Made by a program: the position numbers and the translations under genes | IMG/VR virus record: IMGVR_UViG_3300024493_000235 | Span: 32,001-96,000 of that record | DNA length: 64,000 nucleotides | Reading direction: 5' to 3' (one strand) | Origin: a virus | Taxonomy: Duplodnaviria; Caudoviricetes | Notes under the pieces: generated by a model | Databases searched by the model: none | The model's input: the letters and a program-made list of their open reading frames with translations, nothing else | What the model was told of the DNA's origin: nothing | Shown here: positions 1-64,000 of the stretch, in pieces | Numbering within the stretch: the first letter of the stretch is position 1 | Layout of the letters: each line of letters begins with the position of its first letter

Positions 1-7
1 TTTGTTT

Positions 8-751
8 TTATGCGGCTATCGATATATAATCGATTTGTTTTTGCATCACTTCCTGTTCTGTAAGTTGTGATGTATTATAAAGGGCAAGACCGTCATATTG
101 GATTAACGTGTATTTTACTTCAAGAGATTGTGGAATATTTCCAGGACATGTATTATCCCATTCTGCCAAACGTTCTAATACGAGATTTCCCGTATCTGTA
201 AAGAATTCTTTGTATTCTTCGATATATTGTTTCCACATTCCATATACTAAAGCTGGATGTACATCAAATTCATCATGATGAATCATTTCATGACAAGATT
301 TTGACACAGGAACTAATCCTATTAAGTTTCTGTAATGAAGAGCCATTACTTCGTCTCCAACTTTAAACTCATCGGCATATCCGTGATCTATAATATGCTT
401 ATTGCATATTGTACGAACAATATCATCAAGTTTAAAAGGTGTATGATGAATATCTATCTGTACAGAAGCTACGGATTTGGTTGAAATATCGCTTGTTATA
501 CCAGGAAGAAACATGCAACGGGTAAAATTCATGTTTTGTTTTAAATATCTCATGTATTGTTTGTATTCCATCGATTGACGAATGAGAGTTATCATTTTAT
601 GCACATTGTCATTTTGGGCATCTGTAACATATGTATTATTTACAAACGAAGGAATCGATTGTAATACAATTTTTTGCATAGTATCTGTTGCAATCTTTTT
701 TCCAACAGAATCTATCGCAAGAGTTTTATTATTTTTTTTGCATTTACACAT
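8..751 (-). CDS. HNH-like (His-Me finger) jumbo-phage protein
   Basis: IDIHHTPF...GLVPVSKSCHEMIH pattern; start moved to ATG 751, which has an AAGGAG RBS and an AACA-N6-TA motif at 766-777. Confidence 0.55.
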   Translation of the reverse strand: MCKCKKNNKTLAIDSVGKKIATDTMQKIVLQSIPSFVNNTYVTDAQNDNVHKMITLIRQSMEYKQYMRYLKQNMNFTRCMFLPGITSDISTKSVASVQIDIHHTPFKLDDIVRTICNKHIIDHGYADEFKVGDEVMALHYRNLIGLVPVSKSCHEMIHHDEFDVHPALVYGMWKQYIEEYKEFFTDTGNLVLERLAEWDNTCPGNIPQSLEVKYTLIQYDGLALYNTSQLTEQEVMQKQIDYISIAA

Positions 752-765
752 TATGTACTCCTTTT

Positions 766-797
766 TATATCGATGTTTTTGTATAAACATTTGGGTA
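766..797. promoter_or_regulatory. Divergent pair of AACA-N6-TA promoters (minus 766-777, plus 786-797)
   Basis: AACATCGATATA (-) and AACATTTGGGTA (+), each 15-30 nt before a start codon. Confidence 0.6.
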
Positions 798-823
798 AAA
801 CTTTTATACAAAGGTGTTTTATT

Positions 824-3124
824 ATGGAAAAAAATACTATATGGGAAGACACACTTCATACTCTTCACTATGAAGAATATGAGATTATAGATGAACCTAA
901 AAACGAATTTGGCGAGTTCAGACAAGTTCTTAAATTTACTTTATACGATTATCAAGGACAAGAAGATTTTGAGCATATCACAACAATTAAAGATGATATA
1001 GGAACGATTACGTTTACAGACGTGTGTTCTGTACACAATATACTCGAGACTTATACAAGAAGACCTTTAAGCGATTTTGACAAAGTCATTATAGAGCTTG
1101 ACGGTTCTAAAGAAGGAAAAGATATTAATCTCGATTTTTCAGCATTAACTCGCATAGAAGAATGCAAGGTATTGCACATCGTAAACACCTCTGCTGTAAG
1201 ACGATTGTTTGTAACTATGAATATGTCCGCAACTCACGATGCTGAAGGCAATGTAGAAAAAGAAGCAATGTTTGATGATGTAACATTCCTTCGCTTTGAA
1301 AATTGTGTGTTCCCACAAGGAATTAAAGCAAATGACAGAGATAAACTTATCATTGAATTTGCGGGCTGTGATATGTACGAAAACCTTATATTCTTTGATA
1401 GTAGGATTCCAGCTCCTATTTCTACGTTAAGCGTAAAATTTGAAAACTGTTCGTTCTATGATATGAAAACAATTCTTGTCAATAGGGCGATAAATTTCAT
1501 TCTTGCAGACTGCACAATGATGAACAAAAAGATACCCGATAAATATTATGAGACTGCAGAAAATCTTAACATCGGCGACTTTATTAACCCTTCTTTACGT
1601 GTTGAAAACTGCGAGAATGTGGAAGTGATAAAGTTTAGATACATTAATATGGTAACAGGTATTGAGTTCTCTAAATGCAAAAACTTTCTTATGGCAAGTG
1701 TAATAGGAAGTCACGTATTGGCAAGTAAAGCGATATCAAGAACTATAAGTGTATCAGAATGTGATTCTGTAAAAATAGCTGATATCGAAATAAACGGTGT
1801 TATAGTTGATTCTTGCAAAGATGTTAATATCGCAGGGGTTACTATATCAAGAAAAACAGCATCTCGTGCTGCATTCGGTATACAAGTAATTAGATGCACA
1901 GAAAAAATAACAATATGCGGAATAAAACCTGAAGCAGATTCTGTAATTACAGGAGTATCTGTTTCCATGTGTGAAGGGGAAGTGTCGTTAGGAGATTGTA
2001 TATTCGAAGGAATTGCAATCGGTGCTATGTTCGCAGGAATGGAAAAAGATATAACTATCGTATCCACGGTATGTACGGATATTACAGAATGTGCATTTGT
2101 TTTCAAAACATGTTTCGGTTCATCCAAACTTATCGACACCGTGATAAAAACTTCCCGTGCCGCAGTTCAAGCCACTGAAGGAGACGAGTTGCAACTAATA
2201 GGATGTACTATACACGGATTTACTTCAGATGGACCAACAAGACTCTTAAGGGATATTGCATGTAAAGCATATAAATCCTTTTCGATAGTAAAAGAGACAT
2301 ATGTCACAGGACTTTCGATATCACTTGATACTGTACAAGAATGTATATTTGAAAATGCTGTTATTGAAAGGTCGTATTTAGATAGCGACACGGTATCGGA
2401 ATTCATGCAAAAAAATGTCAAATATTCTGCAGAAGATGTTACTGTAAAAGATGAAGAATCTGCAGTGCAATTAAAATCCATTGAAAAGCTTGATATGAGA
2501 TCGTGTCTATTCGAAGATTTTTATCCGATATTTTTATATGTCGACACTGTACTTATATCAAAATCTGTATTCTCCTGCGGTCTCAGACTTGATTTCTCTG
2601 GAGATACAGATTCGGAATTCTCCGAGAATCAGATAGGGCATGACGGGTCTGCTCGTTATGCGAAAGACATTCAAGCTCTTTTCTTAACCGCATGCAAAGG
2701 ACTTACTATTTCGGAAAATACATTTTTCTCGAAAAGTAATACAACGTGTATTGATATGAGATATTGCTTTTGTTGTATCCTCAACAATGATAACACTTAT
2801 AAAAACCCTAATACTTCTATCAATGTAGTTCCAAGTGAAATCAATTGTAACCATTTCACAATGTTTACAAAAGCGTATGCTGAACTTGAGAGGTTAAATC
2901 AACCAAGTATTTCGACAACTTCGGTATTCAAAGAACTCTTGTATTTTCAAGCAAAGGCTGAATACTTACGAAGATATAGGGAACTTCCTAATTTTGAAGA
3001 AGAATTTGATGTATATGAAACACATAAAAACATCGTATCCTTTTCCAACCCTGAAGATGGCTGGGCACCATATTTCATCTCTAGTGTAAACAAAACTGTC
3101 AAAGCCATTTGTAAGTCTATATAA
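824..3124 (+). CDS. Large right-handed parallel beta-helix (pectin-lyase-like) protein, possibly virion-associated
   Basis: Repeated I/V-x-F-x-N/D-C strands over several hundred aa; start ATG 824 after AAAGGTG. Confidence 0.55.
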   Translation: MEKNTIWEDTLHTLHYEEYEIIDEPKNEFGEFRQVLKFTLYDYQGQEDFEHITTIKDDIGTITFTDVCSVHNILETYTRRPLSDFDKVIIELDGSKEGKDINLDFSALTRIEECKVLHIVNTSAVRRLFVTMNMSATHDAEGNVEKEAMFDDVTFLRFENCVFPQGIKANDRDKLIIEFAGCDMYENLIFFDSRIPAPISTLSVKFENCSFYDMKTILVNRAINFILADCTMMNKKIPDKYYETAENLNIGDFINPSLRVENCENVEVIKFRYINMVTGIEFSKCKNFLMASVIGSHVLASKAISRTISVSECDSVKIADIEINGVIVDSCKDVNIAGVTISRKTASRAAFGIQVIRCTEKITICGIKPEADSVITGVSVSMCEGEVSLGDCIFEGIAIGAMFAGMEKDITIVSTVCTDITECAFVFKTCFGSSKLIDTVIKTSRAAVQATEGDELQLIGCTIHGFTSDGPTRLLRDIACKAYKSFSIVKETYVTGLSISLDTVQECIFENAVIERSYLDSDTVSEFMQKNVKYSAEDVTVKDEESAVQLKSIEKLDMRSCLFEDFYPIFLYVDTVLISKSVFSCGLRLDFSGDTDSEFSENQIGHDGSARYAKDIQALFLTACKGLTISENTFFSKSNTTCIDMRYCFCCILNNDNTYKNPNTSINVVPSEINCNHFTMFTKAYAELERLNQPSISTTSVFKELLYFQAKAEYLRRYRELPNFEEEFDVYETHKNIVSFSNPEDGWAPYFISSVNKTVKAICKSI

Positions 3125-3146
3125 TAAATAGTGAGGAAAAGAAAAC

Positions 3147-3938
3147 ATGGAATCATCACAATTCTATATCAATAAAAATATCGAATTTCTTGTCAACAAA
3201 AGGATTTACGAATATGATATAAATAAAGCCGGTGTTACAGCTTTAAAGAACTCTGGTATTATATCAGAAGATACATATAACTTGTGGGTAAATACATCTA
3301 AAGAGCGTACAGTAAAAACAGTTGGCAGAAATCTTGCGCAGGAAATGGACATAATAAACGAAAAGATAGCTAAGGCTGTTGATACGTTTTTACGAATTAA
3401 CGAAGTACCAAAGTCTGCTGTAATATCGAAGAAGCGAGATGCGGTTTTTATATACAATAACCGAGTTCTTAAAAATGAAGTCGATGGATTCACATTTACA
3501 ATAAAACACAAATATACATCCTACTTTAAATTCGACGATTTTGAGCTATATTATAATAGCTTAAAAAATAAACTTGATATTAAAGGATTAAAAGAGGAGT
3601 TTTATGAATTGCATCTTTTAATTCCTTATATCAAAAAATGCATTAAAATGTTTGAACAGCTAGATCAGAGATATCTTAGCTACTCTGAAGTGTATTCGTA
3701 TGTACATACTCTTCGTACAAAGTACGTTACATGTAAACTTCCTACAGGTTGTTATAGAGAGTTAGCTACAGGATCTCCATTTTTAGTGTACGATAAAAAA
3801 GAAAATCAAACAATGGAATGTGCAATGATTCCAAAGGGAGAAAACTATTCCCTTGTAATCAATTACAACTTTGTAAAGTTTATCATTCCGTTCATTAACC
3901 TTTTATCACAATACAGCTTTAGCACATTTAGGAGATAG
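3147..3938 (+). CDS. Hypothetical protein with polymerase-palm-like motifs
   Basis: 263-aa ORF with GAGG RBS; IYEYDINKAG and ISKKRDAVFI resemble polymerase motif A and C strands. Confidence 0.45.
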   Translation: MESSQFYINKNIEFLVNKRIYEYDINKAGVTALKNSGIISEDTYNLWVNTSKERTVKTVGRNLAQEMDIINEKIAKAVDTFLRINEVPKSAVISKKRDAVFIYNNRVLKNEVDGFTFTIKHKYTSYFKFDDFELYYNSLKNKLDIKGLKEEFYELHLLIPYIKKCIKMFEQLDQRYLSYSEVYSYVHTLRTKYVTCKLPTGCYRELATGSPFLVYDKKENQTMECAMIPKGENYSLVINYNFVKFIIPFINLLSQYSFSTFRR

Positions 3939-3943
3939 ATTCC

Positions 3944-4408
3944 ATGGAAAAAGACTTACGATATTTAACAGTTGTTGACGTAACTTTTCCTGAAATCGTT
4001 ACAGCTTGTGCATTTGGAGACATGGCATTTATGGGTAAACATCTAAAGAATATGAAATTACATAAAAATGACTTTATCCAATTATGTAGGACAGCGATCG
4101 ACATATCAAACGAAGCTGTTTTAAGATTTCTCTTAGATGCGTATTATCAATATTGGACAACCGAAGTTTTCAAAAAGTTGTACGATTACGCACGACTTAA
4201 AAAAGCATGGCAATTTTTCAGGTTTCTTGATATATACATTGACAATGCCAATGCCAAAATCGAAGCCACCGAAAAGAAACTAGAAGAACAAAGGCTCAAA
4301 GAGGAAAAGAAAAATAAAAAGAAGTACCGTAATAGATGGTATCGTTTATACAATTTTATTAAACGATATATATCCTTTGGGTTCTTTCCAGAGTTAAAAG
4401 AACGTTAA
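3944..4408 (+). CDS. Hypothetical helical protein
   Basis: 154-aa ORF, AGGAG RBS, followed by terminator. Confidence 0.7.
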   Translation: MEKDLRYLTVVDVTFPEIVTACAFGDMAFMGKHLKNMKLHKNDFIQLCRTAIDISNEAVLRFLLDAYYQYWTTEVFKKLYDYARLKKAWQFFRFLDIYIDNANAKIEATEKKLEEQRLKEEKKNKKKYRNRWYRLYNFIKRYISFGFFPELKER

Positions 4409-4417
4409 AAAAATAAC

Positions 4418-4441
4418 CTCCACAGCCATTTGGCTGTGGAG
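4418..4441. terminator. Bidirectional intrinsic terminator
   Basis: CTCCACAGCCA-TT-TGGCTGTGGAG between convergent genes, with A/T tracts on both sides. Confidence 0.75.
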
Positions 4442-4446
4442 TTTTA

Positions 4447-4800
4447 TTATTCGTTATATTGTTTAACAGCAAACGAAAGGTTATGATTGGGACAATCTGC
4501 CATGTGAGTGTATCCGACAAGACCCATAGTAGCAAAACCGTATACAGGATATTCAAGATAATAACAATTACTTATTCGTACTATCCATGTATCAGCTTTT
4601 ATCTGCTTAATCTTTTTATAGATCGGTGCAGTTTCAGTGGCGACAGGTTCAGCATTTGCAGATACCTGTTGATTCTTGATTGCAATTTCGACTTCTCGTC
4701 TTGGTCTTTCTACGCAACTTGTAATAACCCATACTAATGCTACACAAGCGGCAATCACAACAGACAGTTTTAAATTGTAAAGTTTCTCTCTATCGTACAT
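4447..4800 (-). CDS. Membrane-anchored protein or lipoprotein, paralog of 4802-5095
   Basis: N-terminal hydrophobic helix ending ITSC; C-terminal WIV.I..CYYLEYP...GYTH...CPNH shared with neighbour. Confidence 0.7.
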   Translation of the reverse strand: MYDREKLYNLKLSVVIAACVALVWVITSCVERPRREVEIAIKNQQVSANAEPVATETAPIYKKIKQIKADTWIVRISNCYYLEYPVYGFATMGLVGYTHMADCPNHNLSFAVKQYNE

Positions 4801-4801
4801 A

Positions 4802-5095
4802 TTATTCTCCTTTATGATTAGGGCAATTTCCTATATGGGTATACCCATTAAGATATGATGTTGTAGGATATTCAAGATAATAACAACCTTCAATTTCAAC
4901 GATCCAAATTTCTGAATTAGGATTACTCTCAGATTTATACGGTTTAATCCTGCGCATATAGGTTTCAGTATCTATTTCAGGAACTGTTACCATTTCCACA
5001 TCACTCCTGTCTTTACCTTTTGCAATTAACAAAGCCTGATTTAAAACCCCATAAATGAGAATAATACTTATAACGAAAACAAAGTATTTAAACAT
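4802..5095 (-). CDS. Membrane-anchored protein, paralog of 4447-4800
   Basis: AGGAGG RBS before ATG 5095; TATATATCAT at 5114-5123 (-); shared C-terminal motif. Confidence 0.7.
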   Translation of the reverse strand: MFKYFVFVISIILIYGVLNQALLIAKGKDRSDVEMVTVPEIDTETYMRRIKPYKSESNPNSEIWIVEIEGCYYLEYPTTSYLNGYTHIGNCPNHKGE

Positions 5096-5215
5096 TTTAT
5101 TCCTCCTATCAATATGATATATAACCATATATCATTTTAACGCAGAAAGTTCTGTAAGAAAATGAATTTAACAATCATATAGACAATAGGCTATTTTAAA
5201 CAAGGAGGCGCCATC

Positions 5216-7204
5216 TTGTCAAAAAAGGTAAAAGAGAAAAGACCCAGTTTACTTTCCAAAGAGCAACCTTTTGTAGGGGTTGTATCTGTGAAATCTTTTA
5301 ATTACAAAAGCGAACTGTACACCAAATTGTATACGCATTTATACGGAAATACGCTTTTAGATTATACATACCGAATGAGAAAAATACAGTTTCGTTTTGA
5401 AGATGGACAGCTTGTAACAACCCGTGTTCGTACAGCCATCATTAACCTTATCTTTTGGAAACCGTATATCGATTCAAAACGAACAATCCCTTCTACTGCA
5501 ATGTTTGATACAAATACTATCTGTGAAGATACGATAGCTAAAAAGCTCGACGAAATCATAATGGAATTTAAGCCGTATATGACAATCGAAGAGTTGAGTA
5601 AAACCGAAATGCATATCGTAGAATCTCTTGCAACGATTTCAAAGAACTTTTGTATTATTCAAGGAAACACAATCGATGTAAGGGATATAATAGATCTTGC
5701 AAACAAGAATCCTCGCTTTGATGAACTTATTCACACAGAGTATCCTGATACTATGCCGATGGCGGATATTGAAAAAGATATCATGCTTCGTACAGAAGAA
5801 GCAAGAGATATAATCATAAACGATCATATATCAAACATACGGCCATTCTTAAACGCTGGCGGAAATGTGAATATGGGACAGATGTCTCAATGCTTGATAT
5901 CCATAGGACCAAGATCCGATATATATGGCAATATATCCCCTGTAATTGTTAACACGAATTTTATTCGTGGACTTCGTAATGTATCGGATTATTACCTTGA
6001 ATCATACTCTGCACGTAAAGCCCTTATTGCAAATAAATATGCAATGAGCGATTCAGGATACACGGCAAGACAAATGGATCTTCTTGGAATAGATGCAACG
6101 CTCGTCGACATCGAAGATTGTGGAAGTAATCATGTAATGGAAGTCGAAGTTACAAACAAGAAAGTACTTAATATGCTTCGATATAAATATTACGTGTCTG
6201 CAAAGAAGAGAGATGGAACCTATAAATATACCGAAATAGTTCCAGAGAAACACGGGGATTTAATCGGTAAGATAATATTAGTTCGCACACATGTATTGTG
6301 CAATCTTCCCGAAGGTCAATATTGCAAGAAGTGTTATGGAGAACTCGCATATTTTAATTTAGGATATCACACAAATCTTCTTGCTATGCACGCGCTGTCG
6401 GAACCTGTAGGGCAGATGGTACTTTCTACGAAACACTTAACTAAAACTCGCACTAAAGCTGTTGAATGGCCTGAAATACTATACAAATATTTCCGCTGTG
6501 AAACCGATGCGATATATCCGAAAACTGAGATATGTAACGGACAATTTGAAATCGCATTTTATACAGGGGATGTCGAAGAATATCTTAATATGTTTGAATC
6601 TAACTCTAGTGATGACGATGAAGACTCTTCTGATGGCATTCTACTCGATTATGTATCTCGTTTTGAACTTCATATAAACGGGGAAGCTATCGTATTCGAT
6701 GTTGGAGAAAATGAGCTTTATATAAATAATGAATTTTTATTAAAGCTTGTAAAATCTAATAAAGTCGAAGATGAAAAAATCTTTGTAAGCTTCTCTGGAA
6801 TTGCGGACGATTCTCCTATTTTTGATCTTAACATCGAAAACATCGAAATCACGGCATACTTAAAAAGAGTACAACGTCTTATCGGTATTAAGAACAAAAC
6901 AGTTCCACAAACAATCGAAAGCATTATAAAGCAGCTTATCGATATTATAAATGAGCTTAATATTCCGATGAACTTCGCGCATATTGAATCTATTGTGTAT
7001 AACATGGTGCGAGATCCTGCGATGCCGATACATAGGCCTAAAAATATAGGAGATCCGTATATAATCGTTCCGACATGTACGGCTATAACAATGTCAAGAA
7101 GTCTTTCAACGAGTCTTTCGTTCGAAAGAATTGGGGAGGCCCTTCGCAATACATATACATACATGAAAAACGGGCACCACTTTATGGACTCTTTTTACAA
7201 ATAA
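5216..7204 (+). CDS. Phage multisubunit RNA polymerase beta-prime C-terminal subunit (probably non-virion, phiKZ gp74/AR9 gp154-like)
   Basis: SGYTARQM (bridge helix), DCGS, CKKCYG, ALSEPVGQMVLSTKH (trigger loop); followed by an SF2 helicase as in phiKZ. Confidence 0.88.
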   Translation: MSKKVKEKRPSLLSKEQPFVGVVSVKSFNYKSELYTKLYTHLYGNTLLDYTYRMRKIQFRFEDGQLVTTRVRTAIINLIFWKPYIDSKRTIPSTAMFDTNTICEDTIAKKLDEIIMEFKPYMTIEELSKTEMHIVESLATISKNFCIIQGNTIDVRDIIDLANKNPRFDELIHTEYPDTMPMADIEKDIMLRTEEARDIIINDHISNIRPFLNAGGNVNMGQMSQCLISIGPRSDIYGNISPVIVNTNFIRGLRNVSDYYLESYSARKALIANKYAMSDSGYTARQMDLLGIDATLVDIEDCGSNHVMEVEVTNKKVLNMLRYKYYVSAKKRDGTYKYTEIVPEKHGDLIGKIILVRTHVLCNLPEGQYCKKCYGELAYFNLGYHTNLLAMHALSEPVGQMVLSTKHLTKTRTKAVEWPEILYKYFRCETDAIYPKTEICNGQFEIAFYTGDVEEYLNMFESNSSDDDEDSSDGILLDYVSRFELHINGEAIVFDVGENELYINNEFLLKLVKSNKVEDEKIFVSFSGIADDSPIFDLNIENIEITAYLKRVQRLIGIKNKTVPQTIESIIKQLIDIINELNIPMNFAHIESIVYNMVRDPAMPIHRPKNIGDPYIIVPTCTAITMSRSLSTSLSFERIGEALRNTYTYMKNGHHFMDSFYK

Positions 7205-7210
7205 GGAGAG

Positions 7211-8719
7211 ATGTCAATGGATGATCCCAGAATAGAAGTGAAACTTCAAAGATGCCGTGCGATCATCCATTGCACGGATCCAAAGTTTTTAGTTCAAAAT
7301 AACTTGCATAATTTGTTTACCGTTTTTGACTTCAAAGCCCAAAAGCTTGATATCACTAAGAGATATGCGTATGTAACATCTCAAGGCGATATCGAACTTC
7401 CTAGGTGTACTAATTTAAATAAGTTAAGATCAAAATTACAGAACCTCGGAATTTACGATTTCTCTATAATTGATGATTTACAAGGGGATTTAGTTCCGCA
7501 TAAAATGTTTGTCTCAAAAATAGATATAAGAGAAGGATTTAAAATCCGAGATGAATTTCAAAAAGAGGCTATATCATATCTTTGTTCTCCTTTACATAAC
7601 AATATGCATGTACGCCTTTTATCTCTTCCAACAGGATATGGAAAAACGTTTTGCGCAATATATGCGATGTGTTTTTATAAAATGAAAACACTTGTTATAG
7701 TTTCATCGCTTACAAAACAGTGGATACAAGAACTCCTTGATAAAACGACATGTCCGTATAATCAAGTTTTTGAAATAGCGGAAAGTATCAATACCGTAAA
7801 GGATTTAATATCCGGAAAAATAAATGCAAACAAATATTCAGTCTTTGTAGCATCAACTAGAACACTTGCTAATGCAATCGAACAGGGATTGTATTTAAAG
7901 CTTCTGTATAAACTTGGAATAGGGCTTAAGATAATAGACGAATTTCATTTTGCAACGTATACAAACAACAAGTTTGATTTAGCATATAATGTAAATGAAA
8001 CTATTTATCTTACAGCTACAGCTATGAGAAGTAACCCGGCGGAAAATTACACATTTTCTTGTGCATATCACACTCTTCCTAAATTCGGAGGAGATATTCA
8101 AGAATATGCAAAGAAATATTTAAATACAATGTGGATAATGTACAATACAAATCCGACTGTAAAAGATTTAAAATCGTGCTCATCATTTTTCGGATTTAAT
8201 ACCGTAAAATTCTGTGAGCATATTTTCTCAGATGAGCATATAGATGATATTGTATACATAATCAAATATGTGCTCGATTTAACCCTTAATAAGATAGACT
8301 CTGATGAAAAAATACTTATCATCGTGGAGCTACTAAAATACTGCTCACAACTTGTTAATATCTTACGCAAGATTTATCCTAATGTAAGTATTGGTGAATA
8401 TACGACTAACATAAAAGCAGAAGATAAGAGGGACGAACTTAAAAATCAAATCATTATCGGAACCAACGAAGGCTTCGGTCAAGGGATTGATTTTAACAAT
8501 AAGCTTCGTATGCTTATAAATACGACAACGTATAATTCCAAAATAACGGCAACACAACTTCCAGGACGCATTAGGGACATCATAGGAAAAGATTGTTGGT
8601 ATGTCGATATTGTAAATAGGGGATTTAAAAGAGTCTGGGATCATTATGTAAAGCGAAAAAAGATAATAGACAGATTCTCCAAACGTGTCGTAGTCAAAAT
8701 CGCAAGAGAGGATTTCTAA
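7211..8719 (+). CDS. Superfamily 2 (DExH) helicase
   Basis: LPTGYGKT (Walker A), IIDEFH, LTAT, QLPGRIR. Confidence 0.9.
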   Translation: MSMDDPRIEVKLQRCRAIIHCTDPKFLVQNNLHNLFTVFDFKAQKLDITKRYAYVTSQGDIELPRCTNLNKLRSKLQNLGIYDFSIIDDLQGDLVPHKMFVSKIDIREGFKIRDEFQKEAISYLCSPLHNNMHVRLLSLPTGYGKTFCAIYAMCFYKMKTLVIVSSLTKQWIQELLDKTTCPYNQVFEIAESINTVKDLISGKINANKYSVFVASTRTLANAIEQGLYLKLLYKLGIGLKIIDEFHFATYTNNKFDLAYNVNETIYLTATAMRSNPAENYTFSCAYHTLPKFGGDIQEYAKKYLNTMWIMYNTNPTVKDLKSCSSFFGFNTVKFCEHIFSDEHIDDIVYIIKYVLDLTLNKIDSDEKILIIVELLKYCSQLVNILRKIYPNVSIGEYTTNIKAEDKRDELKNQIIIGTNEGFGQGIDFNNKLRMLINTTTYNSKITATQLPGRIRDIIGKDCWYVDIVNRGFKRVWDHYVKRKKIIDRFSKRVVVKIAREDF

Positions 8720-8720
8720 T

Positions 8721-9416
8721 ATGGCATATTCCCCAGTAGAATCTTGCACAAAATATGTGTTTAATATAAATGACTATCTCAAACTTTCTGTTAAAGTCAC
8801 TTTAGCCTCAAGGGATATGGGACAGAGAAGAAGAAAATTTATGGTGCAAAAAGATTATCACAGTAATTGGTATAGGGACGTATCTTCCTTATCTTCTGTG
8901 TACATATCGACACAAGATTTCCTTCTTCTTGAATCCGATTTGCCATTCTCAAAAAGAGAAAACGTACAGGATTATAGGGTACATCGCATAGCATTTTCAT
9001 ACGATAATCTTCATGTACTTTTTCAAACACTTTCAAAGGCATATACATGGCTAGCTCAAGACGGAGTTTTTAAGACCGAAGATGATAACGATTTTCTATC
9101 AGTTGTTGGGACAACAATGCCCTATGCTCGCTGTGATAGCATGCACTTAAAACAAATGAGCGACATTGTATTAACTTTATCACCTACAATACAAACAAAC
9201 GCATTTAACAAAAATGAGAGAGCCGTTCTCTTCACATTTGGAGTAAATCCTCCAGTACAAGTAACGTCAATTACGTTACACCAACTATCTTCGATACTAT
9301 ATTTTCTACAGCATTTTGATTTATGCACCTGTGCAACCGCTATTGTAAATCAGACAATAGTGGGGTTGCCATTTCTTATAAAGAAAGAGGAGATAAATAA
9401 TGATAACAAGAGCTGA
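8721..9416 (+). CDS. Hypothetical protein
   Basis: 231-aa ORF starting 1 nt after the helicase stop. Confidence 0.7.
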   Translation: MAYSPVESCTKYVFNINDYLKLSVKVTLASRDMGQRRRKFMVQKDYHSNWYRDVSSLSSVYISTQDFLLLESDLPFSKRENVQDYRVHRIAFSYDNLHVLFQTLSKAYTWLAQDGVFKTEDDNDFLSVVGTTMPYARCDSMHLKQMSDIVLTLSPTIQTNAFNKNERAVLFTFGVNPPVQVTSITLHQLSSILYFLQHFDLCTCATAIVNQTIVGLPFLIKKEEINNDNKS

Positions 9417-10071
9417 ACGTTTTGACAGCAGTTCGGGAAAAACATATACCGAATATTCCGGTTGGGAAATGCACGACGACTATGTCGAAATTGCAGTAAA
9501 AAATTACAATGATACTTTCTCCGTAAGGCGCATTAAGAAAGATGCCCTTAAAGATGGAGATGCGACATATTTACACGACGATCCGTATCCGTCATATGAA
9601 AGCGATAGAGTAAACGGCTTTCCAAATCCGTTCAGATACGAAAAGAGCACTGACAGCTTTGAGCATGTTAATATGCTCGAATGGGCTTTGCTTCGAAGTT
9701 GCGGCAGGTTTCTTGGTATATCTTTTAACGGCATATACACTCAACTCACTGATGATAAACACAGCGACCAGAAGTTTGATATTTCAACTTCTGAAAAACT
9801 TAGGAAATATATCCTTGAGAATACAATATTCCTTCGGCTCTTGGAAATTGAAGTTATCGAAAGGGAGCCTGATACCCCGTTTGGATATACGGCAATCATT
9901 CACGTAAAACAAGCAGGCGAATCTCTTTACAAAGTGCTTCTCGAATTAGCGCAATTCTTTACGACATTCGAGAAAACACTCAACTACAAAAAGGATATCG
10001 TCACTGTAAAATTTGACGGTTGTCCTTGCAATTGTGAGAAGGAAAATGCAGAATCTGAAAGTAGTGAATAA
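9400..10071 (+). CDS. Hypothetical protein
   Basis: 223-aa ORF, GAGGAG RBS. Confidence 0.7.
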   Translation: MITRAERFDSSSGKTYTEYSGWEMHDDYVEIAVKNYNDTFSVRRIKKDALKDGDATYLHDDPYPSYESDRVNGFPNPFRYEKSTDSFEHVNMLEWALLRSCGRFLGISFNGIYTQLTDDKHSDQKFDISTSEKLRKYILENTIFLRLLEIEVIEREPDTPFGYTAIIHVKQAGESLYKVLLELAQFFTTFEKTLNYKKDIVTVKFDGCPCNCEKENAESESSE

Positions 10072-10462
10072 TACGGTTACAATACCGGGATCTTTTTCTA
10101 TATGGATAGACGGCGGAAAATACTTTATCAAGATATATTCAAGCCAATGCTCAACGATTACAAGCGCTCAGCATGATACGACTTTCTATATAAAGAAAGA
10201 TTCGGATCTTTTTACTTTGTTTAAAGATCACATTTTTAACTACTGCAACCTGTTTGACTTTAGACCTCTTTTTCTATGCGATGCGTATTTTTCAATTCGT
10301 ATGATTACAGAAAACATTTCCACTAAGCGTATACAAAACGATAATGGGACTGTATTTGGAATTTCGGCAGACAGGACTGCAAACGGACAAGAAGAGCTTA
10401 TCTATTGTGCTGCTGAAAAGTTCATTGAAGCTGTGAAAAAGAGGGTACAACTCTTGATATAA
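10046..10462 (+). CDS. Hypothetical protein
   Basis: ATG 10046 after GAAGGA, in frame with the 10013 ORF. Confidence 0.6.
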   Translation: MQNLKVVNNTVTIPGSFSIWIDGGKYFIKIYSSQCSTITSAQHDTTFYIKKDSDLFTLFKDHIFNYCNLFDFRPLFLCDAYFSIRMITENISTKRIQNDNGTVFGISADRTANGQEELIYCAAEKFIEAVKKRVQLLI

Positions 10463-10504
10463 AAACATAAAGATAAGTATATATCATACAAACAGGAGAT
10501 TATC

Positions 10505-10936
10505 ATGGCAGAGGAAAACGCTGTTATTTTTGATGACAATCAAAAGAGGCTCACGAAAGAGCTTATTACATCAACCGTATCTTTTAACTCAACGGACATC
10601 AAAGCTTTTGCTACAATTGGGGCACTAAAGTACGAAGATGCCCAAGCTCTTCAAGGAGAACTCGCATCGCAAGTTGTTCCTGAAGAGAAGACAAAATGTT
10701 GTACGGCCCTTCATAAGAAAGCTGTACTCCTTACGGCCAAACAAAAACAAGATCCGTTATACGAAGAGTTCATAAAACTCTTTTCGGCCATTCAGAAAGT
10801 TTCGGACGACCTTGAAGCTAAGTATGGCGCTGAAGCAAGTGTAAATACAGGGAGCCTTATAGGGAAACTTGATAAGAGACTTTCCGACACACACGCATGC
10901 GAAGACACACGGCAAAAACTTGGGATATTTGCGTAA
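10505..10936 (+). CDS. Hypothetical protein
   Basis: AGGAG RBS; preceded by AACA-N6-TA (10464-10475) and TATATATCAT (10478-10487); own terminator. Confidence 0.75.
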   Translation: MAEENAVIFDDNQKRLTKELITSTVSFNSTDIKAFATIGALKYEDAQALQGELASQVVPEEKTKCCTALHKKAVLLTAKQKQDPLYEEFIKLFSAIQKVSDDLEAKYGAEASVNTGSLIGKLDKRLSDTHACEDTRQKLGIFA

Positions 10937-10940
10937 AAAT

Positions 10941-10971
10941 AATATGCAAGGCCATTATGGCCTTGCATATT
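10941..10971 (+). terminator. Intrinsic terminator, GGCC-core family
   Basis: AATATGCAAGGCC-ATTAT-GGCCTTGCATATT then T tract. Confidence 0.8.
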
Positions 10972-11019
10972 TTATGTGTAAAGATAGGCTAACATGGAAA
11001 TAAACAAAAAGGAGCTATT

Positions 11020-11148
11020 GTGGTAAATGTGCTTATATCAGGTTTTATTTTACTGGCAGCGTTAGTCTTACTTGTGTATCCCGTTTGTAATAATAAATGG
11101 TTTGATGCAAAAGCTGACATTAAAAATGAACCTCAAGGAGAAGAATGA
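11020..11148 (+). CDS. Small single-pass membrane protein (42 aa, not in ORF track)
   Basis: AAGGAG RBS, GTG start, MVNVLISGFILLAALVLLVYPVC...; TGA overlaps polymerase ATG; AACA-N6-TA at 10991-11002. Confidence 0.55.
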   Translation: MVNVLISGFILLAALVLLVYPVCNNKWFDAKADIKNEPQGEE

Positions 11149-13112
11149 TGCATGTAACTGAAAACGCATTTCTTCAGAAATATATTCGTGAGGCCACTTG
11201 TATTATTTCTAGCATGTACAAGGATCTCGATGAATCTTTTATAGAAGCCTTTGTGAAAAAACAGATAGTTGCACATTGTAAAGATCAACCTGTGGCTATT
11301 TCAAATACATATACAGAAGAATCGGGAAGCTCATCGCTTTTAAATATACTTCACTATCTTGAAAGTCAAAAACCTATAATTACAAGTAACGGTGTTATAT
11401 ATAAACCTCATAGGGAACACGTAGCACCTGTTGTAACAATGATTATATCCATGCAGAAAGAAAGAAAAGATGTTAAGAAGGATATGTTTAAAGCGAAGAT
11501 GGAAAAGAATACAGATGATTACGAGAGACTGGATTTACTTCAAGCCAATATTAAAGTTTCTCTTAACTCCCTTTACGGTTCCATGGCAGAGAAAAACTCT
11601 TTTCCTTACAATGCATCTTGTGCCGCAGCTATTACAGGACAAGCTCGTACAATAATATCTGCAACAATGTGGTTTTTAGAAACGTTCTTAGCAAACAACG
11701 TATTTTTTCAAACGATAGATGAAATGACACATTACATGTATCTTATTCTGTCGGAAGAAAATAACCTTGAAAAATATAGTGTTATAAAAGAAGTTCCGTC
11801 TGTTGATACTATCGTTAAGTACTACATGAGTAAATACGAAAATGTCCAAGATAGGCAGTTAGCACAGGCGATTGTATATATGATAGCTTCGAATGCTACA
11901 GACACACAGAGAATAAAGTTGTACTATAAGTGCAATCTTTACGCGTTTATAAACGAATGTCCTGATGTAAAGGATATCATATTTTCAATCATACGAAGCG
12001 ACGTAGGATTCCATGATTCCAGTAAACCTCCTCCCGAATTTGAAGAGCCTCTTAGGGTTCTATGGGGTTTTATTGAGGAATTTGTATACATGGAAAACTA
12101 TATTCTCTACGATAAAATCGAGAGATACAAAACGCATACAAGAAAAGTTGTCTGTTATTCTGATACAGACTCTGTTTTTATATATACAGGGGATTGGTTA
12201 TTTCGCATTATGTGTGAAGATAAAAACATTGCGTTTTCTGACATAAAGATGACACAAATTGATATTCATTACGCAATGAAAACCATCAATATCCTCATGT
12301 ACATGATCAACACAGCAATCCATAAAACATACGGAACTTTGGCAAATAACTGCGGCGTAGCTCAAGAATACCATAAGTACCTTTCTATAAAGAATGAGTA
12401 TCTTATGGATAGATACATCTCATACGACATGCAGAAAAACTACATCTATCGTAACGTGGTTAACGAAGGTAACGTATTAGATCCTCCAGAATTTGAATCC
12501 AAAGGGATTCATCTTAACTCGAAATCAAAGAACTCAGTTGTAATGAAACGTCTTAAAGATATGGTAAAACATGTCACAATGGATTTCGACACAATACAAC
12601 CTGAAGTCTTGTTATACGAAATTTGCACGTTCAGAGACGAAATTATTTCATCTATTGAAAAAGGAGAAGTTAAATATCTTACTCCTGTAAAGATAAAAGA
12701 AATGGATTCGTATAAAAATCCCTATAGCATGTATACAGTACGAGCTATTGAAGCGTACAGAATTGCAACAAGGGATAAAAATCTCCAAATACCCGGAACG
12801 TTTTACATAATCGATATGAAAGGTTTAGAAACTGAAGAAAAGTTGGAACCTATACGAGCAGAATACCCTGACGTATATGATAGGTTAAAGACCGAATTCT
12901 TTGGTGATAAAAACTTAAGGAGATCCGGAATTGAATACATCGCAATTCCAATGAGATTCCAAGAGATACCCAGATGGATTATTCCTTATATTGATATCAC
13001 GGAAATTTGGAGAAAACATTTGAATCCTGCTATCGCGCTTCTTGGAAGTGTGGGGATACAGAAAAATGTCATTTCAGGAAAGCAGTATCATTCTACGGTA
13101 CTGAAATTTTAA
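11145..13112 (+). CDS. Family B DNA polymerase, split jumbo-phage type (phiKZ gp50-like)
   Basis: KVSLNSLYG (motif B), ITGQAR, YSDTDS (motif C), KNY and SKG; no exonuclease domain or DxxSLYP. Confidence 0.85.
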   Translation: MMHVTENAFLQKYIREATCIISSMYKDLDESFIEAFVKKQIVAHCKDQPVAISNTYTEESGSSSLLNILHYLESQKPIITSNGVIYKPHREHVAPVVTMIISMQKERKDVKKDMFKAKMEKNTDDYERLDLLQANIKVSLNSLYGSMAEKNSFPYNASCAAAITGQARTIISATMWFLETFLANNVFFQTIDEMTHYMYLILSEENNLEKYSVIKEVPSVDTIVKYYMSKYENVQDRQLAQAIVYMIASNATDTQRIKLYYKCNLYAFINECPDVKDIIFSIIRSDVGFHDSSKPPPEFEEPLRVLWGFIEEFVYMENYILYDKIERYKTHTRKVVCYSDTDSVFIYTGDWLFRIMCEDKNIAFSDIKMTQIDIHYAMKTINILMYMINTAIHKTYGTLANNCGVAQEYHKYLSIKNEYLMDRYISYDMQKNYIYRNVVNEGNVLDPPEFESKGIHLNSKSKNSVVMKRLKDMVKHVTMDFDTIQPEVLLYEICTFRDEIISSIEKGEVKYLTPVKIKEMDSYKNPYSMYTVRAIEAYRIATRDKNLQIPGTFYIIDMKGLETEEKLEPIRAEYPDVYDRLKTEFFGDKNLRRSGIEYIAIPMRFQEIPRWIIPYIDITEIWRKHLNPAIALLGSVGIQKNVISGKQYHSTVLKF

Positions 13113-13128
13113 TAAAAGGAGAAAACGA

Positions 13129-13887
13129 ATGAGTTATAACAATTCACCTGGAGGCGGAAAATTATATTCGACCCCGTTTCTTAATGTCGATTTAGGAACT
13201 ACTTTCACAAGAGCCGGTAAAGCCTATAAACTTTCCATCACTAACAACTACAAGTTTAGGATTCAAGTTACGACCGCCAAGCAAGAAGCCGACGGGACAA
13301 AGAAATGGGATTTCTTACATAATTCCACAACTCTCGTTCTTTCATGGAACGATATGTATAGGCTTTATATGGCTGCAACAGAAATGGCAAAAATTTATGT
13401 TGCACGTACAAGCGGAAAAATCGACTTAACAGATCCGAAAAATAAAGTTTATACAACAAAGTCAATTCGTCTTCCATTGGTATCGGGAGCTACTGGTGCC
13501 ATATATGGCGAAATAATTGTAGGAGTATGTCAAGACCCGAACAGCCGAGGAGAAGAAACTTTTGCGTTTTCTTACAGCACAACGAACAAATCGAACGAGA
13601 CTACAAGGGATTCTATCATATTCGATAGGGCGCAGGGAAACGATGGAATATTCGAATATAACGATGGTCCTACAAAAATCCATGAATCCTTTAACACCAA
13701 TTTAGGATTTACGGACTTCGTAACACAACTTGAATCCTGCGTCAAATTCGGCAAAATCATATTCGGGTTGTATTCGGCTGGAAGTAGGTCTTCAAGTAAA
13801 GGAGGATATTCTTCAGGCGGAAGTCAAGGAGGAGATGCAGGCTCTTCGTCATCTCCATACGAAGACGACTCGAATTCGATATTCTAA
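13129..13887 (+). CDS. Probable single-stranded DNA-binding protein
   Basis: Follows DNA polymerase; beta-rich body, Gly/Ser linker and acidic-aromatic tail YEDDSNSIF. Confidence 0.5.
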   Translation: MSYNNSPGGGKLYSTPFLNVDLGTTFTRAGKAYKLSITNNYKFRIQVTTAKQEADGTKKWDFLHNSTTLVLSWNDMYRLYMAATEMAKIYVARTSGKIDLTDPKNKVYTTKSIRLPLVSGATGAIYGEIIVGVCQDPNSRGEETFAFSYSTTNKSNETTRDSIIFDRAQGNDGIFEYNDGPTKIHESFNTNLGFTDFVTQLESCVKFGKIIFGLYSAGSRSSSKGGYSSGGSQGGDAGSSSSPYEDDSNSIF

Positions 13888-13888
13888 T

Positions 13889-14734
13889 ATGAAGTACGAT
13901 CAAGACGATTCAGGGCTCGCTTATTTGGCACAATGTATTAGAGAAAATATTGTGCCAAATATAGTGGGTACCGGATCTAAAAGCGTTCTTGAAAAACAAT
14001 CATTCATAATCCAATGGGAAATGATTCAATCTCTTGAAACAGGCATTCTATTTATGCTAGGGTTAATTCATAATTCAGGAGATGAAATTGTTAGAATGCT
14101 TGATACAGAAATCGTAAGTAAAATTTCTTTTTCCGATGTGTGGCATAGAAAAGAGGATACCGTATTTGATCTTATCTTTGCACGTCACGAAGAGAAAGGG
14201 ATCATAATCTCACAAGAACACAAAGATTATATCAAGAATAAAGTATTTAAGACCATTCAAAACGATCCTTCAGGACTTTTGTATTCGGTGTCCCCCTTCT
14301 TAGTATTCTTAAACGCCCTTATTAATCTATATTCTGACAGGATGATAAAAAAAATGATTTTGGTTATACCAAAAGAATATACACATCCTGCAAACGAAAA
14401 ACCTTTTAAAATCATGGCGCCATACTTTCCACAGGATGAATCATACCCTATTTATATCGACATAACAGAAAAATCGTTTTGTGATTATATTTTGAGCTTT
14501 TCTAAAAAAGACTTAGACGAATCTGTAATTGTAACGGATTCTAAAGAGTTGCTTGAAAAATCCGTTGAAGCTGATATCATAACAAACGCATCTTTTGTAT
14601 TTCCAGAATGTGAAAGATCCGGTTTTGACCTTCAATATCAAGACGCTCTTTTAATCACAAAACCTGCAAATGAATATATTCTGTATACGCAAAAAGCTCT
14701 CCTTATGAGAGATAAAAACAAAAAGCCTTTTTGA
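13889..14734 (+). CDS. Hypothetical protein
   Basis: ATG 13889 directly after the upstream stop, in frame with the 13730 ORF. Confidence 0.7.
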   Translation: MKYDQDDSGLAYLAQCIRENIVPNIVGTGSKSVLEKQSFIIQWEMIQSLETGILFMLGLIHNSGDEIVRMLDTEIVSKISFSDVWHRKEDTVFDLIFARHEEKGIIISQEHKDYIKNKVFKTIQNDPSGLLYSVSPFLVFLNALINLYSDRMIKKMILVIPKEYTHPANEKPFKIMAPYFPQDESYPIYIDITEKSFCDYILSFSKKDLDESVIVTDSKELLEKSVEADIITNASFVFPECERSGFDLQYQDALLITKPANEYILYTQKALLMRDKNKKPF

Positions 14735-14735
14735 G

Positions 14736-14745
14736 TATATATAAT
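14736..14745 (+). promoter_or_regulatory. Early-type promoter TATATATAAT (representative of over 20 copies)
   Basis: Same motif at 21610, 28129, 31037, 31674, 32043, 34840, 37732, 38655, 39097, 41614, 47194, 51654, 52409, 54182, 54776, 55275, 56561, 57851, 59943. Confidence 0.75.
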
Positions 14746-14811
14746 ATACAGTAAGGAGGAAGTGAATCAGTAGATTCATTTATTATATTTTCGTGCAAGG
14801 AGTTTAAAAAC

Positions 14812-15171
14812 ATGAATATTATCAATTTGACCGGAGCCGCTGTTCGAATATTACGGTGCCCGAATACAGACGATAAAAGCGTCTTGATGTTTCCGCCGTA
14901 TGTAGATAACGGAAAACTCGTAACATGTGATGCCACACAAAGTAACGTACAGCTCGGATTCTTTGACAACGTTCCTGTGGAAACTGTGAATATAACTCCA
15001 GTTCTTCCACAACAATTGGACAATACGTTATTCATCGTACCAGAATATGTCGCCGCCGCGTGTCCTTGGAGAAACGATTTAATCTTTCCTAAGGATATTG
15101 CTATTCCATCAAAACAAGAAAACGGCCTTGATGTCTACAGGACATTCCAACGATACAATATCGTCACCTAA
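14812..15171 (+). CDS. Phage hypothetical protein (IINLT...LP...IV...VA...R.DL..P pattern)
   Basis: AAGGAG RBS; terminator hairpin 15184-15206. Confidence 0.7.
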   Translation: MNIINLTGAAVRILRCPNTDDKSVLMFPPYVDNGKLVTCDATQSNVQLGFFDNVPVETVNITPVLPQQLDNTLFIVPEYVAAACPWRNDLIFPKDIAIPSKQENGLDVYRTFQRYNIVT

Positions 15172-15240
15172 ATCTAAATCTCACTCTGGGGCGTTTTGCC
15201 CCAGAGCTAAATTTTTTGAAAACCTTTTAAGGAGGGATAC

Positions 15241-15606
15241 GTGAAAAAATTATTGAACCTATCTTATGCACAAAAATGGACAATAATGCAAGACATGTTT
15301 GACGGTACTTTCCGAAAAAATCTCAGTGATAAAGAACTTTATACTGCGGAAGAGAAATGGTGTAAGAAAAACAATTACTCGTATGAAGAGATGCAAAAAG
15401 TGTGCGCGATATTTGAAAACATCTCTGATACGTTCGGCATACACGATCCGATAGATTATAACAGCAAAAATCGCAAAGAAAGTTTCTTTTCTTTTGCTAC
15501 CGATTTAAAGGACATATGCAAGGATATGTTAGATGACATGGCAATCATTTTCATTGAGAATGATATAGATTTTCACTTTGCGCAAAAAGGAGTTACAGAC
15601 GCATGA
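15241..15606 (+). CDS. Hypothetical protein, paralog of 15603-15968
   Basis: AAGGAGG RBS, GTG start; shared KW.I..D..D and C.KN.Y...FE..S..FG motifs. Confidence 0.75.
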   Translation: MKKLLNLSYAQKWTIMQDMFDGTFRKNLSDKELYTAEEKWCKKNNYSYEEMQKVCAIFENISDTFGIHDPIDYNSKNRKESFFSFATDLKDICKDMLDDMAIIFIENDIDFHFAQKGVTDA

Positions 15607-15968
15607 AAAACACCAATGATTTAACTTGGAGAGAAAAATGGGCTATTATCTGTGACTTCGTCGATTTTCTTTTTCCTGAAAGTAAAATTGCCGAAGAAAA
15701 CAAAGGAAGATTGCTTGATATCGATTTCGATAAAAGCATGGCTGCGTTTTGCGAGAAAAACGATTATAATCCGGAATCTGTTACGGATTTATGGAGGGAC
15801 TTCGAAGATCTCTCAAACATGTTTGGGGTTCGATCTCCCACAGAATTTGACAGAACCGCCGATGATTATAAGGATACAAGTTTTGACGTATTCGCATACG
15901 AGCTTGCGGAGCTTTCTGATTATCATATCAAGATGATCTCCGGTATTATATCCGAAGGTAAAGGCTAA
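15603..15968 (+). CDS. Hypothetical protein, paralog of 15241-15606
   Basis: Overlapping ATGA coupling; shared motifs. Confidence 0.75.
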   Translation: MKNTNDLTWREKWAIICDFVDFLFPESKIAEENKGRLLDIDFDKSMAAFCEKNDYNPESVTDLWRDFEDLSNMFGVRSPTEFDRTADDYKDTSFDVFAYELAELSDYHIKMISGIISEGKG

Positions 15969-16213
15969 TGAAACCTTTAATACGCTATGACTTCTTTATG
16001 AGAGCGTGGGCATTACCGGATTATTGTTGGACAACACATCCTGAAAGAGGAGGATATTCTGCTAGATATTTCTGGAACAAAACAAGGGCAAAAAAGGCGC
16101 TTAAATTATATCGAAAACTCGGTCGATGCCTCACGATAAAAGACGTGGAGGATATGGAAAGAGAACTCGACGCACACCTTGATAAAGTTCCCAGAAAAGG
16201 CAGAAGATGGTAA
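15968..16213 (+). CDS. Small basic hypothetical protein
   Basis: TAATG coupling; terminator hairpin about 16218-16238. Confidence 0.65.
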   Translation: MKPLIRYDFFMRAWALPDYCWTTHPERGGYSARYFWNKTRAKKALKLYRKLGRCLTIKDVEDMERELDAHLDKVPRKGRRW

Positions 16214-16249
16214 CTATATAGGGCGATTTTCGCCCTATTTTTTGTTTAA

Positions 16250-16428
16250 AACAAAGAAAAATTAGATTATACATATTGGATTTATTCAAAGGATTTGTGG
16301 AACCAATATCAAGATGAACTCACAATATCCCAATTGCGGTATAGGGATAATTGGAATAATCCAACTATTCAGAGAACAATCGATTATGCTATATACTGCT
16401 GGGAAAACAGAGAGAAATTATTCGGATA
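16250..16428 (+). pseudogene. Start-less gene remnant
   Basis: Open frame ...LDYTYWIYSKDLWNQ...WENREKLFG* with no start or RBS, followed by its own terminator (16441-16470). Confidence 0.35.
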
Positions 16429-16581
16429 AAGTACGCAATTACTGACGCGCCGCTTTATGCGGCGCTCAGTTTTTATTTGTTTTCCTGTACATAATAAAGG
16501 TAGTAATGCATTCTATGGGTTATTTTATTTTTTTTGGCCGTTTTTAACATCTTTATAAACTCGTATAACAAGAGGTGAATC

Positions 16582-18171
16582 ATGATTCTTGATATTATGG
16601 ATGTCGATAAATTTGTAGCAACCAATTATTTACAAGAAGTGACATCCAATTTATATTTTGATGATGCAGGAAATCCCGATCCTGATGGACTTCTCTCCAT
16701 CAGAATTTTTGGGCCTCCTGGAAGCCCAGAAAGAAAACTACGTATGGCATATATAGATTTAAAGCATCAATATTTACATCCGCATGTATACACAATATTG
16801 ACCCAAATGGACAAAAAAATGGGATCTCTTATATCCGGGTCAAAATACTTTAAATTCGATGATAAAACTAAGTTCTTCGTAGAAGCTTCCGATGACGATC
16901 CTGCATCCGGTACTGGACTTGATTTTTTGTATCTTCATTGGGATAACCTATTCTTTAAAAGAACCGGTTCGATGAAAAGAGAAAACAGACTTCATATGTT
17001 ATCTTTACTTAAAAAGAACGAAGTTTTTATTACAAAACAGGTTATAATTCCAGCTTTCTTTAGAGATATGACTGGAAACCGTGATAAAATAAATCCTATT
17101 AATACTCTTTATAAACAGCTTTTTAATGGTGTGAGTGTATTAAAAACCCTTGGTACAACAAATTTTACATACAATTTATCCAGAGCCGGGGTACAACTAA
17201 CAATCAATAAAATATTTGATTATTTTATGGATCTTCTTAAATTAAAAGAAGGATTCTTACAAGCATCTGTTATGTCAAAATCTATTGATTATGGCGTACG
17301 TACCCTTATTACAGCTCCAACATTTTCAGCAAATTCTTGGAAGGATATGCCTGCAGATTATGAGCATATTGCAGTTCCACTTGTACAATGTATATCAGAA
17401 TTTACGATAGCAATTATTACATGGATTGAACAATGGGTAAATTCGATTGTCCAAGGAAGGGTTAATATGTACATTTGGGATACAGCAGAACAAAAAGCTG
17501 TGTTAAAAAACCTTTCAGAAGATTGGAAAAGTGATTTCTCGTCAGAAGCAATTGAGAAAAAAATATACGAATTTGCTATGACACCAGAGATGCGGTTTTA
17601 TCCTGTCACAATAAAATTTGAAAACGAAGAGCGAAAACCGTTTGCATTTATATCAGATAACAAAGACCTTGTAATGGAATCCGGAACAATCGATCCTGAA
17701 AAAATGAAAAAAATCCGATATTACACATGGACGGATGTTTTTTTCTTAGCCGCAATGGAGTGTGCAGCAGATATGGCAATCTATACAACACGATATCCCG
17801 TAACAACTCATCACAGTCAATATTTTGCAAAGTGTCGAGTTCGCTCTACATTTAGGACAATGGAAATGCTCATAGGTGGAACAAAGTATACAAATTATCC
17901 TGTTGTGGATATTACAGCTCCGACAGATACAATCGAATCGATGTTCATAGATTCTCTTGAGTTATTTCCGCCATATATCGGAACTCTTGGTGCCGACCAT
18001 GATGGGGATCAAGTTTGTTGTAGGGGATTGTATTCCTATGAAGCGAATAAATGGGTTGACCAGTATGTATCTTCTCCCGCAAATGCTATCGGTATGGATG
18101 GAGGATCTGTTAGAACTTCTGGAGATGTTGGAACCCATACATTGTATAATCTTCTGCGAAATCCCGATTAA
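16582..18171 (+). CDS. Phage multisubunit RNA polymerase beta-prime N-terminal catalytic subunit (probably virion RNAP)
   Basis: DGLLSIRIFG, MAYIDL, IPAFFRD, KSIDYGVRTLI, TRYP and GADHDGDQ; AACA-N6-TA at 16546-16557. Confidence 0.9.
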   Translation: MILDIMDVDKFVATNYLQEVTSNLYFDDAGNPDPDGLLSIRIFGPPGSPERKLRMAYIDLKHQYLHPHVYTILTQMDKKMGSLISGSKYFKFDDKTKFFVEASDDDPASGTGLDFLYLHWDNLFFKRTGSMKRENRLHMLSLLKKNEVFITKQVIIPAFFRDMTGNRDKINPINTLYKQLFNGVSVLKTLGTTNFTYNLSRAGVQLTINKIFDYFMDLLKLKEGFLQASVMSKSIDYGVRTLITAPTFSANSWKDMPADYEHIAVPLVQCISEFTIAIITWIEQWVNSIVQGRVNMYIWDTAEQKAVLKNLSEDWKSDFSSEAIEKKIYEFAMTPEMRFYPVTIKFENEERKPFAFISDNKDLVMESGTIDPEKMKKIRYYTWTDVFFLAAMECAADMAIYTTRYPVTTHHSQYFAKCRVRSTFRTMEMLIGGTKYTNYPVVDITAPTDTIESMFIDSLELFPPYIGTLGADHDGDQVCCRGLYSYEANKWVDQYVSSPANAIGMDGGSVRTSGDVGTHTLYNLLRNPD

Positions 18172-18176
18172 AAACT

Positions 18177-18201
18177 ATCCAGGGCCATTATGGCCCTGGA
18201 T
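18177..18201. terminator. Bidirectional terminator, GGCC-core family
   Basis: ATCCAGGGCC-ATTAT-GGCCCTGGAT between convergent genes. Confidence 0.8.
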
Positions 18202-18211
18202 GTTATTTTTG

Positions 18212-19612
18212 TTATATAGCTTTATGAAAAGTGAGAACAGACATGCTGCTCATGGGTTCATTTTCTTGAGCTGATATCGCGTGTCTTGCATCATACAGTT
18301 TATAATCTCCGCCGTATTCGGCTTCAACAATCGGATCCATCAAGAATGTGATTTTATAACTGCGATTAAATGTGAATATTGTATAATCAGCATCAGAAAG
18401 TTGCATGACAATAGCTCTTTGAGAAAATTGAAGATTCAAGATGTATTCGTCCAGAAGATAATTATTAGATAGCTCATTATGAAAGTATCGCACTTTATCT
18501 TTTGCATCCGGATTTGATCCCTTTATGCCAGTATTGAATTGTGGCATTGCAGGTGAGCCACCCCATTTTTCATCATCGAATGTAACCGATCCTTCAGCGT
18601 ATTGAGATGCAAAAACTTTAATGATGCTTCCTTGCAACTCTTTTAACGCTTCTGCTGTATTTATAGGTGTGAAACATTCAGGTCCTCCACATGTTACAAT
18701 GTACCTAGAACCGTCTGAATCTTTGTAGTATCCTATTGTATTCGGATACACTTGATTTGGAGGAACCACAAAGATGTGAACTTTATCAAACTCATCTTTT
18801 GGAACAGCATATTTATTAGAGTATTTTGGAATGACATACAAGTATTTTAAATCCTGGTATATCAAAAGTCCTGTAGAATAAATACCATACACAGTTTGCA
18901 TAAACGAACAAAAGTCACGTAAGTTCCACGGTGGAACTGTTACTTGCATTTCTTTGTTGTCGTTATCAGGATTTTGCAATATTACAGAATCTTTTTCTTT
19001 TACAAAGAATGATATCCCATATGCTAGTACATCAAATGGGCGAACGTTTTTTCCAGCGCCAGGTTTTAAAGCATTTAAATTTACAGCATTTTTAAACCTG
19101 TTGCGATGAGCGATACAACTTAAATTAAGGGTTATATCTTTTAGTTGTTGTGCTACACTCGGATCCGCATTATAAGTGCCGTCTTCATTTTCTGTAATAG
19201 TCGGATTTTCTGTTATAGACAATGTCACATCTTCCGGTGTTTCTATAAGAGCTTGAAATATATTTGAGAATAATATCCTCTCTTCTACTATGGCGTCTTT
19301 TTCACTGATAATATTCTCATTGGACCTTTGTTCATCGTATACAACCATAGAAAGGGACACAGATAAATCCTCACGATAATTCATCATTTGTATATGCTGA
19401 TCTTTGTCGACAGTGATAACTACACGTAAAACAGGAAATGTCACAGCCCCAGAATCCAGCACTTCATATGGCGCATCCTGTTTTAGTATAGCTTTTATGA
19501 CAACTTTGTCTTTTGCTTGTACAATAGTTTTTCCATCAGAAGTTCCGTATATATGAAGGTCGTAACCGTAACGAGCCTTACATATTTTTTCTACTTCAGG
19601 CATGTCTGACAT
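18212..19612 (-). CDS. Hypothetical protein, possibly virion baseplate or tail structural
   Basis: 466-aa beta-rich ORF downstream of an AACA-N6-TA-led gene; GAGGA RBS. Confidence 0.5.
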   Translation of the reverse strand: MSDMPEVEKICKARYGYDLHIYGTSDGKTIVQAKDKVVIKAILKQDAPYEVLDSGAVTFPVLRVVITVDKDQHIQMMNYREDLSVSLSMVVYDEQRSNENIISEKDAIVEERILFSNIFQALIETPEDVTLSITENPTITENEDGTYNADPSVAQQLKDITLNLSCIAHRNRFKNAVNLNALKPGAGKNVRPFDVLAYGISFFVKEKDSVILQNPDNDNKEMQVTVPPWNLRDFCSFMQTVYGIYSTGLLIYQDLKYLYVIPKYSNKYAVPKDEFDKVHIFVVPPNQVYPNTIGYYKDSDGSRYIVTCGGPECFTPINTAEALKELQGSIIKVFASQYAEGSVTFDDEKWGGSPAMPQFNTGIKGSNPDAKDKVRYFHNELSNNYLLDEYILNLQFSQRAIVMQLSDADYTIFTFNRSYKITFLMDPIVEAEYGGDYKLYDARHAISAQENEPMSSMSVLTFHKAI

Positions 19613-19619
19613 ATTTTCC

Positions 19620-20639
19620 TCACTCCGTATAGCACAATTGGGCTATATCTATCGGAATGTTACGGAAGATATTTTCATTGAGCTTTTCGATAGAATAATC
19701 GATGTTATCAACATGCCAAAGTATCATATAATTATCTAATTCTTTAGCATGATTTTGTAACTGCAAAGACATTGAAAGCCGTTCGAATTCTTTTGTAAGG
19801 CCACACATTTTATACAGACCTTCACAATCGATAGTGGAGCATGTTCCATCCCTTATACATGCAAAGATATTTTTCTTTGCATCTCTTATATTCTCCACAT
19901 GCTCAAATTTTGATTTCTTCGGATATATCAGTAGCCCTGATAAGAATAGGTCTATAAATAAAAACCTTATAGCATATGCTCTATTAAGGTCTTGTAAGTG
20001 TTTGTCTTTAAAAAGCCAGTCTGTTATAATCGTATGCTCTGTAAAAAGGCCTTTTCCAAGACCAAGTCTGTTTATACTGTAACGAATTTTGCTTTCATAT
20101 TGTAGTTGGCATACGGTATAATCCAGCGCATTATTTGATACAAGAAGTACAAATAACGGACAAGACTTTTTCTTTTGGATGTGCAGTTGCACATTATAGG
20201 ATATACTGACATAATCCGGCATATCCTTAGTATGTATATAATATACTTTAGGTATAAATATACATATCTGTGGAAGTAAAGTATCAAGAGCTTCATTTAT
20301 GGCCTTCTCGTATTTAGGATTTCCGTATTCAAGCGCTTTATCGCCCCTGTAGAAATAAATATTGGCGTGTCTTCTTGCTTTTCTAAAGTGAATCGCAATC
20401 TCAAGAATACATGCAACTATATATTCCTTAGTTAGATATGGTGAGCTTTTATCGTATGATTTTAATAGGGATTCCCATGTGCGAAATATTCCGTAGACAG
20501 AGATATAGATATGGATATCTCCCTTATTTTTTTCTTTTGGAAGAACCTGATCTATCATCTCGTATTTCGTCATTAGGCATGTACAGGCCACTTTAAACAA
20601 GTTAGCCTGGGTACGGTCGTCTTCCTTATGAAAGTACAT
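19620..20639 (-). CDS. Degenerate 5'-3' exonuclease/PIN-like fold protein
   Basis: IHIYISVYGI, IAIHFR, IYFY and VLLVSNN strand-helix pattern; start ATG 20639 after AAGGAG. Confidence 0.4.
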   Translation of the reverse strand: MYFHKEDDRTQANLFKVACTCLMTKYEMIDQVLPKEKNKGDIHIYISVYGIFRTWESLLKSYDKSSPYLTKEYIVACILEIAIHFRKARRHANIYFYRGDKALEYGNPKYEKAINEALDTLLPQICIFIPKVYYIHTKDMPDYVSISYNVQLHIQKKKSCPLFVLLVSNNALDYTVCQLQYESKIRYSINRLGLGKGLFTEHTIITDWLFKDKHLQDLNRAYAIRFLFIDLFLSGLLIYPKKSKFEHVENIRDAKKNIFACIRDGTCSTIDCEGLYKMCGLTKEFERLSMSLQLQNHAKELDNYMILWHVDNIDYSIEKLNENIFRNIPIDIAQLCYTE

Positions 20640-20692
20640 GTTTTTCTCCTTAATCTTAGGCCTTTTTAGGCCATTTTTCCTATTAAAAAAGC

Positions 20693-20710
20693 CTATTAAC
20701 ATGTTAATAG
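20693..20710. promoter_or_regulatory. Perfect 18-bp palindrome forming a bidirectional AACA-N6-TA promoter
   Basis: CTATTAACATGTTAATAG between divergent genes. Confidence 0.65.
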
Positions 20711-20744
20711 AGCAAGTTATATTGAAATAACAAGAGGTATTTTT

Positions 20745-21587
20745 ATGGTATATACACTTGAAGATGTCTTAAATCCAAAGGACATGCATCCGGCCACGAA
20801 AAATATAGTTTTGCAGGCATATTCACAAAGATATAGTGTACTTCGAGGCAGAATTTTGTGGGCATGTTGTCAATACAAAACGTCATATTTTATACATATG
20901 AGAATCCCTTCGGAAAGTCCATATTGTACAAAGATATGGTATGATGTCGTATTTGAATTTTATCCTTTATCAGACTCTGATATAACAGCGGGAACTTTAA
21001 AAAATTATGGAGTTAAAGCATATTCAAATTATCCACCGTTTTTATTTTCATTTACATATGTGTATAATAAACATAATTTACTTATTCCGTGGCTTAAAAC
21101 AAAGTGTTCAAAGAAAGCACTTTTTGATGCCCCTGTAAAAACAAACCCGCACCAAGTGTTAGGTTCCGATATTAAAATGTGGTTTGCGATGTATCACATT
21201 AAAATGATAGGCCTTACAGATAAACGAAAGTTCAAGATAATGATTAATACATCTATAGGGCATATTGCGAAAGTTGTACTGTCACAGGAAACCATGCTTG
21301 TTTTAAGAACAAGAGCTGAAAGGTTTGGAAAAGAAACTGTGAAAGCTCAAGCTAAACAAAAGGCAAAACGAGCTGATTACAATAACAGACAAAGACTTGA
21401 AAAAGCCGCTATAAAAGGTATTGAAAGTCATCTTCGAAAAGAAGCTAACAGAACGGGAGAGCATATTGGATATACGCATACCATGGCGAAAAATCTTGTG
21501 AAGTTAGCTAAGAGTGCAAAAACGGCAAGGGTCATAAACAGAGCGAGAAGTCCAAAGCAATCAAGACAAGCTCGTAGACCTAAGTGA
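20745..21587 (+). CDS. Jumbo-phage hypothetical protein with basic C-terminal tail
   Basis: IPSE...YDVVFEF...YSNYPPF motifs; GAGGT RBS. Confidence 0.7.
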   Translation: MVYTLEDVLNPKDMHPATKNIVLQAYSQRYSVLRGRILWACCQYKTSYFIHMRIPSESPYCTKIWYDVVFEFYPLSDSDITAGTLKNYGVKAYSNYPPFLFSFTYVYNKHNLLIPWLKTKCSKKALFDAPVKTNPHQVLGSDIKMWFAMYHIKMIGLTDKRKFKIMINTSIGHIAKVVLSQETMLVLRTRAERFGKETVKAQAKQKAKRADYNNRQRLEKAAIKGIESHLRKEANRTGEHIGYTHTMAKNLVKLAKSAKTARVINRARSPKQSRQARRPK

Positions 21588-21669
21588 TGCACTTTATATC
21601 TGTTTTGATTATATATAATTGCAACTAAGGATGCAATTATATATAAACGTATAGGAGGGGCACAACCAA

Positions 21670-23235
21670 TTGAAAAAGATTAAGCCTACATTCTCTAATT
21701 CGAAGATATTTTCAGGAGGGGTACATGTAAACTTCTCTAAGTTGTTTGAAAATAATCTTTCGGATTATGAGGACTTTGATCTTTCAGGAAAAAGAACCTA
21801 TAGCAATAATCAAGACTTAATAATCAAATCTCTTAACTCAACGATCAAACTCGACGAAGATAGTGAAATAATAACCAACTATCTTATGGTCATGCACAAA
21901 ATCATAAAACAAAGATTCAAAACCCCAGAATCTTTCGTCGACTCTGTAGCAACAGAAATTTTAAAAGACTGGTTTGTAGCGAATGTAAAAGAATGGGTTG
22001 AAAAAGAATACACTTCAAAGTGTAAATCGCTAAACCGGGAAGCTGCAGAATTTGTAAAAAGGCATGATCCTTCAGTTGTTTTTACAGACGATCATAGCAT
22101 TTTGTTATATCAGCTATCTTATCTGTTTCGTTTTGTCATTCCTCTGTGTACTCATTTTATTAAAGTGTATTCTGATATGATAAGCATGCAGGATACAAGT
22201 GAATTCTATATTGATGCCTACGGTCAGACGTATAAGAACGCGCAGGATGCTATGATACACGGGCAAAAATTATTTAATAAAACAACCTTTCTTTTGACTG
22301 TATGTCAGGTGTGTATTTGGGCTCTTACTAAAGATACTCCAAGTATGAATATTTATGGTAAGTTAAATCACTACATTACGATGATGGTTAAAGGTACTGG
22401 TTACTCCGATGCTGAAATGTGGAATAAACTTATCATGAGGAGCACAAGTAAATACAACCAAGTTGACATAATAATGGCTAAGGTACTTATTGATATTATT
22501 CCAAAAGCTTCTTTTGCCAAAAACATCATCGCTTACATTATTACAACTTGTGAAAGCCATCTTAAGTGGAGCTTCCATATGGATTTTAATATTAACTATA
22601 ATATGATAAATCCTATTTCCGAAGATTCAGACTTCTCCGACGCCGATCGTTTTGATATTAACAGTGTGAAGACCGATGAGCTTAAAAAGATACTCCAAGA
22701 TAACTTCATGGATGACACAATCGATATAATCTTTGAAAGAAAACAATTCGTTGTTGATCCGGATGAATATTCTTGGTATCTTAAGAATAATCGAGTGCAG
22801 CCAATACAAGAAATTATGATACGAAATTTCTTTTCCATACCGTTTGGAGGATATGGCAATTTAGATGGTGTAAACGAAACACAATATACAAAGCTTTTAT
22901 GCTATCTAATCCATTATCTTAAATCTAACGCACAGTTTAAAGTGCTTCCAAAAATTTTAACAGGTGTTATCGCAACTGTAAACGAGAAAAGGCTTTTATC
23001 TAGGCCCATAGAAAGGCGCATTAGAGAATCGAGCCGTTATCAGAATATTGTTTCGAAATATCGTTTTACAGGTAACGTACTACAAAAATCAAACGTCATA
23101 GAACAAACAATTATGACTATCCTTAATTCCAAGATTTTATACAACGAATGGAAGTACAGAAAAAATGGAACTGATATACAACTTTTGGTTGAAGACGTAT
23201 GCGAAGAATACCTTATGTTTTTAGAAAATTTATAA
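21670..23235 (+). CDS. Probable sigma-like promoter-specificity subunit of non-virion RNAP (AR9 gp226/phiKZ gp68-like)
   Basis: 521-aa all-helical protein; FTDDH.ILLY..S..FRF.IP..THF and NIY.KL segments recalled from this family; TATATATAAT upstream. Confidence 0.6.
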   Translation: MKKIKPTFSNSKIFSGGVHVNFSKLFENNLSDYEDFDLSGKRTYSNNQDLIIKSLNSTIKLDEDSEIITNYLMVMHKIIKQRFKTPESFVDSVATEILKDWFVANVKEWVEKEYTSKCKSLNREAAEFVKRHDPSVVFTDDHSILLYQLSYLFRFVIPLCTHFIKVYSDMISMQDTSEFYIDAYGQTYKNAQDAMIHGQKLFNKTTFLLTVCQVCIWALTKDTPSMNIYGKLNHYITMMVKGTGYSDAEMWNKLIMRSTSKYNQVDIIMAKVLIDIIPKASFAKNIIAYIITTCESHLKWSFHMDFNINYNMINPISEDSDFSDADRFDINSVKTDELKKILQDNFMDDTIDIIFERKQFVVDPDEYSWYLKNNRVQPIQEIMIRNFFSIPFGGYGNLDGVNETQYTKLLCYLIHYLKSNAQFKVLPKILTGVIATVNEKRLLSRPIERRIRESSRYQNIVSKYRFTGNVLQKSNVIEQTIMTILNSKILYNEWKYRKNGTDIQLLVEDVCEEYLMFLENL

Positions 23236-23239
23236 AGAG

Positions 23240-24178
23240 GTGTTTATGAGATTGCTGAAAGAAAACGCCAATCTTAATGCACTTTGTCAAAGCGATCTAT
23301 TCAGATGGTATATGGACTTTGTGTTGAATGTCGGTAAAAATAACAATATCGAAATAAGAGGCATAAACGAATTTGATATCAATCTTTTGTTAAAAGATCA
23401 TACTAACGTGGACACAACGTCTGCTGCTATTATAAAAGAGGTGTTAAAACCTATAGATGGCATATCCAAAATTGAATGGATACGAAACAAGTTCACTTTC
23501 GTAGTCTATACAGGGTATTGTCACGATTCACAGACACATATTTCGTTTGTGCCAATACAAGGATATATTGGAAACAACGCACAAGTTCATCAAAATCTGT
23601 GTTCAATGTATACAGGTATCATTTCAGTAGAAAATATCGTTAAGGAAAACTTACAAAATATAGCTCCACAAGAAATGCCAAGATATGCAACGTACTTTAT
23701 GGGAAAAATTCTTGACGAAAAAGATATCTCTGTAACAAAGCATTACTTCGATGAAAACCCGAAACAGAAAATACAAGTTGATAAAGTGTTCAGATTTAAT
23801 GTTAACAACGATTATCTTTTTAACCCGTTAGTTCCGTGCTGTCATCCTATATATCTACAACACAAATTAAATACATTTTGGAATAGATCGCATGAACCTG
23901 AAACTTGGACAAAATTTATAACAGACTCCAGTTATAAATACAAGTGTAATTGCATAATCATAGCTGGAGGACTTAAGTTTTATAGATTTAATCCGAAGTT
24001 ACAATGTATCGAAACACGATACGTTTTACAAGTCCCATTTGCAATTCATCGCATCGATGTAAAATACGTAGGAACTAGGTTATTCAAACTGATTCCGAAA
24101 TTGAGACCTAAAAATACTCAACGAGACGATGATGGTAATACGGACAAAGATGATCTTGAAAGTGAGACACAAGAATAA
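23240..24178 (+). CDS. Hypothetical protein
   Basis: 312-aa ORF in operon; start may be ATG 23246. Confidence 0.7.
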   Translation: MFMRLLKENANLNALCQSDLFRWYMDFVLNVGKNNNIEIRGINEFDINLLLKDHTNVDTTSAAIIKEVLKPIDGISKIEWIRNKFTFVVYTGYCHDSQTHISFVPIQGYIGNNAQVHQNLCSMYTGIISVENIVKENLQNIAPQEMPRYATYFMGKILDEKDISVTKHYFDENPKQKIQVDKVFRFNVNNDYLFNPLVPCCHPIYLQHKLNTFWNRSHEPETWTKFITDSSYKYKCNCIIIAGGLKFYRFNPKLQCIETRYVLQVPFAIHRIDVKYVGTRLFKLIPKLRPKNTQRDDDGNTDKDDLESETQE

Positions 24179-24189
24179 GGAAACTTGAT

Positions 24190-24774
24190 ATGCTCGAAAA
24201 TGGGTTTGATGGGAATCTCAAGCTTCCCATACAAGATTATGATAAAGACGGACATCCTAAAGGAGACTGTAGAGTTGTTTCATTGAAAGAATGGTTTGAT
24301 GAATACGATGCTCTTTCTATCGAGGAGAAAAAGAAACCGAAATACAGAATCCTACAAACTGAAAATATATTTGTGGACGCTATTCCGCATAAAATTTGTG
24401 TACGCGTAAGAACACATCTTCAAAAAGTTATACTGCGTTTTGTACACGATGATGTATTTGCAAATACTGTACCAATATATTGTGGGAAAGATGTAAAATT
24501 TCCATGTCTTGGCGGTGGTATAACAAGGGTAGAGCATTATGGAAATTTTCGCAACGTAAGGGTTCCTGTGAATACATGGTGGTTATACAAAAATATGATG
24601 GCATACAAGAAAGACGCGGTAAACCTATCGGTATTTTCAAACTTGGAAGATGTCCATATTGATCGAAATTTATGTGTCGAACCTCCTGAAGGGATGTATA
24701 CTGTTCGTTTTAAGAAAAAGGATTATGTGTCTTTTACACTTGATAATTCTCTTATCATGTTAGGCACATATTAA
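24190..24774 (+). CDS. Hypothetical protein
   Basis: 194-aa ORF, AAGGA RBS. Confidence 0.7.
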   Translation: MLENGFDGNLKLPIQDYDKDGHPKGDCRVVSLKEWFDEYDALSIEEKKKPKYRILQTENIFVDAIPHKICVRVRTHLQKVILRFVHDDVFANTVPIYCGKDVKFPCLGGGITRVEHYGNFRNVRVPVNTWWLYKNMMAYKKDAVNLSVFSNLEDVHIDRNLCVEPPEGMYTVRFKKKDYVSFTLDNSLIMLGTY

Positions 24775-24778
24775 AAAG

Positions 24779-24808
24779 AATTACGGAGGGCGTTTGCCCT
24801 CCGTAATT
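24779..24808. terminator. Bidirectional terminator
   Basis: AATTACGGAGGGC-GTTT-GCCCTCCGTAATT. Confidence 0.8.
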
Positions 24809-24820
24809 TCTTATTTTTTG

Positions 24821-27800
24821 TTACGGATGTTCTTCTTCATACTCATCGATCTTGTTCTGGACGGATGTCCATGTCGGACCTATAATAGAGTTCACCATAC
24901 GAATGATGTCCTCATCATTATCCGCTTCAAGTTCCAACTGAGTTTTTATATCCGCAAGTTTTTGCTTCATTTCCGCAAGGTTCTCTTCTGTGATTTCAAG
25001 TTCACTTATGTCTGCATCGAGAAGCTCATGGTAATCGGCTTTAAGTCTTGTTACAATGTTTTGAGCATTCTGAATCATTGTTACATACTTCGTAAGGATG
25101 TCACTCCTTCCTTGGAATGTCGCAATTGATTCAGTTATTGCGCTTGGTATCTTCGCAAAAAGCGTTTGGACCGCGGTAATCTTTTCAAGGCTGTCAATTT
25201 CGACATCCGAATCGAATGTAATATCATCAGAGAAGTCGCTCCACACCGAATCGTAGATGTCAACAATCGCATCCCGTGCTTGATTCTGATACCCAGCATT
25301 ATCAAGAATATCATCCGCAAGGTCATTTTGAATGTCTTCGAATGCGCTATACAATGACAGAGCAGCATCAAGATCCGAATTCTCAACATCATCAGCTTCG
25401 AGTTTATCGAGTATATCTTTATGCTCTTCAATGAAGGTGAGTACAGCGCATATACCATCGTAGGTATCGTTTACGTTGTCATACGCTTCTTTTACAAAGC
25501 CAAAGACCACACTATCGTTATAAACGTTTTCGTATTCGGTTTTGAAGATTTTGAGTATATCAACAACATCCGGATCCGATATATTTACAGTTTCCGGGGA
25601 ATCGAGGATACCAACTTTATACTCATCGATGAATTCCTGCGCGAGTGTCCGTTTCGGAAGATCTATCACTGCCAGAAGTCCTTCAAGAGTATCCTGCATA
25701 TCAAAGAGAATGTCGGAGATGATATCGCAGTCATTTCCGTAAATGGTTTCGGCAATCCTTTCGATAGCGGCAGTGAGTTCATTGCGGTCATCTTCCGCTA
25801 TATTGGTTTCGTCCTTTTCGAGGAGTTCTTCATAGTCGTCTTTGATGGACAGTACGGTATTAAGGGCCTGAATTATTTTCATGAAGTCTTCTTCGCTGTA
25901 ATCACTCAATTCATCTTTTACTTCCTGTGCAAGGTCGGAGAATACGTTGTGCGCTTCAATGAATTCATCACGCAACGTTTCGATATCGTCGATATTAATT
26001 GCAGGATCGTAATACCCGTCAATGATGTCAATATATTTCTTGTATTCAGCGGTGAATTGTGCGGCCTTCTCTTGCGGAGTTGGATTCGGTGTCTTAATGG
26101 AATCGAGGTACCCAAGAAGAGCCGTTAAATCGTAATATACCCCTGAAAGAATTGTTGAAGCGCCTTCATCGATAAAGTTAAGCCATTCATCAATAGCTTC
26201 GCTTATCTTGTCACGGTTGTCTTCTGTGATATCACTTTCGGTAAGGTAAACCACATCGCTGTAATCAGCAAGATATTCCTCAACGATTTCAAGAGAGTTA
26301 CGGTAACTCACTAAAGACGCATATACATCTGCAATCTCTTCCTGATCCTCTGTTGACATTTTGTGATATTCTGTAATGGCGCCTTTTACAGCAACAAGCG
26401 TATCAGATACATCTTCAAGATACAAAGTTGTGTTTCCATCAACGATATCGATTAAGTCAGCAAATGCCGAAAGGAATCCGGCAGCATCATAACCGTCATC
26501 TTCATTTCCGGGAGTAGTGCCACCACCAGGATTATCACCACCTGAATCGCCACCATTGTCTTCGCCGTTATCGCCTCCTGTATTGTCTTCCGTACTTTCG
26601 GCAATTTCTTTGAGTTCAAGAAGAACGGTGTGCTCACTTTCAAGTAAGCGTTGTACGTTGACATCAAGAAGTTCGTACCTTTCAATGGCTTCAATGATTT
26701 CATCAAGAAGATCCACGATCGTTTGCTTCTCATCATCAGCCGAAAGTGAAAATACCTCAGGATACGTATTCTTGTAATTCTTAAGAGCGATAAAAAGTCT
26801 TCTAAGGACTTTCAAGTGTTCGAGTTCGTCTTCAAGAAGTTTTTGTACTTCCTCGTCAAGACTATCGTATGCACTGAATGCATATGTGATTTGGAATCTG
26901 TCTTCACGGGTTACATTGTCAACAGTCTTGGCCAAAATACTGGCGTATGTGGTTCTGAAGGTTTGAGCAGCTTCTTCAACAGTTTCGCTGCCTATATCTT
27001 CTCCACCGGATTCATCTCCTCCAGTTCCTCCTTCGTCGGGATCACTGCCACCTCCCTCATTTCCACCGGACTCTTCATCGCCGCCACCATTACCAGTGCC
27101 ACCGCCAGGATTATCACCACCAGAATTGCCGCCGTTTTCATTCGGATCTCCTCCTCCTTCACCTTCATTCGGGTCAGTGCTGTTGTTCGGATCTTCAGGA
27201 TCAACAACAGGTTCACCACCACCGTCGCCTTCTCCGGAATTATCTTCCTCTTCTCGAAGTTCGGCCTTAAGCTCGATATCAAGAATGAAATTAATTCCGT
27301 ATTCAGGAATGTCTTCGATTTTTATATCATCAAAGACAATCTTGCAATACGGAGCGACGTTTACTATTTCGGATGTTGGATGTACTTGAGTTGTGAAAGA
27401 TATATTTTCTCCCCTGGAACCTGATGTGCTCGATACGCTGACTCTGGATCCGACATACAAGCACAATTCATTTATAACGGCTGGACTGTCAACTTTCTTA
27501 AGGTTAAATGCAGCTTGAATTTCGGATTTCGTGATATTACACACAAGATGCTGAATCTTTACAGGGATATCATCTTTATCAAGTGTGCTCATGATATTCA
27601 TTTCGATCGGGCGTTTTGCATAAAACATCCTCATCCACTGGGAGTTATGCATAAACGGCGCATACATGCGATATGCTTCGTATTTCAAAAAGGACATTTG
27701 GGCCGTACAAATCGGAATGGGATTTCCCAATCCGCCGAATAATCCGCCATAGGTGTCAATATCAGAAAATTTGGCAACTGATGGGTATTTTACAAACCTG

Positions 27801-28054
27801 TCCCATGTTACTTTATTTTCTTTATAATCTTCTGTAGTAAGATTCGCCCCATTTCCTACAGCGAATACAATTTCATTGATATTGATGTCTACTGTGTTTG
27901 GGTTATATTGAACGGCTAAATTCAATTTCTTTTCTAACGGCACTAACCATGTAGAAACGCGCTTAATTCCGAATACCGTATTGAGGTATGCATCACGACT
28001 CTGTATTTCGAGTGTGGACATCCTATCCAGGTATTTAAGAGAAAATTTGCTCAT
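24821..28054 (-). CDS. Large acidic protein, probably a virion appendage: N-terminal baseplate/fibre-like domain, Gly/Asp/Asn linkers and helical repeats
   Basis: 1077 aa; INELCLYVG strand; two GGDNPGGGT linkers; AACA-N6-TA at 28086-28097. Confidence 0.6.
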   Translation of the reverse strand: MSKFSLKYLDRMSTLEIQSRDAYLNTVFGIKRVSTWLVPLEKKLNLAVQYNPNTVDININEIVFAVGNGANLTTEDYKENKVTWDRFVKYPSVAKFSDIDTYGGLFGGLGNPIPICTAQMSFLKYEAYRMYAPFMHNSQWMRMFYAKRPIEMNIMSTLDKDDIPVKIQHLVCNITKSEIQAAFNLKKVDSPAVINELCLYVGSRVSVSSTSGSRGENISFTTQVHPTSEIVNVAPYCKIVFDDIKIEDIPEYGINFILDIELKAELREEEDNSGEGDGGGEPVVDPEDPNNSTDPNEGEGGGDPNENGGNSGGDNPGGGTGNGGGDEESGGNEGGGSDPDEGGTGGDESGGEDIGSETVEEAAQTFRTTYASILAKTVDNVTREDRFQITYAFSAYDSLDEEVQKLLEDELEHLKVLRRLFIALKNYKNTYPEVFSLSADDEKQTIVDLLDEIIEAIERYELLDVNVQRLLESEHTVLLELKEIAESTEDNTGGDNGEDNGGDSGGDNPGGGTTPGNEDDGYDAAGFLSAFADLIDIVDGNTTLYLEDVSDTLVAVKGAITEYHKMSTEDQEEIADVYASLVSYRNSLEIVEEYLADYSDVVYLTESDITEDNRDKISEAIDEWLNFIDEGASTILSGVYYDLTALLGYLDSIKTPNPTPQEKAAQFTAEYKKYIDIIDGYYDPAINIDDIETLRDEFIEAHNVFSDLAQEVKDELSDYSEEDFMKIIQALNTVLSIKDDYEELLEKDETNIAEDDRNELTAAIERIAETIYGNDCDIISDILFDMQDTLEGLLAVIDLPKRTLAQEFIDEYKVGILDSPETVNISDPDVVDILKIFKTEYENVYNDSVVFGFVKEAYDNVNDTYDGICAVLTFIEEHKDILDKLEADDVENSDLDAALSLYSAFEDIQNDLADDILDNAGYQNQARDAIVDIYDSVWSDFSDDITFDSDVEIDSLEKITAVQTLFAKIPSAITESIATFQGRSDILTKYVTMIQNAQNIVTRLKADYHELLDADISELEITEENLAEMKQKLADIKTQLELEADNDEDIIRMVNSIIGPTWTSVQNKIDEYEEEHP

Positions 28055-28155
28055 ATATTCTTCTCCTTTAATAAGATAAGGTCTTTATACACATGTTTTA
28101 AGAGCCAATTCTCAATATCACTTTTACGTATATATAATAGATTTAAGGAGATAAC

Positions 28156-28827
28156 ATGAAAAACGAGCTTAAATCCAAGATATACCATCACCTTGAAGAA
28201 CGAGAAAAACTTGTACAGAAAATGCGTGAACAACGTGAAGAGAAGGCAAAAAACTTCATAAAATGGTTTAAATGCACCCTTGAAGAAGTCGCTATTGCTG
28301 TCCATAAACTTGCCGCGGAGGAGATTACAAATCTTTGCGAACAACCGGCAATACATCCTGATAAAGTGGACTATGGTGAGCATTCAATAAAGTTTAAATT
28401 GCTCATTCCACGAAAAAACATCGAATTTCGTCTTGATAAAGGAAAAATTAACACCTTCTCCGCCGGTATGCATTTTAATTCCGAAATGTGTATTTCATGG
28501 GATGAGTTATTTAAGAAAGTTTGCAGGAAAGGGCATATATTCTTTAGAACTCAAACTATGAAAGAATTTGGAATTGTGCCAACTCAGAAAAGCAGCGATG
28601 ATGCAGATACATGCCCTCAAATAGCGTGTAAGTATCTAAGCGAATACGTCTTCGATTTATTTAAATCAGAAGAAGAATCTACAGGAGCGTGTGTTATATC
28701 ACGAACTGATAATGATACATACGCTGTTCTTATAGGCAGAAACTTTGAAGGTTTAAACGTTCATATTCAATTTCACGTTGCGAATCCTGTTTTAGATCCA
28801 GACGTTAAAGTCTACGGATACGATTAA
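28156..28827 (+). CDS. Hypothetical protein (family with 28843 pseudogene and 53439)
   Basis: TATATATAAT at 28129, AAGGAG RBS; F..WFK.TL...A..V motif. Confidence 0.75.
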   Translation: MKNELKSKIYHHLEEREKLVQKMREQREEKAKNFIKWFKCTLEEVAIAVHKLAAEEITNLCEQPAIHPDKVDYGEHSIKFKLLIPRKNIEFRLDKGKINTFSAGMHFNSEMCISWDELFKKVCRKGHIFFRTQTMKEFGIVPTQKSSDDADTCPQIACKYLSEYVFDLFKSEEESTGACVISRTDNDTYAVLIGRNFEGLNVHIQFHVANPVLDPDVKVYGYD

Positions 28828-28842
28828 TCGTAAAGGAAAATT

Positions 28843-29539
28843 ATGAAAAACGAAATCAAAGCGTATATAGACAAGCACTTGGATAAAAGAAAGCAGTCTA
28901 TAAAAGATGATGAAGCATCTATTGAACCCGAAGCAGTGCGTTTCATAGAATGGTTTAAAGAAACCCTTCATAATTTGGCGTTAAACGTGTACGATATTAC
29001 GTATAACGAAATTAAAACCATTTGCGAACAAACTGATCAAAAATCGGACAAAATTGCATATTATCAGGATAGCATTATTTTCAAAATAGCTATTCCAAAA
29101 AGCCGTAATAGATCCGCTATTGCTGCGTATTGGGGTACATGTCAAGATATTTAATCTACGACAAAGTGATAATGGTATATCTTGGTATGAATTGTTTTGG
29201 ATCAACGGAGCTGTTACAAATAAAGTTGGCAGTTTCTTTGAAGCGCGAGCCATGAAAGACTTCGGGTTTAAATATAATCTACCAAATGACGACAGAGAGA
29301 TTAATAACTGTTCCGATTTGGCATGTTATTATTTAGCAGATTATGTCGGCGATTTATTTAAGTAAAACGAAGATGCCTTCATAAACTGCAACGTATATAC
29401 CTCAACTCTTTCATCTTTACCGGATTGTGCCATTGTTCTAAATGTCGAATTTAAAGTCGATAAACCTATACCTGGAGCATCTCAAAAACTTTGTGAGACA
29501 TCCGGCACATCAAGAAGAATTATCGTACCGAACGGATAA
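28843..29539 (+). pseudogene. Disrupted paralog of 28156-28827
   Basis: Similarity continues across a frameshift near 29120-29150 (ISWYELF, MKDFG, LACYYLADYV); the frame stays open past TAA 29363-29365 to 29539. Confidence 0.65.
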
Positions 29540-29544
29540 AACAA

Positions 29545-29733
29545 AAAGAGTCAGGGAGGGCAGAACGCCCTCCCTAAACCATCTTGATGTATCCATGCCT
29601 GGTTAATTGAGACGGTTTTCTCTCACCTCTTGTAGCGCAAGGGGATCTTTGTGAACCGGACACCTAATATGAAGACAACGGAGGTAGGAATCTGGTTCTA
29701 AATTTCTTCTCAGAGATCGTGGCGACGGTCTCT
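29545..29733. ncRNA. Candidate structured non-coding RNA (~190 nt)
   Basis: GC-richer island with 4-5 hairpins and no RBS-led ORF, bounded on the minus strand by AACA-N6-TA (29733-29744) and a T-tailed hairpin (29554-29576). Confidence 0.45.
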
Positions 29734-29760
29734 ATTGTAATGTTTTAAAGGAGCTAAAAA

Positions 29761-30369
29761 ATGGGGTTTAAAAGAGGCGACAAATTCGAAATACGAAATC
29801 TTTCGATGAAAACAAAGATTTCTGTCAAAGCTTGTATAGTCCGTACAAGCGATAACCATTGTGTCAGGATGACAACAAAGACAATCGATCAGATTCCTTT
29901 TGAATTGAAGTTTCGTGATGTTATAATTGATAACACAAACGGCGTTGGCAATAACTTCTTGGGATTCTTTCTTATAAAAGATTTTATAAAAGATACTTTC
30001 GAAAGCAACGAAAAGCACAATCGTAAAATCTCTAACATCAAGCAGATTGTAACCTTTAATGAAGAAAACGTTGGTATTGAGGACGATAAAGAATTTCTTG
30101 ATATCGTTCTTCAAACTGTCGCATTCCCACTAAAAGATGCCACATTGTGTATACAAGGAGATGATTTCACAAACTTAGAATTTATAGTTTGCGATATAGA
30201 TAAATGCAAACAAAAGATGGCGGCAGGAACCAAAGAAGGACACATAACCGTTCCTGAAATTTCTCGCACATTTGTGTTTGCATATTTGACAATTACAAAT
30301 ATCAAGATAGTGTCTCACGAATTTAATCTCGATATCGACAATTATCATACAAACATGAAGGAGGAATAA
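29761..30369 (+). CDS. Hypothetical protein (loose family with 30371, 50987, 53105)
   Basis: AAGGAG RBS; C-terminal LTITNIKIVSHEF motif. Confidence 0.7.
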   Translation: MGFKRGDKFEIRNLSMKTKISVKACIVRTSDNHCVRMTTKTIDQIPFELKFRDVIIDNTNGVGNNFLGFFLIKDFIKDTFESNEKHNRKISNIKQIVTFNEENVGIEDDKEFLDIVLQTVAFPLKDATLCIQGDDFTNLEFIVCDIDKCKQKMAAGTKEGHITVPEISRTFVFAYLTITNIKIVSHEFNLDIDNYHTNMKEE

Positions 30370-30370
30370 C

Positions 30371-30958
30371 GTGTTTGAACAGAAAGGGCGTGTGCTTATT
30401 ATTGGCGCACAGTTAACTCTCGAGATGACTTTGCATATTTGCCTTGACAAACGTGCTGAAAAAGAGGTCGTCAAAGACAGTGATTCGGATTTTGCTGAAC
30501 CAAAATACTTTCCAAGCATAAGGAAAATAAATGTGCCGAAACTTGAATTCACAATTTTCCTTCCTCATATGCTGGAAATCCACCTTGATCGGCATGTAAA
30601 AGATTGCGCCATAGATTTCAGGTGTCCATTGGACGGCAGCTTTGAGCCTATGTTTAACAAAACAAAATTTTCTGTCATAATGAAAGTCAAAGGCGATTGC
30701 TTTGATAATCACACAATTACATCATACGATCTTTTTGAGGTTCCATTGGAAGATGCGCGTATTGCCGTAACCGAATTAATAAAGTCCGCCGAAGCTGTTA
30801 TAACCGGTGAAGATATCAAGAACCTTGACATTTCGTTGAATACATCAAACATGCAGACAAGTTATTATGTCGATGCTTCTGAAGGGACGACCCCTTGTAG
30901 GGGCATGCATGTTTCGATATCCGACATCGCAATTAAAGAAACCGTGTATCATTACTAG
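30371..30958 (+). CDS. Hypothetical protein
   Basis: GGAGG RBS, GTG start; terminator about 30967-31003. Confidence 0.7.
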   Translation: MFEQKGRVLIIGAQLTLEMTLHICLDKRAEKEVVKDSDSDFAEPKYFPSIRKINVPKLEFTIFLPHMLEIHLDRHVKDCAIDFRCPLDGSFEPMFNKTKFSVIMKVKGDCFDNHTITSYDLFEVPLEDARIAVTELIKSAEAVITGEDIKNLDISLNTSNMQTSYYVDASEGTTPCRGMHVSISDIAIKETVYHY

Positions 30959-31050
30959 CGCAAAAAAATAACTCTATAGGAATTTCTTTCTTGTAGAGTT
31001 ATTTTTTGTTTTTAAAGGAACAATACTTTTTTCACGTATATATTATACAA

Positions 31051-31128
31051 TTAAGATATATAGAGAATAGACTATTAGAGCCTTGAATCGTTGATTCGTG
31101 CTTATAGCAATATCCTATATTATCTTGA
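31051..31128 (+). ncRNA. Structured 5' leader hairpin, copy 1 of 5
   Basis: AAGATA/TATCTT and TATAG/CTATA stems; apical GAATC-GTT-GATTC. Confidence 0.65.
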
Positions 31129-31136
31129 GGTACGGT

Positions 31137-31604
31137 ATGAAGCTATGGGTATTTTGGGGCGATATCCCAAAATCGTTTGAACGGGAAGATGGGCACAGTA
31201 TTTGGGAGTACCCTGAACTTAAAGAGTATGAGCCTGAGAAAGGCAAACGGCCAGACCATCCTGATAACATCATTGAGCGCGTGAAAGACATGGGCAAAAA
31301 GATAATAAGGCTCAATGTCGAAAACGGATTTCAAAACGCTTATCTTACAACGTATTCAGAACTTGTCTTAGCACAAATACGGTTTCTATCTCTTAATGCG
31401 TATGTGCAGCCAAAAGAAGCAGGAGACCAAGAGTTTCCATACTATGATCAAATTGTTTTTATCATTCCGGATAAAGACGGTATTGATTATAATGTGTGCG
31501 CCATGACAGAGTTCTGCACGCTTGAAGGCTGGCCGGATAAATCTGCCACAAAGGTTGTTGGTATCGAACAGGATATCGCAACCTTGCAAAAAGAACTAGC
31601 ATAA
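31137..31604 (+). CDS. Truncated ABC-ATPase C-terminal (DUF3696-like) family protein
   Basis: MKLWVFWG, EYPE...PDHP, TTYSELV, LEGWP. Confidence 0.65.
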   Translation: MKLWVFWGDIPKSFEREDGHSIWEYPELKEYEPEKGKRPDHPDNIIERVKDMGKKIIRLNVENGFQNAYLTTYSELVLAQIRFLSLNAYVQPKEAGDQEFPYYDQIVFIIPDKDGIDYNVCAMTEFCTLEGWPDKSATKVVGIEQDIATLQKELA

Positions 31605-31707
31605 CGTATATTAAGGGGCTCAAAAAGCCTCTTAATTTTATTTATTTTTTTAACAGTCAAAATTAAATATACTTATATATAATAGCTATAGCTAGGAGGC
31701 GTAGAAG

Positions 31708-32040
31708 ATGGTTATAACTGACATTATTTTTGAGCAGAGGGATGAATATTTTAATACCGACCCCGAAGGACTTGAAGAGCGTAAAAATAACGCTGCCGAA
31801 ACATTTATCGATGAGTACCTTGGTGTACTAAACGATATTGTCTATGGAATGTACAATGAAATAATCACGCAGGTTAAAAATTATATGCACAGAATGTCGA
31901 TATACGGATATAAACCGAGTCGATTTCGTAACATGTATTTTTCAAACAAAAGCAAGGATCCGAAGTTAGCAAACGATGACACCGTAAATAACACCGTCAT
32001 TAAAACCCTGCGAAGAATTCACAGGGTTATTTTTTGTTTG
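31708..32040 (+). pseudogene. 3'-truncated gene with no stop before its terminator
   Basis: Promoter 31674 and AGGAGG RBS; frame runs through hairpin 32004-32027 and T tract into the next promoter. Confidence 0.45.
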
Positions 32041-32073
32041 AGTATATATAATATCAACATGAAGGAGAATGTA

Positions 32074-32502
32074 ATGATATACACATCGTATTTCGCTATT
32101 TCAAAAAGTTGTCCGTTTCCGATATCTATTACGGCAACACAACCGACGGGATTTTCGTATCCAAGCCTATCAATGCTTGCTGTACCGAAAGATCTTTCTG
32201 ATGAATATAAAACTCGTCTTATAAAAGATGAGAAATATATTGAAAGATACAATGAAATGCTTAAAACACTCAATGTATCTGATGTACTTGAAGCTATTGA
32301 AGGATTAAAAAGACAACGTTACTATTATGGTAGCGATTGTACATTGATTTGCTGGGAGAAACCTGGGATATTTTGTCATCGTAATCTCGTCGCAGAATGG
32401 CTTAAACGTGAAGGACATCTTGTGGCAGAATTTGATGTAAATTCCTATGTTCCTAAGAAACAAGAAGGTCCGACATCTGTATACAAGCCGGGTAAAAAAT
32501 GA
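32074..32502 (+). CDS. DUF488-like protein
   Basis: Own promoter (32043) and AAGGAG RBS; MIYTSYFA...LICWEKPGIFCHRNLVAEWL. Confidence 0.75.
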   Translation: MIYTSYFAISKSCPFPISITATQPTGFSYPSLSMLAVPKDLSDEYKTRLIKDEKYIERYNEMLKTLNVSDVLEAIEGLKRQRYYYGSDCTLICWEKPGIFCHRNLVAEWLKREGHLVAEFDVNSYVPKKQEGPTSVYKPGKK

Positions 32503-32513
32503 AGGAGAATTAT

Positions 32514-33029
32514 ATGGACGAAGAAAATGCCGAGGTTATCACTACAGATAAACCACCTGAAAAAGAGGAAGAAGACGTTACATGTCATGCCATAGACAAA
32601 CCGCCTGAGAAAGAACCTGAAGTCGAAAAGACTGAAATGGACTTCGAAGATATTGCAAAGAATGTGCTAGGTCCCATTATGCAAAAAGTGGACGAAATGG
32701 CCTTCGATTGCATTTCTTCTTATAAAGGAGATAGCGATACACCAACACACCATCCTTTCTATGTGAAAGACGGAGTCCTTAAGAAGTTAAACGAAGTAAT
32801 AACTTACTTAGAAGACAGAGAAAGTTATTACAGAAACGCCAGCCTTATAGCATTTGCCTTGAAAAAGGATGGTGATAAACCTGCAAGGAAATACAAAGGG
32901 ATGCTCTCAGTAGCTAAAGCTATATGGGGTCTTATCGTAGCAAGGCAAGAACAAATACAAGCCGAAATTGACAGTGCACAAAAAGATCAAAATTATGATG
33001 AAATTGCACGCAAACTCGGCTTTGATTAA
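32514..33029 (+). CDS. Hypothetical protein with N-terminal DKPPEKE repeat
   Basis: AAGGAG RBS before ATG 32514. Confidence 0.7.
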   Translation: MDEENAEVITTDKPPEKEEEDVTCHAIDKPPEKEPEVEKTEMDFEDIAKNVLGPIMQKVDEMAFDCISSYKGDSDTPTHHPFYVKDGVLKKLNEVITYLEDRESYYRNASLIAFALKKDGDKPARKYKGMLSVAKAIWGLIVARQEQIQAEIDSAQKDQNYDEIARKLGFD

Positions 33030-33040
33030 AAGGAATTTTT

Positions 33041-33670
33041 ATGACACAGACAGATATGTATAATTATCTTCTTTCGCCTCCACATCCATGGAAGAAAGAA
33101 GAACTTGTTGTCCTGCAAAAGATGCATTTGGATGCAAGGCTTTCTATATCGTATAACCTTGTACGTTTAGGATTTGAACCGGCTGCTGAGAAAGGATTTG
33201 TAGAACACATACTTTCTAATGGAACGTGCAATGATATACATCTAAATTTTGACATCGGATATATTCAAGTCTTTAACGAAAGTTTAGACGAAAGGGTGTT
33301 TCAAGGAAGGGCACATTTGCATAATATTGCAACAAACGGCCGTGGATTCGGCTATAGCTACAGTGCTGACAAATGGGATCTTCGTGACGAACAAGAACTT
33401 GACAGACAGTATATCAATAATGCTTTAAATAAAATCGTGAACTCGTTTGATATCATCATCAAAGGTAAAACCGAATTTGACTTACAGTTAAAATTCGTTG
33501 ATTATAATTACCCTAAACCTCGTGGAATAGAAATAATCAACGAGAATGCGCTTAAAGAATACAGAGAAAAAAGTGCATCACGACTGTTTATTCATAAGAA
33601 CAAGCGCCTTGATATCGATTACTGCCGGTATACGGTTAAGGTTCACGACCGTACGATTCCTGTATCCTAG
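33041..33670 (+). CDS. Hypothetical protein
   Basis: 209-aa ORF, AAGGA RBS. Confidence 0.7.
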   Translation: MTQTDMYNYLLSPPHPWKKEELVVLQKMHLDARLSISYNLVRLGFEPAAEKGFVEHILSNGTCNDIHLNFDIGYIQVFNESLDERVFQGRAHLHNIATNGRGFGYSYSADKWDLRDEQELDRQYINNALNKIVNSFDIIIKGKTEFDLQLKFVDYNYPKPRGIEIINENALKEYREKSASRLFIHKNKRLDIDYCRYTVKVHDRTIPVS

Positions 33671-33678
33671 GACAGCAT

Positions 33679-34023
33679 ATGACAGAAAAAGATACACTTA
33701 AAATGATCCAAGATCAAACTGCTGTCGATGATTGGAGACAAATGCAAACTGACCTTGTCAATTTGTTAAATAGAACAAGGGATGCCGAGGGGCTGATACA
33801 TGTTTATCTTACAAATCTTGTACAATTTCTTACACAAGCGACTGCACAGACAATAAAAATAAACACAGCCCATGAATCAAGGGTGATATCGGAAGAAGAA
33901 TTCTTAAGACAAATAGAAGATCTTACTCCCGAAATTCACCATAAACTTTCAAAGAAAGAAATCGTCATTCAATTATTGTTTGATGCTCTTTCTATGGACG
34001 GAGGAGTTCCACATGCCCAATAA
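33679..34023 (+). CDS. Hypothetical protein
   Basis: 114-aa ORF, AGGA RBS. Confidence 0.65.
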   Translation: MTEKDTLKMIQDQTAVDDWRQMQTDLVNLLNRTRDAEGLIHVYLTNLVQFLTQATAQTIKINTAHESRVISEEEFLRQIEDLTPEIHHKLSKKEIVIQLLFDALSMDGGVPHAQ

Positions 34024-34567
34024 CGATGATAAAACAAAAGAATTGCGTGAATTGACAATTCACGCAAAATTTACAGCAACAGTCAACATTTGCAGAATTG
34101 ACGATCTCAAAGCTACAAACGTGCTTATAAAAGTTTTGGAAGACCAAAACGCAGTTTTTCATTTTCTAAAGATTAATCCTGTAATTCATGCAGGCGATTC
34201 GCACAAGATAAGACATTTACGTGATCATGATGTGATTCATTGCAAAACTCCAGATTTTACACAATCAGATTTACATCTACTTATACTGCATTGTGCTGGC
34301 CTTCCGCATCATATCGAGGGGTATAATTGCAATCCTGAAAAGGCTATTGTGACTAAAATTCAACACCTTATTCATGAACGTACAAAGGAGTTGCTGCGAA
34401 AGTGCATATTTTATCCTCCTGTAGATCAACCGGGAAAAATTGAACTTCCTTACGATGATCAAGTCGGTCAAATCGCTACAGTGGCACGTGCAGACATTAC
34501 TCCAATTGATACGCTAACAGTTTACATCGACAGCATAAAGCCTGTTAGAACGTTTTTCAAAATATAA
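34013..34567 (+). CDS. Hypothetical protein
   Basis: GGAGGAG RBS before ATG 34013; terminator about 34572-34595. Confidence 0.65.
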   Translation: MPNNDDKTKELRELTIHAKFTATVNICRIDDLKATNVLIKVLEDQNAVFHFLKINPVIHAGDSHKIRHLRDHDVIHCKTPDFTQSDLHLLILHCAGLPHHIEGYNCNPEKAIVTKIQHLIHERTKELLRKCIFYPPVDQPGKIELPYDDQVGQIATVARADITPIDTLTVYIDSIKPVRTFFKI

Positions 34568-34855
34568 CAACAAGGGAGCTATTCTTAGCTCCCTTTATTT
34601 TTCTTTAAGGAATGTGGTTACATAAATAGATAAAGAAGTAATCGTTTTAAAAGACTTGAGATTGTGCACACAAATGTCTCTTGTTTTATCGACAGTGTCA
34701 TTCGGACAATACCAAGAAAAATTTTATTATCCTGAAACATGTCGAGAGCATAACGTATCCTAATGATACGCACAAACTGTTTTAAAACAGCGATTTAACT
34801 CCTTCTGGCTTTTGCCAGAAGGTTATTTTCTTTTTGGAGTATATATAATAAAAAC

Positions 34856-36160
34856 ATGGAAACACAAACAACGGAAATCATATCCAATTTTAATTTCAAT
34901 GCGATGTTTATAGCTGTCATTTCGATGTTTGCTATAACACTATTGTCAACGGTTTACAAGAAAGGTGTCGCCGGTTTATTTAAACTTATCTTTAAACACC
35001 TTACAACCCGTGTCGAAGTATCTTCAAGTCATTGGGCATACTTTCAATTAATCAGGCTTTTAAATATCAATGATGAAAAAGAAAAAAGAATTCGTACCTT
35101 TAGACTTAATAATGGCAGATGGGGAGATGAAAAGTTCATATCCTTAGGGATAGGAAAAGGCACACACTTACTTAAAATTTACTGTAAATTGTGTATAATA
35201 AACCTAGAAGAAAAAGACACACAATGGAATGAAGAAAAATTCATTCTAAATATTGTACTTTTTGGCCGTAATTTAGAATTTATTAAGCTCTTATTGACAA
35301 GGCTCTACGAGATTAAAAACAAACCGGATATCAACAACAACGAGATTGTGATTTATACAATCGAAGATAACACTTGGAAAGAGACAATCGTACTTGAAAA
35401 ACGTGCAGAAGATACAATCTTTATAGATTATCTTGCAAAACAAAAAGTGTTTAACTTTGTCGATAACTTCTATAATCGTAAAGATTGGTACGTTGAAAAA
35501 GGTATCCCATATCAAGCTGGTATATTATTATACGGGCCTCCAGGAACAGGAAAGACTTCGTTTGTTAAAGTGATAGCATCTAAGTTTAACAAAAATATTT
35601 ATTATCTTAAAGCAAGCGAACTTTCAAAACTTCAAACAGCTTTAGTAACACTCCCAAAAGATTGTATCCTTCTAATCGAAGATATCGATTCGAACGATCT
35701 AGTGCTTGATCGAAGTAAACGAGAGCAAAATAACGAAAAGCTCAATATCGAAACGAATGCTGACGGTAAAGCAAAAATCGCCGTCGAGAAAATAAACCTC
35801 TCGGATATTCTTAACTTCATGGATGGAGTTCTTTCTATTCCAGGAAGATTTTTAATTGCTACAACAAACAAAAAGGAGAAAATTGATCCTGCATTGCTTA
35901 GACCGGGAAGGATTGATATGGCTATTGAAATCGGTTATATCCATTACGGGAATTTCCTTGAGTTTATAGTAAAATATTACAACGATTATCTTACAAGCAT
36001 TCCTGATTATGGCCAATTCTTTGCACAAAAATCGGCGTTAAAGAAACTGAAAAGTGATACTCTTACTATTTCAGAATTGCAAAATGACTTCTTAGTTAAC
36101 GAACTATCGTTCGATGCAATGTTTGAGAAATATACTGAGTATTCAAAGGAGCTACCATGA
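34856..36160 (+). CDS. BCS1-like membrane-anchored AAA+ ATPase
   Basis: N-terminal TM helix; WY.EKGIPY..GILLYGPPGTGKTS, LLIEDID, LSDILNFMDG, TTN, DPALLRPGRID. Confidence 0.85.
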   Translation: METQTTEIISNFNFNAMFIAVISMFAITLLSTVYKKGVAGLFKLIFKHLTTRVEVSSSHWAYFQLIRLLNINDEKEKRIRTFRLNNGRWGDEKFISLGIGKGTHLLKIYCKLCIINLEEKDTQWNEEKFILNIVLFGRNLEFIKLLLTRLYEIKNKPDINNNEIVIYTIEDNTWKETIVLEKRAEDTIFIDYLAKQKVFNFVDNFYNRKDWYVEKGIPYQAGILLYGPPGTGKTSFVKVIASKFNKNIYYLKASELSKLQTALVTLPKDCILLIEDIDSNDLVLDRSKREQNNEKLNIETNADGKAKIAVEKINLSDILNFMDGVLSIPGRFLIATTNKKEKIDPALLRPGRIDMAIEIGYIHYGNFLEFIVKYYNDYLTSIPDYGQFFAQKSALKKLKSDTLTISELQNDFLVNELSFDAMFEKYTEYSKELP

Positions 36161-36588
36161 AACTATATGTATTTTGGGGTGAAACACCAAGTTCTTTTCC
36201 ACCCTTAGTGTATCGAAATTCCATTGATTATCCTGAGATGTTTCACGACTATGATCCAAAGTATAGTCGTCCAAGACATCCTAAGACAATTGAAAAATAT
36301 ATCCGAGAATATGTCGAACGCGAATATGCTAAACCGGCTGATAATGATATATTTTTCATACGTACTTACTCAGAACTCGTTATAGATATTATTCGAGTTC
36401 TTGCGAAGAAAGCTTTACATGGAAATGACGGTATTCAATTTCCACATTACGACGAAATCACTTTCGTTGTCCCTAACGAAGAACGTGATGGCTATGAAGA
36501 AATCGGTTTGGATGAACATTCGATGATTGATTACTGGCCTCCTGGATTTTGCGATACCCACGAAAAAATTCGCATGCAACTTATCTAG
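36157..36588 (+). CDS. Truncated ABC-ATPase C-terminal (DUF3696-like) family protein
   Basis: MKLYVFWG, DYPE...PRHP, RTYSELVIDIIR, IDYWPPGFCD. Confidence 0.7.
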   Translation: MKLYVFWGETPSSFPPLVYRNSIDYPEMFHDYDPKYSRPRHPKTIEKYIREYVEREYAKPADNDIFFIRTYSELVIDIIRVLAKKALHGNDGIQFPHYDEITFVVPNEERDGYEEIGLDEHSMIDYWPPGFCDTHEKIRMQLI

Positions 36589-36627
36589 CGATAAAAACAA
36601 TCTAAATCTTAGATGTGTATCATCTAA

Positions 36628-36933
36628 GTGATTCAAAGGAGGTATTATGAACCTATATGTATTCTGGAGCAATATCCCAGAATAATTTCCGAAATCATTA
36701 TTGATATCATAAGGTTGCTTGCCAGGTATTCTCTTTTGGATACAACCGATATCGAATTTCCCTTATATACGGAAATTACTTTTATCATTCCTGATAACGA
36801 TAATAACGATTATCTTGCATACCTTATGGATAAAAATTCGGCGATTGATAGTTGGCCTGCAGGATTTTGCGATGTATCAGGAAAAAATTCAAGCCAAACT
36901 ATTGGAATGTACATCATAACAAAAACAATTTAA
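36628..36933 (+). pseudogene. N-terminally eroded member of the DUF3696-like family
   Basis: Retains SEIIIDIIR, FP.Y.EITFIIPD and IDSWPAGFCD but lacks the VFWG/YPE N-terminus. Confidence 0.55.
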
Positions 36934-36945
36934 AGGAGGCTATTT

Positions 36946-37410
36946 ATGCACATGTATGTGTTTTGGGGCGATATTCCATCGTCATTCATTCGCAAAGGCG
37001 ATGCTTTTAAGTACGGTTATCCTGAAATAAAGCGTAATGGAGGAAGTTATGGAGGCTTTCCGATTCATCCTAATGATATACAGAAGAGTATACAAGATCA
37101 TATAAGAAACTTATATGAGAATGGTATCAGGACTGTATATGTCACAACGTATTCGGAACTCGTCATCGATACCATAAGACTTCTTTCCTTAAAAGCATTA
37201 TTGAAATATGATGACGTGAGATTTCCATTACACGACCAAATAACCTTTATCATTCCAGACGAAAATGGTGTAGGGTTTTACGAAAAATATATAGACAGGC
37301 GTTCAATAATGGACAGTTGGCCTATAGGATTCTGCGATCAGCATTCCAAAGTAATGGATTTACTTTTGCAATATTCCGGTGACATAAAGGATGAAAATTC
37401 GAATGCCTGA
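36946..37410 (+). CDS. Truncated ABC-ATPase C-terminal (DUF3696-like) family protein
   Basis: MYVFWG, GYPE...PIHP, TTYSELVIDTIR, MDSWPIGFCD. Confidence 0.7.
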   Translation: MHMYVFWGDIPSSFIRKGDAFKYGYPEIKRNGGSYGGFPIHPNDIQKSIQDHIRNLYENGIRTVYVTTYSELVIDTIRLLSLKALLKYDDVRFPLHDQITFIIPDENGVGFYEKYIDRRSIMDSWPIGFCDQHSKVMDLLLQYSGDIKDENSNA

Positions 37411-37552
37411 CGAACACGAAATGTGCCTACCTCATGAGATACTTTCACGAATAGAAGAATCCGGGCATTTCAACAATGAAGCTGGAGACGGATCCTATAC
37501 AATGAAAGATATTTTACAATTAGACAGAGTGCCCGGCGACTTTCCTTGTTAG
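37403..37552 (+). CDS. Small acidic hypothetical protein (49 aa)
   Basis: MPDEHEMCLPHE...DFPC*, overlapping the upstream stop. Confidence 0.4.
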   Translation: MPDEHEMCLPHEILSRIEESGHFNNEAGDGSYTMKDILQLDRVPGDFPC

Positions 37553-37672
37553 GAGTGTGATGGAAATTCAAACACTAAAATATGCCAAAATCTAATTGCT
37601 GCGGGACAGGGTCCATGTATGAATGATAACGGACTGGTACAGATGGCAGACTGGTATTATACACAGTAATTT

Positions 37673-37696
37673 ATCGGGGCCAATTTCGGCCCCGAT
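37673..37696 (+). terminator. Intrinsic terminator, GGCC-core family
   Basis: ATCGGGGCC-AATTTC-GGCCCCGAT then T tract. Confidence 0.8.
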
Positions 37697-37746
37697 TTTT
37701 TATTTTTATTCGTATCTACATGGTAATTAATTATATATTATAATTA

Positions 37747-37817
37747 TGAAAGATAAGAAATTGATTATAGTAGCTTACAGATCGTTGATCTGCGCGTATA
37801 ACAATAATCTTATCTTT
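37747..37817 (+). ncRNA. Structured 5' leader hairpin, copy 2 of 5
   Basis: AAAGATAAGA/TCTTATCTTT stem; apical CAGATC-GTT-GATCTG. Confidence 0.65.
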
Positions 37818-37834
37818 GAAAGAGGAGTTCCGAT

Positions 37835-38599
37835 ATGAAAAAGATTTGGGTAATCGCCTGTCTTATTCTAATCGCATTTGCAATCGTAAGTTGCAAAGCG
37901 AAGAACAAAGTCGTCGATGTGAAAAGCCAGGTAGAGGAAAGATTGCGTGCATATGTTGCACACGACCTTGAAACAGGGTCCGGAAAGGTTACAAAAGTTA
38001 CATTGAGTGATGCCCCCGAAGGCTCCGACCTTACATGGACTGCGTTTGCAACGTATACGCCAGATGCGGGTGATAATTATGATATTGAGTTATTGGTACA
38101 ACATCTTACCGCTACGAACTCTATCACATGGTGGTATGCAGCTAATTATCCGTATGGCGATAAAACAGTACCTCTTACAGGTGATATCGTTTTTGAAGAA
38201 CCGCTGAAATACCGAATGGAATACGATGTCCCATATGAAGAAGAGATGCCGGTACAATCTGTTTCAAATTCAAAAAATAAACAATCAGCAAACAATGAAT
38301 CGGCAGTTATTCTTGGCAAAGTGGAACAGAAAGGAAGTAAGTTTACTCTTTTTGATACAAACAAAAGAGAAATAACGCACATTGACATGCCAAATAGAGA
38401 GCTAATGGGCTGGGGCAATGATTTCTTCCTTACAAAATCAAAGGACAATACATTCAGATCGTATAATCTCAGAGGCACAGAAATCGGCTCAATAACCGTC
38501 AGTAATGTGGAGTCTGTAACCTTTGATAACGAAGGGTTTATTTTGAAACAAAAAGGATCGTCGCCGAGAAAATACAAAAAGAACGGACAATCAAGATAA
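37835..38599 (+). CDS. Lipoprotein
   Basis: MKK, hydrophobic stretch, then AIVSC lipobox; GAGGAG RBS. Confidence 0.75.
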   Translation: MKKIWVIACLILIAFAIVSCKAKNKVVDVKSQVEERLRAYVAHDLETGSGKVTKVTLSDAPEGSDLTWTAFATYTPDAGDNYDIELLVQHLTATNSITWWYAANYPYGDKTVPLTGDIVFEEPLKYRMEYDVPYEEEMPVQSVSNSKNKQSANNESAVILGKVEQKGSKFTLFDTNKREITHIDMPNRELMGWGNDFFLTKSKDNTFRSYNLRGTEIGSITVSNVESVTFDNEGFILKQKGSSPRKYKKNGQSR

Positions 38600-38602
38600 G
38601 TA

Positions 38603-38630
38603 ATATCGGGGCCAATTTTGGCCCCGATAT
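38603..38630 (+). terminator. Intrinsic terminator, GGCC-core family
   Basis: ATATCGGGGCC-AATTTT-GGCCCCGATAT. Confidence 0.8.
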
Positions 38631-38669
38631 TTCCGTTTTTATTTGTATTTTAAATATACATAATCTATA

Positions 38670-38745
38670 TGAGAAATAAGAAGATTAGATTATATGATTT
38701 GGGATTGTCAATCCTCGTCATTAACAAATACTTCTTAAAGTATCA
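38670..38745 (+). ncRNA. Structured 5' leader hairpin, copy 3 of 5
   Basis: TAAGAAG/CTTCTTA and ATGA/TCAT stems; apical GGATT-GTC-AATCC. Confidence 0.6.
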
Positions 38746-38756
38746 AAGAGAAAAAT

Positions 38757-38924
38757 ATGGACGACGATGAAGTGCTTACAGCAACGGTAGAATTGTATCT
38801 TTCTGCAGATAGAACTTACAAGCAACTACGTTTGGTACAGCTTATGCAGAAGGTATACGAAATCAACGACAAACTGGAAAGAGAAGCACAAAAGAAAAAG
38901 AAGCGCACGATTACAACACAATAG
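38757..38924 (+). CDS. Small hypothetical protein (55 aa)
   Basis: MDDDEVLTATVELYL...KKKKRTITTQ* directly after the leader hairpin. Confidence 0.55.
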   Translation: MDDDEVLTATVELYLSADRTYKQLRLVQLMQKVYEINDKLEREAQKKKKRTITTQ

Positions 38925-39126
38925 GAGAAATTAACCATGGAAAACGACGATCATTTTTTGATACTAAACAACCTTTTTGATTACTATTATAATAATTTAC
39001 AACGCGGGGATTTATTATCTGTGATACGTAACATCATCCTAGGGCCATTACGGCCCTAGGTGTTATTTTTTTGTATAAGTGAAATAAAATTTAAAATATA
39101 TATAATAAAAGATAAGGAGTCCTTTA

Positions 39127-40428
39127 ATGACAAAAGAAGATAAATATATAGTGAAAATGCTTGACTTACTTGAAAGAGATTCTCATTTAGATACACTTAC
39201 AAGGCCCATATTCTCCATCGTTCGAAATGATCCTAAACGTACAACATTTTCAAATAAGGGAATGCACTATACTTACTTAGCTACAATCCTTGATGAAAAC
39301 GGAAAAGTAATTATCGTAATAGACTATGACGGAGATCATTTCGGCAAAGATTACGCTATCGATATGAAAAAAGATATTCGTATCTCTTGCAGACCGAAAG
39401 GATCGAAGTTACTTGTACTCTTATCTAATATGCCGGAATTTCACGTTCAACAATGGATACTTAAATATTTACAGCAAGATGAAAAAACATTCTTCGAAGA
39501 TCGCTTTAAAACGTGGATATCAAGAGGATACTTTTGGTATAAAGATGTAAAAGATTTTAACACTCCCGATATTTTATTAAAAGATTGGAGCAACTTAAAA
39601 CATTTTACACCAAAAACAAGCGACACAAAGTCGTATTCAAATGTTATAAACGGAATTTCAAACATCGGAATGACCCTCATAAAATACTTTCATCCGTCGA
39701 TATATCGTTGTCGTATGAAAGACAGACAAAGCCCTGAAAATATATGGTACCACCAAGATAAAGATGGAAACTTTGATTTGTTGTTACAGATGTTTAATGA
39801 ACACAGAATGTATTTAGATTGGTTCATGTGTTACAGAGTGATCCAAATGTTTGAGACTACAGACGTTGCGCCAAGAATTCCGATATTAACTCCTTCACGA
39901 GCTAAACTATTGCTATATAAATATGCAGGAGAATTTAACGAAATCTTCAATCCATTTTCAGGATTCTCAAGCGTATTATTAGCCGCAACTTCTCTTGGAA
40001 AAAAATACCTTGGCTACGATATCAATCGTACAGTTGTGCACGAATCTCAATGCATGATAGAATGGTTTGAAAAACATAAAATTCCCATTGATGCACACGT
40101 TGACAGAAAAGACGCATTTATTGATAACGACAGCAATAACCCGTTTCAAAATACATCGAATACATACGGTTGTCTATTCTCGTGTCCTCCTAATGGAGAT
40201 ACAGAAATATATTATGACAACATGATACAAGAAGAATTCTCATCATCGTATTCCTGTGAACAATGGGTACAATGGTGTCTTGATACATACAAATGTAAAA
40301 GATACATCTTTGTTGTAGACTCTAGGTGTAATAAGTTTCAAGGATATGTACAAGAAATTCTTACAACTAAAAGAGTTTCAAGATATCCTTTTAGCACACA
40401 TGAGAAAGTGTTGGTGTTTGACAGGTAA
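39127..40428 (+). CDS. Endonuclease-like/DNA methyltransferase-like fusion, degenerate paralog
   Basis: IVIDYDGDHF; FNPFSGFSS (motif I), YLGYDIN, LFSCPPN (altered motif IV). Confidence 0.65.
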   Translation: MTKEDKYIVKMLDLLERDSHLDTLTRPIFSIVRNDPKRTTFSNKGMHYTYLATILDENGKVIIVIDYDGDHFGKDYAIDMKKDIRISCRPKGSKLLVLLSNMPEFHVQQWILKYLQQDEKTFFEDRFKTWISRGYFWYKDVKDFNTPDILLKDWSNLKHFTPKTSDTKSYSNVINGISNIGMTLIKYFHPSIYRCRMKDRQSPENIWYHQDKDGNFDLLLQMFNEHRMYLDWFMCYRVIQMFETTDVAPRIPILTPSRAKLLLYKYAGEFNEIFNPFSGFSSVLLAATSLGKKYLGYDINRTVVHESQCMIEWFEKHKIPIDAHVDRKDAFIDNDSNNPFQNTSNTYGCLFSCPPNGDTEIYYDNMIQEEFSSSYSCEQWVQWCLDTYKCKRYIFVVDSRCNKFQGYVQEILTTKRVSRYPFSTHEKVLVFDR

Positions 40429-40441
40429 TGGAGGAAAACAC

Positions 40442-41503
40442 ATGATAGCAGACATAATTGTAGGTATGCAATACGGTTCGGAAGGGAAAGGTGCTTTTGT
40501 AAATCACGCATTACAAATGGAAACCGGTTATAATATGTCGATGAGAGTCCAGTCAACACAATCGGGACATACTATATATTTTAAAAATCAAAAATATATA
40601 ATGAGGTCCATTCCTTGTGCATGGGTAAACCCGAATGTCGAATTATTGCTAGGTCCCGGCGCTTTTACAGAAAGGGATATTCTTTTGGATGAAATAAAAA
40701 GTATAAATGGATCTCTTGGAGGAGATGTGCGCGATCGACTTTTTATAGACAAAAGAGTATTTGAAGTTGAGGACCGTGATAAGCGAAAAGAAGCAGATCA
40801 AAAACTTGATAGCAGAATTGGAAGCACAATTCACGGATCAGGTTCCGCACTAAACGAAAAAATATGGAGAAAACGCACAAGAGGTAATAAAAATTTTATC
40901 GAATGGTGCCTTGCAAATAAGATAAATGTCGTTGACACAATAGACCATATACAAAAAGGAACTCTTTTAATAGAAGGATGCCAGGGAGCTATGCTTTCTA
41001 TTCATACATCACCTTTTTATCCGTATGTAACATCCAGAGAAGCCACAGCTTCAGGAATCTTATCAGAATGTGGAATATCCCCACGTGATGTAAGAAATAT
41101 CTTTGGTGTCTTTCGTACATTGCCAATCAGAGTAGGAGGGAACTCAGGACCTACAGGATCAGTTGAAATTACTTGGGAAGAAGTTTCTAGGAGAGCAGGA
41201 TATAATGTAACACCAGAAAAGACTTCCGTTACTGGCAGAATTAGGCGTATCTTCGAGTTCTCATATGATGATATGGCTCACGCTATTAGAGTAAATAAAC
41301 CCACGCACTTAATTATGACCTTTGCAAATTACATCGCTCCTTGTTTTGGAATTGATTCATGGGACAAAATTGACATCAATTCCAAAAGAAACATAGATAC
41401 ATATACATCTGTAGTAAACAAGCTTTGCAAAAATATTACACCTAACAATACTTATGGTATTGTATCAATTAACACAAATCCAATTAATTGGATAGATATC
41501 TAA
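40442..41503 (+). CDS. purZ: Adenylosuccinate synthetase-family protein of the PurZ type
   Basis: GMQYGSEGKG (Ser at PurA Asp13), SGHT, IGST, IEGCQG, FYPYVTSR, RTLPIRVGGNSGP, TFANY; start ATG 40442 after GGAGG. Confidence 0.7.
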   Translation: MIADIIVGMQYGSEGKGAFVNHALQMETGYNMSMRVQSTQSGHTIYFKNQKYIMRSIPCAWVNPNVELLLGPGAFTERDILLDEIKSINGSLGGDVRDRLFIDKRVFEVEDRDKRKEADQKLDSRIGSTIHGSGSALNEKIWRKRTRGNKNFIEWCLANKINVVDTIDHIQKGTLLIEGCQGAMLSIHTSPFYPYVTSREATASGILSECGISPRDVRNIFGVFRTLPIRVGGNSGPTGSVEITWEEVSRRAGYNVTPEKTSVTGRIRRIFEFSYDDMAHAIRVNKPTHLIMTFANYIAPCFGIDSWDKIDINSKRNIDTYTSVVNKLCKNITPNNTYGIVSINTNPINWIDI

Positions 41504-41593
41504 TTGATAAATAAATAAAACCAAGGGGCCAAATGGCCCCTTGGAGTTTTTCTTTTGACTATTCGCCACCCGATGCTGGAAAGACGCTCATCA
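41504..41593 (+). repeat. Direct repeat of 43695-43767 (terminator plus tail-tube 3' end)
   Basis: GGAGTTTTTCTTTTGACTATTCGCCACCCGATGCTGGA identical in both copies; hairpins nearly identical. Confidence 0.9.
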
Positions 41594-41653
41594 TTTTTAA
41601 AAATAAATTAGAATATATATAATAATGGTATATTAAATATAAGGAGAATACTT

Positions 41654-43705
41654 TTGAAAGATATGGAGCTTACATGCACTAAATGTAACAAAACATTTTC
41701 ATTAACACGTAACGCATTTTTGAAACGGCAATACAGAGGTGTCGATACATCTCTATGTCAATGGTGTAGTAAAGCACACACAGAATTCAAAGATCATATA
41801 TATGTGCCAAAGTCAGAAAATCATATTTGCCAAAAATGCGGTAAATCCTTTACACTTACAAGAAGTGCATTTAATAAACGGAAATGCAAAAAACAAGATA
41901 CTACATTATGCAATCCGTGCAGAACAACTCAAACTACTTCTGATCGTCACGGATATGCATCTCCGCTTGCAAATCCTAATATATTACAGAAAACAAAAGA
42001 TACAATGCAAGAAAAATACGGTACAACATACGCACTACAGATTAAAGACGTTGAGGGTGTAGGATATCAAAAAGCTGTCACAACATTTCAAGCTAATTAT
42101 CACACTAATGCAGCAAATCCGTTAATGCATGCAGAAACACTTGAAAAAATAAAAGCAACAAATGTGGATAGATATGGAGATGCTAACCCATTGAATAATC
42201 CTGAAGTCAGAGCAAAGCAACAACAAACAATGATTAAACTATATGGAGGAAAACCCCAAGCAGAATCGGAAGAATGTAGAAAAAGAGCACTAGAAGTATT
42301 TCGAACAAGATACGGTCAAAATTGTTATTTGCAGTCTGCTCATTTCTCTGAGAAGATGGTACTAAAATTTGGAACAAGATACCCACAACTTACAACTCAT
42401 AGTAGTAGCAAAGAAGAAAGACATGTGTTCAGCAAAATTGAAGAACTCTTTTATCACGGTTTACTTAAAAATTCCAAATATACATTTATTTACAATGATC
42501 GAGAAAAATATAAAAACAGTGCTTTATTCACTTTCTCTTATGGTGATACCGATCATCCGTGGGACGGAATAGTGCTCAACGAAGATTATAGTATTGCACT
42601 CGTAATCGATTATGATGGTGAATATTATCATGGCGATTATCCTGACTATGATGGCGTACATTCTTCAGAAGAAAGGGATTCTATCAGAATGAAATGTGTT
42701 CCTAAAGATGCTAAGATACTTATCATCTATAAAGATACTCAGGATTACATTAAAGATATCGTTGACATACTTGGTATGGATTACGACGAATGGCTTAATA
42801 AGTTATACAACTATTGTTGTGGTATCGATTTTCCATTCTATCACAATTATTATTACGAAAAACAACTTTTACACAGTTGGAAAGCGCTTGCACTATTTAC
42901 TCCTGAGAAATGTGATAAAAAATCGTGGACAAAGCTCACCCAAGGACGCTCTACACTAGGTGGAAAACTTATTAATTATTTTCACCCGTCTATTTATAAA
43001 TGTCACACCAAAGGAAAAATATCACCATATGATGCATGGTATCATACCGATGAAAATGGTAATCGTGATTTACTTCGTAAATGTATTCGTAATAGAAGTA
43101 TTTATGCAAATTCGTATAAACCATATCGGATACTGCAAGGTTTTAACATTTCTGATATTGCACGAAAAATAACTACATTTTCAGCATCCAGAGCAAAAAT
43201 GTTACTCATAAAATATGCGCAAGAATTTGACCAAATCTTTGATCCTTTTATGGGATTTTCCGGTCGTCTTCTTGGAACTGTGGCTCTTAAAAAAGCATAC
43301 ATAGGAAACGACATAAATAAAACCATTATACAAGAAGCAAAAAATCTTATTAGATGGTTTGAAAGGCATAACATCGAAAATAGAGTTATTTTGACAAACA
43401 ATGATATACAATCGATCCCAAAAGAATATTCGATGCATAACGACGAATGCTTGTTTACGTGTCCTCCATACAAAGATACCGAAATTTGGTACGACGAAGT
43501 ATCAAAGCGAGAGATTAGATCTAATATGACAGCGGAGCAATGGGTTGAATTTTGTCTTGACACATTTAACTGTAAAAGGTATATATTCGTCGTCGATTCA
43601 CGATGTAACAAGTACAACAGCAATGTACAAGAAATATTTGTTAATAGAAGATCTGCAAAATACCATGTAAATCTTCATGAAAAAGTACTTGTTTTTGATA
43701 AATAA
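41654..43705 (+). CDS. Zn-ribbon + YG-repeat + Vsr/DUF559-like endonuclease + amino-methyltransferase fusion
   Basis: CxxC pairs, YGxxN repeats, WD...LVIDYDGEYYHG, FDPFMGFSGRLLG, YIGNDIN, LFTCPPY. Confidence 0.75.
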   Translation: MKDMELTCTKCNKTFSLTRNAFLKRQYRGVDTSLCQWCSKAHTEFKDHIYVPKSENHICQKCGKSFTLTRSAFNKRKCKKQDTTLCNPCRTTQTTSDRHGYASPLANPNILQKTKDTMQEKYGTTYALQIKDVEGVGYQKAVTTFQANYHTNAANPLMHAETLEKIKATNVDRYGDANPLNNPEVRAKQQQTMIKLYGGKPQAESEECRKRALEVFRTRYGQNCYLQSAHFSEKMVLKFGTRYPQLTTHSSSKEERHVFSKIEELFYHGLLKNSKYTFIYNDREKYKNSALFTFSYGDTDHPWDGIVLNEDYSIALVIDYDGEYYHGDYPDYDGVHSSEERDSIRMKCVPKDAKILIIYKDTQDYIKDIVDILGMDYDEWLNKLYNYCCGIDFPFYHNYYYEKQLLHSWKALALFTPEKCDKKSWTKLTQGRSTLGGKLINYFHPSIYKCHTKGKISPYDAWYHTDENGNRDLLRKCIRNRSIYANSYKPYRILQGFNISDIARKITTFSASRAKMLLIKYAQEFDQIFDPFMGFSGRLLGTVALKKAYIGNDINKTIIQEAKNLIRWFERHNIENRVILTNNDIQSIPKEYSMHNDECLFTCPPYKDTEIWYDEVSKREIRSNMTAEQWVEFCLDTFNCKRYIFVVDSRCNKYNSNVQEIFVNRRSAKYHVNLHEKVLVFDK

Positions 43706-43767
43706 AACCGAGAGGCCATTTGGCCCCTCGGAGTTTTTCTTTTGACTATTCGCCACCCGATGCTGGA
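43695..43767 (+). repeat. Direct repeat copy 2, containing bidirectional terminator 43708-43731
   Basis: Matches 41504-41580. Confidence 0.9.
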
Positions 43768-44801
43768 GCAGGATTAAAGCCTGCGGCCATACCATTCTCG
43801 TAGAAACCGGCAGCGCTGTATTGCGTAGCGGCTCCTTGTTGCGGTTCGAGACCTGCAACATTCGGAGCTGTATCATCAGTGCTAGAAAGACGTTCATCAA
43901 CACCGTGCCATACCGAAACACCGAGGTCGAAATTAGAATAGTTGTCAGCATAGAAATTACTCTTTTCGAGTATTACTGCGGCTAAGCTGTTGACAGCGTT
44001 GTTTTCATGGAAGATACCAAAGAACGGAATATCCAGTTCCATCGGAGAATGCTCCCCTTGAGTATACTCGAAGTGACTGTTGGGAACTTGGTTCGGGAAT
44101 GCGCCAAACCATATACAGGCAAACTCGATAGAGTCTAATCCGTAAGCACCGCCTGAGTTATCAGTTAATGCATAAAGGATTATACCTGAATGGTTAATCG
44201 GTGAGAAGCGCAGATTACTTCCGTCGAAGGTCTTACCATGGTATGTACCATAGCCAGAACCTAGATCCGAAATACCGGTTACCCAATATTTTGAAATCTT
44301 ACGGAACATTCCGCCTTGCGTTTCTTGGAATTTGAGATTGAAGTTATTATTCCCTTTCTTGATGCCGGTTGGAACGCTGTAGCTTTCTGCGTTATTACCG
44401 TAAGTAATTTCGGCAGTCTGCAATTCGTAGTTTCCGATACCAGAGAGTCCCTTACACATACGCTCAATCATCCTCTGGCTTAAGCCCCTAATTGAAGGCT
44501 CAAAGAAGCGAGGCATGGAAAGAGCCCAGACACGTCCATAGCCGCCAATGAATGGCTCAATAAAAGGAAGAGTGTCCTGGGTGACGTTGGGAACGCCAAG
44601 GAATATGTTGTTGTTTGCAAAGTCGGGAATTACGTTTCTTGTGTTATCCCAACCGCGAGGGGGAGATCCGCCCCAGTCTATTATGGTTGTTGCGTCGGTG
44701 TAATCTCCAGGAGCCGGGAAGGTTACTTCGGAAGTTCTAAGTCGTCTATCCTCGGCATTACTGCCTTGAACGACAGTTTTTCCATCAAATGTTACAGCCA
44801 T
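43746..44801 (-). CDS. Tail tube protein
   Basis: Directly downstream of the sheath gene; FQE..GG...YWVTGISD and IEFAC..FGAFP motifs recalled from AR9-like tubes; GC-richer codon usage. Confidence 0.75.
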   Translation of the reverse strand: MAVTFDGKTVVQGSNAEDRRLRTSEVTFPAPGDYTDATTIIDWGGSPPRGWDNTRNVIPDFANNNIFLGVPNVTQDTLPFIEPFIGGYGRVWALSMPRFFEPSIRGLSQRMIERMCKGLSGIGNYELQTAEITYGNNAESYSVPTGIKKGNNNFNLKFQETQGGMFRKISKYWVTGISDLGSGYGTYHGKTFDGSNLRFSPINHSGIILYALTDNSGGAYGLDSIEFACIWFGAFPNQVPNSHFEYTQGEHSPMELDIPFFGIFHENNAVNSLAAVILEKSNFYADNYSNFDLGVSVWHGVDERLSSTDDTAPNVAGLEPQQGAATQYSAAGFYENGMAAGFNPAPASGGE

Positions 44802-44812
44802 GTGTTACCTCC

Positions 44813-46996
44813 TTACCGTGCTGCCACGACGTAGAAGTTCCACGTCTGTATGAAGTCCGTAAACTTCATTTCGATATACAAGGACGCAGCATTATCGTAT
44901 TTGTCCTGCAGCGTCTGCTCTGTTTTGATGGTCATCCTTTCAACCGGGCCGTTCATCTGGAGGTATGCAAGGTCACGTCCTACTTTCTCTTTAGCTTTCA
45001 CCATTGCGATTTCGGGTTTTTCCTCAAAGCGCAGGTCGGTAAGGATTTGCCTTCCCACCCATATCGCTTCACATACAGCATGGCAATTGCGGATAACAGC
45101 GAGATAACTAAGACGTTTAAGATACATTGTCCTAACGCTCATAATGGCGTATTGATTGAGGCGTACTTCTTCAACGTAGTTCATCTGCTCTTTTATGAGC
45201 TCGGTCTTCTGGTCTTCATCAGGATACCAAGAAAGGCTTGTCATGGTTTGTAAGATACCCTTTTCGGTTCCCGCCATCAATCGGTTCGGACCATAGTTCG
45301 CACGAAGCCAAGGAAGCTTAAATGCGATATCGTAGCAATACGTAACGTCAATGTTGCGTCTGTTGTACGCATCCCACGCAACGCCTGATTGCGGCCACAA
45401 TGAAGACTGCCAATCCTGAAGACCGTTAAGAACAGTCTTCTTGTAATTGATGGCGGCAGAACAGCTTGCGATGAATCCGCAGTCGATATATGCCATAACA
45501 TCCAATCTTTTGCGGCAGAAATAAATCATTTCTTTCTTAACAGCATCGACGTTTGCGGCATCAATTACGGCCGATATTTGATACTTATACGGAGAAAGTA
45601 TATTGGAATCTATTTCTCCCGCATAAGCTCTCCTGAAGAGCTCGTTTTTAACGGCGTCATAGGCTTCGTCGGCTTCTTTCTTACTTGCGTAATACTTAAG
45701 GTTGTCATTTACAGACGGATCTTTTGTTCCAACGACGTAGCGATCCCTATCGAGATCCCCATCATCTCCACCAACAAAAAAGTTATCACTTGCAGAAAGA
45801 TCCATATCGGGTTGTTTCTTGTTGTCAAAGAAAACAAGGTCTTCTTCGGCGGGGTTTATAAACCTTACGTACGGTTTTCCACTTCTGTCAGCAAGAGAAA
45901 TAAAATCGATAAACCTCGGATCCTGTGCTTCAGAGAGAATAAGAGTTCCAGTGGCATCTTTTACTTCGTCACAGTAAGGCTCGAATTGCCTTTGCAAACT
46001 TTCCCATGTATCATCGGATGTGAGAATTCCAATGTTGTCAATTTTCTTGATGTAATCCGTATCGGTGATTTTGGTGTCGATGAATTCAGAAACTGTCCCT
46101 GTGGAATCCACTGCGTCAGGATTAAACGCTACGGATATTGTGCTTCCTGTGGCGGCAAGAGCGATATTTCCTTTATCATCCTTTTCAAAGATGCTGTAGA
46201 AATACCGTCTGCCATCTTCGAGATCTTCTTCCCTTGTTTGATCGAGAGTTAAAGATACCGAATAGTTGTTTCCGAATTTACCGGATCCGCGGAGTTTGAA
46301 AATTGTAAGATAATTGTTTGTCCATCCGTTACCGGCATCGGAAGTTGTTCCGTTAAGGCGCGTTAAAAGCTGCTTTAACATAAGGGGTTCTGAAAGGCCT
46401 AATGTGGCCATATTCAAGAAGCTATCGGGAACACCGCAAATTGTCGGGGATATCTTGAGAGTCGGAATCTGAAGATTGACATCACCCAATTCTTGGAAGT
46501 TGTCTGTTAAATAAACAGAACCTGCTACAGCGCCTCCAGCGGGGACGACAGTAGTTTCCACTGTGCATTTGTATAATTTGCCGTTAAATGACCCGATTTG
46601 ATTTAATTTGAATTCTTCGCCTTCGCCTATAAGTCTGGCCGAAGCGCTCGTAAGAGTAACTGTCGAGGGTTTTGTGCGAATATTAAGAACTGCAAACGCA
46701 GGTTTAGCATTATCTGCAGTAACCCGCAACCCTAGTAACGTCCCACCACCTTTCAGCCATTGAATGCCGTTATAGATGTGCTGTCCATCCCTTGTGATAC
46801 GCGGGACACCAGAACGCCGGACATAATCCGTTTCGTTAAGGAACCTTCGTACTTTACCGTCCATCCCTTTCTGTGAGATATACGGCTGGAATAAGACAAA
46901 CCCTATAGGGGTAGTCGTCACTTCATCCACGATCGAATTATCGATAATCGCGGTAGTTACTCTGGAGTGTATATAATTATTAGAGACATCAATCAT
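44813..46996 (-). CDS. Contractile tail sheath protein
   Basis: HSRVTTAIIDNS N-terminus, LRVTADNA, RGSGKFGN, GGDDG, VIDA and R.D.MAYIDCG; AACA-N6-TA at 47085-47096. Confidence 0.85.
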   Translation of the reverse strand: MIDVSNNYIHSRVTTAIIDNSIVDEVTTTPIGFVLFQPYISQKGMDGKVRRFLNETDYVRRSGVPRITRDGQHIYNGIQWLKGGGTLLGLRVTADNAKPAFAVLNIRTKPSTVTLTSASARLIGEGEEFKLNQIGSFNGKLYKCTVETTVVPAGGAVAGSVYLTDNFQELGDVNLQIPTLKISPTICGVPDSFLNMATLGLSEPLMLKQLLTRLNGTTSDAGNGWTNNYLTIFKLRGSGKFGNNYSVSLTLDQTREEDLEDGRRYFYSIFEKDDKGNIALAATGSTISVAFNPDAVDSTGTVSEFIDTKITDTDYIKKIDNIGILTSDDTWESLQRQFEPYCDEVKDATGTLILSEAQDPRFIDFISLADRSGKPYVRFINPAEEDLVFFDNKKQPDMDLSASDNFFVGGDDGDLDRDRYVVGTKDPSVNDNLKYYASKKEADEAYDAVKNELFRRAYAGEIDSNILSPYKYQISAVIDAANVDAVKKEMIYFCRKRLDVMAYIDCGFIASCSAAINYKKTVLNGLQDWQSSLWPQSGVAWDAYNRRNIDVTYCYDIAFKLPWLRANYGPNRLMAGTEKGILQTMTSLSWYPDEDQKTELIKEQMNYVEEVRLNQYAIMSVRTMYLKRLSYLAVIRNCHAVCEAIWVGRQILTDLRFEEKPEIAMVKAKEKVGRDLAYLQMNGPVERMTIKTEQTLQDKYDNAASLYIEMKFTDFIQTWNFYVVAAR

Positions 46997-47223
46997 AGGT
47001 TATTTCCTCCTAGAGTGTTAGTAAACCTTTTAAAACCTTTCTCTCCGGCCGAACGACGGGGAGACAAGTTTTTCAAGGCTTGGTTATTAAAATGTTTTTT
47101 TAAGGCCTCAATTTCTGGGCATATTTTATAGAAGTTTGGGGCTAAAACATGGATTTAATGCCAAAATCCTGATAGTTCTATATTGATTTTGCGTATATAT
47201 AATATAAATATAAGGAGTACCAA

Positions 47224-47418
47224 ATGAAGACTATGAGAAATATAGTTATCGGCTTTTGTCTTTTTATAACAAGCATTTTTGCTATATTAAAGACAACACA
47301 AATAACTAATTGGTCGTGGCTATGGATTCTAAGCCCTATTTGGATTCCTTTGTTGGCATTCACAGTTCTTTATATTATTTGTATGCTGCTCGCTCTATGT
47401 ATAGTAGACGAGATTTAA
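47224..47418 (+). CDS. Small membrane protein, paralog of 47697
   Basis: ILK.....WSWLWILSPIWIP; promoter 47194. Confidence 0.7.
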   Translation: MKTMRNIVIGFCLFITSIFAILKTTQITNWSWLWILSPIWIPLLAFTVLYIICMLLALCIVDEI

Positions 47419-47434
47419 TCAAAGGAGGATTATT

Positions 47435-47704
47435 ATGGCGGCACAATTTATAGGAATTCCTATAAAACGGTTGGGTCCGAAATGGACGTTTATAAGCTAT
47501 CTGTTTCAGAATACGCTTATAGTTATTGCGATAGGCATGTTTGCACCTAATGTATTTGGGCCATGGACACTTGATACAATCGTAAGGGCATGCTTTTTAA
47601 TCATTGCGGTAAGCGCAATAAAATCTGTCATGCAATTCGATTCAAACGAATTTAAAGCGAAAGCTAAAAAAGCAAATATGCAGGAGGAAAAGAAAGATGA
47701 ATGA
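47435..47704 (+). CDS. Small two-TM membrane protein (holin-like topology)
   Basis: Two hydrophobic segments and a charged C-terminus; AGGAGG RBS. Confidence 0.55.
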   Translation: MAAQFIGIPIKRLGPKWTFISYLFQNTLIVIAIGMFAPNVFGPWTLDTIVRACFLIIAVSAIKSVMQFDSNEFKAKAKKANMQEEKKDE

Positions 47705-47954
47705 AAAGGCCAGCGGTGCTGCACGTGGAGGAATTGGATTCTGCGGGATTTTAACGGTGCTCTTTATTGCGTTAAAATTACTTGGAAAAATTGATTGGGG
47801 GTGGCCGTGTGTTTTATCACCATTATGGGCACCTACAGCCATTATACTCCTAATTTTACTTCTTATCGTTGTTATCGCGTTTCTTAAAGCTTTCATAATG
47901 GTTTACAATATAAAATTATACAAAAAGTTTCGCATAAAGCAGAAGACATCGTAA
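47697..47954 (+). CDS. Small membrane protein, paralog of 47224
   Basis: LFIALKL.G.IDWGWPCVLSPLWAP. Confidence 0.7.
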   Translation: MNEKASGAARGGIGFCGILTVLFIALKLLGKIDWGWPCVLSPLWAPTAIILLILLLIVVIAFLKAFIMVYNIKLYKKFRIKQKTS

Positions 47955-47982
47955 TGCTGTGGGATAAAGGGGAATTTTTGAA

Positions 47983-49428
47983 ATGAAAAGAATCTTAGCG
48001 GCGTTCATATGCATATTGTGTTCTTTTGCTATAATGTCTCACATCGTAGAGAACACAATATCCAGTTATATGGAGGTGCCGGAACTACAAAAATTGCAAG
48101 ATATGGTTCTCTTGCATACCAACAATAGTTTGTCTATAAATCATCCAGAGAAAAGACAAAGGAACCATTTTGAAGGATCTAAGTTCATGCGAGAATGTAT
48201 CGGAAACAAAAACGCAACGATACAAACTAACATGCAGCCTGATACGATAAAACACCACATCGAAAACGGGAACGAAGTTCTTATTGCAAAAGGTTATTCT
48301 AATTCTGTTTTACGTGTTTTTGCCTATGATGCATTTTCGCAATTATTTTCAGTAATGGCGGAAGATGATACGACATTTACAATCCGCGAAATCGATATCA
48401 CGTACTATGGACAAAGTATAACAGGTGTTGTAATCGGCAAAGAAGGAAAGAGTCATCATATGAAAATACGTGATGACCTTTTTAATTCTCTTTTTAACTA
48501 TGAAGGAGTGACGAAAGAAGAACCTATAAGGTTTTTAAGCGCTGATGCAAGTTTTTATAACTACAGCGAACAACAATGGTACGCGCAGTACGTACGTGAT
48601 ATAGCGTTTTCAATGAATGCTATTCCTATAATAAGGTACGAAGATTATGCGCGTTATGCCGAGTTTTGGAAAAAATACATCCCAGAGCATTTTGTATATG
48701 CCATGATTAACGCGTCTATAATACATGACGTTCCCATGGACTACATTTATGCTATAAGCCGAATAGAAAGTGTTAATTACAAACACTTCTCATCATTAGA
48801 AAAAAATAAAAATGGAACTATCGATTATGGTGTTATGGGCCTTAACTCCGCCAACTTCGATACATCCAAAAAACATGGAAGAGAGTTTCTACAGAAGTTC
48901 TACTATAATGACAATTATCACGGCGTTTTTGACAGTGAAAACCAGCTACACATTATTAAAGTGTGTGTAAAGTATCTTAAAGCTTTAACACGTGAAGTTG
49001 GTTCTTATTGGAATGCTGTTATTGCATACAATGGAGGATCTTCTAGGGTACTTAGCGGAAAGATTCTCTCTGCATCTTTAAGATACGCAGAGAAAGTGTG
49101 GGATATAAGAAGAACTGTAAAATCTTTTTCGACAGTCGTTCAGAACGCTACATGTAAGGCTTCGGCATTATATGAAGTATTTGTATATTACACTGATAAA
49201 GAAATTGCAGAGGCCTCAAAAAAGCACAAAGAAAAGGATACGAAAAAACAGATGTCCCTTAAAATGAATAGATCCAAAGTGTCACATCTTTTAACATACA
49301 CAGTCCGCGAAATGTACAAAGCATTAGTTTTACAATCTTTCGATAAAAAGAAGATTGTCGAAGTACATGAAGACGAAGGAGTATTCTTGGGTACTTTATC
49401 GGAGAATGGAAATTACATTATTATGTAA
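47983..49428 (+). CDS. Exported lytic transglycosylase (SLT domain)
   Basis: Signal/anchor; AISRIES (catalytic Glu), NKNGTIDYGVMGLNS, KYL and AVIAYNGG. Confidence 0.85.
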   Translation: MKRILAAFICILCSFAIMSHIVENTISSYMEVPELQKLQDMVLLHTNNSLSINHPEKRQRNHFEGSKFMRECIGNKNATIQTNMQPDTIKHHIENGNEVLIAKGYSNSVLRVFAYDAFSQLFSVMAEDDTTFTIREIDITYYGQSITGVVIGKEGKSHHMKIRDDLFNSLFNYEGVTKEEPIRFLSADASFYNYSEQQWYAQYVRDIAFSMNAIPIIRYEDYARYAEFWKKYIPEHFVYAMINASIIHDVPMDYIYAISRIESVNYKHFSSLEKNKNGTIDYGVMGLNSANFDTSKKHGREFLQKFYYNDNYHGVFDSENQLHIIKVCVKYLKALTREVGSYWNAVIAYNGGSSRVLSGKILSASLRYAEKVWDIRRTVKSFSTVVQNATCKASALYEVFVYYTDKEIAEASKKHKEKDTKKQMSLKMNRSKVSHLLTYTVREMYKALVLQSFDKKKIVEVHEDEGVFLGTLSENGNYIIM

Positions 49429-49479
49429 CTGTACTTTACTTCGATTTTGACTATATAATTTAAGTAGGAGGAAAGACGC

Positions 49480-49839
49480 ATGAAAAAGTTTATCATGCTC
49501 GCAGGATTTATTATCCTTGCGACGATTTTTGGTTTTAGTCTTGTTTCATGCTCCAGGGGTTTTCACAGGTGGCAAGCCAAACGAACTGGAGATATCGGCG
49601 AAGCATATAAAGTGCAAGATGCCGATAAAAGATTAGCCGATTTACACTGGTTTGAGGAACAGTACCAGGTAATACAATCAGCTAAAATCAAATACAATAA
49701 CGCTGTTCCCGAAGACAAATCTTCTTTAAGAAACATACTGAACGATTATATCGGGCAGTACAATTCGCGGATGCGGCAATATGACCGTGCTATGTGGGCA
49801 AATAGTGACTTGCCTGAAAGACTTGACATGGTCGAATGA
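49480..49839 (+). CDS. Lipoprotein
   Basis: LVSC lipobox; WFEEQY...QYN...LPERL. Confidence 0.75.
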   Translation: MKKFIMLAGFIILATIFGFSLVSCSRGFHRWQAKRTGDIGEAYKVQDADKRLADLHWFEEQYQVIQSAKIKYNNAVPEDKSSLRNILNDYIGQYNSRMRQYDRAMWANSDLPERLDMVE

Positions 49840-49859
49840 TTTATATAGGAGGAAAAGAA

Positions 49860-50408
49860 ATGAGAAAATTAAAACTGAATCTTCAAACAATCTTTGCGTT
49901 CATCGCAGTAGTAGGAATTATTCTTGCTATTTTTGTGTCATCGTGCGACGCGCCGAAACCGAAGCCGAAATCTTCGACGGAAGTGTCGAATGAAAACAAT
50001 GAGGCAATTGCCTTAGCTGCACAGCTTGCATATCCCACCCCCATGGTTACAAACTTCAATGAGCGCAAAGTTCTCGATCAGTATATCCGTTACTTTGACA
50101 AGCCAGGTGTTATCACCTACGTTTACCTTTATAGTTTCGGCGTTTTCATCGATTACTTTATTTGCGGCGATAAACCCATATCCACTAGAAGTTACATGGA
50201 ACCGGAAGAAAGATATTATATGAACGGCGCCTTGATTCAAACTCCGTCCCTCGATGGCACTTGGGGACAGGATAACATTGGATGGATATTTAAGCGCGAT
50301 GATGGTACAATAGGCTCATGGCAGGGATCCGGTGCTAATTTATTATTCTTTACCGAAAAGCCCACTCCCGACCGACACGCCCGTCTTATAAGCGCTGGAG
50401 TAAAATAG
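49860..50408 (+). CDS. Lipoprotein
   Basis: VSSC lipobox; ER...YVYL.SFG...PSLDGTWG; start ATG 49860 after AGGAGG. Confidence 0.75.
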   Translation: MRKLKLNLQTIFAFIAVVGIILAIFVSSCDAPKPKPKSSTEVSNENNEAIALAAQLAYPTPMVTNFNERKVLDQYIRYFDKPGVITYVYLYSFGVFIDYFICGDKPISTRSYMEPEERYYMNGALIQTPSLDGTWGQDNIGWIFKRDDGTIGSWQGSGANLLFFTEKPTPDRHARLISAGVK

Positions 50409-50411
50409 CCT

Positions 50412-50771
50412 ATGAAATACTTAGGGCTTATACTCTTACTCGCTGTGCTTTGTATGCTCTTTTTCTCGTGTTACGATTACCGAACAGTAACCAACGATCC
50501 GACTAAAGCCGGATGGTTTAAGAACGGCGTCGGAGAATGGGAGTGGAACAGAGACCGCGACAGGAAAGAATGGATTAGAGGAGAAATGAAAATACAAACC
50601 TTCGAAATCGGAGATACAACGTACTCCTTTACTCCAGGCTCTGTCAAAGCAATGAAGTGGATTGCAAGCAGACGTGCCAGATTGCGAGCCACCGCCATAG
50701 AACTTGGGAAAAATCCCGATTTCTATATTGACAGAAATATCCAAGAAGGGGAGAGAAGGGGTCGGCCATGA
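50412..50771 (+). CDS. Lipoprotein
   Basis: FFSC lipobox. Confidence 0.7.
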   Translation: MKYLGLILLLAVLCMLFFSCYDYRTVTNDPTKAGWFKNGVGEWEWNRDRDRKEWIRGEMKIQTFEIGDTTYSFTPGSVKAMKWIASRRARLRATAIELGKNPDFYIDRNIQEGERRGRP

Positions 50772-50929
50772 AAAAGAAATACAGAACGAAAGTCAAGATA
50801 CTTATTGCGATAGCAATAATTCTTGTAGTCGGCCTTATCGTATGGTTTACAGCCGACGAAATTCTTTGGTCTGGTCACACAGAAAGAGACATGTGGCCGC
50901 AGCCTCCGAGACTCCATCAAACCAAATGA
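50768..50929 (+). CDS. Small single-pass membrane protein (53 aa, not in ORF track)
   Basis: MKKKYRTKVKILIAIAIILVVGLIVWF...; ATGA coupling; terminator 50935-50959. Confidence 0.55.
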   Translation: MKKKYRTKVKILIAIAIILVVGLIVWFTADEILWSGHTERDMWPQPPRLHQTK

Positions 50930-50986
50930 TTACTATCCGGGGCCACAACGGCCCCGGATATTTTATTAATAGCGAAGGAGAAACCT

Positions 50987-51595
50987 ATGAAATTAGGAAA
51001 CAAAACAGTCCTACAAAACGTGCATATAGGGCTGTCACTTGATGTCGGAATCTTAATAAAATTCGACAGCAACAAACCTACTACCGATGTAGGAACAACG
51101 GCAAGAGTTCGCTGTAAACGTGTTGAGAATGTTCCATTTGAAATTCTCATTGACGAGATGGAAGTCCCCGATGTACTGCCTACATCAATAACAACTCCAA
51201 AAGATATACTCAGATACATGTTCAAGAAAGAAGACTTTACTGCCAGGATGATAAATACCGACAGTTATCTTGCTCTCATGGCTCATAGTACAAATAAAGA
51301 TGACCAAGATTTATTGCGAGAGATGTGCGAACTTCTGAAAGAAATGGCGGATTTAGTGGAGATAACAATCGGTCAGGGAAAAATACGGGGAAAAGAAGAG
51401 GAGTATCCTGAAAACAGGGATACCTGTATTATGTTATGCAAACCTACGTGGAACCAGAGCACAAAAGAATACACCAACAAATACTACAGCGAGCTGTCAG
51501 TATGCGTCACAGAAACCAAAATTACTTCATACGAATTCTCCGTCAAAAACCTGGAATACCAATATCCTGAAAAAGGAAATGATGTAAATCCGTAA
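50987..51595 (+). CDS. Hypothetical protein (family with 29761)
   Basis: AAGGAG RBS; LSVCVTETKITSYEF; terminator 51601-51628. Confidence 0.7.
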   Translation: MKLGNKTVLQNVHIGLSLDVGILIKFDSNKPTTDVGTTARVRCKRVENVPFEILIDEMEVPDVLPTSITTPKDILRYMFKKEDFTARMINTDSYLALMAHSTNKDDQDLLREMCELLKEMADLVEITIGQGKIRGKEEEYPENRDTCIMLCKPTWNQSTKEYTNKYYSELSVCVTETKITSYEFSVKNLEYQYPEKGNDVNP

Positions 51596-51684
51596 TAAAC
51601 TACCGTGGCCATCATTATGGCCACGGTATTTCCGTTTTTATTTGTATTTTAATTATATATCATATTAATATCAAGGAGATTAAT

Positions 51685-52047
51685 ATGACAACACAACTTA
51701 AAAAAATGACTCCAGAATTATTTTTAGATCTCTTTTCATATGCAAAGAATCATCAGGATTGTGAATCCTCTGCATTTCTCACAGATCTAAATCGGGTTAC
51801 GGAAAAGTTTCTATCTGCTCTTAGAAGTTTTTATCCTAATGTCGTTGATAATCCTTATCATCCGGATCGAAAAGCAATCATCGATGGTATTGAAGATTAT
51901 GTTATAACAGACATTGCTAATTGCATCAAAACTTATAATGCCGAAGGAAAAGATTTTACCGTAACGGATTTCCAAGCAATATGTGATGAATACGTAAGTG
52001 GAGCTAAAAATTTCGTTATCGAGATCCATAAAAAAACCGGAGAATAA
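51685..52047 (+). CDS. Hypothetical protein
   Basis: Promoter 51654, AAGGAG RBS. Confidence 0.7.
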   Translation: MTTQLKKMTPELFLDLFSYAKNHQDCESSAFLTDLNRVTEKFLSALRSFYPNVVDNPYHPDRKAIIDGIEDYVITDIANCIKTYNAEGKDFTVTDFQAICDEYVSGAKNFVIEIHKKTGE

Positions 52048-52080
52048 AATATCCTCAATGGCCAAATGGCCATTGAAGTA

Positions 52081-52368
52081 TTATTTCTTTTTTGTTCGAT
52101 ATTTAAGGCATACAATAAGTGTAAATAAACATACTACACCCTCAGATATTTCTGTTATAAAAAAGACGATATCGGAAGAGAATATAAAAGAATATGCCGC
52201 CATTAAAGAATATCCTATGATCCAAACGATCCAGCTTGAAATTGCAATATCATCGGATTTCTTTGTACGAATTGTTTTTACTATTTGTGGAAAGAATGAG
52301 AAAAATCCAAAAGCATTACATACGATAAGCATAACAGCCGAAATAAAATTAGGTTCAAGTCCTAACAT
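52081..52368 (-). CDS. SemiSWEET/PQ-loop family transporter
   Basis: Three TM helices; FFPQIVKTIRTKKSDDIAISSW; CAGGAG RBS. Confidence 0.8.
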   Translation of the reverse strand: MLGLEPNFISAVMLIVCNAFGFFSFFPQIVKTIRTKKSDDIAISSWIVWIIGYSLMAAYSFIFSSDIVFFITEISEGVVCLFTLIVCLKYRTKKK

Positions 52369-52496
52369 ATTTTCTCCTGATATTATTTAAATTAAAGATA
52401 GTTTTAGCTATATATAATATAACTAATAAAAGACACTTTAAGGTACTTCGATTAACCCAATGTTACTCTAGTACCGCAACACAAAAGGAGAAGTAT

Positions 52497-53093
52497 ATGA
52501 TGACATACAAAAACCAAAGCGAAATTCTTGATGTATTATTGGGAGTATCGTATGGTATTATCACAGGTACGAGTAAAACTAATAGTATCGATATTCTCGA
52601 TGTCGGAAGTGGTAAAACGAGTATCACAAGCATTGTAAACTCGTGTGAGGTTTTGGGTTTTAAAGCAAAAGTCGATGCCATTATTCATCCTGACGACAGC
52701 ATGAAAATTAAGTCTGTTAAAAATTTGCATCTTCCAAGTTATGTGCATATACATACCGAAGATATGAAAGATCTCAAATGGGAAAAACAGTACGATATTG
52801 TGTTTGCGCATTTATTTTTGGGATTTGCTTCGAGTTTTAACAGTTCGCTAAATTCCTATATGGCTTTAATGTCCGTATTTGGCATTAAAAGTAAAATATA
52901 TGTTATCATGGATTATAAGGAAAATCCGGATATTGCCTGGGATAATATTCGTATGCATCTTAGTGCTGTAAGAGACCATGAATATGGTAAGACTGTATTG
53001 TTGTACAACGAATTTCCGCTACAGAAACCTGTCAACTTTGCACAATTTACAGGGAAGACGGTTGTTAGCTATATTATTGCTAGCAAGAAATAA
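52497..53093 (+). CDS. Class I SAM-dependent methyltransferase
   Basis: ILDVGSGKTS and YDIVFAHL. Confidence 0.65.
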   Translation: MMTYKNQSEILDVLLGVSYGIITGTSKTNSIDILDVGSGKTSITSIVNSCEVLGFKAKVDAIIHPDDSMKIKSVKNLHLPSYVHIHTEDMKDLKWEKQYDIVFAHLFLGFASSFNSSLNSYMALMSVFGIKSKIYVIMDYKENPDIAWDNIRMHLSAVRDHEYGKTVLLYNEFPLQKPVNFAQFTGKTVVSYIIASKK

Positions 53094-53104
53094 TTGGAGG
53101 ATTT

Positions 53105-53409
53105 ATGAAAGTAAACAACGATTTGTTCAAACTGCATTCCCTCACAGTGTTTTGCAAGTTAAAAAAGTATATCTTACATTTCATGTGACAGATGAGACCG
53201 GTGATGTCGTTATAGAAGATATAAAGAATCTCACTCCAACAGATGCCGATAGAGATATCTTTCTTTCTGATCTTTCATTTGCTGCAACAAATGTCACTGT
53301 TAATTTAAAAAGTGAAAGTGCAAAAAATTCTGTTTATGATGGTGTATCTGTTGTAATTAGAAAAACAAGCATCGATCATTATGAATTTGTCTATGCAGAA
53401 CCGCACTAA
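53105..53409 (+). pseudogene. Probably frameshifted member of the 29761/50987 family
   Basis: GGAGG RBS and ATG 53105 give only 27 aa; another frame carries VSVVIRKTSIDHYEF. Confidence 0.4.
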
Positions 53410-53438
53410 ATTTGTTTCTATTTACACAGGAGGAAAAC

Positions 53439-54122
53439 ATGACCACAAACGAAATCATGTCAAAGATTTGGGAAAACGACATGAACAAGCGACAGAAGGA
53501 CCATGAAGAAGAAAGAGAAAAGAGAAAATCGTATCGTAATGATTTTCTTCACTGGATGGATATGGTAACTCGTGACATTGCAAAAGCCGTGAGTACCATT
53601 TGTACCAATTTCATACTCGATACATCAAACAATGTTGAAAACGAAGTTGATGGTAAACATACTACCAAGTGTGTTGAAATCGGGGCTGGAAAAATTACAT
53701 TCGCTATTCCAATAAACAGTACAAGGATTATAAACTTTTATGGAAGCAGCGCAGAGAACTTCAACGACTTCGCAGACGGCATTACCTGGAAAATATTGTA
53801 CGTTCATCCGAAGGTGCTTCATATTCCAAATAACCTTAGAAAGGTTTTTCGAAGAATCATAAAAGATGAACCTCTTATTACAAAAGGTGCCATCAGTAAT
53901 GATGTACTTTCCGATGACATATTTTATGAAATCGTCGTTCCGCGCATTAGTTTTAAACAATGGGCAATTACATGTATAGAACGTTTGGAAAAACAAATTC
54001 GAGAGAATATGTCAAAAACGTTTGATACGATCGAATCTCTTAGCATTGTCGTCACAGAAATTAACGGAACGGATGAGACATTTACTTTCACTTGTGATAT
54101 TACAATTCCCTTTAATATCTGA
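53439..54122 (+). CDS. Hypothetical protein, distant paralog of 28156
   Basis: NEIMSKI...FLHW...IAKAV...ITFAIP...ITW; AGGAGG RBS; terminator about 54123-54156. Confidence 0.7.
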   Translation: MTTNEIMSKIWENDMNKRQKDHEEEREKRKSYRNDFLHWMDMVTRDIAKAVSTICTNFILDTSNNVENEVDGKHTTKCVEIGAGKITFAIPINSTRIINFYGSSAENFNDFADGITWKILYVHPKVLHIPNNLRKVFRRIIKDEPLITKGAISNDVLSDDIFYEIVVPRISFKQWAITCIERLEKQIRENMSKTFDTIESLSIVVTEINGTDETFTFTCDITIPFNI

Positions 54123-54209
54123 TAATTATAGGGGCTAAAATTAGCCCCTATAATTATTTTTGTTTCTATATTATTTTTAGGTATATATCATTTATCTGGA
54201 GGAATAAAA

Positions 54210-54716
54210 ATGAATATAGCGTCATATAAATGTCTTACCATAGATCAGATAGAAGATGTCGTTAAAGTACTTCATCGAATTGTCCCGACTCTTAAAGTGT
54301 CATATGATCTTGGTAAAGCGGCTGTCCGTGTAGAATTTCCGGACAAATCATATTTTTGGATGATGGGTACGCATTTCGTTCCTGCAAGTGTGCATGACGA
54401 AGTTGATCTCGTTATCCATATCGATATGCGTGATAGAAACGAAGTAGATTTTGTACACACACTTTTAGCATCAGACAGATTCTTTCAATCGCTTATCAAA
54501 AACCATACTGTGTGGAGTTTTATGGAACCGGGCTTTATAGAAGAATGTGATAACGAATATTACTGTTTCACTTTCAGAGTCCATACTCTTCACTTTGAAG
54601 TCTGTTACGACGGTCCACACAATTGGAAGGACGAAATTAATCATGATTCTAAAGACTTCGATGAAGACATCAAAAAGGTATTTGAAAATGTAAAACAGCA
54701 CATGATGTCTTTGTGA
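54210..54716 (+). CDS. Hypothetical protein
   Basis: Promoter 54182, GGAGG RBS, terminator 54721-54746. Confidence 0.7.
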   Translation: MNIASYKCLTIDQIEDVVKVLHRIVPTLKVSYDLGKAAVRVEFPDKSYFWMMGTHFVPASVHDEVDLVIHIDMRDRNEVDFVHTLLASDRFFQSLIKNHTVWSFMEPGFIEECDNEYYCFTFRVHTLHFEVCYDGPHNWKDEINHDSKDFDEDIKKVFENVKQHMMSL

Positions 54717-54809
54717 TATAACATACGCCGCAAATGCGGCGTATGTTATTTTTTTGTTGCAATAATTTATTTAATTATATATAATAAAAATACACAGAGG
54801 AGATTTAAA

Positions 54810-55262
54810 ATGATTTATACGTCTTATTTCGCTATAGCGCAACATGTACCGTTTCCAATATCGATCGCTTTAAGGGAGCCTGGAAACTACCCTAAAATAC
54901 CGTTTTTAGCCCCAACAAGTGAGCTATTATATGCGTACAAGCATAAAAACGTTAGTGAGACCCAATATATCGAGATATACAACGAAATGCTTCACAAAAT
55001 AAAGCCCGAAAGGATTATCTCTGAAATAAAGAAATTAAAGAAGAATTTTTACTATACTGAAGAAGATGTCACGTTGTGTTGTTGGGAAAAATCTGGTTAT
55101 TTTTGTCACAGACATTTAGTATCACAGTATTTATCTGAAGCTGGATATATGGTGGCAGAATGGGCGAAATCACCATCTTTATATATTGCTAACGCTCCAA
55201 AACATGGAAAACTTGCACCGGGATCTTCTGTTTCAGAATCAAATCCTGACGGATGGATTTAA
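54810..55262 (+). CDS. DUF488-like protein
   Basis: MIYTSYFA...LAPTSELL...LCCWEKSGYFCHRHLV. Confidence 0.8.
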   Translation: MIYTSYFAIAQHVPFPISIALREPGNYPKIPFLAPTSELLYAYKHKNVSETQYIEIYNEMLHKIKPERIISEIKKLKKNFYYTEEDVTLCCWEKSGYFCHRHLVSQYLSEAGYMVAEWAKSPSLYIANAPKHGKLAPGSSVSESNPDGWI

Positions 55263-55289
55263 AAATATTTTGAGTATATATCATCTATA

Positions 55290-55366
55290 TGAGAAAATAT
55301 AGAGATTAGATTATTAAATCTTGAGTCGTTGACTCGTGTTAGTAACAATATCCTGTATAAGTATCA
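55290..55366 (+). ncRNA. Structured 5' leader hairpin, copy 4 of 5
   Basis: TATAG/CTGTA and TTATTAA/TTAGTAA stems (G.U pairs); apical GAGTC-GTT-GACTC. Confidence 0.65.
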
Positions 55367-55377
55367 AAGGTTGTTAT

Positions 55378-55824
55378 ATGACTACAGCAATATATTTTAG
55401 AGACTTCACGATGACACTTCCTGAGAAAGACCGGAGAATAACCGCATTCTTAAGAATGATAAATTATCTCGCGGAGAAGAATGTCCACGCTTCAATACGG
55501 CACGAATCGGTTGAAGAAATGGAACTCACTGTATTCCGTACATCAAAAGAAAACGGTTACAGAGTTCTGTACTACGCGCAAGGCGATATTAAAATCGTCA
55601 TAGCCGATACATTTGGCAGTATCAACCAGCCCGCGATGTATACTAACATGGTGCAGGGCATTGTCGGCAAAGACGCTAAGGAAAATCTCGTCCACATCGA
55701 AGAGATCTATACATGCGACAGGAATCTCATTGGAAAGGTTATCAATGCGGACAGCGAAGAGAAAAAAGCTGCCGCAAAAGAAAATCTCAAGAAGTTTATT
55801 TACACAAACGATCCGATTCAGTAA
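55378..55824 (+). CDS. Hypothetical protein
   Basis: ATG 55378 after the leader; terminator about 55829-55856. Confidence 0.7.
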   Translation: MTTAIYFRDFTMTLPEKDRRITAFLRMINYLAEKNVHASIRHESVEEMELTVFRTSKENGYRVLYYAQGDIKIVIADTFGSINQPAMYTNMVQGIVGKDAKENLVHIEEIYTCDRNLIGKVINADSEEKKAAAKENLKKFIYTNDPIQ

Positions 55825-55866
55825 ACGTATATGGAGACCAAAACGGGTCTCCATATATTATTTTTT

Positions 55867-56499
55867 TTACACTAAAGGATACTTAGCATTTTCTGGTCTA
55901 TCTGTTAATGCGAGTTTTCTTAAAGCAGCATTCCTGTCTACACCACCAGCTTCATCTGCTTGTTTTTCGGACCATCGAGTTTTGTAGTACCAATAGTGCC
56001 TATCGTATATACACCAAGCTACATGGAACCACCTATCCCACATGTTGCAAAACACCGAACTGTATACACCAACAGTTGGCAGGTATAGCCACCCTAATGT
56101 TTCTGATTGTCCTATTTTATGTCCTTTTTCATGTCGTATGGTATATAAATCATGGGCTGTATTTAAACAGATATATTTTCCCATTGAAAACCCTGAAACA
56201 TTACCAAGTATTTTATCATTTTTATGGGAACAATAATCTGCTACATAAATTTTAAAGCCGGTTAATTCTTCCATTCCGTATAGGAATTTTAATTCTCTCT
56301 GACTTAGCACAATAAGTCTTTCTTTCCATAAACGACTCATTCCATAACCCAATGCGTTCTGAGGTAATTGCCACACCCATTCAAATAAAAACTTACCAAC
56401 CTTTTTGGCGTAAAGTTTTATATAATCCAGTGCAGTTTTAAAAAATGGCAATATTTTGGTAGATAAAAATATACCGATTTTTGTAAATAGATTTTTCAT
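55867..56499 (-). CDS. HExxH zincin-like membrane-associated protein
   Basis: WQLPQN.LG, RHEKGH, QS..LGWLYLP.VG; AACA-N6-TA at 56513-56524. Confidence 0.65.
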   Translation of the reverse strand: MKNLFTKIGIFLSTKILPFFKTALDYIKLYAKKVGKFLFEWVWQLPQNALGYGMSRLWKERLIVLSQRELKFLYGMEELTGFKIYVADYCSHKNDKILGNVSGFSMGKYICLNTAHDLYTIRHEKGHKIGQSETLGWLYLPTVGVYSSVFCNMWDRWFHVAWCIYDRHYWYYKTRWSEKQADEAGGVDRNAALRKLALTDRPENAKYPLV

Positions 56500-56575
56500 A
56501 TATACCTCCATTTACAAAAATGTTTTTCTACGATCCTATCGTATCTACATAAATCTTAAATATATATCATATTAA

Positions 56576-56651
56576 TGAGAGATAAGATATTTAGATTATA
56601 ATGTCTTGGATCGTTGATCCGCGCATGTAACAAGTATATCTTATGATATCA
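56576..56651 (+). ncRNA. Structured 5' leader hairpin, copy 5 of 5
   Basis: ATAAGATAT/ATATCTTAT stem; apical GGATC-GTT-GATCC. Confidence 0.65.
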
Positions 56652-56663
56652 AAGGTGATAATT

Positions 56664-57338
56664 ATGAAAATTAATAGCATGATGTTTCAAAAGAAACGTA
56701 TACCTCTTACATGTTTAAAAAGCATTGTTGACATGCATCAGAAAGCGTGGTCTTTCGATTTGGGATCTCCATTCCTAAATTGGATTGCGGTTCTTGTAAA
56801 AGTGTGCGATAAAAAGAACCGAAAGCACAATGTATGTGTTTTAACGTTTGATATGAGCGAATTAGATTGTAAAACACTTAAACTCAGAGTTGACGAACTT
56901 ATTGGTTTTGCTCTAGTGTACAATGCGAATAAGCCAAAACAGTACCACCCGATTTTATGTATGATATACTGGTTTTGTTATATCATACTCCTATTTTCAA
57001 AACATGGACGTGGGTGTCTACGATGGAGAAAAATGTTCGCGTCACATCAAGAAGCTGCCTTAACTCTAGGAAAACAAGCATTATTCGGTTTGACAAAAGG
57101 AAAAACTTCGGAAGGCCTCGTTATTGTTACAGACCCAAAATTTCAAAAACAAGGTGTGTACACAGGTATGATGAATGCGATATTCAAAAATATGAAAGGA
57201 TATTTTATATTTCACACATCGACAGATTGTACATACCAAGCACATAATCGTTTTGAATGTAAAAAGATTTTTGAGGTTCCAATGTTTTTCCCTGAAAAAG
57301 AAATAACGTTTATAATGTACAAGAAGCTCGAAGTCTAA
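56664..57338 (+). CDS. GNAT-family acetyltransferase
   Basis: IVTDPKFQKQGVYTGMM (acetyl-CoA-binding motif A). Confidence 0.65.
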   Translation: MKINSMMFQKKRIPLTCLKSIVDMHQKAWSFDLGSPFLNWIAVLVKVCDKKNRKHNVCVLTFDMSELDCKTLKLRVDELIGFALVYNANKPKQYHPILCMIYWFCYIILLFSKHGRGCLRWRKMFASHQEAALTLGKQALFGLTKGKTSEGLVIVTDPKFQKQGVYTGMMNAIFKNMKGYFIFHTSTDCTYQAHNRFECKKIFEVPMFFPEKEITFIMYKKLEV

Positions 57339-57350
57339 AGGAGGCGCAGC

Positions 57351-57521
57351 ATGGAAAAGATAAGATGTAAGAAATGCGGCAGAGCGCTGAAGTCCTGTGA
57401 AAAGAATTTATGTCCGTATCACCGAAACTTACTTGATAGAAAAATCAAGGTGTTCACAATAGTATGCGGTGTCGCTGTTATCATCTTTATAATCATCGGT
57501 GCTATTTCAAAGATGATGTAA
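57351..57521 (+). CDS. Small Zn-ribbon + TM protein (56 aa, not in ORF track)
   Basis: AGGAGG RBS; CKKCG...CPYH then a hydrophobic helix. Confidence 0.6.
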   Translation: MEKIRCKKCGRALKSCEKNLCPYHRNLLDRKIKVFTIVCGVAVIIFIIIGAISKMM

Positions 57522-57537
57522 TGCATAGGAGCGAAGT

Positions 57538-57795
57538 ATGAAAAAGAAAGTTCAGTATTACACCATTCAAGAAACGTGCAAAATAATGCATATAAGTTTA
57601 AGTACTGCAACACGTGGATTACGAGCATTAAAAGATAAACCTTGGACTGAGGCTGTTCGCTTAAGAAATCGTCGTGTACTAATACCTCGGAAAGTTGTTG
57701 ACAATCTTTCAGACATACATCCGTACATTCCAATGAAGTATAAAAAGAAAAAGGCAGAAATAAAGCCGATTAAAAGAAAAAGTACAAAACGATAA
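57538..57795 (+). CDS. Excisionase-like helix-turn-helix protein
   Basis: YYTIQETCKIMHISLSTATR...AVRL..RRVLIPR; terminator 57798-57824. Confidence 0.7.
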   Translation: MKKKVQYYTIQETCKIMHISLSTATRGLRALKDKPWTEAVRLRNRRVLIPRKVVDNLSDIHPYIPMKYKKKKAEIKPIKRKSTKR

Positions 57796-57884
57796 ATCAT
57801 TGGGGAGCTATTAGCTCCCCAATGTTATTTTTTTTAATATACATTTTACCTATATATAATTAACTTAAGATAAGGAGAATAAAA

Positions 57885-58289
57885 ATGATAAAAAACATAT
57901 ATGTCAATGATGATGACGACAGTGAGTTTGTCGGCGATGTATTTGTTGAATTACAACAACACAAGATACGTAATTTTAATGCTTTTCGTAAAAAGAAAAA
58001 TCATGATCCACACCTTTATATTGAAACGGTATACGATCTTTCAAAACAACCGATTCCAGATAGAGATGATGTACGATCTGGTATTATGATACCAGACGAA
58101 ACATTTTTCATACGCGTTCCAAAAGAAGAGTTGGATAAAGGTTTAATATCAACTGTCATATTAGTAAAACTTTTCGAGCATTATATCGACAGTAAGATAC
58201 TTAAAAAGCTTTTACCAAATGAAGAGAATCTGCGAGACATGATTAATACCGCCTTAAGGACAAGCAAAATGAGGTGGATTTATACATGA
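57885..58289 (+). CDS. Hypothetical protein
   Basis: Promoter 57851, AAGGAG RBS. Confidence 0.7.
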   Translation: MIKNIYVNDDDDSEFVGDVFVELQQHKIRNFNAFRKKKNHDPHLYIETVYDLSKQPIPDRDDVRSGIMIPDETFFIRVPKEELDKGLISTVILVKLFEHYIDSKILKKLLPNEENLRDMINTALRTSKMRWIYT

Positions 58290-58316
58290 TTCATACATAA
58301 CTCTGGAGGGCACTAT

Positions 58317-59075
58317 ATGGCTAAAACGAAAAAATGCACTTGTTGCAAAAAAATAAAGCCCTTATCAGAATTTCACAAACAAAAAGCCTATAAGGACGGA
58401 TATCGTAGCCAATGTAAAAAATGTTTACGTAAAAAAGATAAACATCGATACAATAACGATCCGGAGGTTATTAAAAAGAGAAAAGAAAAAGAAGCGCAAA
58501 AGAAGTTATTTCAGCAGCATTTGAAAAAACGATGCGCATGTTGTAAAAAAATAAAACTTTTATCTGCGTTCAGTAAAAATTCGGCAACAAAAGACGGATA
58601 TCAATATTTGTGTAAAAAATGCACAAGTGAAAAAGATAAACGTCGATACAATAACGATCCAGAAGTTATTGCAAAAAGGAAAGAAAAGGAGGTACGAAAA
58701 GAGTTATTTCAGTATTCGAAAAAATACTGTACCTATTGTAAACAGATAAAACCTTTATCTGCATTTCGCAAAGATTCAAGAACAAAAGATGGATACCGAT
58801 ATTGGTGTAAAGAATGCGTAAATACATATCAGCAAACACCAAAATGTAGAGAACGACGACGTAATGGTGCAAAAATATATTACAAAACCCACAAAAATAA
58901 TTGTAGCACATTACGCAGACTGGCAAAGGCATACTTTAAAGAATTAGGACTGGATCCTAAAAATGTAAGCGAAGAATTTCTGCTATTAAAAGCAGAGCAT
59001 ATAAGATTACGACGACAACTCAAATCAAAGGAGAAGAAAAATGGCAGTTCCAAAACCGGAGTTAAGCGTGGATGA
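58317..59075 (+). CDS. Protein with three tandem C4 zinc-finger repeats
   Basis: 3x K.C..CK.IK.LS.F.K.....DGY...CK.C. Confidence 0.75.
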   Translation: MAKTKKCTCCKKIKPLSEFHKQKAYKDGYRSQCKKCLRKKDKHRYNNDPEVIKKRKEKEAQKKLFQQHLKKRCACCKKIKLLSAFSKNSATKDGYQYLCKKCTSEKDKRRYNNDPEVIAKRKEKEVRKELFQYSKKYCTYCKQIKPLSAFRKDSRTKDGYRYWCKECVNTYQQTPKCRERRRNGAKIYYKTHKNNCSTLRRLAKAYFKELGLDPKNVSEEFLLLKAEHIRLRRQLKSKEKKNGSSKTGVKRG

Positions 59076-59280
59076 TGTTTATGAGACTATCGCAGAACAG
59101 ATACAAAAACTAAGAGCGAAAACGGTGAAAACAAGCGACATCGCAACAGCGAATGCTATTGCAAACCAGATCGGAAAAGGCTTAAAAGCTGCAGCTCTTC
59201 AGATCAAATATACCGAGTTAAAGAATACTGCAGCAGGAAAAAATATGTCGGTACCTATTGTCGAACCAAGGAAAAAGTAA
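59041..59280 (+). CDS. Small helical phage protein
   Basis: 79-aa ORF, AAGGAG RBS; bidirectional terminator 59285-59310. Confidence 0.65.
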   Translation: MAVPKPELSVDDVYETIAEQIQKLRAKTVKTSDIATANAIANQIGKGLKAAALQIKYTELKNTAAGKNMSVPIVEPRKK

Positions 59281-59317
59281 ATTTATCCAGGAGCCTTAAG
59301 GCTCCTGGATTTGTGTT

Positions 59318-59827
59318 TTATTCTGTCCCTATTTTTTCTTTGAGTTTCTGCGAATAATCTGATATTTCATCTATTATGTTAGACACTTTATCGCAGAACC
59401 CTTTGGGCCGATTGGTCAACGTTGTATACTGATCCATATCGACATTGTCGTAAAAGTCTGGATCCAAAGCGTCAGGTACAACAAATCGTATTTCTTTGGG
59501 GAAAGGAAATACGACGCTATAGCAATCCTTTAAGAAAGCTTTTAATGATACAAGACGAATAAGTTCAATTACGACATCAGAATATGTATAAATACACGCA
59601 GGAAATGCGTGATGTACATATAACTTTTCTCCGAAATCAAGTAATTTCTTTTCAATCTCGTCGGGATGAATTGGAAGTCCTCCGTTAACTTCGATGTTAG
59701 ATTCCCTTAACGTTTGAGTAACTTCAGGCCAAAATAATTCCGACTCAAAGAAATGTACACCCTCCCATTTTTTCAAATCAAAATTCTTTGGAACTGAACC
59801 CCAAAATACATATAATTTTTTATCCAT
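59318..59827 (-). CDS. Truncated ABC-ATPase C-terminal (DUF3696-like) family protein
   Basis: KLYVFWG, FWPE...PIHP, YTYSDVVIELIR, RPKGFCD; promoter 59846-59855 (-). Confidence 0.7.
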   Translation of the reverse strand: MDKKLYVFWGSVPKNFDLKKWEGVHFFESELFWPEVTQTLRESNIEVNGGLPIHPDEIEKKLLDFGEKLYVHHAFPACIYTYSDVVIELIRLVSLKAFLKDCYSVVFPFPKEIRFVVPDALDPDFYDNVDMDQYTTLTNRPKGFCDKVSNIIDEISDYSQKLKEKIGTE

Positions 59828-59980
59828 TTTTGTCTCCTTACCTCAATGATATATATTTATTTCAAAGGATCATACATAACAATCATAGATATTTTTCATA
59901 GTTATGATAGACCTAATATATCGTAAATACAAAGGTTAGGAGTATATATCATTTTGATATGTAAAAGGAGAATTACAAAA

Positions 59981-62029
59981 ATGGCAAGACCGAGAAGTTT
60001 TGAGCCAGGAAAATCTAAGCATTGCAAGTACCGGACTTTTGGGAAAACGTGCACATCGTGTGGAAAAACGTTTTTAATCACTAGCCGCAACATCTTACGT
60101 CGTCAAGGAAGAAAACGGCCGACAGATATATGCGAGGTATGTCTTAGGGCCCAAGACAACCAAACAAGATTTGGAGAAAACTACGAAGAATGGAAAGATG
60201 ACGTAAACGCAAAAAGAAAGAAAACCGTACAAAAACATTACGGCGTTGATCATCAAATGCGCAGCAAAAAAGTTAAACAGAAAGTTGTTGCAACAACACG
60301 TAAATGCTACGGAGTTGACAATGTTGCCCATTGTCCAGAAATCGTCGAAAAACGAAAAGCGACAATGAGGAAACGACATGGTGTGGATTATTCGTTATCA
60401 TCGGCAGTTCTAAGAAAAAAGGCACGACAAACGACGTTTAAAAGATTTGGCGTAGAAAATGTAGCATTACTTCCTGAGAATCAAGCAAAATTGCATTCTG
60501 CAGAAACACAAGCAAAACGTAAAGCTACTATGTTAACACGATTTGGTGTCGACTCGATGTTTAAGTTGAAAAATTTTCACGACATGAGAAGAAAAGGATG
60601 CATCAGAAATAGCGGAGAACCAGAACCTCAACTTAGAAAAAGTGGAAAGTCAGAAGCAGAAAAATCTATCACATCGAAACTGATGTTTATTTGCACAGAA
60701 GGGTTGTTAAAAGACAAACACCTTGTTGTATGCGATGATCCAAAAGATAATACAACCTGTATTACTGTACATGGTGTATTATATAGCCATAGTTGGGACA
60801 TCACAATCAGAGATCAATCTGGCAGTTTAATTCTTGTAATAGATTACGACGGTGATTATTATCATGGGGAAAAGTTTGCTGATTATGATGCTATCATACA
60901 AGCCGAATACAAAGATACCGAACGGTTTATGACAATACCAAAAGGTGTAATGTGGCACATCATAAATGAAAACGGTTTCGATACAGCCATTGAAGATGTC
61001 GTAAAGATTCTTGGATACGATTACTCCGGATTTTTGAAAAGCCTGTATGACTTTGCATGCTCCATTCAATTCCCATTCTGCAAAGACTATCCAGAATACT
61101 ATAATGATAAAACGTTATTAGGAAGTTGGCATAGACTCTGTAATTATGGCGAAGAAGACATAACAAAACCGCGATATAAATATTACAACTATGACAAACT
61201 TGAAAAGGTTGCGGACAAGTCCCGTACAGGAGGGAAACTTATTAACTATTTCCACCCATCTATTTACAAATGTAGATCTCGTGATAAGCCATCTCCATAT
61301 GAAGCATGGCACCATGTTGATGAAAATGGGGATCGCAACTTGTTAATGAAGGCAATAAAAAACCGCATGATATATTCTGCACGATATCAGCCGTTTAGAA
61401 TTCTTCAAGGCTTTTCTAATTCGTATATTGCACCGAAAGTAACGGTATTTTCTCCATCACGAGCACGACTCTATTTGCACAAATATGCACGAAAATTCAA
61501 TACAGTATTTGATCCGTTTATGGGTTATTCAGGTCGTATGCTTGGTGCATTATCTCTTGAAAAAAATTACATCGGATCGGATATAAATCCGACCATTTTT
61601 GAAGAAGCTGGAGACATCGTCAAATGGTTGGACAAAAATAAAGAACTCGCCGCCGATGTTTGCATTACATGCAAGGATATTTTAACATACGAAAGAGGTA
61701 CACAATACGAATGCTTATTCACATGTCCTCCGTATAAAGATCTTGAAATATGGTGGGATGATTTGACACAGACGGAAATACGATCAAACAATACTGCTGA
61801 AGAATGGGTTATGTATTGTCTTGAAATGTTTGAGTGTACGCGATACATTTTTGTTGTTGATGCTCGTTGTAACAAGTTTCAACCATACGTTGTTCATATT
61901 TGTAATTCTATAATAGAAAACAAATATAACTCGTATAAACGGGAAAAAGTTCTTGTTATAGATTTTGAAGACAGGAACAGAATGGGGTTTGGACAACAAA
62001 ATTTCAAATTTAGTATCGTTAAAGAATAA
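59981..62029 (+). CDS. Zn-ribbon + YG-repeat + Vsr/DUF559-like endonuclease + amino-methyltransferase fusion (paralog of 41654)
   Basis: CTSCG...CEVC, YGVD repeats, SWD...LVIDYDGDYYHG, FDPFMGYSGRMLG, LFTCPPY; start ATG 59981. Confidence 0.75.
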   Translation: MARPRSFEPGKSKHCKYRTFGKTCTSCGKTFLITSRNILRRQGRKRPTDICEVCLRAQDNQTRFGENYEEWKDDVNAKRKKTVQKHYGVDHQMRSKKVKQKVVATTRKCYGVDNVAHCPEIVEKRKATMRKRHGVDYSLSSAVLRKKARQTTFKRFGVENVALLPENQAKLHSAETQAKRKATMLTRFGVDSMFKLKNFHDMRRKGCIRNSGEPEPQLRKSGKSEAEKSITSKLMFICTEGLLKDKHLVVCDDPKDNTTCITVHGVLYSHSWDITIRDQSGSLILVIDYDGDYYHGEKFADYDAIIQAEYKDTERFMTIPKGVMWHIINENGFDTAIEDVVKILGYDYSGFLKSLYDFACSIQFPFCKDYPEYYNDKTLLGSWHRLCNYGEEDITKPRYKYYNYDKLEKVADKSRTGGKLINYFHPSIYKCRSRDKPSPYEAWHHVDENGDRNLLMKAIKNRMIYSARYQPFRILQGFSNSYIAPKVTVFSPSRARLYLHKYARKFNTVFDPFMGYSGRMLGALSLEKNYIGSDINPTIFEEAGDIVKWLDKNKELAADVCITCKDILTYERGTQYECLFTCPPYKDLEIWWDDLTQTEIRSNNTAEEWVMYCLEMFECTRYIFVVDARCNKFQPYVVHICNSIIENKYNSYKREKVLVIDFEDRNRMGFGQQNFKFSIVKE

Positions 62030-62034
62030 AGTAA

Positions 62035-62063
62035 ATCCACAGGGCCATTATGGCCCTGTGGAT
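62035..62063. terminator. Bidirectional terminator, GGCC-core family
   Basis: ATCCACAGGGCC-ATTAT-GGCCCTGTGGAT. Confidence 0.8.
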
Positions 62064-62082
62064 ATTTTTTGTTTGTGTTTCC

Positions 62083-63870
62083 TTACGGAGTCGTCGGGGT
62101 AGCGGCAGTTTTCGGTTTGGTGAACTGAGTTCCGTCGTTTCCTGTAATCTTCAGGTTGAAGTTCATCGGCAGGAAGCTCTGGAAAGTATGGCGCTTTGTA
62201 ATCATGATTGAGGGCACGACGCTGTTATGCGGATTCTGATACCCACGTGATACCGTATAACTGAAAGGATGATATAAAGCAGTTGGTCTCTTATCATCCA
62301 CCGAGGTGAAGAAGCCAAGAATACCGGTGTCCTGTTGAATTTCAGGAGTATAGATACAGCGTACCTTACCGTTAATGATGTTTGTCGAGAACCCGAAGGT
62401 GTAACCGACTTTAAAGCCGAACACATCGTCCCTGTTCGTATCGGCATCACCGTTCAACTGGGCGAAGCCTTCGTACTTGAAATCGGGAACGTGCATCATG
62501 TTGTTCGCGTGTCCCACCATACACCAGTAGCCGTCTTCAATACGGGAAGCTTGCCTTATAGTGTTGATGTAGAATGACACGCACTTCTTGAGCATGACAT
62601 CGACGTAGGAGGCCGGATTTTCTCCGTGGGCAACCCTTATATCAAATTCGGCGTTCGGGATATTCATTCCGCGAAGAACGTTCTGCGGAATGTAGGCGGC
62701 AGCAGCGGAACCTTTAAGCTCGTTCTTGTAGAACTGAAGCATTTCAACGTTCATAACACCGGCGTAAGTCTCGGATGCGATATCGGTCATCGCAACAACA
62801 TAATCACTTCCCTGGTGGCTTGTCGGATATTCCTGCAATAGCTCAACCGGGGTATTGATCATGACGTGCTGTCCGGCACCAATCATGACTTCCAGGCTGT
62901 GCTGTTCTTGCTTTAACTGAACAGGAGTTCTGTTGTCTTCTGGAGACAGGAACGCTTCAATTTCGAAACTCAAAATGTTGGCGTCGGTTGTCATCGCTCT
63001 CATGCGGCCAGTTCCCAAGTCAATGATGACTGTGAGGGCAGCCGGGTTGTCGGCATCATCCGGATCCAAGACGATATCGGTATTAAAAAGGAGGTCCCCT
63101 GCTTTACCGGTTTTGCTTGACGGTTGAACTTTGGCCGGGAAGGTCTGCGTTGTGCCAGCTTTATCTTTGTATGTGATATTGCGAACGCAGATTCTCCTGT
63201 CGATAGCACGGCCATCATACTTCTGGCGTACGCTCGAATCAAGACATATATCCAAGAAGTTATCGGAGAAGGATTGTTTGCCGGATCCGAAAGTAATCTT
63301 TGTGAATCCGTCAGTCGTCTTTGACGCTTGAGGATGGATTCCCGCAGGAGCGAGCCGTCTTAACCCGATAACAGGTTCGGCGTCATCAACCATTGAATAA
63401 GGAAGATCCTTGCGGGTTGCACCGTCGACAATGTACGGTATATCGAAGGTCAAGGTATACGTCGGCTGCTTTAAGGCTACAACGCGCATAAGAGCCGGGA
63501 CTATACACCTCGCCCAAATGGCACGGATTACAGGTCCATTAAGGTATGCGAATGTCGTCACGTTTCCGACAGAACCGTCTTCAGCGGTGATATCTTCGCC
63601 ATGACAGACAATACTTCTGTCACGATCGAGGAGTTCACCCATTGTGGCTTTAGCGTCTTCGTTTGCGATATCTCCAAACATGGATTCTTTGTACTTTGCA
63701 TACTCATTTGAGTCTTCAAATACGGAGATTATTCCAGCTTTGGAACCGATAGAAATTCCTCTTTCGGCGAAAGCTTCCATAGTGAGAGTGAGGGCGCTGT
63801 TAAACGGATGGTTTCGCGGCTTGGGGATTTCTTTTGTCTCGTAGGTAATACTACCAACATTTATAGGCAT
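62083..63870 (-). CDS. Major capsid protein (AR9/phiKZ-type)
   Basis: 595 aa, GAGGAG RBS, GC-richer codon usage like sheath and tube; C-terminal YRNP-like segment YQNP...PSIM..RH.F....P...LKI. Confidence 0.7.
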   Translation of the reverse strand: MPINVGSITYETKEIPKPRNHPFNSALTLTMEAFAERGISIGSKAGIISVFEDSNEYAKYKESMFGDIANEDAKATMGELLDRDRSIVCHGEDITAEDGSVGNVTTFAYLNGPVIRAIWARCIVPALMRVVALKQPTYTLTFDIPYIVDGATRKDLPYSMVDDAEPVIGLRRLAPAGIHPQASKTTDGFTKITFGSGKQSFSDNFLDICLDSSVRQKYDGRAIDRRICVRNITYKDKAGTTQTFPAKVQPSSKTGKAGDLLFNTDIVLDPDDADNPAALTVIIDLGTGRMRAMTTDANILSFEIEAFLSPEDNRTPVQLKQEQHSLEVMIGAGQHVMINTPVELLQEYPTSHQGSDYVVAMTDIASETYAGVMNVEMLQFYKNELKGSAAAAYIPQNVLRGMNIPNAEFDIRVAHGENPASYVDVMLKKCVSFYINTIRQASRIEDGYWCMVGHANNMMHVPDFKYEGFAQLNGDADTNRDDVFGFKVGYTFGFSTNIINGKVRCIYTPEIQQDTGILGFFTSVDDKRPTALYHPFSYTVSRGYQNPHNSVVPSIMITKRHTFQSFLPMNFNLKITGNDGTQFTKPKTAATPTTP

Positions 63871-63883
63871 ATGTTTCTCCTCT

Positions 63884-64000
63884 TCACAGGTTCGACTGTG
63901 ATTGTTTAAAAATAAAGGCGGGATATAACACTACTCTTTCGCTTCTTTTCCAGAGTTCGGCTTCTGGTCTATCTGCAATCGAGCAAGTTGTTCGAGTATC
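63884..64000 (-). CDS. Possible 3' end of an upstream gene (partial)
   Basis: Open frame ILEQLARLQ...QSNL* ending just before the capsid RBS. Confidence 0.35.
   Translation of the reverse strand, partial: DTRTTCSIADRPEAELWKRSERVVLYPAFIFKQSQSNL

Follow-up and report, generated by a model that had tools for sequence, protein, structure and literature searches.

A covarying hairpin leader probably transcribed from a subset of early promoters in an AR9-related jumbo phage of the termite gut

Jumbo phages that encode their own multisubunit RNA polymerases have, to our knowledge, been studied mostly at the level of their promoters, and we know of almost nothing on their post-transcriptional control. 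A stretch of 64,000 nucleotides from one such phage (positions 32,001 to 96,000 of IMG/VR record IMGVR_UViG_3300024493_000235; hereafter the window) raises the question of what a structured RNA at the start of early messages might do. The first-pass annotation of the window had reported five copies of a covarying leader hairpin at a fixed distance from an early-type promoter, and had proposed a new cis-regulatory RNA. The phage is an uncultured, AR9-related jumbo phage of the termite gut; among named phages it is closest to AR9/PBS1-like Bacillus phages, at ~31% identity (BpSp, the PBS1-like Goe21, and LPJP1). Like AR9, it has split multisubunit RNA polymerases (Lavysh 2017, PMC5312081), with PHROG RNA polymerase beta-subunit families at window positions 5216-7204 and 16582-18171.

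The mapped early consensus of AR9 is AAATATATATTAT-6N-G(+1) (PMC5312081). In the termite-gut phage, TATAYATNAT-6N-R, with the purine at +1, precedes each of the ten hairpin copies in the genome, and its AT-rich decamer, six-nucleotide spacing and purine start are those of an AR9-type early promoter for the virion RNA polymerase. All five copies proposed for the window were recovered where they had been placed, and a script scan together with two covariance models brought the total in the 268,442-bp genome to ten, with no eleventh; the five beyond the window have their +1 at genome positions 25248, 107506, 151875, 209522 and 251441. The ten copies score from 48 to 104 bits against the covariance model (E 3e-5 to 1e-19). 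All are on the + strand, each directly 3′ of this one promoter type, and the hairpin, 61 nucleotides long with three helices, occupies +7 to +67 of the promoter in each copy and ends 17-25 nucleotides before the start codon. The coordinates of the window copies, taken from the model-based alignment, are:

31037..31046, + strand: early promoter of copy 1 (TATATATTAT); predicted +1 is the A at 31053, by the AR9 rule of consensus, six nucleotides and purine (PMC5312081)
31059..31119, + strand: leader hairpin of copy 1; three helices, apical loop GTT at 31090-31092, start codon at 31137
30963-31007 and 31610-31636: terminators that bracket the one-gene unit of copy 1
37732..37741, + strand: early promoter of copy 2; predicted +1 is the G at 37748, with a CGTATC box at -37
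37754..37814, + strand: leader hairpin of copy 2; loop GTT at 37784-37786, start codon at 37835 of a 254-aa lipoprotein-like ORFan
37673-37696 and 38602-38631: terminators of copy 2
38655..38664, + strand: early promoter of copy 3 (TATACATAAT); predicted +1 is the G at 38671
38677..38737, + strand: leader hairpin of copy 3; loop GTC at 38707-38709 with a U-A closing pair, start codon at 38757 of a 55-aa ORF
39038-39060: terminator of copy 3
55275..55284, + strand: early promoter of copy 4 (TATATATCAT); +1 is the G at 55291, where RNA contigs from two metatranscriptome samples begin
55297..55358, + strand: leader hairpin of copy 4; loop GTT at 55328-55330, start codon at 55378, spanned by the RNA contigs
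55827-55858: terminator of copy 4
56561..56570, + strand: early promoter of copy 5; predicted +1 is the G at 56577, with a CGTATC box at -37
56583..56643, + strand: leader hairpin of copy 5; loop GTT at 56613-56615, start codon at 56664
57798-57824: terminator at which the three-gene unit of copy 5 ends

The apical loop, GTT or GTC, sits 52-53 nucleotides from the start of the promoter in all five window copies, and the first-pass annotation had listed their apical stems correctly, as five covarying variants.

The hairpin is predicted to fold as three stacked helices of 8, 8 and 6 bp (22 pairs) with internal loops between them, one of which, a 5 x 5 loop, breaks the duplex. Across the ten copies, which are paralogues in a single genome, may exchange sequence and supply all of the comparative evidence, standard pairs occupy 91.7% of the pair cells, as against 37-47% when the partners are slid by 1-3 columns. 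Both sides have changed in 19 of the 22 pairs (55 cells, compared with 5-14 in the slid controls), and none of 500 shuffles reached the observed covariation values. A MAFFT alignment, which is not fitted to the model, gives compensatory changes at 17 of the 22 pairs in 8 copies. In nine of the ten copies the fold is better on the + strand than on the - strand and, as had been remarked for the window, the + strand uses G.U pairs; there are 21 G.U cells against a single A.C, which indicates that selection acts on the + strand RNA. The compensating changes and this G.U excess uphold the earlier view that the fold is selected at the RNA level. Some copies have the same apex although they have diverged elsewhere, a hint that sequence passes between them.

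These patterns bear directly on the idea that the repeat is a DNA-level element with no role in RNA, whether a MITE-like repeat, a palindromic operator or a recombination hot spot. The lower helix might be taken for terminal inverted repeats, but such repeats would be expected to be conserved and these covary; the apices are perfect DNA palindromes, but their two half-sites never change one without the other, a coupling for which a protein operator has no need. A further feature in favour of this idea is a hairpin-free promoter at 51654..51684 (+), which looks like an ‘empty’ form of the promoter-hairpin cassette: 26 nucleotides upstream are common with copy 3 and 16 promoter-proximal nucleotides with copy 5, after which the sequence passes straight to ATCAAGGAG and a start codon. 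Against a DNA-level element also stand the G.U excess and the arrangement of the copies, all ten of which share one orientation and one register to +1, with none elsewhere on either strand. This reading is close to refuted. A MITE with target-site duplications, which the first-pass annotation had held up as a competing identity, was likewise rejected: the single orientation and register, the absence of any stand-alone copy and the covarying outer repeats do not fit one.

Transcript evidence comes from RNA contigs in two termite-gut metatranscriptome samples whose first base is exactly the +1 predicted for copy 4 (55291); these are assembled contigs from one study and concern one copy, and such contig ends are a weak hint. 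They cover 55291-55473 and 55291-55503, and because they run from the +1 through the hairpin, the hairpin is transcribed. A start downstream of the hairpin had been raised as an outcome that would speak against a leader, and for copy 4 the contigs instead begin at the predicted +1 with the hairpin included. The same contigs join the intact hairpin to coding sequence, which disfavours the earlier suggestion of an excised decoy sRNA. We place the probability that the element is a real, transcribed and structurally selected 5′ leader at about 0.9.

Searches for relatives are consistent with the claim that this is not a known RNA class: Rfam 15 gave no match at the gathering score over the whole window, and nothing meaningful at E <= 5 for three copies. 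No copy was found by the covariance model in the whole AR9 genome, in ~170 kb from related phages, or by pattern scans of viral, metagenome and genome collections. No close relative was found; for the sheath protein the best homologues reach 50-62% identity, and +-10 kb of their contigs was covered. Long 5′ UTRs do occur on some early transcripts of AR9, and an unexplained motif has been predicted in the early 5′ UTRs of that phage (PMC5312081), but the two long AR9 leaders examined (g087 and g104) are without such a hairpin.

The intact leaders of copy 4 also weigh on the proposal that the hairpin is a host RNase III processing signal, in which an irregular helix of ~22 bp would be cut, the leader removed and the fate of the message thereby fixed. 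The early RNAs of T7 (R0.3, R1.1 and others) and of Bacillus phage SP82 carry RNase III processing signals, one hairpin of this type being in the 5′ leader of the first gene. The likeness, one of general layout rather than of aligned sequence, lies in about ten related irregular hairpins on early RNA, each with a lower stem, an internal loop and an upper stem; in the termite-gut phage, too, the element is present in multiple copies on early RNA, and its 22 pairs amount to about two helical turns of mostly paired RNA. In contrast to those signals, the copies here are all at the very 5′ end and not between genes, they have no sequence or Rfam similarity to them, and the RNA contigs of both samples carry the hairpin whole, continuous from +1 into the coding region. 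In favour of a processing signal, stereotyped duplexes are what B. subtilis RNase III cuts (PMC11780869); against it, the duplex here is interrupted by the 5 x 5 loop. Profile searches indicate that the phage encodes neither RNase III nor a dsRBD protein of its own, and in a Firmicute RNase J would have access to a 5′-monophosphate product, which leaves the benefit of cleavage unclear. We consider processing by RNase III improbable.

A different set of possibilities arises from where the leader places its 5′ end and its ribosome site. As had been stated for the window, most promoters lack the hairpin; it is present at only ~10 of the roughly 60 early promoters judged credible. Leaders with the hairpin are 84-91 nucleotides long, compared with a median of 16 for the other early promoters. 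The linker after the hairpin is short and conserved and contains a rather weak ribosome site, AAAGG, which is mostly unpaired in folds of the full leader, so that the predicted fold leaves it accessible, not hidden. The ribosome sites of hairpin leaders tend to be weaker than the others (mean -6.6 versus -8.6 kcal/mol, p about 0.05). At the 5′ end, 0-6 nucleotides are predicted to be unpaired, and in copies 1, 2 and 10 the first bases are themselves paired. The free but rather weak ribosome site and the pairing close to the 5′ end would suit a protector that needs no factor: lying 0-6 nucleotides from the 5′ end, the hairpin would shield long-leader messages from 5′-dependent decay (of the RNase J/RNase Y type, in a Firmicute host), and most other early messages would be shielded instead by a strong ribosome site 2-5 nucleotides from their 5′ end. 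Bacillus mRNAs are indeed stabilised by 5′-proximal stem-loops and by 5′ ribosome-site-like sequences, and the termite-gut hairpin begins at +7 at the latest while its ribosome site stays free. However, the six unpaired 5′ bases of most copies are at the edge of what protects in Bacillus, and a plain protector has no need of a three-helix design, an invariant triloop, conserved G.U pairs on the bulge side or an A..GA/CAA loop. Protection by the hairpin alone is less likely than not, and only a little less probable than the reading by a factor considered next.

The features for which a plain protector has no need are those that the copies have kept. The lower helix varies freely, transversions included, and the apical helix varies by transitions only; 9-10 of the ten copies retain the loop G-U, the U.G/G.U pairs next to the bulges and the A..GA that faces CAA. 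The excess of loop over stem conservation is modest, with mean conservation of 77% in unpaired hairpin columns and 68% in paired ones, and with 7 of 17 unpaired columns, compared with 9 of 44 paired, kept in at least nine copies. Because of this pattern of constraint, a free lower helix set against a kept loop, bulge-side G.U pairs and A..GA/CAA, we tentatively favour, at somewhat worse than even odds, a mechanism in which a phage or host protein recognises, in a sequence-specific manner, the upper part of the hairpin together with its purine-rich internal loop. The hairpin would then influence in cis what becomes of the message once it has been transcribed, this factor setting the stability or translation of the hairpin-led subset apart from the many early messages with leaders of 11-25 nucleotides. 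Profile searches of the phage genome for RNase III, dsRBD, RegA, S1, KH and cold-shock (CSD) domains yielded no candidate for it. The leader offers a defined RNA bait with which to seek such a phage or host protein.

A conserved apex would also suit a specific contact with the transcription machinery, as in an antitermination or polymerase-modifying RNA (lambda nut/N or HK022 put-like) that lets the virion RNA polymerase read through terminators. Like nut and put, the hairpin follows early promoters directly, and terminator-like hairpins stand behind the hairpin-led genes; at once after each of these, however, comes a fresh early promoter, so that read-through is not needed. Moreover, the GUY triloop is not a boxB-type pentaloop, a single hairpin is not the two-hairpin put fold, and Rfam offers nothing at E <= 5, all of which makes antitermination quite unlikely. 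Equally slim is the chance that the nascent hairpin acts on the multisubunit virion RNA polymerase of the phage, directly or by recruiting a dedicated phage protein. If it did, it would be a put-/nut-like processivity or timing signal that marks a sub-regulon of early genes, and we know of no such RNA signal for the multisubunit polymerases of jumbo phages.

Whatever the hairpin does, its genomic setting suggests how it came to be distributed. The ten downstream proteins have no mutual relation, in agreement with what had been said of the window genes. Two of the labels given to those genes, ‘DUF3696-like’ and ‘GNAT’, were not reproduced: searches of Pfam and PHROGs at E <= 0.01 or 0.001 assigned none of the five genes to a family. 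The second gene does show a lipoprotein signal in its sequence. The copies are homologous, with 72-82% identity, between -50 and +50 of the apex; this homology covers only the stretch from promoter to ribosome site, ends at the start codon and never includes the gene. We read the hairpin as the transcribed middle of a portable cassette for early expression. Some 100 bp long, this cassette is made up of an AR9-type virion-RNA-polymerase early promoter, the 61-nucleotide hairpin, the conserved linker with AAAGG and the start codon, and it would have spread before unrelated ORFans through recombination between intergenic regions.

Cassettes of a comparable kind are the PeSLs (promoter-early stem-loops) of T4-type phages (Arbiol 2010, PMC2839356; Comeau 2014, PMC4122927). 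These too are repeated intergenic units of ~100 bp, each of which combines a consensus early promoter with a stem-loop and with the ribosome site for the gene that follows; both kinds precede ORFans that stand as single-gene units between terminators, and both show mosaic homology between units. However, the stem-loop of a PeSL is a terminator or attenuator located upstream of, within or just before the transcription start, whereas the termite-gut hairpin is transcribed, long and three-part, has no U-tract, is preceded by separate terminators and is maintained through compensatory changes that include G.U pairs; in addition, its promoter serves the phage’s own polymerase and not sigma-70. On sequence grounds, the leader appears to be an uncatalogued variant of this promoter-plus-hairpin kind, so far from one genome only, and a candidate new RNA family. 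The portable plugging of ORFans into promoter cassettes known from T4-type phages would then exist here with an added RNA module, a covarying transcribed leader that marks one sixth of the early promoters in an AR9-like phage. Paralogues of two of the downstream proteins carry other leaders.

Ten copies of the leader hairpin, a three-helix element of about 61 nt behind an early promoter, were found in the genome, all on the + strand and all in the same register: counted from the predicted +1, the hairpin occupies positions +7 to about +67 and the start codon falls at +85 to +92. The five copies in the window lie where the first-pass annotation had placed them, with promoter, leader and ribosome site all in alignment, and each one folded singly forms the same long hairpin:

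window 31059-31119, + strand, hairpin of copy 1
window 37754-37814, + strand, hairpin of copy 2
window 38677-38737, + strand, hairpin of copy 3
window 55297-55358, + strand, hairpin of copy 4
window 56583-56643, + strand, hairpin of copy 5

A script for the apical design identified three further copies outside the window. The covariance model built on these eight recovers them at 76-104 bits and also yields two lower-scoring copies, the ninth with 55 bits and the tenth with 27.5 bits; a second, hairpin-only model scores the ten at 48-88 bits and finds no other match on either strand of the genome. An apparent eleventh copy (genome 25919-26015, 20.6 bits) is a different leader that has only the promoter and the ribosome site in common with the element. 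Identity between copies is 72-82% over about 100 nt, and they are therefore not fresh duplicates.

The hairpin fold is under selection, and as + strand RNA. When eight copies were aligned with MAFFT, unfitted to any model, and given to RNAalifold, 22 pairs emerged, 17 of them with compensating changes. Across all ten copies, standard pairs fill 91.7% of cells, versus 37-47% in slid controls, whose 3′ partners are displaced by 1-3 columns, and 19 of the 22 pairs have changed on both sides (55 cells, versus 5-14 in the slid controls); the observed pairing values were reached by none of 500 shuffles. The alignment of ten contains 21 G.U cells versus one A.C cell, and the + strand folds better than its complement in nine copies. 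It is these compensating pairs, the excess of G.U over A.C and the better + strand fold that argue for selection on the RNA; that the hairpin is instead an element read at the DNA level is very improbable.

The aligned copies share the following layout. The first six bases of the leader, R-A-G-A-N-A, are unpaired, and are followed by a helix 1 of eight pairs that is free to change, transversions included. Next comes an internal loop with an A and then G-A on its 5′ side, opposite C-A-A on its 3′ side, each base being conserved in 8-10 of the ten copies. Small bulges interrupt helix 2, also of eight pairs, whose last pair is U.G in eight copies and C-G in the remaining two. Beyond it, CU or UU forms a pyrimidine-rich bulge opposite a single Y. 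The six pairs of helix 3 change by transitions only, so purines remain on its 5′ strand, and it is capped by a G-U-Y triloop in which G and U are invariant. Mean conservation within the hairpin is 77% for unpaired and 68% for paired columns, and the columns conserved in nine or ten copies number 7 of the 17 unpaired and 9 of the 44 paired.

Several readings of these parts were considered and set aside. No U-tract follows the hairpin on its 3′ side, and therefore it is not an intrinsic terminator. It does not mask the ribosome site, which stays mostly unpaired when the whole leader is folded. The internal loop fits neither a K-turn nor a loop-E, for want of the required GA/AGUA partners. An upstream ORF is rejected, as the ATG in 'ATGAGA' is missing in five copies and its G is the predicted +1. 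A late promoter hidden in the conserved TAACAA is likewise rejected, as AACA-N6-T(A/G) fits copy 4 only.

The constraint pattern, in which the lower helix varies freely, loops and wobble pairs are fixed and the apex changes by transitions only, resembles a read-out surface. Because of this resemblance, our preferred but tentative reading (probability roughly 0.35) is that the hairpin is a putative binding site for a sequence-specific factor, which would bind it and set the stability or translation of the hairpin-led subset of messages. A search of the phage genome for RNA-binding or RNase domains found none; within it the blank for RegA is uninformative, as the control matched in no genome. 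The leader could also act as a 5′ protector that needs no factor, which would suit a host with 5′-dependent decay; we regard this as possible but somewhat doubtful. The evidence for the structure is solid, and factor binding remains a candidate function.

The place of the hairpin within the transcript follows from the promoter. In AR9, a Bacillus jumbo phage, differential RNA-seq together with primer extension has shown early promoters to consist of AAATATATATTAT, six bases and a G at +1 (PMC5312081). The corresponding motif TATAYATNAT occurs 60 times on the + strand and 28 times on the - strand of the present genome, about 60 of these matches have a credible ribosome site and gene behind them, and related phages have the same motif. 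The structural genes are without it: no early-type promoter was found upstream of the tail-sheath gene (window 46997-47130, minus strand), which has an AR9 late-type AACA-N6-TA instead; in that interval the motif reads AACAT-N5-TA and lies 91 nt upstream of the start codon.

For copy 4, the AR9 rule predicts G at 55291 as +1. In each of two metatranscriptome runs (two samples, one study), an RNA contig starts exactly at 55291; the two end at 55473 and 55503, spanning the whole hairpin and entering the gene. Coincident contig ends count as a weak hint, and these come from one copy and one study, but they fall on the single base that an independent rule predicts. The first-pass annotation had named a transcription start downstream of the hairpin as evidence that would count against a leader; the copy 4 contigs begin at the predicted +1, and therefore that objection does not apply. 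Over the other copies no RNA contigs were seen, which is not evidence of silence. A cleavage site for host RNase III, of the T7/SP82 kind, is an unlikely function, as these RNA contigs carry the leader intact and the internal loop is large.

A box, CCG(T/A)(A/T)(A/T)C or CGTATC, was observed at -37/-38 from the predicted +1 of eight early promoters:

window 37711-37716, upstream box
window 38633-38639, upstream box
window 51632-51638, upstream box
window 56540-56545, upstream box
genome 31073-31078, upstream box
genome 159159-159164, upstream box
genome 209484-209490, upstream box
genome 251403-251409, upstream box

It is present in 5 of 10 hairpin promoters versus 3 of the other 78. Among the 41 mapped AR9 early promoters (Table S2, PMC5312081), 9 have this box at an equal distance, as does the related contig L021 (near 19779 on the minus strand). 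The box may serve a promoter subclass common to this phage group as an upstream element.

Homology between copies ends at the start codon; upstream, it reaches the preceding terminator in some cases. Copies 1-4 lead single-gene units between terminators, each directly followed by the next early promoter. The ten downstream proteins show no relationship to one another, and only two fall into a Pfam or PHROG family, one as a P-loop ATPase and the other as a DHH phosphoesterase; the remaining eight have none. Paralogues of the proteins behind copies 1 and 5 (30-41% identity) lie at other sites in the genome; none has the hairpin leader, and one follows a short-leader early promoter:

window 36157-36540, paralogue of copy 1 / copy 5 proteins
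window 36946-37323, paralogue of copy 1 / copy 5 proteins
window 59342-59818, minus strand, paralogue of copy 1 / copy 5 proteins
genome 229241-229852, minus strand, paralogue of copy 1 / copy 5 proteins

A hairpin-less early promoter at 51654 (window 51609-51690) has 26 upstream bases in common with copy 3 and 16 promoter-proximal bases in common with copy 5, followed directly by ATCAAGGAG and ATG. The hairpin module thus behaves like a segment inserted or deleted between +1 and the ribosome site, and the intergenic cassettes are mosaics. What is shown is a 5′ leader that is transcribed, is selected for its structure and moves together with an early promoter and a ribosome site; we infer that it acts in cis and post-transcriptionally. 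Hairpin leaders are 84-91 nt long and the median length of the other early leaders is 16 nt; the ribosome sites of the former tend to be weaker (p about 0.05). Several other early promoters have long leaders of 60-100 nt with unrelated hairpins of their own, as do related contigs (L025, for instance, near 13348 on the minus strand):

window 14736-14810, other long early leader
window 52409-52495, other long early leader
genome 25914-26015, other long early leader
genome 109040-109150, other long early leader
genome 253844-253960, other long early leader

The element lies outside every Rfam family; the first-pass annotation had not recognised it as a known RNA class. Among described systems the PeSL, the promoter-early stem-loop cassette of T4-type phages, comes nearest, but a defining feature of PeSLs, a terminator stem-loop before the transcription start, was looked for and is absent from the element. 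PeSLs have been proposed to spread by recombination between intergenic regions (PMC2839356, PMC4122927); by analogy, the present cassette may have spread in the same way, which is compatible with all functional readings.

Model R1, one of the two covariance models, found no copy in the whole AR9 genome. Neither was there a copy within 10 kb on either side of sheath homologues (44-62% identity) in eight contigs, about 170 kb in total, where the same promoter type is present. The window and one cassette had no blastn match among 50,697 phage records. Exact IUPAC patterns were scanned, five over viral_contigs, one over metagenome_contigs and one over genome_contigs; the 11 matches in these viral, metagenome and genome collections are due to chance, all 11 failing both covariance models. 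A search for relatives through the major head protein yielded no locus, and the DHH protein behind copy 9 had no homologue at E <= 1e-10. Within the exact-pattern scans and the ±10 kb of related contigs, the element was not found outside this genome.

The virus record (268,442 bp, about 91% complete), of which the window is bases 32001-96000, comes from a termite-gut metagenome. Its genes include those for split multisubunit RNA polymerase subunits, a tail sheath and a major head protein. Among named phages it is closest to the AR9/PBS1-like Bacillus jumbo phages, with only about 31% identity in an RNA polymerase subunit. A role of the hairpin as a signal to the phage polymerase, in the manner of put or nut, is improbable. 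The phage seems to be active in situ, as termite-gut metatranscriptome contigs from two samples match the tail-sheath gene region (window 43909-47029) at 100% identity. Two ORFs of about 690 aa (window 41654-43705 and 59954-62029) match the same three PHROG families, two of homing endonucleases and one of unknown function, and look like paralogous endonuclease-like genes.

Follow-up and report, generated by a model that had tools for sequence, protein, structure and literature searches.

Why does a phage carry several diverged copies of a small protein that resembles the end of a defence ATPase and lacks its catalytic motifs? We addressed this question in a window of 64,000 nucleotides (positions 32,001 to 96,000 of IMG/VR record IMGVR_UViG_3300024493_000235) within the 268,442-bp genome of an uncultured phage.

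Five paralogs of a small protein

The genome contains five paralogs, four of them intact (143–169 aa) and one broken, at the following positions of the window.

31137–31604, plus strand: P0001, 155 aa; single-gene unit
36157–36588, plus strand: P0002, 143 aa
36628–36933, plus strand: eroded paralog; the profile matches it twice, in different frames, and a stop codon intervenes
36946–37410, plus strand: P0003, 154 aa
59318–59827, minus strand: P0004, 169 aa; stands alone on the minus strand and has an RBS of its own

The number, sizes and positions of the paralogs had been given in a preliminary description of this DNA, with which both the open reading frames and a profile search of the whole genome (268,442 bp) agree; the search detected the same five copies (E 3e-71 to 7.5e-41) and no further paralogs. 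Identity between pairs is 29–42%. The motif order described earlier (KLYVFWG, (Y/W)PE, PxHP, TYSE..IR, FP, I.F..P, WPxGFCD) was also seen, except that P0001 has lost GFCD. WPxGFCD is kept in P0002, P0003 and the eroded copy, reads RPKGFCD in P0004 and has degenerated to WPDKSATK in P0001. When identity was compared by segment, the N-terminal strand was the best conserved (69%), whereas the DUF3696 helix was the most variable (17%).

The eroded copy retains a 12-codon N-terminal remnant (MNLYVFWSNIPE-stop, TAA) at 36647–36685, and its remaining C-terminal two-thirds sits in a different frame from this remnant. An internal deletion of about 55 codons and a frameshift therefore occurred in this copy.

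Relationship to DUF3696-tailed ABC ATPases

The paralogs had been likened to the Walker B, H-loop and DUF3696 end of AAA_15/AAA_21 ABC ATPases, and PADLOC profiles, hhalign and fold searches agree on this kinship. The PADLOC profile of NsnB, the Menshen ATPase (PDLC03878), matched P0002 (1.3e-5, positions 271–342 of 345) and P0003 (2.4e-5), and the match was confined to C-terminal profile positions ~254–343 of 345 (the last ~90). The only PADLOC defence models matched by the phage proteins and their relatives were NsnB, HEC-03B and PDC-M55A; the AriA, PtuA and GajA models (PARIS, Septu, Gabija) gave no matches with these proteins. When an alignment of phage proteins only was compared with 22 ATPases using hhalign, the probability was 96.9% (E 1.5e-10) over 83 columns spanning the WPxGF motif and the helix. 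Even with the cut-off relaxed to E 10, the Pfam DUF3696 model (PF12476) matched none of the five paralogs of the window, and two small relatives scored above its gathering threshold of 22 bits (P0015, 44.3 bits; P0007, 25.5 bits).

A search of 1.84 billion proteins with the paralog profile recovered small relatives and a single full-length protein, P0013, a 661-aa AAA_15/AAA_21/DUF3696 ATPase that aligned at residues 547–649. The gene adjoining P0013 encodes NsnC (4e-16). As the closest full-length match, P0013 possesses all three motifs that had been attributed to full-length ATPases (EQPELHLHP, ETHSE..R and WPKGFFD). Further, the detectable homologs outside phages were exclusively defence-type ATPases. 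Judged by sequence, the paralogs are closest to the clade of ATPases with a DUF3696 tail (Menshen NsnB, HEC-03B and PDC-M55A); homology with these extends from the H-loop strand through the DUF3696 helix and includes T.SE, I(D)..R, the I.F strand and WPxGF(C/F)D. In contrast to NsnB, the paralogs are about one-quarter the size, have ~10 residues inserted between P-E and H-P, and are encoded in several copies by a phage.

Predicted fold and loss of catalytic parts

AF2 models of P0003 and P0001 were confident (pLDDT 92.7 and 89.6, respectively) and identical in the order of their elements; the alignment for the P0001 run included no ATPase sequence. Structure searches with the predicted models identified an ABC-ATPase core rather than an unrelated fold. 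In the ESM Atlas, residues 1–154 matched clusters of AAA_15/AAA_21/DUF3696 ATPases (TM 0.61–0.71). Nearly all of the best 50 PDB representatives were ABC ATPases (Z 5.4–7.0), and the best Foldseek matches in the PDB were OLD, PtuA and retron Eco8. Residue 1 of the model lay on the P-loop strand, indicating a loss of ~470 residues between the P-loop and Walker B strands. The earlier designation as half ATPases thus holds for the C-terminal homology but not for the extent of the protein, which is not the C-terminal half alone because its first strand is the P-loop strand. The paralogs are an ABC core with an internal deletion, followed by a DUF3696 tail.

The paralog alignment displayed the previously noted absence of the Walker A and signature motifs and the change of the switch His to Tyr. 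After strand 1, the paralogs read G-[DES]-x-P-x-[SN]-F, without the Lys-Ser/Thr of Walker A (GxxxxGK[ST]), at which position P0013 reads GANSSGKS. Strand 1 is separated from the Walker B strand by ~12 residues in the paralogs versus ~490 in P0013, and the paralogs have nothing of the region with the Q-loop, the inserts and the signature motif (SGG; GxG in NsnB). Of the Walker B motif, P-E alone survives; G/E/D/F and then Y/W take the place of the E-Q in EQPE, and the acid is not conserved. The H-loop His is Tyr in 4/4 intact copies and G/Q/C in relatives. What is retained comprises the P-loop strand without the P-loop, the Walker B strand up to P-E, the H-loop strand, the beta-hairpin, WPxGF(C/F)D and the DUF3696 helix. 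With Walker A, the Q-loop, the inserts and the signature motif lost, the paralogs are predicted to be incapable of binding or hydrolysing ATP.

Expression signals and gene neighbourhood

The following features accompany the plus-strand copies.

30963–31007: terminator-like hairpin upstream of the P0001 promoter-like motif
31037–31047, plus strand: promoter-like motif TATATATTATA before P0001; exact match to the enriched motif
31048–31136, plus strand: 5' leader hairpin of the P0001 transcript (-20.3 kcal/mol, z -1.9)
31610–31636: terminator-like hairpin 3' of P0001
34840–34850, plus strand: promoter-like motif TATATATAATA before the AAA-P0002-eroded-P0003 operon
34856–36160, plus strand: BCS1-like AAA+ ATPase (phrog_7485), first gene of the operon; context, not a paralog
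37673–37696: operon terminator after P0003

The motif TATATAT[A/T/C]ATA was enriched (27 sites versus 6.3 expected), a count matched by 0/100 shuffles. All paralogs had been assigned to early-promoter units. The motif indeed precedes P0001 and the operon, but only a degenerate version was found for P0004. The P0001 leader folds, as had been reported for one paralog, and has its architecture and an apical GAUCGUUGAUC-type stem in common with the leader of gene 37835 (z -3.0); no leader hairpin was found upstream of P0004 (folding z +0.86). Intact copies have Shine-Dalgarno sites and promoters or terminators. The product of the first operon gene matched Pfam AAA (1.7e-18), phrog_7485 (2.9e-73) and, weakly, BCS1_N, and its stop codon overlaps the P0002 start as ATGA.

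Unlike NsnB in a Menshen locus, which has NsnA (DUF262) and NsnC as operon partners, the paralogs have neither as a neighbour, the adjoining genes being unrelated. Further, the phage genome yielded no full-length AAA_21 or DUF3696 ATPase, in a search whose control gave hits in 14/14 genomes. It also yielded no convincing DUF262 protein, the best score being 16.9 bits for a coiled-coil ORF.

Relatives in other large phages

The window paralogs probably belong to phrog_12026, an uncharacterised family from large and jumbo phages, as a remote branch of longer proteins. The phrog_12026 profile matched P0003 (2.3e-4) and P0002 (4.9e-3) and had no match to P0001, P0004 or P0005; bridging relatives matched it more strongly (P0014, 1e-14; P0012, 2e-7; P0009, 2e-6). 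Members include the tandem genes gp152 and gp153 of Pseudomonas phage pf16 and proteins of Ralstonia, Bacillus and Vibrio jumbo phages. Both branches consist of small stand-alone proteins with a V.D.FRL helix, a beta-hairpin, WPxGFCD and a terminal helix, and they share the fold (BFVD match, 8e-6); in pf16 the phrog_12026 gene is duplicated in tandem. However, at ~100–115 aa phrog_12026 proteins are shorter, having no counterpart of the P-loop and Walker B strands, which in the window paralogs are the N-terminal KLYVFWG strand and the (Y/W)PE...PxHP segment.

In BFVD and the ESM Atlas, many small proteins share the fold of the paralogs, and most of them come from large or jumbo phages. The contigs of the relatives look phage-like, and one of them carries a large RNA polymerase beta-subunit-like (Rpb2_6) gene and a SNF2 helicase gene, which we read as a jumbo-phage context.

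Discussion

NsnB is an ABC ATPase (AAA_15/AAA_21 plus DUF3696) and the transducer subunit of Menshen-type anti-phage systems, whose architecture has been described together with 35 inPIN families of NsnC (PMC12065111). Published AF3 predictions show the NsnC toxin clamped at its polymorphic inPIN domain by two DUF3696 tails of an NsnB dimer. We propose, tentatively and with somewhat less than even confidence, that the paralogs are a phage family of minimised, dead copies of NsnB-type ATPases that most likely act as anti-defence decoys; their binding, inhibition and target we infer. The proposal builds on homology, fold, loss of catalytic motifs, phage-restricted distribution, the lack of a full-length partner and independent expression signals. 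The paralogs would display the DUF3696 tail on its supporting core and could thereby capture NsnC-type effectors or cap NsnB oligomers. Either event would uncouple sensing from effector activation, and several diverged paralogs may cover different host variants. The poisoning of defence complexes by decoys, as put forward in the preliminary description, is plausible by inference and fits these data.

Some features of the family could be read in other ways. The fold alone could account for the conservation of T.SE, the invariant Arg and WPxGFxD, which are shared with the ATPases. The best conserved segment, the N-terminal strand, is outside the DUF3696 tail, and the decoy model gives it no role; the loss of GFCD in P0001 speaks against a decoy role. 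The 17% identity of the helix lends little support to an arms race, since variability is common in C-terminal helices. Three copies share a transcript with the phage AAA+ ATPase gene and could have a phage-internal job. The proteins might be an exapted fragment of an ATPase core, acquired long ago, that now serves in host takeover or regulation by binding a non-defence target, for example a host ABC/SMC-type ATPase or the AAA+ ATPase of the operon. The translational coupling of P0002 to that BCS1-like gene, with the eroded copy and P0003 on the same transcript, favours this explanation, as do the conservation of a strand that is not a DUF3696 element (69%) and the age and spread of the family among large phages of unrelated hosts. 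However, no such AAA gene is linked to P0001, to P0004 or to the relatives on other contigs, and defence-type ATPases are the sole detectable homologs outside phages; we consider exaptation unlikely, albeit worth keeping in view.

Improbable, in our judgement, is a broader action as poison subunits of other OLD/ABC-ATPase systems (PARIS AriA, Septu PtuA, Gabija GajA, retron PtuA/OLD) rather than of the DUF3696 clade specifically. Although the core fold is common to OLD, PtuA, retron Eco8 and GajA chains (Z 5.0–6.7; Foldseek E 0.06–0.2), the sequence profiles matched NsnB, HEC-03B and PDC-M55A only, never AriA, PtuA or GajA, and the conserved tail motif WPxGFxD is DUF3696-specific. The BECR/RelE-type RNase domains that are frequent in NsnC effectors dock on DUF3696 tails (PMC12065111), and the paralogs could by the same token be adaptors or antidotes for toxin-like proteins of the phage itself, the tail holding an effector as in NsnB; no inPIN-like adaptor was identified in the phage, and we regard this as quite improbable. 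Finally, one copy is clearly broken and P0001 has no GFCD, as would be expected of debris from a duplicated and decaying phage-borne defence ATPase gene. Against such decay, four intact copies at 29–42% identity keep their motifs, Shine-Dalgarno sites and promoters or terminators, the AF2 models of P0003 and P0001 are confidently folded, and the same truncated architecture is conserved across many unrelated phages, leaving debris with very little probability.

The decoy reading has parallels. Virus-encoded Cas-derived anti-CRISPRs exemplify phage anti-defence proteins that derive from or mimic subunits of the system they block. They are alike in concept, in that a viral version of a defence subunit, truncated or inactive, could compete for the surfaces of its partners. 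The literature searched describes no subunit-derived inhibitor of Menshen or of any other defence system based on an ABC ATPase. Gad1, an inhibitor of Gabija GajAB (PDB 8u7i), is likewise encoded by a phage and targets a defence complex built on an ABC ATPase, and the structural match of the paralog model in 8u7i falls on the GajA chain, not on Gad1. Gad1 is not known to be homologous to GajA.

Menshen systems, like their two-gene relatives, occur widely; how they work has so far only been predicted, and our literature search found no description of a phage counter-measure to them. A dead, cut-down copy of the transducer subunit would be a reagent for probing NsnB-NsnC coupling and a candidate for the first Menshen inhibitor. 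It is possible, if doubtful, that phrog_12026 and its longer branch, hundreds of small proteins in all, represent the first anti-Menshen class to act by subunit mimicry, offering the DUF3696 docking surface and sequestering NsnC or capping NsnB tetramers. If so, competition by decoys, beside recognition of RNA targets, would help to explain why the inPIN domain of NsnC is so extremely polymorphic (35 families), and would explain why this phage keeps several diverged paralogs. The uncharacterised phrog_12026 gains an evolutionary origin and a testable hypothesis, and its presence in culturable phages (pf16 and other large or jumbo phages) allows experiments that are independent of the uncultured phage.

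Four intact paralogs and one eroded copy

The window covers bases 32001-96000 of the source IMG/VR virus record, which spans 268,442 bp and has a CheckV completeness of 91%. ORF reading and a genome-wide profile search recovered the paralog family claimed in the preliminary description, in which four ORFs are intact and one is broken:

31137-31604, plus strand: P0001, intact paralog, 155 aa
36157-36588, plus strand: P0002, intact paralog, 143 aa
within 36628-36933, plus strand: eroded copy, broken ORF
36946-37410, plus strand: P0003, intact paralog, 154 aa
59318-59827, minus strand: P0004, intact paralog, 169 aa

The identity between pairs of paralogs was 29-42%. When a profile of the five was searched against the whole 268,442-bp genome, it matched exactly these five places (E = 3e-71 to 7.5e-41) and no sixth copy was found. 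The eroded copy retains a Shine-Dalgarno site; of its N-terminus, a remnant of 12 codons, MNLYVFWSNIPE, is left before a TAA (36647-36685). The C-terminal two thirds of the protein lie in a different frame from this remnant; approximately 55 codons and the reading frame have been lost.

Homology to DUF3696-tailed ATPases

Pfam scans of all five window proteins gave zero matches, and a profile search of PDB sequences returned only uS8 at E = 1.2, a chance match. Further, no match was obtained when 10 kb was compared with a phage collection using Megablast, and IMG/VR pattern scans with A1 and with P0009, a relative from outside the window, detected zero relatives. Word-indexed homolog searches added almost nothing to an exhaustive HMMER search, in which the paralog profile was compared with 1.84 billion representatives and matched only nine outside proteins. 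Eight were small; the ninth, P0013, is an AAA_15/AAA_21/DUF3696 ATPase of 661 aa, in which the match covered residues 547-649. In P0013, EQPELHLHP, ETHSEYIIDKLRLR and WPKGFFD are the equivalents of the paralog motifs (Y/W)PE...PxHP, TYSELVIDxIR and WPxGFCD, respectively, and the motif order noted earlier from the sequence agrees with that of the full-length ATPase.

The Pfam DUF3696 threshold was passed by the small relatives P0015 and P0007. The PADLOC model of NsnB, the ABC ATPase of the Menshen anti-phage system, matched P0002 (1.3e-5) and P0003 (2.4e-5) over its C-terminal ~90 positions; it also matched P0015 (1.3e-21) and P0013 (2.5e-74). When an alignment of eight small phage-type proteins, which contained no ATPase, was compared with 22 full-length ATPases, the profile-profile probability was 96.9% (E = 1.5e-10) over 83 columns extending from the H-loop strand through the end of the DUF3696 helix. 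The best hhalign partner of the first 18 residues alone was P0013's Walker A strand (LTIFCGAN), at a non-significant E of 0.7, on its own no more than a consistent hint. Sub-profiles of the Walker B segment gave zero significant hhalign alignments.

Predicted fold

The AF2 model of P0003 had a pLDDT of 92.7 and a pTM of 0.85, and that of P0001, from an input alignment without any ATPase sequence, had a pLDDT of 89.6. Both share the order strand, strand(s), long helix, strand, helix, beta-hairpin and long C-terminal helix. In the ESM Atlas, a search by shape placed residues 1-154 on bacterial AAA_15/AAA_21/DUF3696 ATPase clusters, with as many as 136 residues aligned at an rmsd of ~3 A and a TM by query of 0.61-0.71, and it also found three clusters of viral proteins of 131-143 aa; the Atlas's own model gave the same picture. 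Among PDB representatives, almost all of the best 50 were ABC ATPases, including Rad50, transporter NBDs, UvrA, retron Eco8, JetC and GajA, with Z-scores (5.4-7.0) that were modest for each row and uniform across rows. The top PDB rows in Foldseek were OLD, PtuA and retron Eco8/Eco7 (E = 0.06-0.2).

In all structure alignments, residue 1 of the model was placed against chain residues ~22-36, the strand leading into the P-loop. The paralogs are therefore not simply a C-terminal half. Of the earlier term "half ABC-ATPase", the homology of the Walker B/H-loop/DUF3696 end stood, but the P-loop strand is also kept. According to the models, the paralogs are an internally deleted ABC core, in which the P-loop strand is followed by a joint of ~12 residues, the Walker B strand, and then the H-loop strand and DUF3696 tail. 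The helical and signature subdomain and every residue for ATP binding or hydrolysis are gone.

Promoter-like motifs, leaders and neighbouring genes

The window contains 27 copies of TATATAT[A/T/C]ATA (for example at 31037, 31674, 34840, 37732, 39097, 41614, 47194, 52409 and 54776) compared with 6.3 expected, a more than four-fold enrichment; none of 100 shuffles reached 27. Because the motif is enriched and the majority of copies lie directly upstream of plus-strand genes, it is likely a phage-specific promoter element. The following features belong to the paralog units:

31037, plus strand: exact promoter-like motif, downstream of a terminator-like hairpin and upstream of the P0001 leader
34840, plus strand: second copy of the promoter-like motif, upstream of the BCS1-like AAA+ ATPase
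34856-36160, plus strand: BCS1-like AAA+ ATPase (Pfam AAA 1.7e-18; phrog_7485 2.9e-73; PADLOC IetA 6e-13; BCS1_N weakly)

The terminator-like hairpin, the motif at 31037, the leader, P0001 and a second terminator follow one another in this order. The 89-nt leader carries the hairpin previously ascribed to one copy, with the same bulged fold as the leader of gene 37835. The AAA+ ATPase is translationally coupled to P0002 through overlapping stop and start codons (ATGA), and P0002 is followed by the eroded copy, P0003 and a terminator at 37673. Since the motif at 34840 ends only 5 nt ahead of the ATG, the AAA+ ATPase is suggested to be a nearly leaderless first gene or to start further downstream. 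P0004 possesses a good ribosome-binding site, lacks a hairpin and has the motif in degenerate form only. Thus, the assignment of all copies to promoter units holds for P0001 and for the AAA+ ATPase/P0002/eroded copy/P0003 unit, but for P0004 only in a degenerate form.

No known anti-defence gene was recognised adjoining P0001-P0003, where the neighbours are mostly of unknown function. The gene directly 3' of P0001 (31708-32502, plus strand) encodes a DUF488 domain assigned to the "active N3" subclade (PF22751 1.4e-6; phrog_2450 1.2e-19). An adenylosuccinate synthetase-like gene (PF00709, 6e-38) is encoded by the phage at 40346-41503 (plus strand). P0004 has two flanking genes. One (58317-59075, plus strand) encodes a protein with three Cys-rich zinc-ribbon repeats, which matched Stc1 (7.5e-7), endonuclease VII families and phrog_5558 "Lar-like restriction alleviation" (2.5e-27). 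The other (59954-62029, plus strand) encodes a 691-aa protein whose C-terminus is DNA methyltransferase-like and is fused to DUF7487/homing-endonuclease-like repeats; comparable methyltransferase-like genes are located at 39127-40428 and at 41654-43705. A major head protein gene (62083-63870, minus strand; phrog_20655, 1.9e-31) is ~2.3 kb from P0004, which therefore lies at the edge of the structural module, outside the accessory block of the other copies.

Relatives in other phages

The contigs of the relatives are phage-like, with small unannotated ORFs. On one of them, a large Rpb2_6 gene, RNA polymerase beta-subunit-like, occurs together with genes for a dCMP deaminase and an SNF2 helicase, which we read as a jumbo-phage context. 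A shorter subfamily, phrog_12026, is listed with unknown function; its members measure 100-115 aa and have neither of the first two strands. Homologs occur in phages of Pseudomonas, Bacillus, Vibrio and Ralstonia with sizes of 166-344 kb. The subfamily includes two genes of Pseudomonas phage pf16 (KU873925.1; 5.7e-37 and 3.3e-31, respectively):

3926-4258 and 4252-4551 in locus L014 (pf16, KU873925.1): gp152 and gp153, overlapping tandem paralogs with a clear WP(V/Q)GFCD motif

In BFVD, the same fold was found in small proteins, mostly of large or jumbo phages (such as phiRSL1, AR9, GAP32, PspYZU05 and CBB), and a feature search of the Atlas returned viral clusters of 50-187 members (scores 0.94-0.95). 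No full-length AAA_21 or DUF3696 ATPase was found in the phage genome, in a search whose control was positive in 14/14 genomes.

Possible action on Menshen-type defence

The gene directly after P0013 is NsnC (4e-16), the Menshen toxin, which places P0013 in a Menshen-like ATPase-effector pair. On the two contigs carrying P0013 (L007 and L008), this NsnB-NsnC pair has no upstream DUF262/NsnA gene and is followed by a PbeA-like DEAD/ResIII helicase (PADLOC 3e-60). Their NCBI source name is "Spirochaetia bacterium FACS1894106", of a MAG series that we take to be from termite gut. In the phage genome, the only match to a second Menshen mimic (DUF262/NsnA) was sub-threshold, in a coiled-coil ORF, and was rejected. 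A published domain analysis of Menshen, based on AlphaFold 3 predictions, proposes that NsnB assembles as a tetramer and that, within an ATP-type dimer, both DUF3696 tails clamp the inactive-PIN domain at the N-terminus of NsnC; this domain comprises 35 families (PMC12065111). The published stoichiometry is NsnB4-NsnC2 plus ATP/Mg. NsnABC of Solibacillus silvestris is reported to protect against T2, T4, T6 and Fado (PMC12065111).

We tentatively propose, at slightly under an even chance, that the paralogs are decoys against Menshen-type defence. Keeping the tail and its supporting sheet, with ATP binding and the canonical ATP-sandwich dimer impossible, they would compete for the NsnC docking site on DUF3696 tails or cap NsnB assemblies. 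The homology and the dead-enzyme status are established by the comparisons above, and binding, inhibition and target are inferred. Identity among the paralogs is lowest in the DUF3696 helix (17%), compared with 52% in the H-loop strand and helix and 69% in the N-terminal strand; diversification against variable partners would produce such a pattern, yet C-terminal helices are often variable anyway. Prediction of a P0013-P0003 complex gave an ipSAE of 0.00 in both runs, which had no control runs and carry no weight either way.

An exaptation unrelated to defence, perhaps tied to the co-transcribed AAA+ ATPase, is rather unlikely in our judgement. Action on other OLD/ABC defence systems is improbable, since the DUF3696 clade is the only one indicated by the sequence profiles; of the ATPase systems listed earlier as targets, the PARIS, Septu and Gabija models were not matched by these profiles. 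It is very improbable that the paralogs act with the phage's own RNase-like proteins. That they are decaying debris is extremely improbable, because four copies are intact, well folded in the models and keep their motifs, and the truncated form is conserved across phages.

In the literature searched, DUF3696 came up in five papers and no Menshen inhibitor was found. As decoys against Menshen-type defence, the paralogs would belong to the inactive copies of defence subunits that viruses encode. The pf16 genes gp152 and gp153 provide a culturable handle on the family, and thereby an experimental route via culturable phages.

Follow-up and report, generated by a model that had tools for sequence, protein, structure and literature searches.

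To our knowledge, all phages with 2-aminoadenine (Z) genomes that have been studied to date are small, and their PurZ is accompanied by enzymes that remove dATP. Complete replacement of adenine by Z also needs dATP-degrading enzymes (PMC8342488; reviewed in PMC12697855), and incomplete Z clusters lead to lower substitution (PMC8342488). DutZ, an enzyme that hydrolyses dATP and dGTP, is found in all 98 PurZ0 genomes (PMC12884076). The residues that determine the use of dGMP or ATP have been named for two PurZ proteins. In the S-2L enzyme they are S23, the T273-T276 loop, N305/F306/Q308 and V241 (PMC8342488); in the phiVC8 enzyme they are S14, F12, T262, F295, Y298, W252 and P233 (bioRxiv 10.1101/2025.10.22.683976).

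Here we describe a purZ-like gene in a much larger, uncultured virus. The window, which is the whole 64,000-nt stretch of DNA that was analyzed, belongs to a 268,442-bp IMG/VR virus record with 36.8% G+C that is 91% complete according to CheckV. This is 268 kb as compared with about 40 kb for PurZ phages of the phiVC8/S-2L type. The initial annotation, made from the window alone, had described a jumbo phage with a multisubunit RNA polymerase, and the full record bears this out by its length, its RNA polymerase beta' and beta pieces, its tubulin and its divergent family B polymerase.

The purZ-like gene and its transcription unit

The gene is a complete ORF of 353 codons with an ATG at 40442, and it appears to be the second of two genes in a promoter-to-terminator unit (Table 1). 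The stop codon of the upstream gene occupies 40426-40428, leaving a gap of 13 nt with no terminator between the two. The purZ-like gene is represented in sequencing run SRR10402454. The promoter motif occurs 23 times in the 64-kb window, where 1.3 occurrences are expected by chance. The 433-aa product of the upstream gene ends in a C-terminal domain that weakly resembles DNA methylases and in which the CPPN motif is degenerate; the endonuclease-like N-terminal part of its two paralogues is missing from it.

Table 1. Features of the purZ-like locus, in positions of the window.
Feature	Position	Strand	Remarks
Phage promoter motif TATATATAAT	39097..39106	+	About 20 nt upstream of the 433-aa gene, which opens the two-gene unit of the purZ-like gene
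433-aa gene	39127..40428	+	First gene of the predicted promoter-to-terminator unit shared with the purZ-like gene
Ribosome-binding site GGAGGA	40430..40435	+	Of the purZ-like gene
purZ-like gene	40442..41503	+	353 aa, PurA fold (modelled), Ser13, PIRV, TFANY
70-nt direct repeat, left copy	41511..41580		93% identical to 43698-43767
Intrinsic-terminator-like hairpin	41521..41544	+	10-bp stem, 8 G-C pairs, T-rich tail; closes the unit
683-aa gene	41654..43705	+	DUF7487 (homing-endonuclease-like) and methylase-like; own TATATATAAT at 41614-41623
70-nt direct repeat, right copy	43698..43767		Spans a terminator and enters the 3' end of the minus-strand tail-tube gene

Two copies of a 70-nt direct repeat flank the 683-aa gene downstream. 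Because this repeat brackets it, the 683-aa gene must have come in later and separated the purZ-like gene from the convergent tail-tube gene, and the purZ-like gene was therefore not brought in by it. Since the G+C, GC3 and codon usage of the purZ-like gene are typical of the phage genome, the gene is not a fresh arrival either.

Family, fold and active site residues

The predicted protein matches Pfam PF00709 with an E value of 4e-38, and the family match is therefore far beyond chance; it also matches PHROG 1211 (E = 1e-60). Its best NCBIfam match is the PurZ model NF038379 with 209.3 bits, which is below the curated cut-off of 300. The archaeal PurA model NF003295 gives a nearly tied score of 206 bits that likewise falls short of its cut-off of 368, and the PurA model TIGR00184 gives 143 bits for a cut-off of 396. 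Among sequences in the PDB, one archaeal and two phage enzymes are about equally distant, with 136 bits for P. horikoshii PurA, 128 for Archimedes PurZ0 and 126 for phiVC8 PurZ. An AlphaFold model for which 22 clade members were used had a pLDDT of 91.3 and TM scores of 0.85 with P. horikoshii PurA, 0.84 with Archimedes PurZ0 and 0.83 with phiVC8 PurZ (6FM1). In the model the short archaeal-type PurA fold is intact. The comparison of folds does not discriminate among the families, as PurA, PurZ and PurZ0 all score between 0.78 and 0.85.

The four segments on which the initial annotation relied were found in the translation as quoted. These are QYGSEGKG at residues 10-17 (nt 40469-40492), RTLPIRVGGNSGP at residues 225-237 (nt 41114-41152), TSVTGRIRRIFEF at residues 261-273 (nt 41222-41260) and TFANY at residues 293-297 (nt 41318-41332). 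The signatures given there for the known enzymes also agree with database sequences: E. coli PurA reads QWGDEGKG, TRVG and TKLD, S-2L PurZ reads QYGSTGKG, PIRV and NFAQY, and the phiVC8-type PurZ reads QFGSTGKG, PIRV and NFCNY. The catalytic residues are kept in the query, namely the P-loop Lys, His43, Gln181, Arg143 and the RR pair. Alignment to the literature positions places the PurZ markers Ser13, Tyr11, Pro228, Trp245, Thr261, Phe294, Asn296 and Tyr297 in the protein. The query thus matches the dGMP-pocket set reported for phiVC8/S-2L, which in phiVC8 numbering consists of the aromatic residue at -2, P233 within PIRV, W252 and T262. In place of the guanine motif (N/T)KxD, TFANY provides an ATP-type base pocket that corresponds to F295, N297 or Q308, and Y298 in phiVC8/S-2L. 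Five other, less-studied positions that are differentially conserved (Y244, G256, S273, P144 and I34) differ in the query.

The resemblance to the phiVC8 and S-2L enzymes (PDB 6FM1, 7ODX; NF038379) extends over the short PurA fold, the Ser in place of Asp13, the GST motif and a T-x-V-T aspartate loop, in addition to PIRV, the aromatic residue at -2 and the F-x-N/Q-Y form of the ATP-type pocket, at an identity of about 30-31% and TM scores of 0.78-0.83. The query differs from them in that Gln replaces the Asn38-equivalent, which is the Asn of the NAGH motif, and TNP replaces TGP, or (F/T)GP as found in those enzymes. It also lacks an insertion of two or more residues after PIRV. The post-PIRV insertion of S-2L is held to deform the loop and to draw a conserved Val towards C2' (PMC8342488), and that of phiVC8 PurZ is shorter than the one in S-2L. 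The query further keeps an Arg at the position of E. coli R303, a residue that contacts the ribose 2'-OH in PurA. Because this Arg is kept, the specificity of the enzyme for deoxynucleotides is uncertain.

The PurZ0 proteins of the Gordonia phages Archimedes and Ghobes as well as the Arthrobacter phage Wayne (PDB 7VF6; PMC12884076) have Ser13, PIRV and the short fold in common with the query (TM 0.84, 128 bits), whereas they keep the guanine-specifying Asp within SMADQ where the query has Asn296. P. horikoshii PurA (PDB 2D7U/5K7X; NF003295) is the best PDB match in both sequence and fold and has the same short architecture without the bacterial insertions. In contrast to the query, its motifs are Asp13, TRV and TMLDK, the last of which contains the guanine-specifying Asp, and it lies outside the Ser clade described below.

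The initial annotation had taken the Arg of the TGR segment as a PurA-like feature and had described the protein as a mosaic of PurZ and PurZ0/PurA. This description did not survive the comparison. BUCT555, whose purZ gene neighbors PolA and DUF550 and whose PurZ lies inside the canonical PurZ clade, reads VTGRVRR; because TGR is present there too, it is not a marker that distinguishes PurA from PurZ. Throughout the Ser clade this position varies, with G, N or K followed by R or K. The query is a member of a third, uncharacterized lineage beside PurZ and PurZ0 and not a hybrid.

Phylogeny of the Ser13/PIRV proteins

An exhaustive homologue search at E <= 1e-30 returned 408 cluster representatives, and Asp13 PurA of archaea and bacteria were taken from a genome scan. 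Position 13 is Ser in 243 of the 265 collected homologues and Gly in 8 of the 265. Two trees, one by FastTree with 276 rows and the other by IQ-TREE (PMSF, SH-aLRT) with 86 rows, were mutually consistent. The Ser/Gly13 proteins, in which PIRV is near-universal, form one clade with 100% SH-aLRT support apart from all Asp13 PurA. A phylogeny had been proposed as a check of the first assignment, and it places the query inside this Ser/PIRV clade (100% SH-aLRT) and outside both bacterial and archaeal PurA. The trees make secure the membership of the query in a Ser13/PIRV PurZ-like superclade, which comprises PurZ, PurZ0 and many uncharacterized metagenomic lineages.

The canonical PurZ clade has 99% SH-aLRT support and leaves the query out. 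The label PurZ-like therefore holds in the broad sense given by Ser13, PIRV, the conserved dGMP-pocket residues Thr and Trp and an ATP-type pocket of the F/N/Y kind, but does not extend to membership in the characterized PurZ clade. The query clade, which is metagenomic, has 22 rows (95% SH-aLRT) with an inner group of 20 rows (98%), and P0002 and P0003 are the nearest kin of the query (96%). This clade is joined to canonical PurZ at only 80% SH-aLRT, and Archimedes PurZ0, which is the sole PurZ0 reference in the tree, falls elsewhere in the Ser clade. There are 57 invariant positions in the 22-member clade alignment, all of which are by construction kept in the query too.

The nucleotide pocket has changed between the Asp and the ATP-type states at least 10 times on the tree. 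Most of the query clade has the guanine-specifying Asp in the form TFxDY, and Asn is found in the sub-branch of the query. Forcing this sub-branch together with canonical PurZ, a grouping chosen after the tree was seen, cost 103.5 lnL units with an AU p value of 0.001. Because the AU test rejects this grouping, the ATP-type pocket of the query is convergent and evolved independently of that in canonical PurZ.

Gene neighborhoods of PurZ-like relatives

Four members of the query clade, P0004, P0021, P0015 and P0035, are 47-60% identical to the query and are located on metagenomic phage contigs of 46-57 kb. Their purZ-like genes are part of a module that encodes a primase-helicase, an ADK-like kinase, a Dut-like protein, DnaE, the PurZ-like protein, a conserved protein of 303-351 aa and RecA, together with either a YfbR-type HD protein of the DatZ family or an NDT-like DUF4406 protein. 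The four proteins have the Gln at the Asn38 position in common with the query, and some of them have TFANY. In contrast to the replication module that surrounds their genes, none of its partners is found in the jumbo genome. Among 80 IMG/VR loci, small contigs almost always have either a Dut-like gene and PolA or the DnaE set within 10 kb. Because the relatives adjoin DatZ-type HD or NDT-like genes along with Dut-like, kinase-like and DnaE genes, these small-phage neighborhoods fit a role of the query clade in Z-DNA. The wider clade points to a possible Z cluster that is built on a DnaE polymerase and the conserved 303-351-aa protein, and we found no description of such a cluster in the literature searched. 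The gene of P0002, which is the nearest relative with 59% identity, resides in an integrase-bearing element beside an OLD-nuclease/UvrD pair and a YhcG nuclease and not in a Z cluster.

Ser/PIRV homologues with 31-39% identity were also found on other IMG/VR contigs of 95-312 kb. Most of these contigs have none of the partner genes within 10 kb of the PurZ-like gene; partners of the DatZ, Dut or NDT type are missing from all of them, and on a few, RecA, PurB, PolA or the conserved protein is all that is present. In the phage collection searched, the records with a PurZ-type match are nearly all 39-55 kb long and the largest is 83 kb. No paper linking PurZ to jumbo phages or to DnaE was found in the literature searched. 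Two side observations concern other large viruses. One contig with a PurZ-like gene (250 kb, 24% G+C) has several other genes in common with the jumbo phage, and a 735-kb GenBank phage has, in place of a PurZ-like gene, one for a canonical Asp13 PurA.

Partner genes in the jumbo phage genome

The genome was surveyed with Pfam at E <= 1e-5 in a sweep of 201 ORFs between 90 and 1000 aa long and by single scans of 20 more ORFs, for a total of 221; another 20 ORFs (<90 or >1000 aa) and about 9% of the genome lay outside the sweep. The sweep identified the divergent family B polymerase, gyrase A and B, helicases, Cpn60, HU and tubulin, and most of the approximately 240 ORFs have no known family. 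Genes for nucleotide supply comprise PurC (273 bits), a class II (B12-type) ribonucleotide reductase (RNR), a Dut-family protein and a UraA-like uracil permease. A search with the tail-tube protein for relatives of the jumbo phage found none.

The initial annotation had noted that DatZ, MazZ and DpoZ are not recognizable in the window, and their absence now extends to the whole 91%-complete record. Targeted searches of this record found no HD, MazG, DUF550, DUF5664, NDT, DUF4406, PurB (Lyase_1) or PolA. The genome is in this respect unlike both those of the phiVC8/S-2L type, with their DatZ, MazZ, DUF550 and DpoZ, and those of the PurZ0 phages, with their NDT-like DmtZ, DUF5664 and PolA. The ORFs of S-2L, of a 12-kb part of Archimedes and of a 17-kb part of Vibrio phage H1 were all run against the genome in tblastn; the PurZ genes alone matched, and the partner genes of the clade relatives gave no credible match. 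A YfbR-like match of 12.9 bits in a 552-aa ORF was rejected, as an HD domain there is supported neither by Pfam (E 0.1) nor by a PDB sequence search.

A single Dut-family gene (G000 167071-167598; 76.5 bits) is located 95 kb from the purZ-like gene and beside the RNR and PurC genes. A Dut-family gene is a feature that the jumbo genome has in common with the PurZ0 genomes, and gp55 is the only such gene of Ghobes and Archimedes. The jumbo phage protein and gp55 both keep all five Dut motifs. Because dUTPase and DutZ alike keep these motifs, the specificity of the protein cannot be read from its sequence. No similarity was detected by tblastn between it and the Dut-like proteins of phages that carry PurZ, and a homologue search for it returned distant relatives only, the best of which has 47% identity and is encoded on a 197-kb contig. 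DNA containing dU as in PBS1/AR9 was also considered, but nothing in the Pfam sweep points to such a pathway: no dCMP/dCTP deaminase family was found and a Dut-family gene is present.

Discussion

We propose that the purZ-like product is probably a dGMP-to-succino-2-aminodeoxyadenylate synthase that makes a precursor of dZ. The substrates are extrapolated, because the query lies outside both characterized clades. The O6 of dGMP would be phosphorylated with ATP and the phosphate would then be displaced by aspartate to give N6-succino-2-amino-2'-deoxyadenylate. Host adenylosuccinate lyase and kinases may convert this product to dZTP, which the divergent family B polymerase of the phage could insert opposite T. 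The outcome expected from such a pathway would be partial or conditional incorporation of Z or an effect on the nucleotide pool, because every known dATP-removing and dGMP-supplying partner is absent except for one Dut-family protein. A Z genome, as first suggested for this phage, is possible. Full replacement of A by Z is unsupported, and complete substitution is the less likely outcome because a complete Z cluster is absent from the 91%-complete genome and because of the published data on such clusters.

Other explanations assign the gene a different role or a greater effect. It is unlikely, in our estimate, that substitution of the phage DNA with Z is complete or nearly so, with dATP cleared by proteins unlike DatZ or DUF550, such as a DutZ-like member of the Dut family, and with the family B polymerase acting as the Z polymerase. 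In favor of this, the phage has an intact PurZ-like gene with an ATP-type pocket and a Dut-family gene with its five motifs as in Ghobes/Archimedes gp55. There is a precedent in the DutZ of PurZ0 phages (PMC12884076), and S-2L builds its Z genome with a non-selective PrimPol (PMC8065100); moreover, the many ORFs of no known family could be counted in favor of this explanation. However, the Dut-like protein is dissimilar by tblastn to those of PurZ-carrying phages and its gene is distant from the purZ-like gene, the record yielded no NDT-like partner, and removal of dATP is reported to be necessary for complete replacement (PMC8342488, PMC12697855). We consider it rather doubtful that the enzyme has a different substrate or role in nucleotide supply, whereby it would act on GMP or another purine nucleotide with the product reduced by the class II RNR, or would drain or rebalance the guanine pool. 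The genome does encode PurC, the B12-type RNR, the Dut-family protein and the UraA-type permease as other nucleotide-supply functions, the R303-equivalent Arg is kept with no insertion after PIRV, and lone PurZ-like genes without partners recur on the viral contigs of 95-312 kb. On the other hand, the query has Ser13, PIRV, Thr261 and Trp245 in common with enzymes shown to use dGMP, the small-phage members of the query clade have DatZ-type neighbors, and no biochemical precedent for the ribonucleotide route was found in the literature searched.

That the gene is a passenger with no present function in the phage seems very improbable. It does sit alone between selfish-looking endonuclease/methylase genes, and its nearest relative sits in a mobile element. 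Against this, its frame is intact and contains the 57 clade-invariant positions of the 22-member alignment (which includes the query by construction), it has its own ribosome site within the promoter-to-terminator unit, its codon usage matches the genome, and the 70-nt repeat indicates that the 683-aa gene arrived later and was not its carrier. It can hardly be credited at all that the protein is an ordinary adenylosuccinate synthetase of the archaeal type, with IMP, aspartate and GTP as substrates for the synthesis of AMP. P. horikoshii PurA is the best PDB match in sequence and fold (136 bits, TM 0.85) and the archaeal PurA model scores 206 bits, yet this score is far below the 368-bit cut-off. 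In addition, Asp13 is replaced by Ser, TRV by PIRV and the guanine-specifying Asp333 by Asn, and in the tree the Ser clade stands apart from every Asp13 PurA with 100% SH-aLRT support.

Returning to the proposed dGMP-dependent synthase, its most far-reaching version is that this jumbo phage, with its multisubunit RNA polymerases, tubulin and chimallin-like shell protein, has 2-aminoadenine in place of most of its adenine. A PurZ of a new lineage, standing alone, would then work with a Dut-family protein repurposed as a dATP/dGTP pyrophosphatase and with the divergent family B polymerase. This would make a third Z-DNA pathway, one that was assembled independently, and the first for a jumbo phage, a speculative scenario to which we give a low probability. 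Unlike PurZ in the small Z phages, the PurZ-type enzyme of this 268-kb phage is on its own and comes from an unstudied lineage. If the enzyme is active, jumbo phages may make Z-DNA with unknown helpers, may tolerate mixed A/Z genomes, or may use the enzyme in the control of nucleotide pools.

Methylase-like paralogues and an insertion near the purZ-like gene

In three paralogues of the jumbo phage the C-terminal domain is methylase-like, with FxGxS followed by CPP(Y/N), and they were grouped with viral DUF7487/N6_N4_Mtase clusters in the Atlas. The residue preceding PPY in these proteins is Cys versus the usual D, N or S, and the 433-aa paralogue carries CPPN. The two long paralogues also carry zinc ribbons, together with a DUF7487 part resembling homing endonucleases. 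The direct repeat flanking the 683-aa gene duplicates the terminator together with the tail-tube gene's 3′ end; the repeat pair is an insertion footprint of this selfish-looking 683-aa gene. The jumbo phage also encodes two DUF488 proteins of the N3a subclade.

Features of the jumbo phage and of relatives' contigs (G000, coordinates on the whole jumbo phage record; L, stretches of that record or relatives' contigs)
Feature	Location	Remarks
DUF488 (N3a) protein	window 31708-32499	
Second DUF488 (N3a) protein	ORF between window 33679 and G000 131402	
Methylase-like paralogue	window 39127-40428	433 aa
Direct repeat	window 41511-41580 and 43698-43767	70 nt, copies 93% identical
Long methylase-like paralogue	window 41654-43705	683 aa
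Long methylase-like paralogue	window 59954-62029	
Nucleotide-metabolism block	L099:15071-18896 = G000 167071-170899	Dut-family protein, adenosylcobalamin-type ribonucleotide reductase, PurC
UraA-type uracil permease	L101:18209-19420 = G000 208209-209423	273 bits against solved uracil permease
P0002 locus	L106:3077-6788	neighbours: OLD-family nuclease, UvrD helicase, YhcG nuclease, integrase
Conserved protein	L089:11114-12169; L091:7437-8360; L108:11069-12022	303-351 aa; relatives' contigs

Relatives of the purZ-like gene

The closest relative, P0002 (59% identity), lies on a 9.5-kb contig where the OLD-family nuclease and UvrD helicase form a Gabija-like pair. A lone Ser/PIRV PurZ-like gene, with the pocket NHLDY, was found on IMGVR_UViG_3300025000_000053, a 250-kb jumbo viral contig of 24% G+C that has at least three other genes in common with this phage at 28-32% identity. 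Deep within the Ser clade of the SH-aLRT tree, two Asp13 homologues, P0133 and P0233, are paired with a support of 99. In both, PIRV is changed (SLRV, PMRV) and the aspartate loop is altered. The two proteins may have reverted or changed function once more.

In the DnaE-type small phages, the PurZ-like gene is directly followed by a gene for a conserved protein that had no match in Pfam or NCBIfam; copies of this protein are 29-36% identical pairwise. The protein is a candidate for a new member of the DnaE-type Z cluster, and the jumbo phage lacks it.

Nucleotide metabolism and possible host

The nucleotide-metabolism block lies just downstream of an RNAP β′ piece, and its PurC (SAICAR synthetase) is full-length, scoring 232 bits, above the TIGR00081 cut-off. 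The closest relatives of the phage's UraA-type permease are proteins from Treponema and Spirochaetaceae MAGs (62-66% identity); this kinship hints at a spirochaete host, and the permease itself at pyrimidine salvage by the phage.
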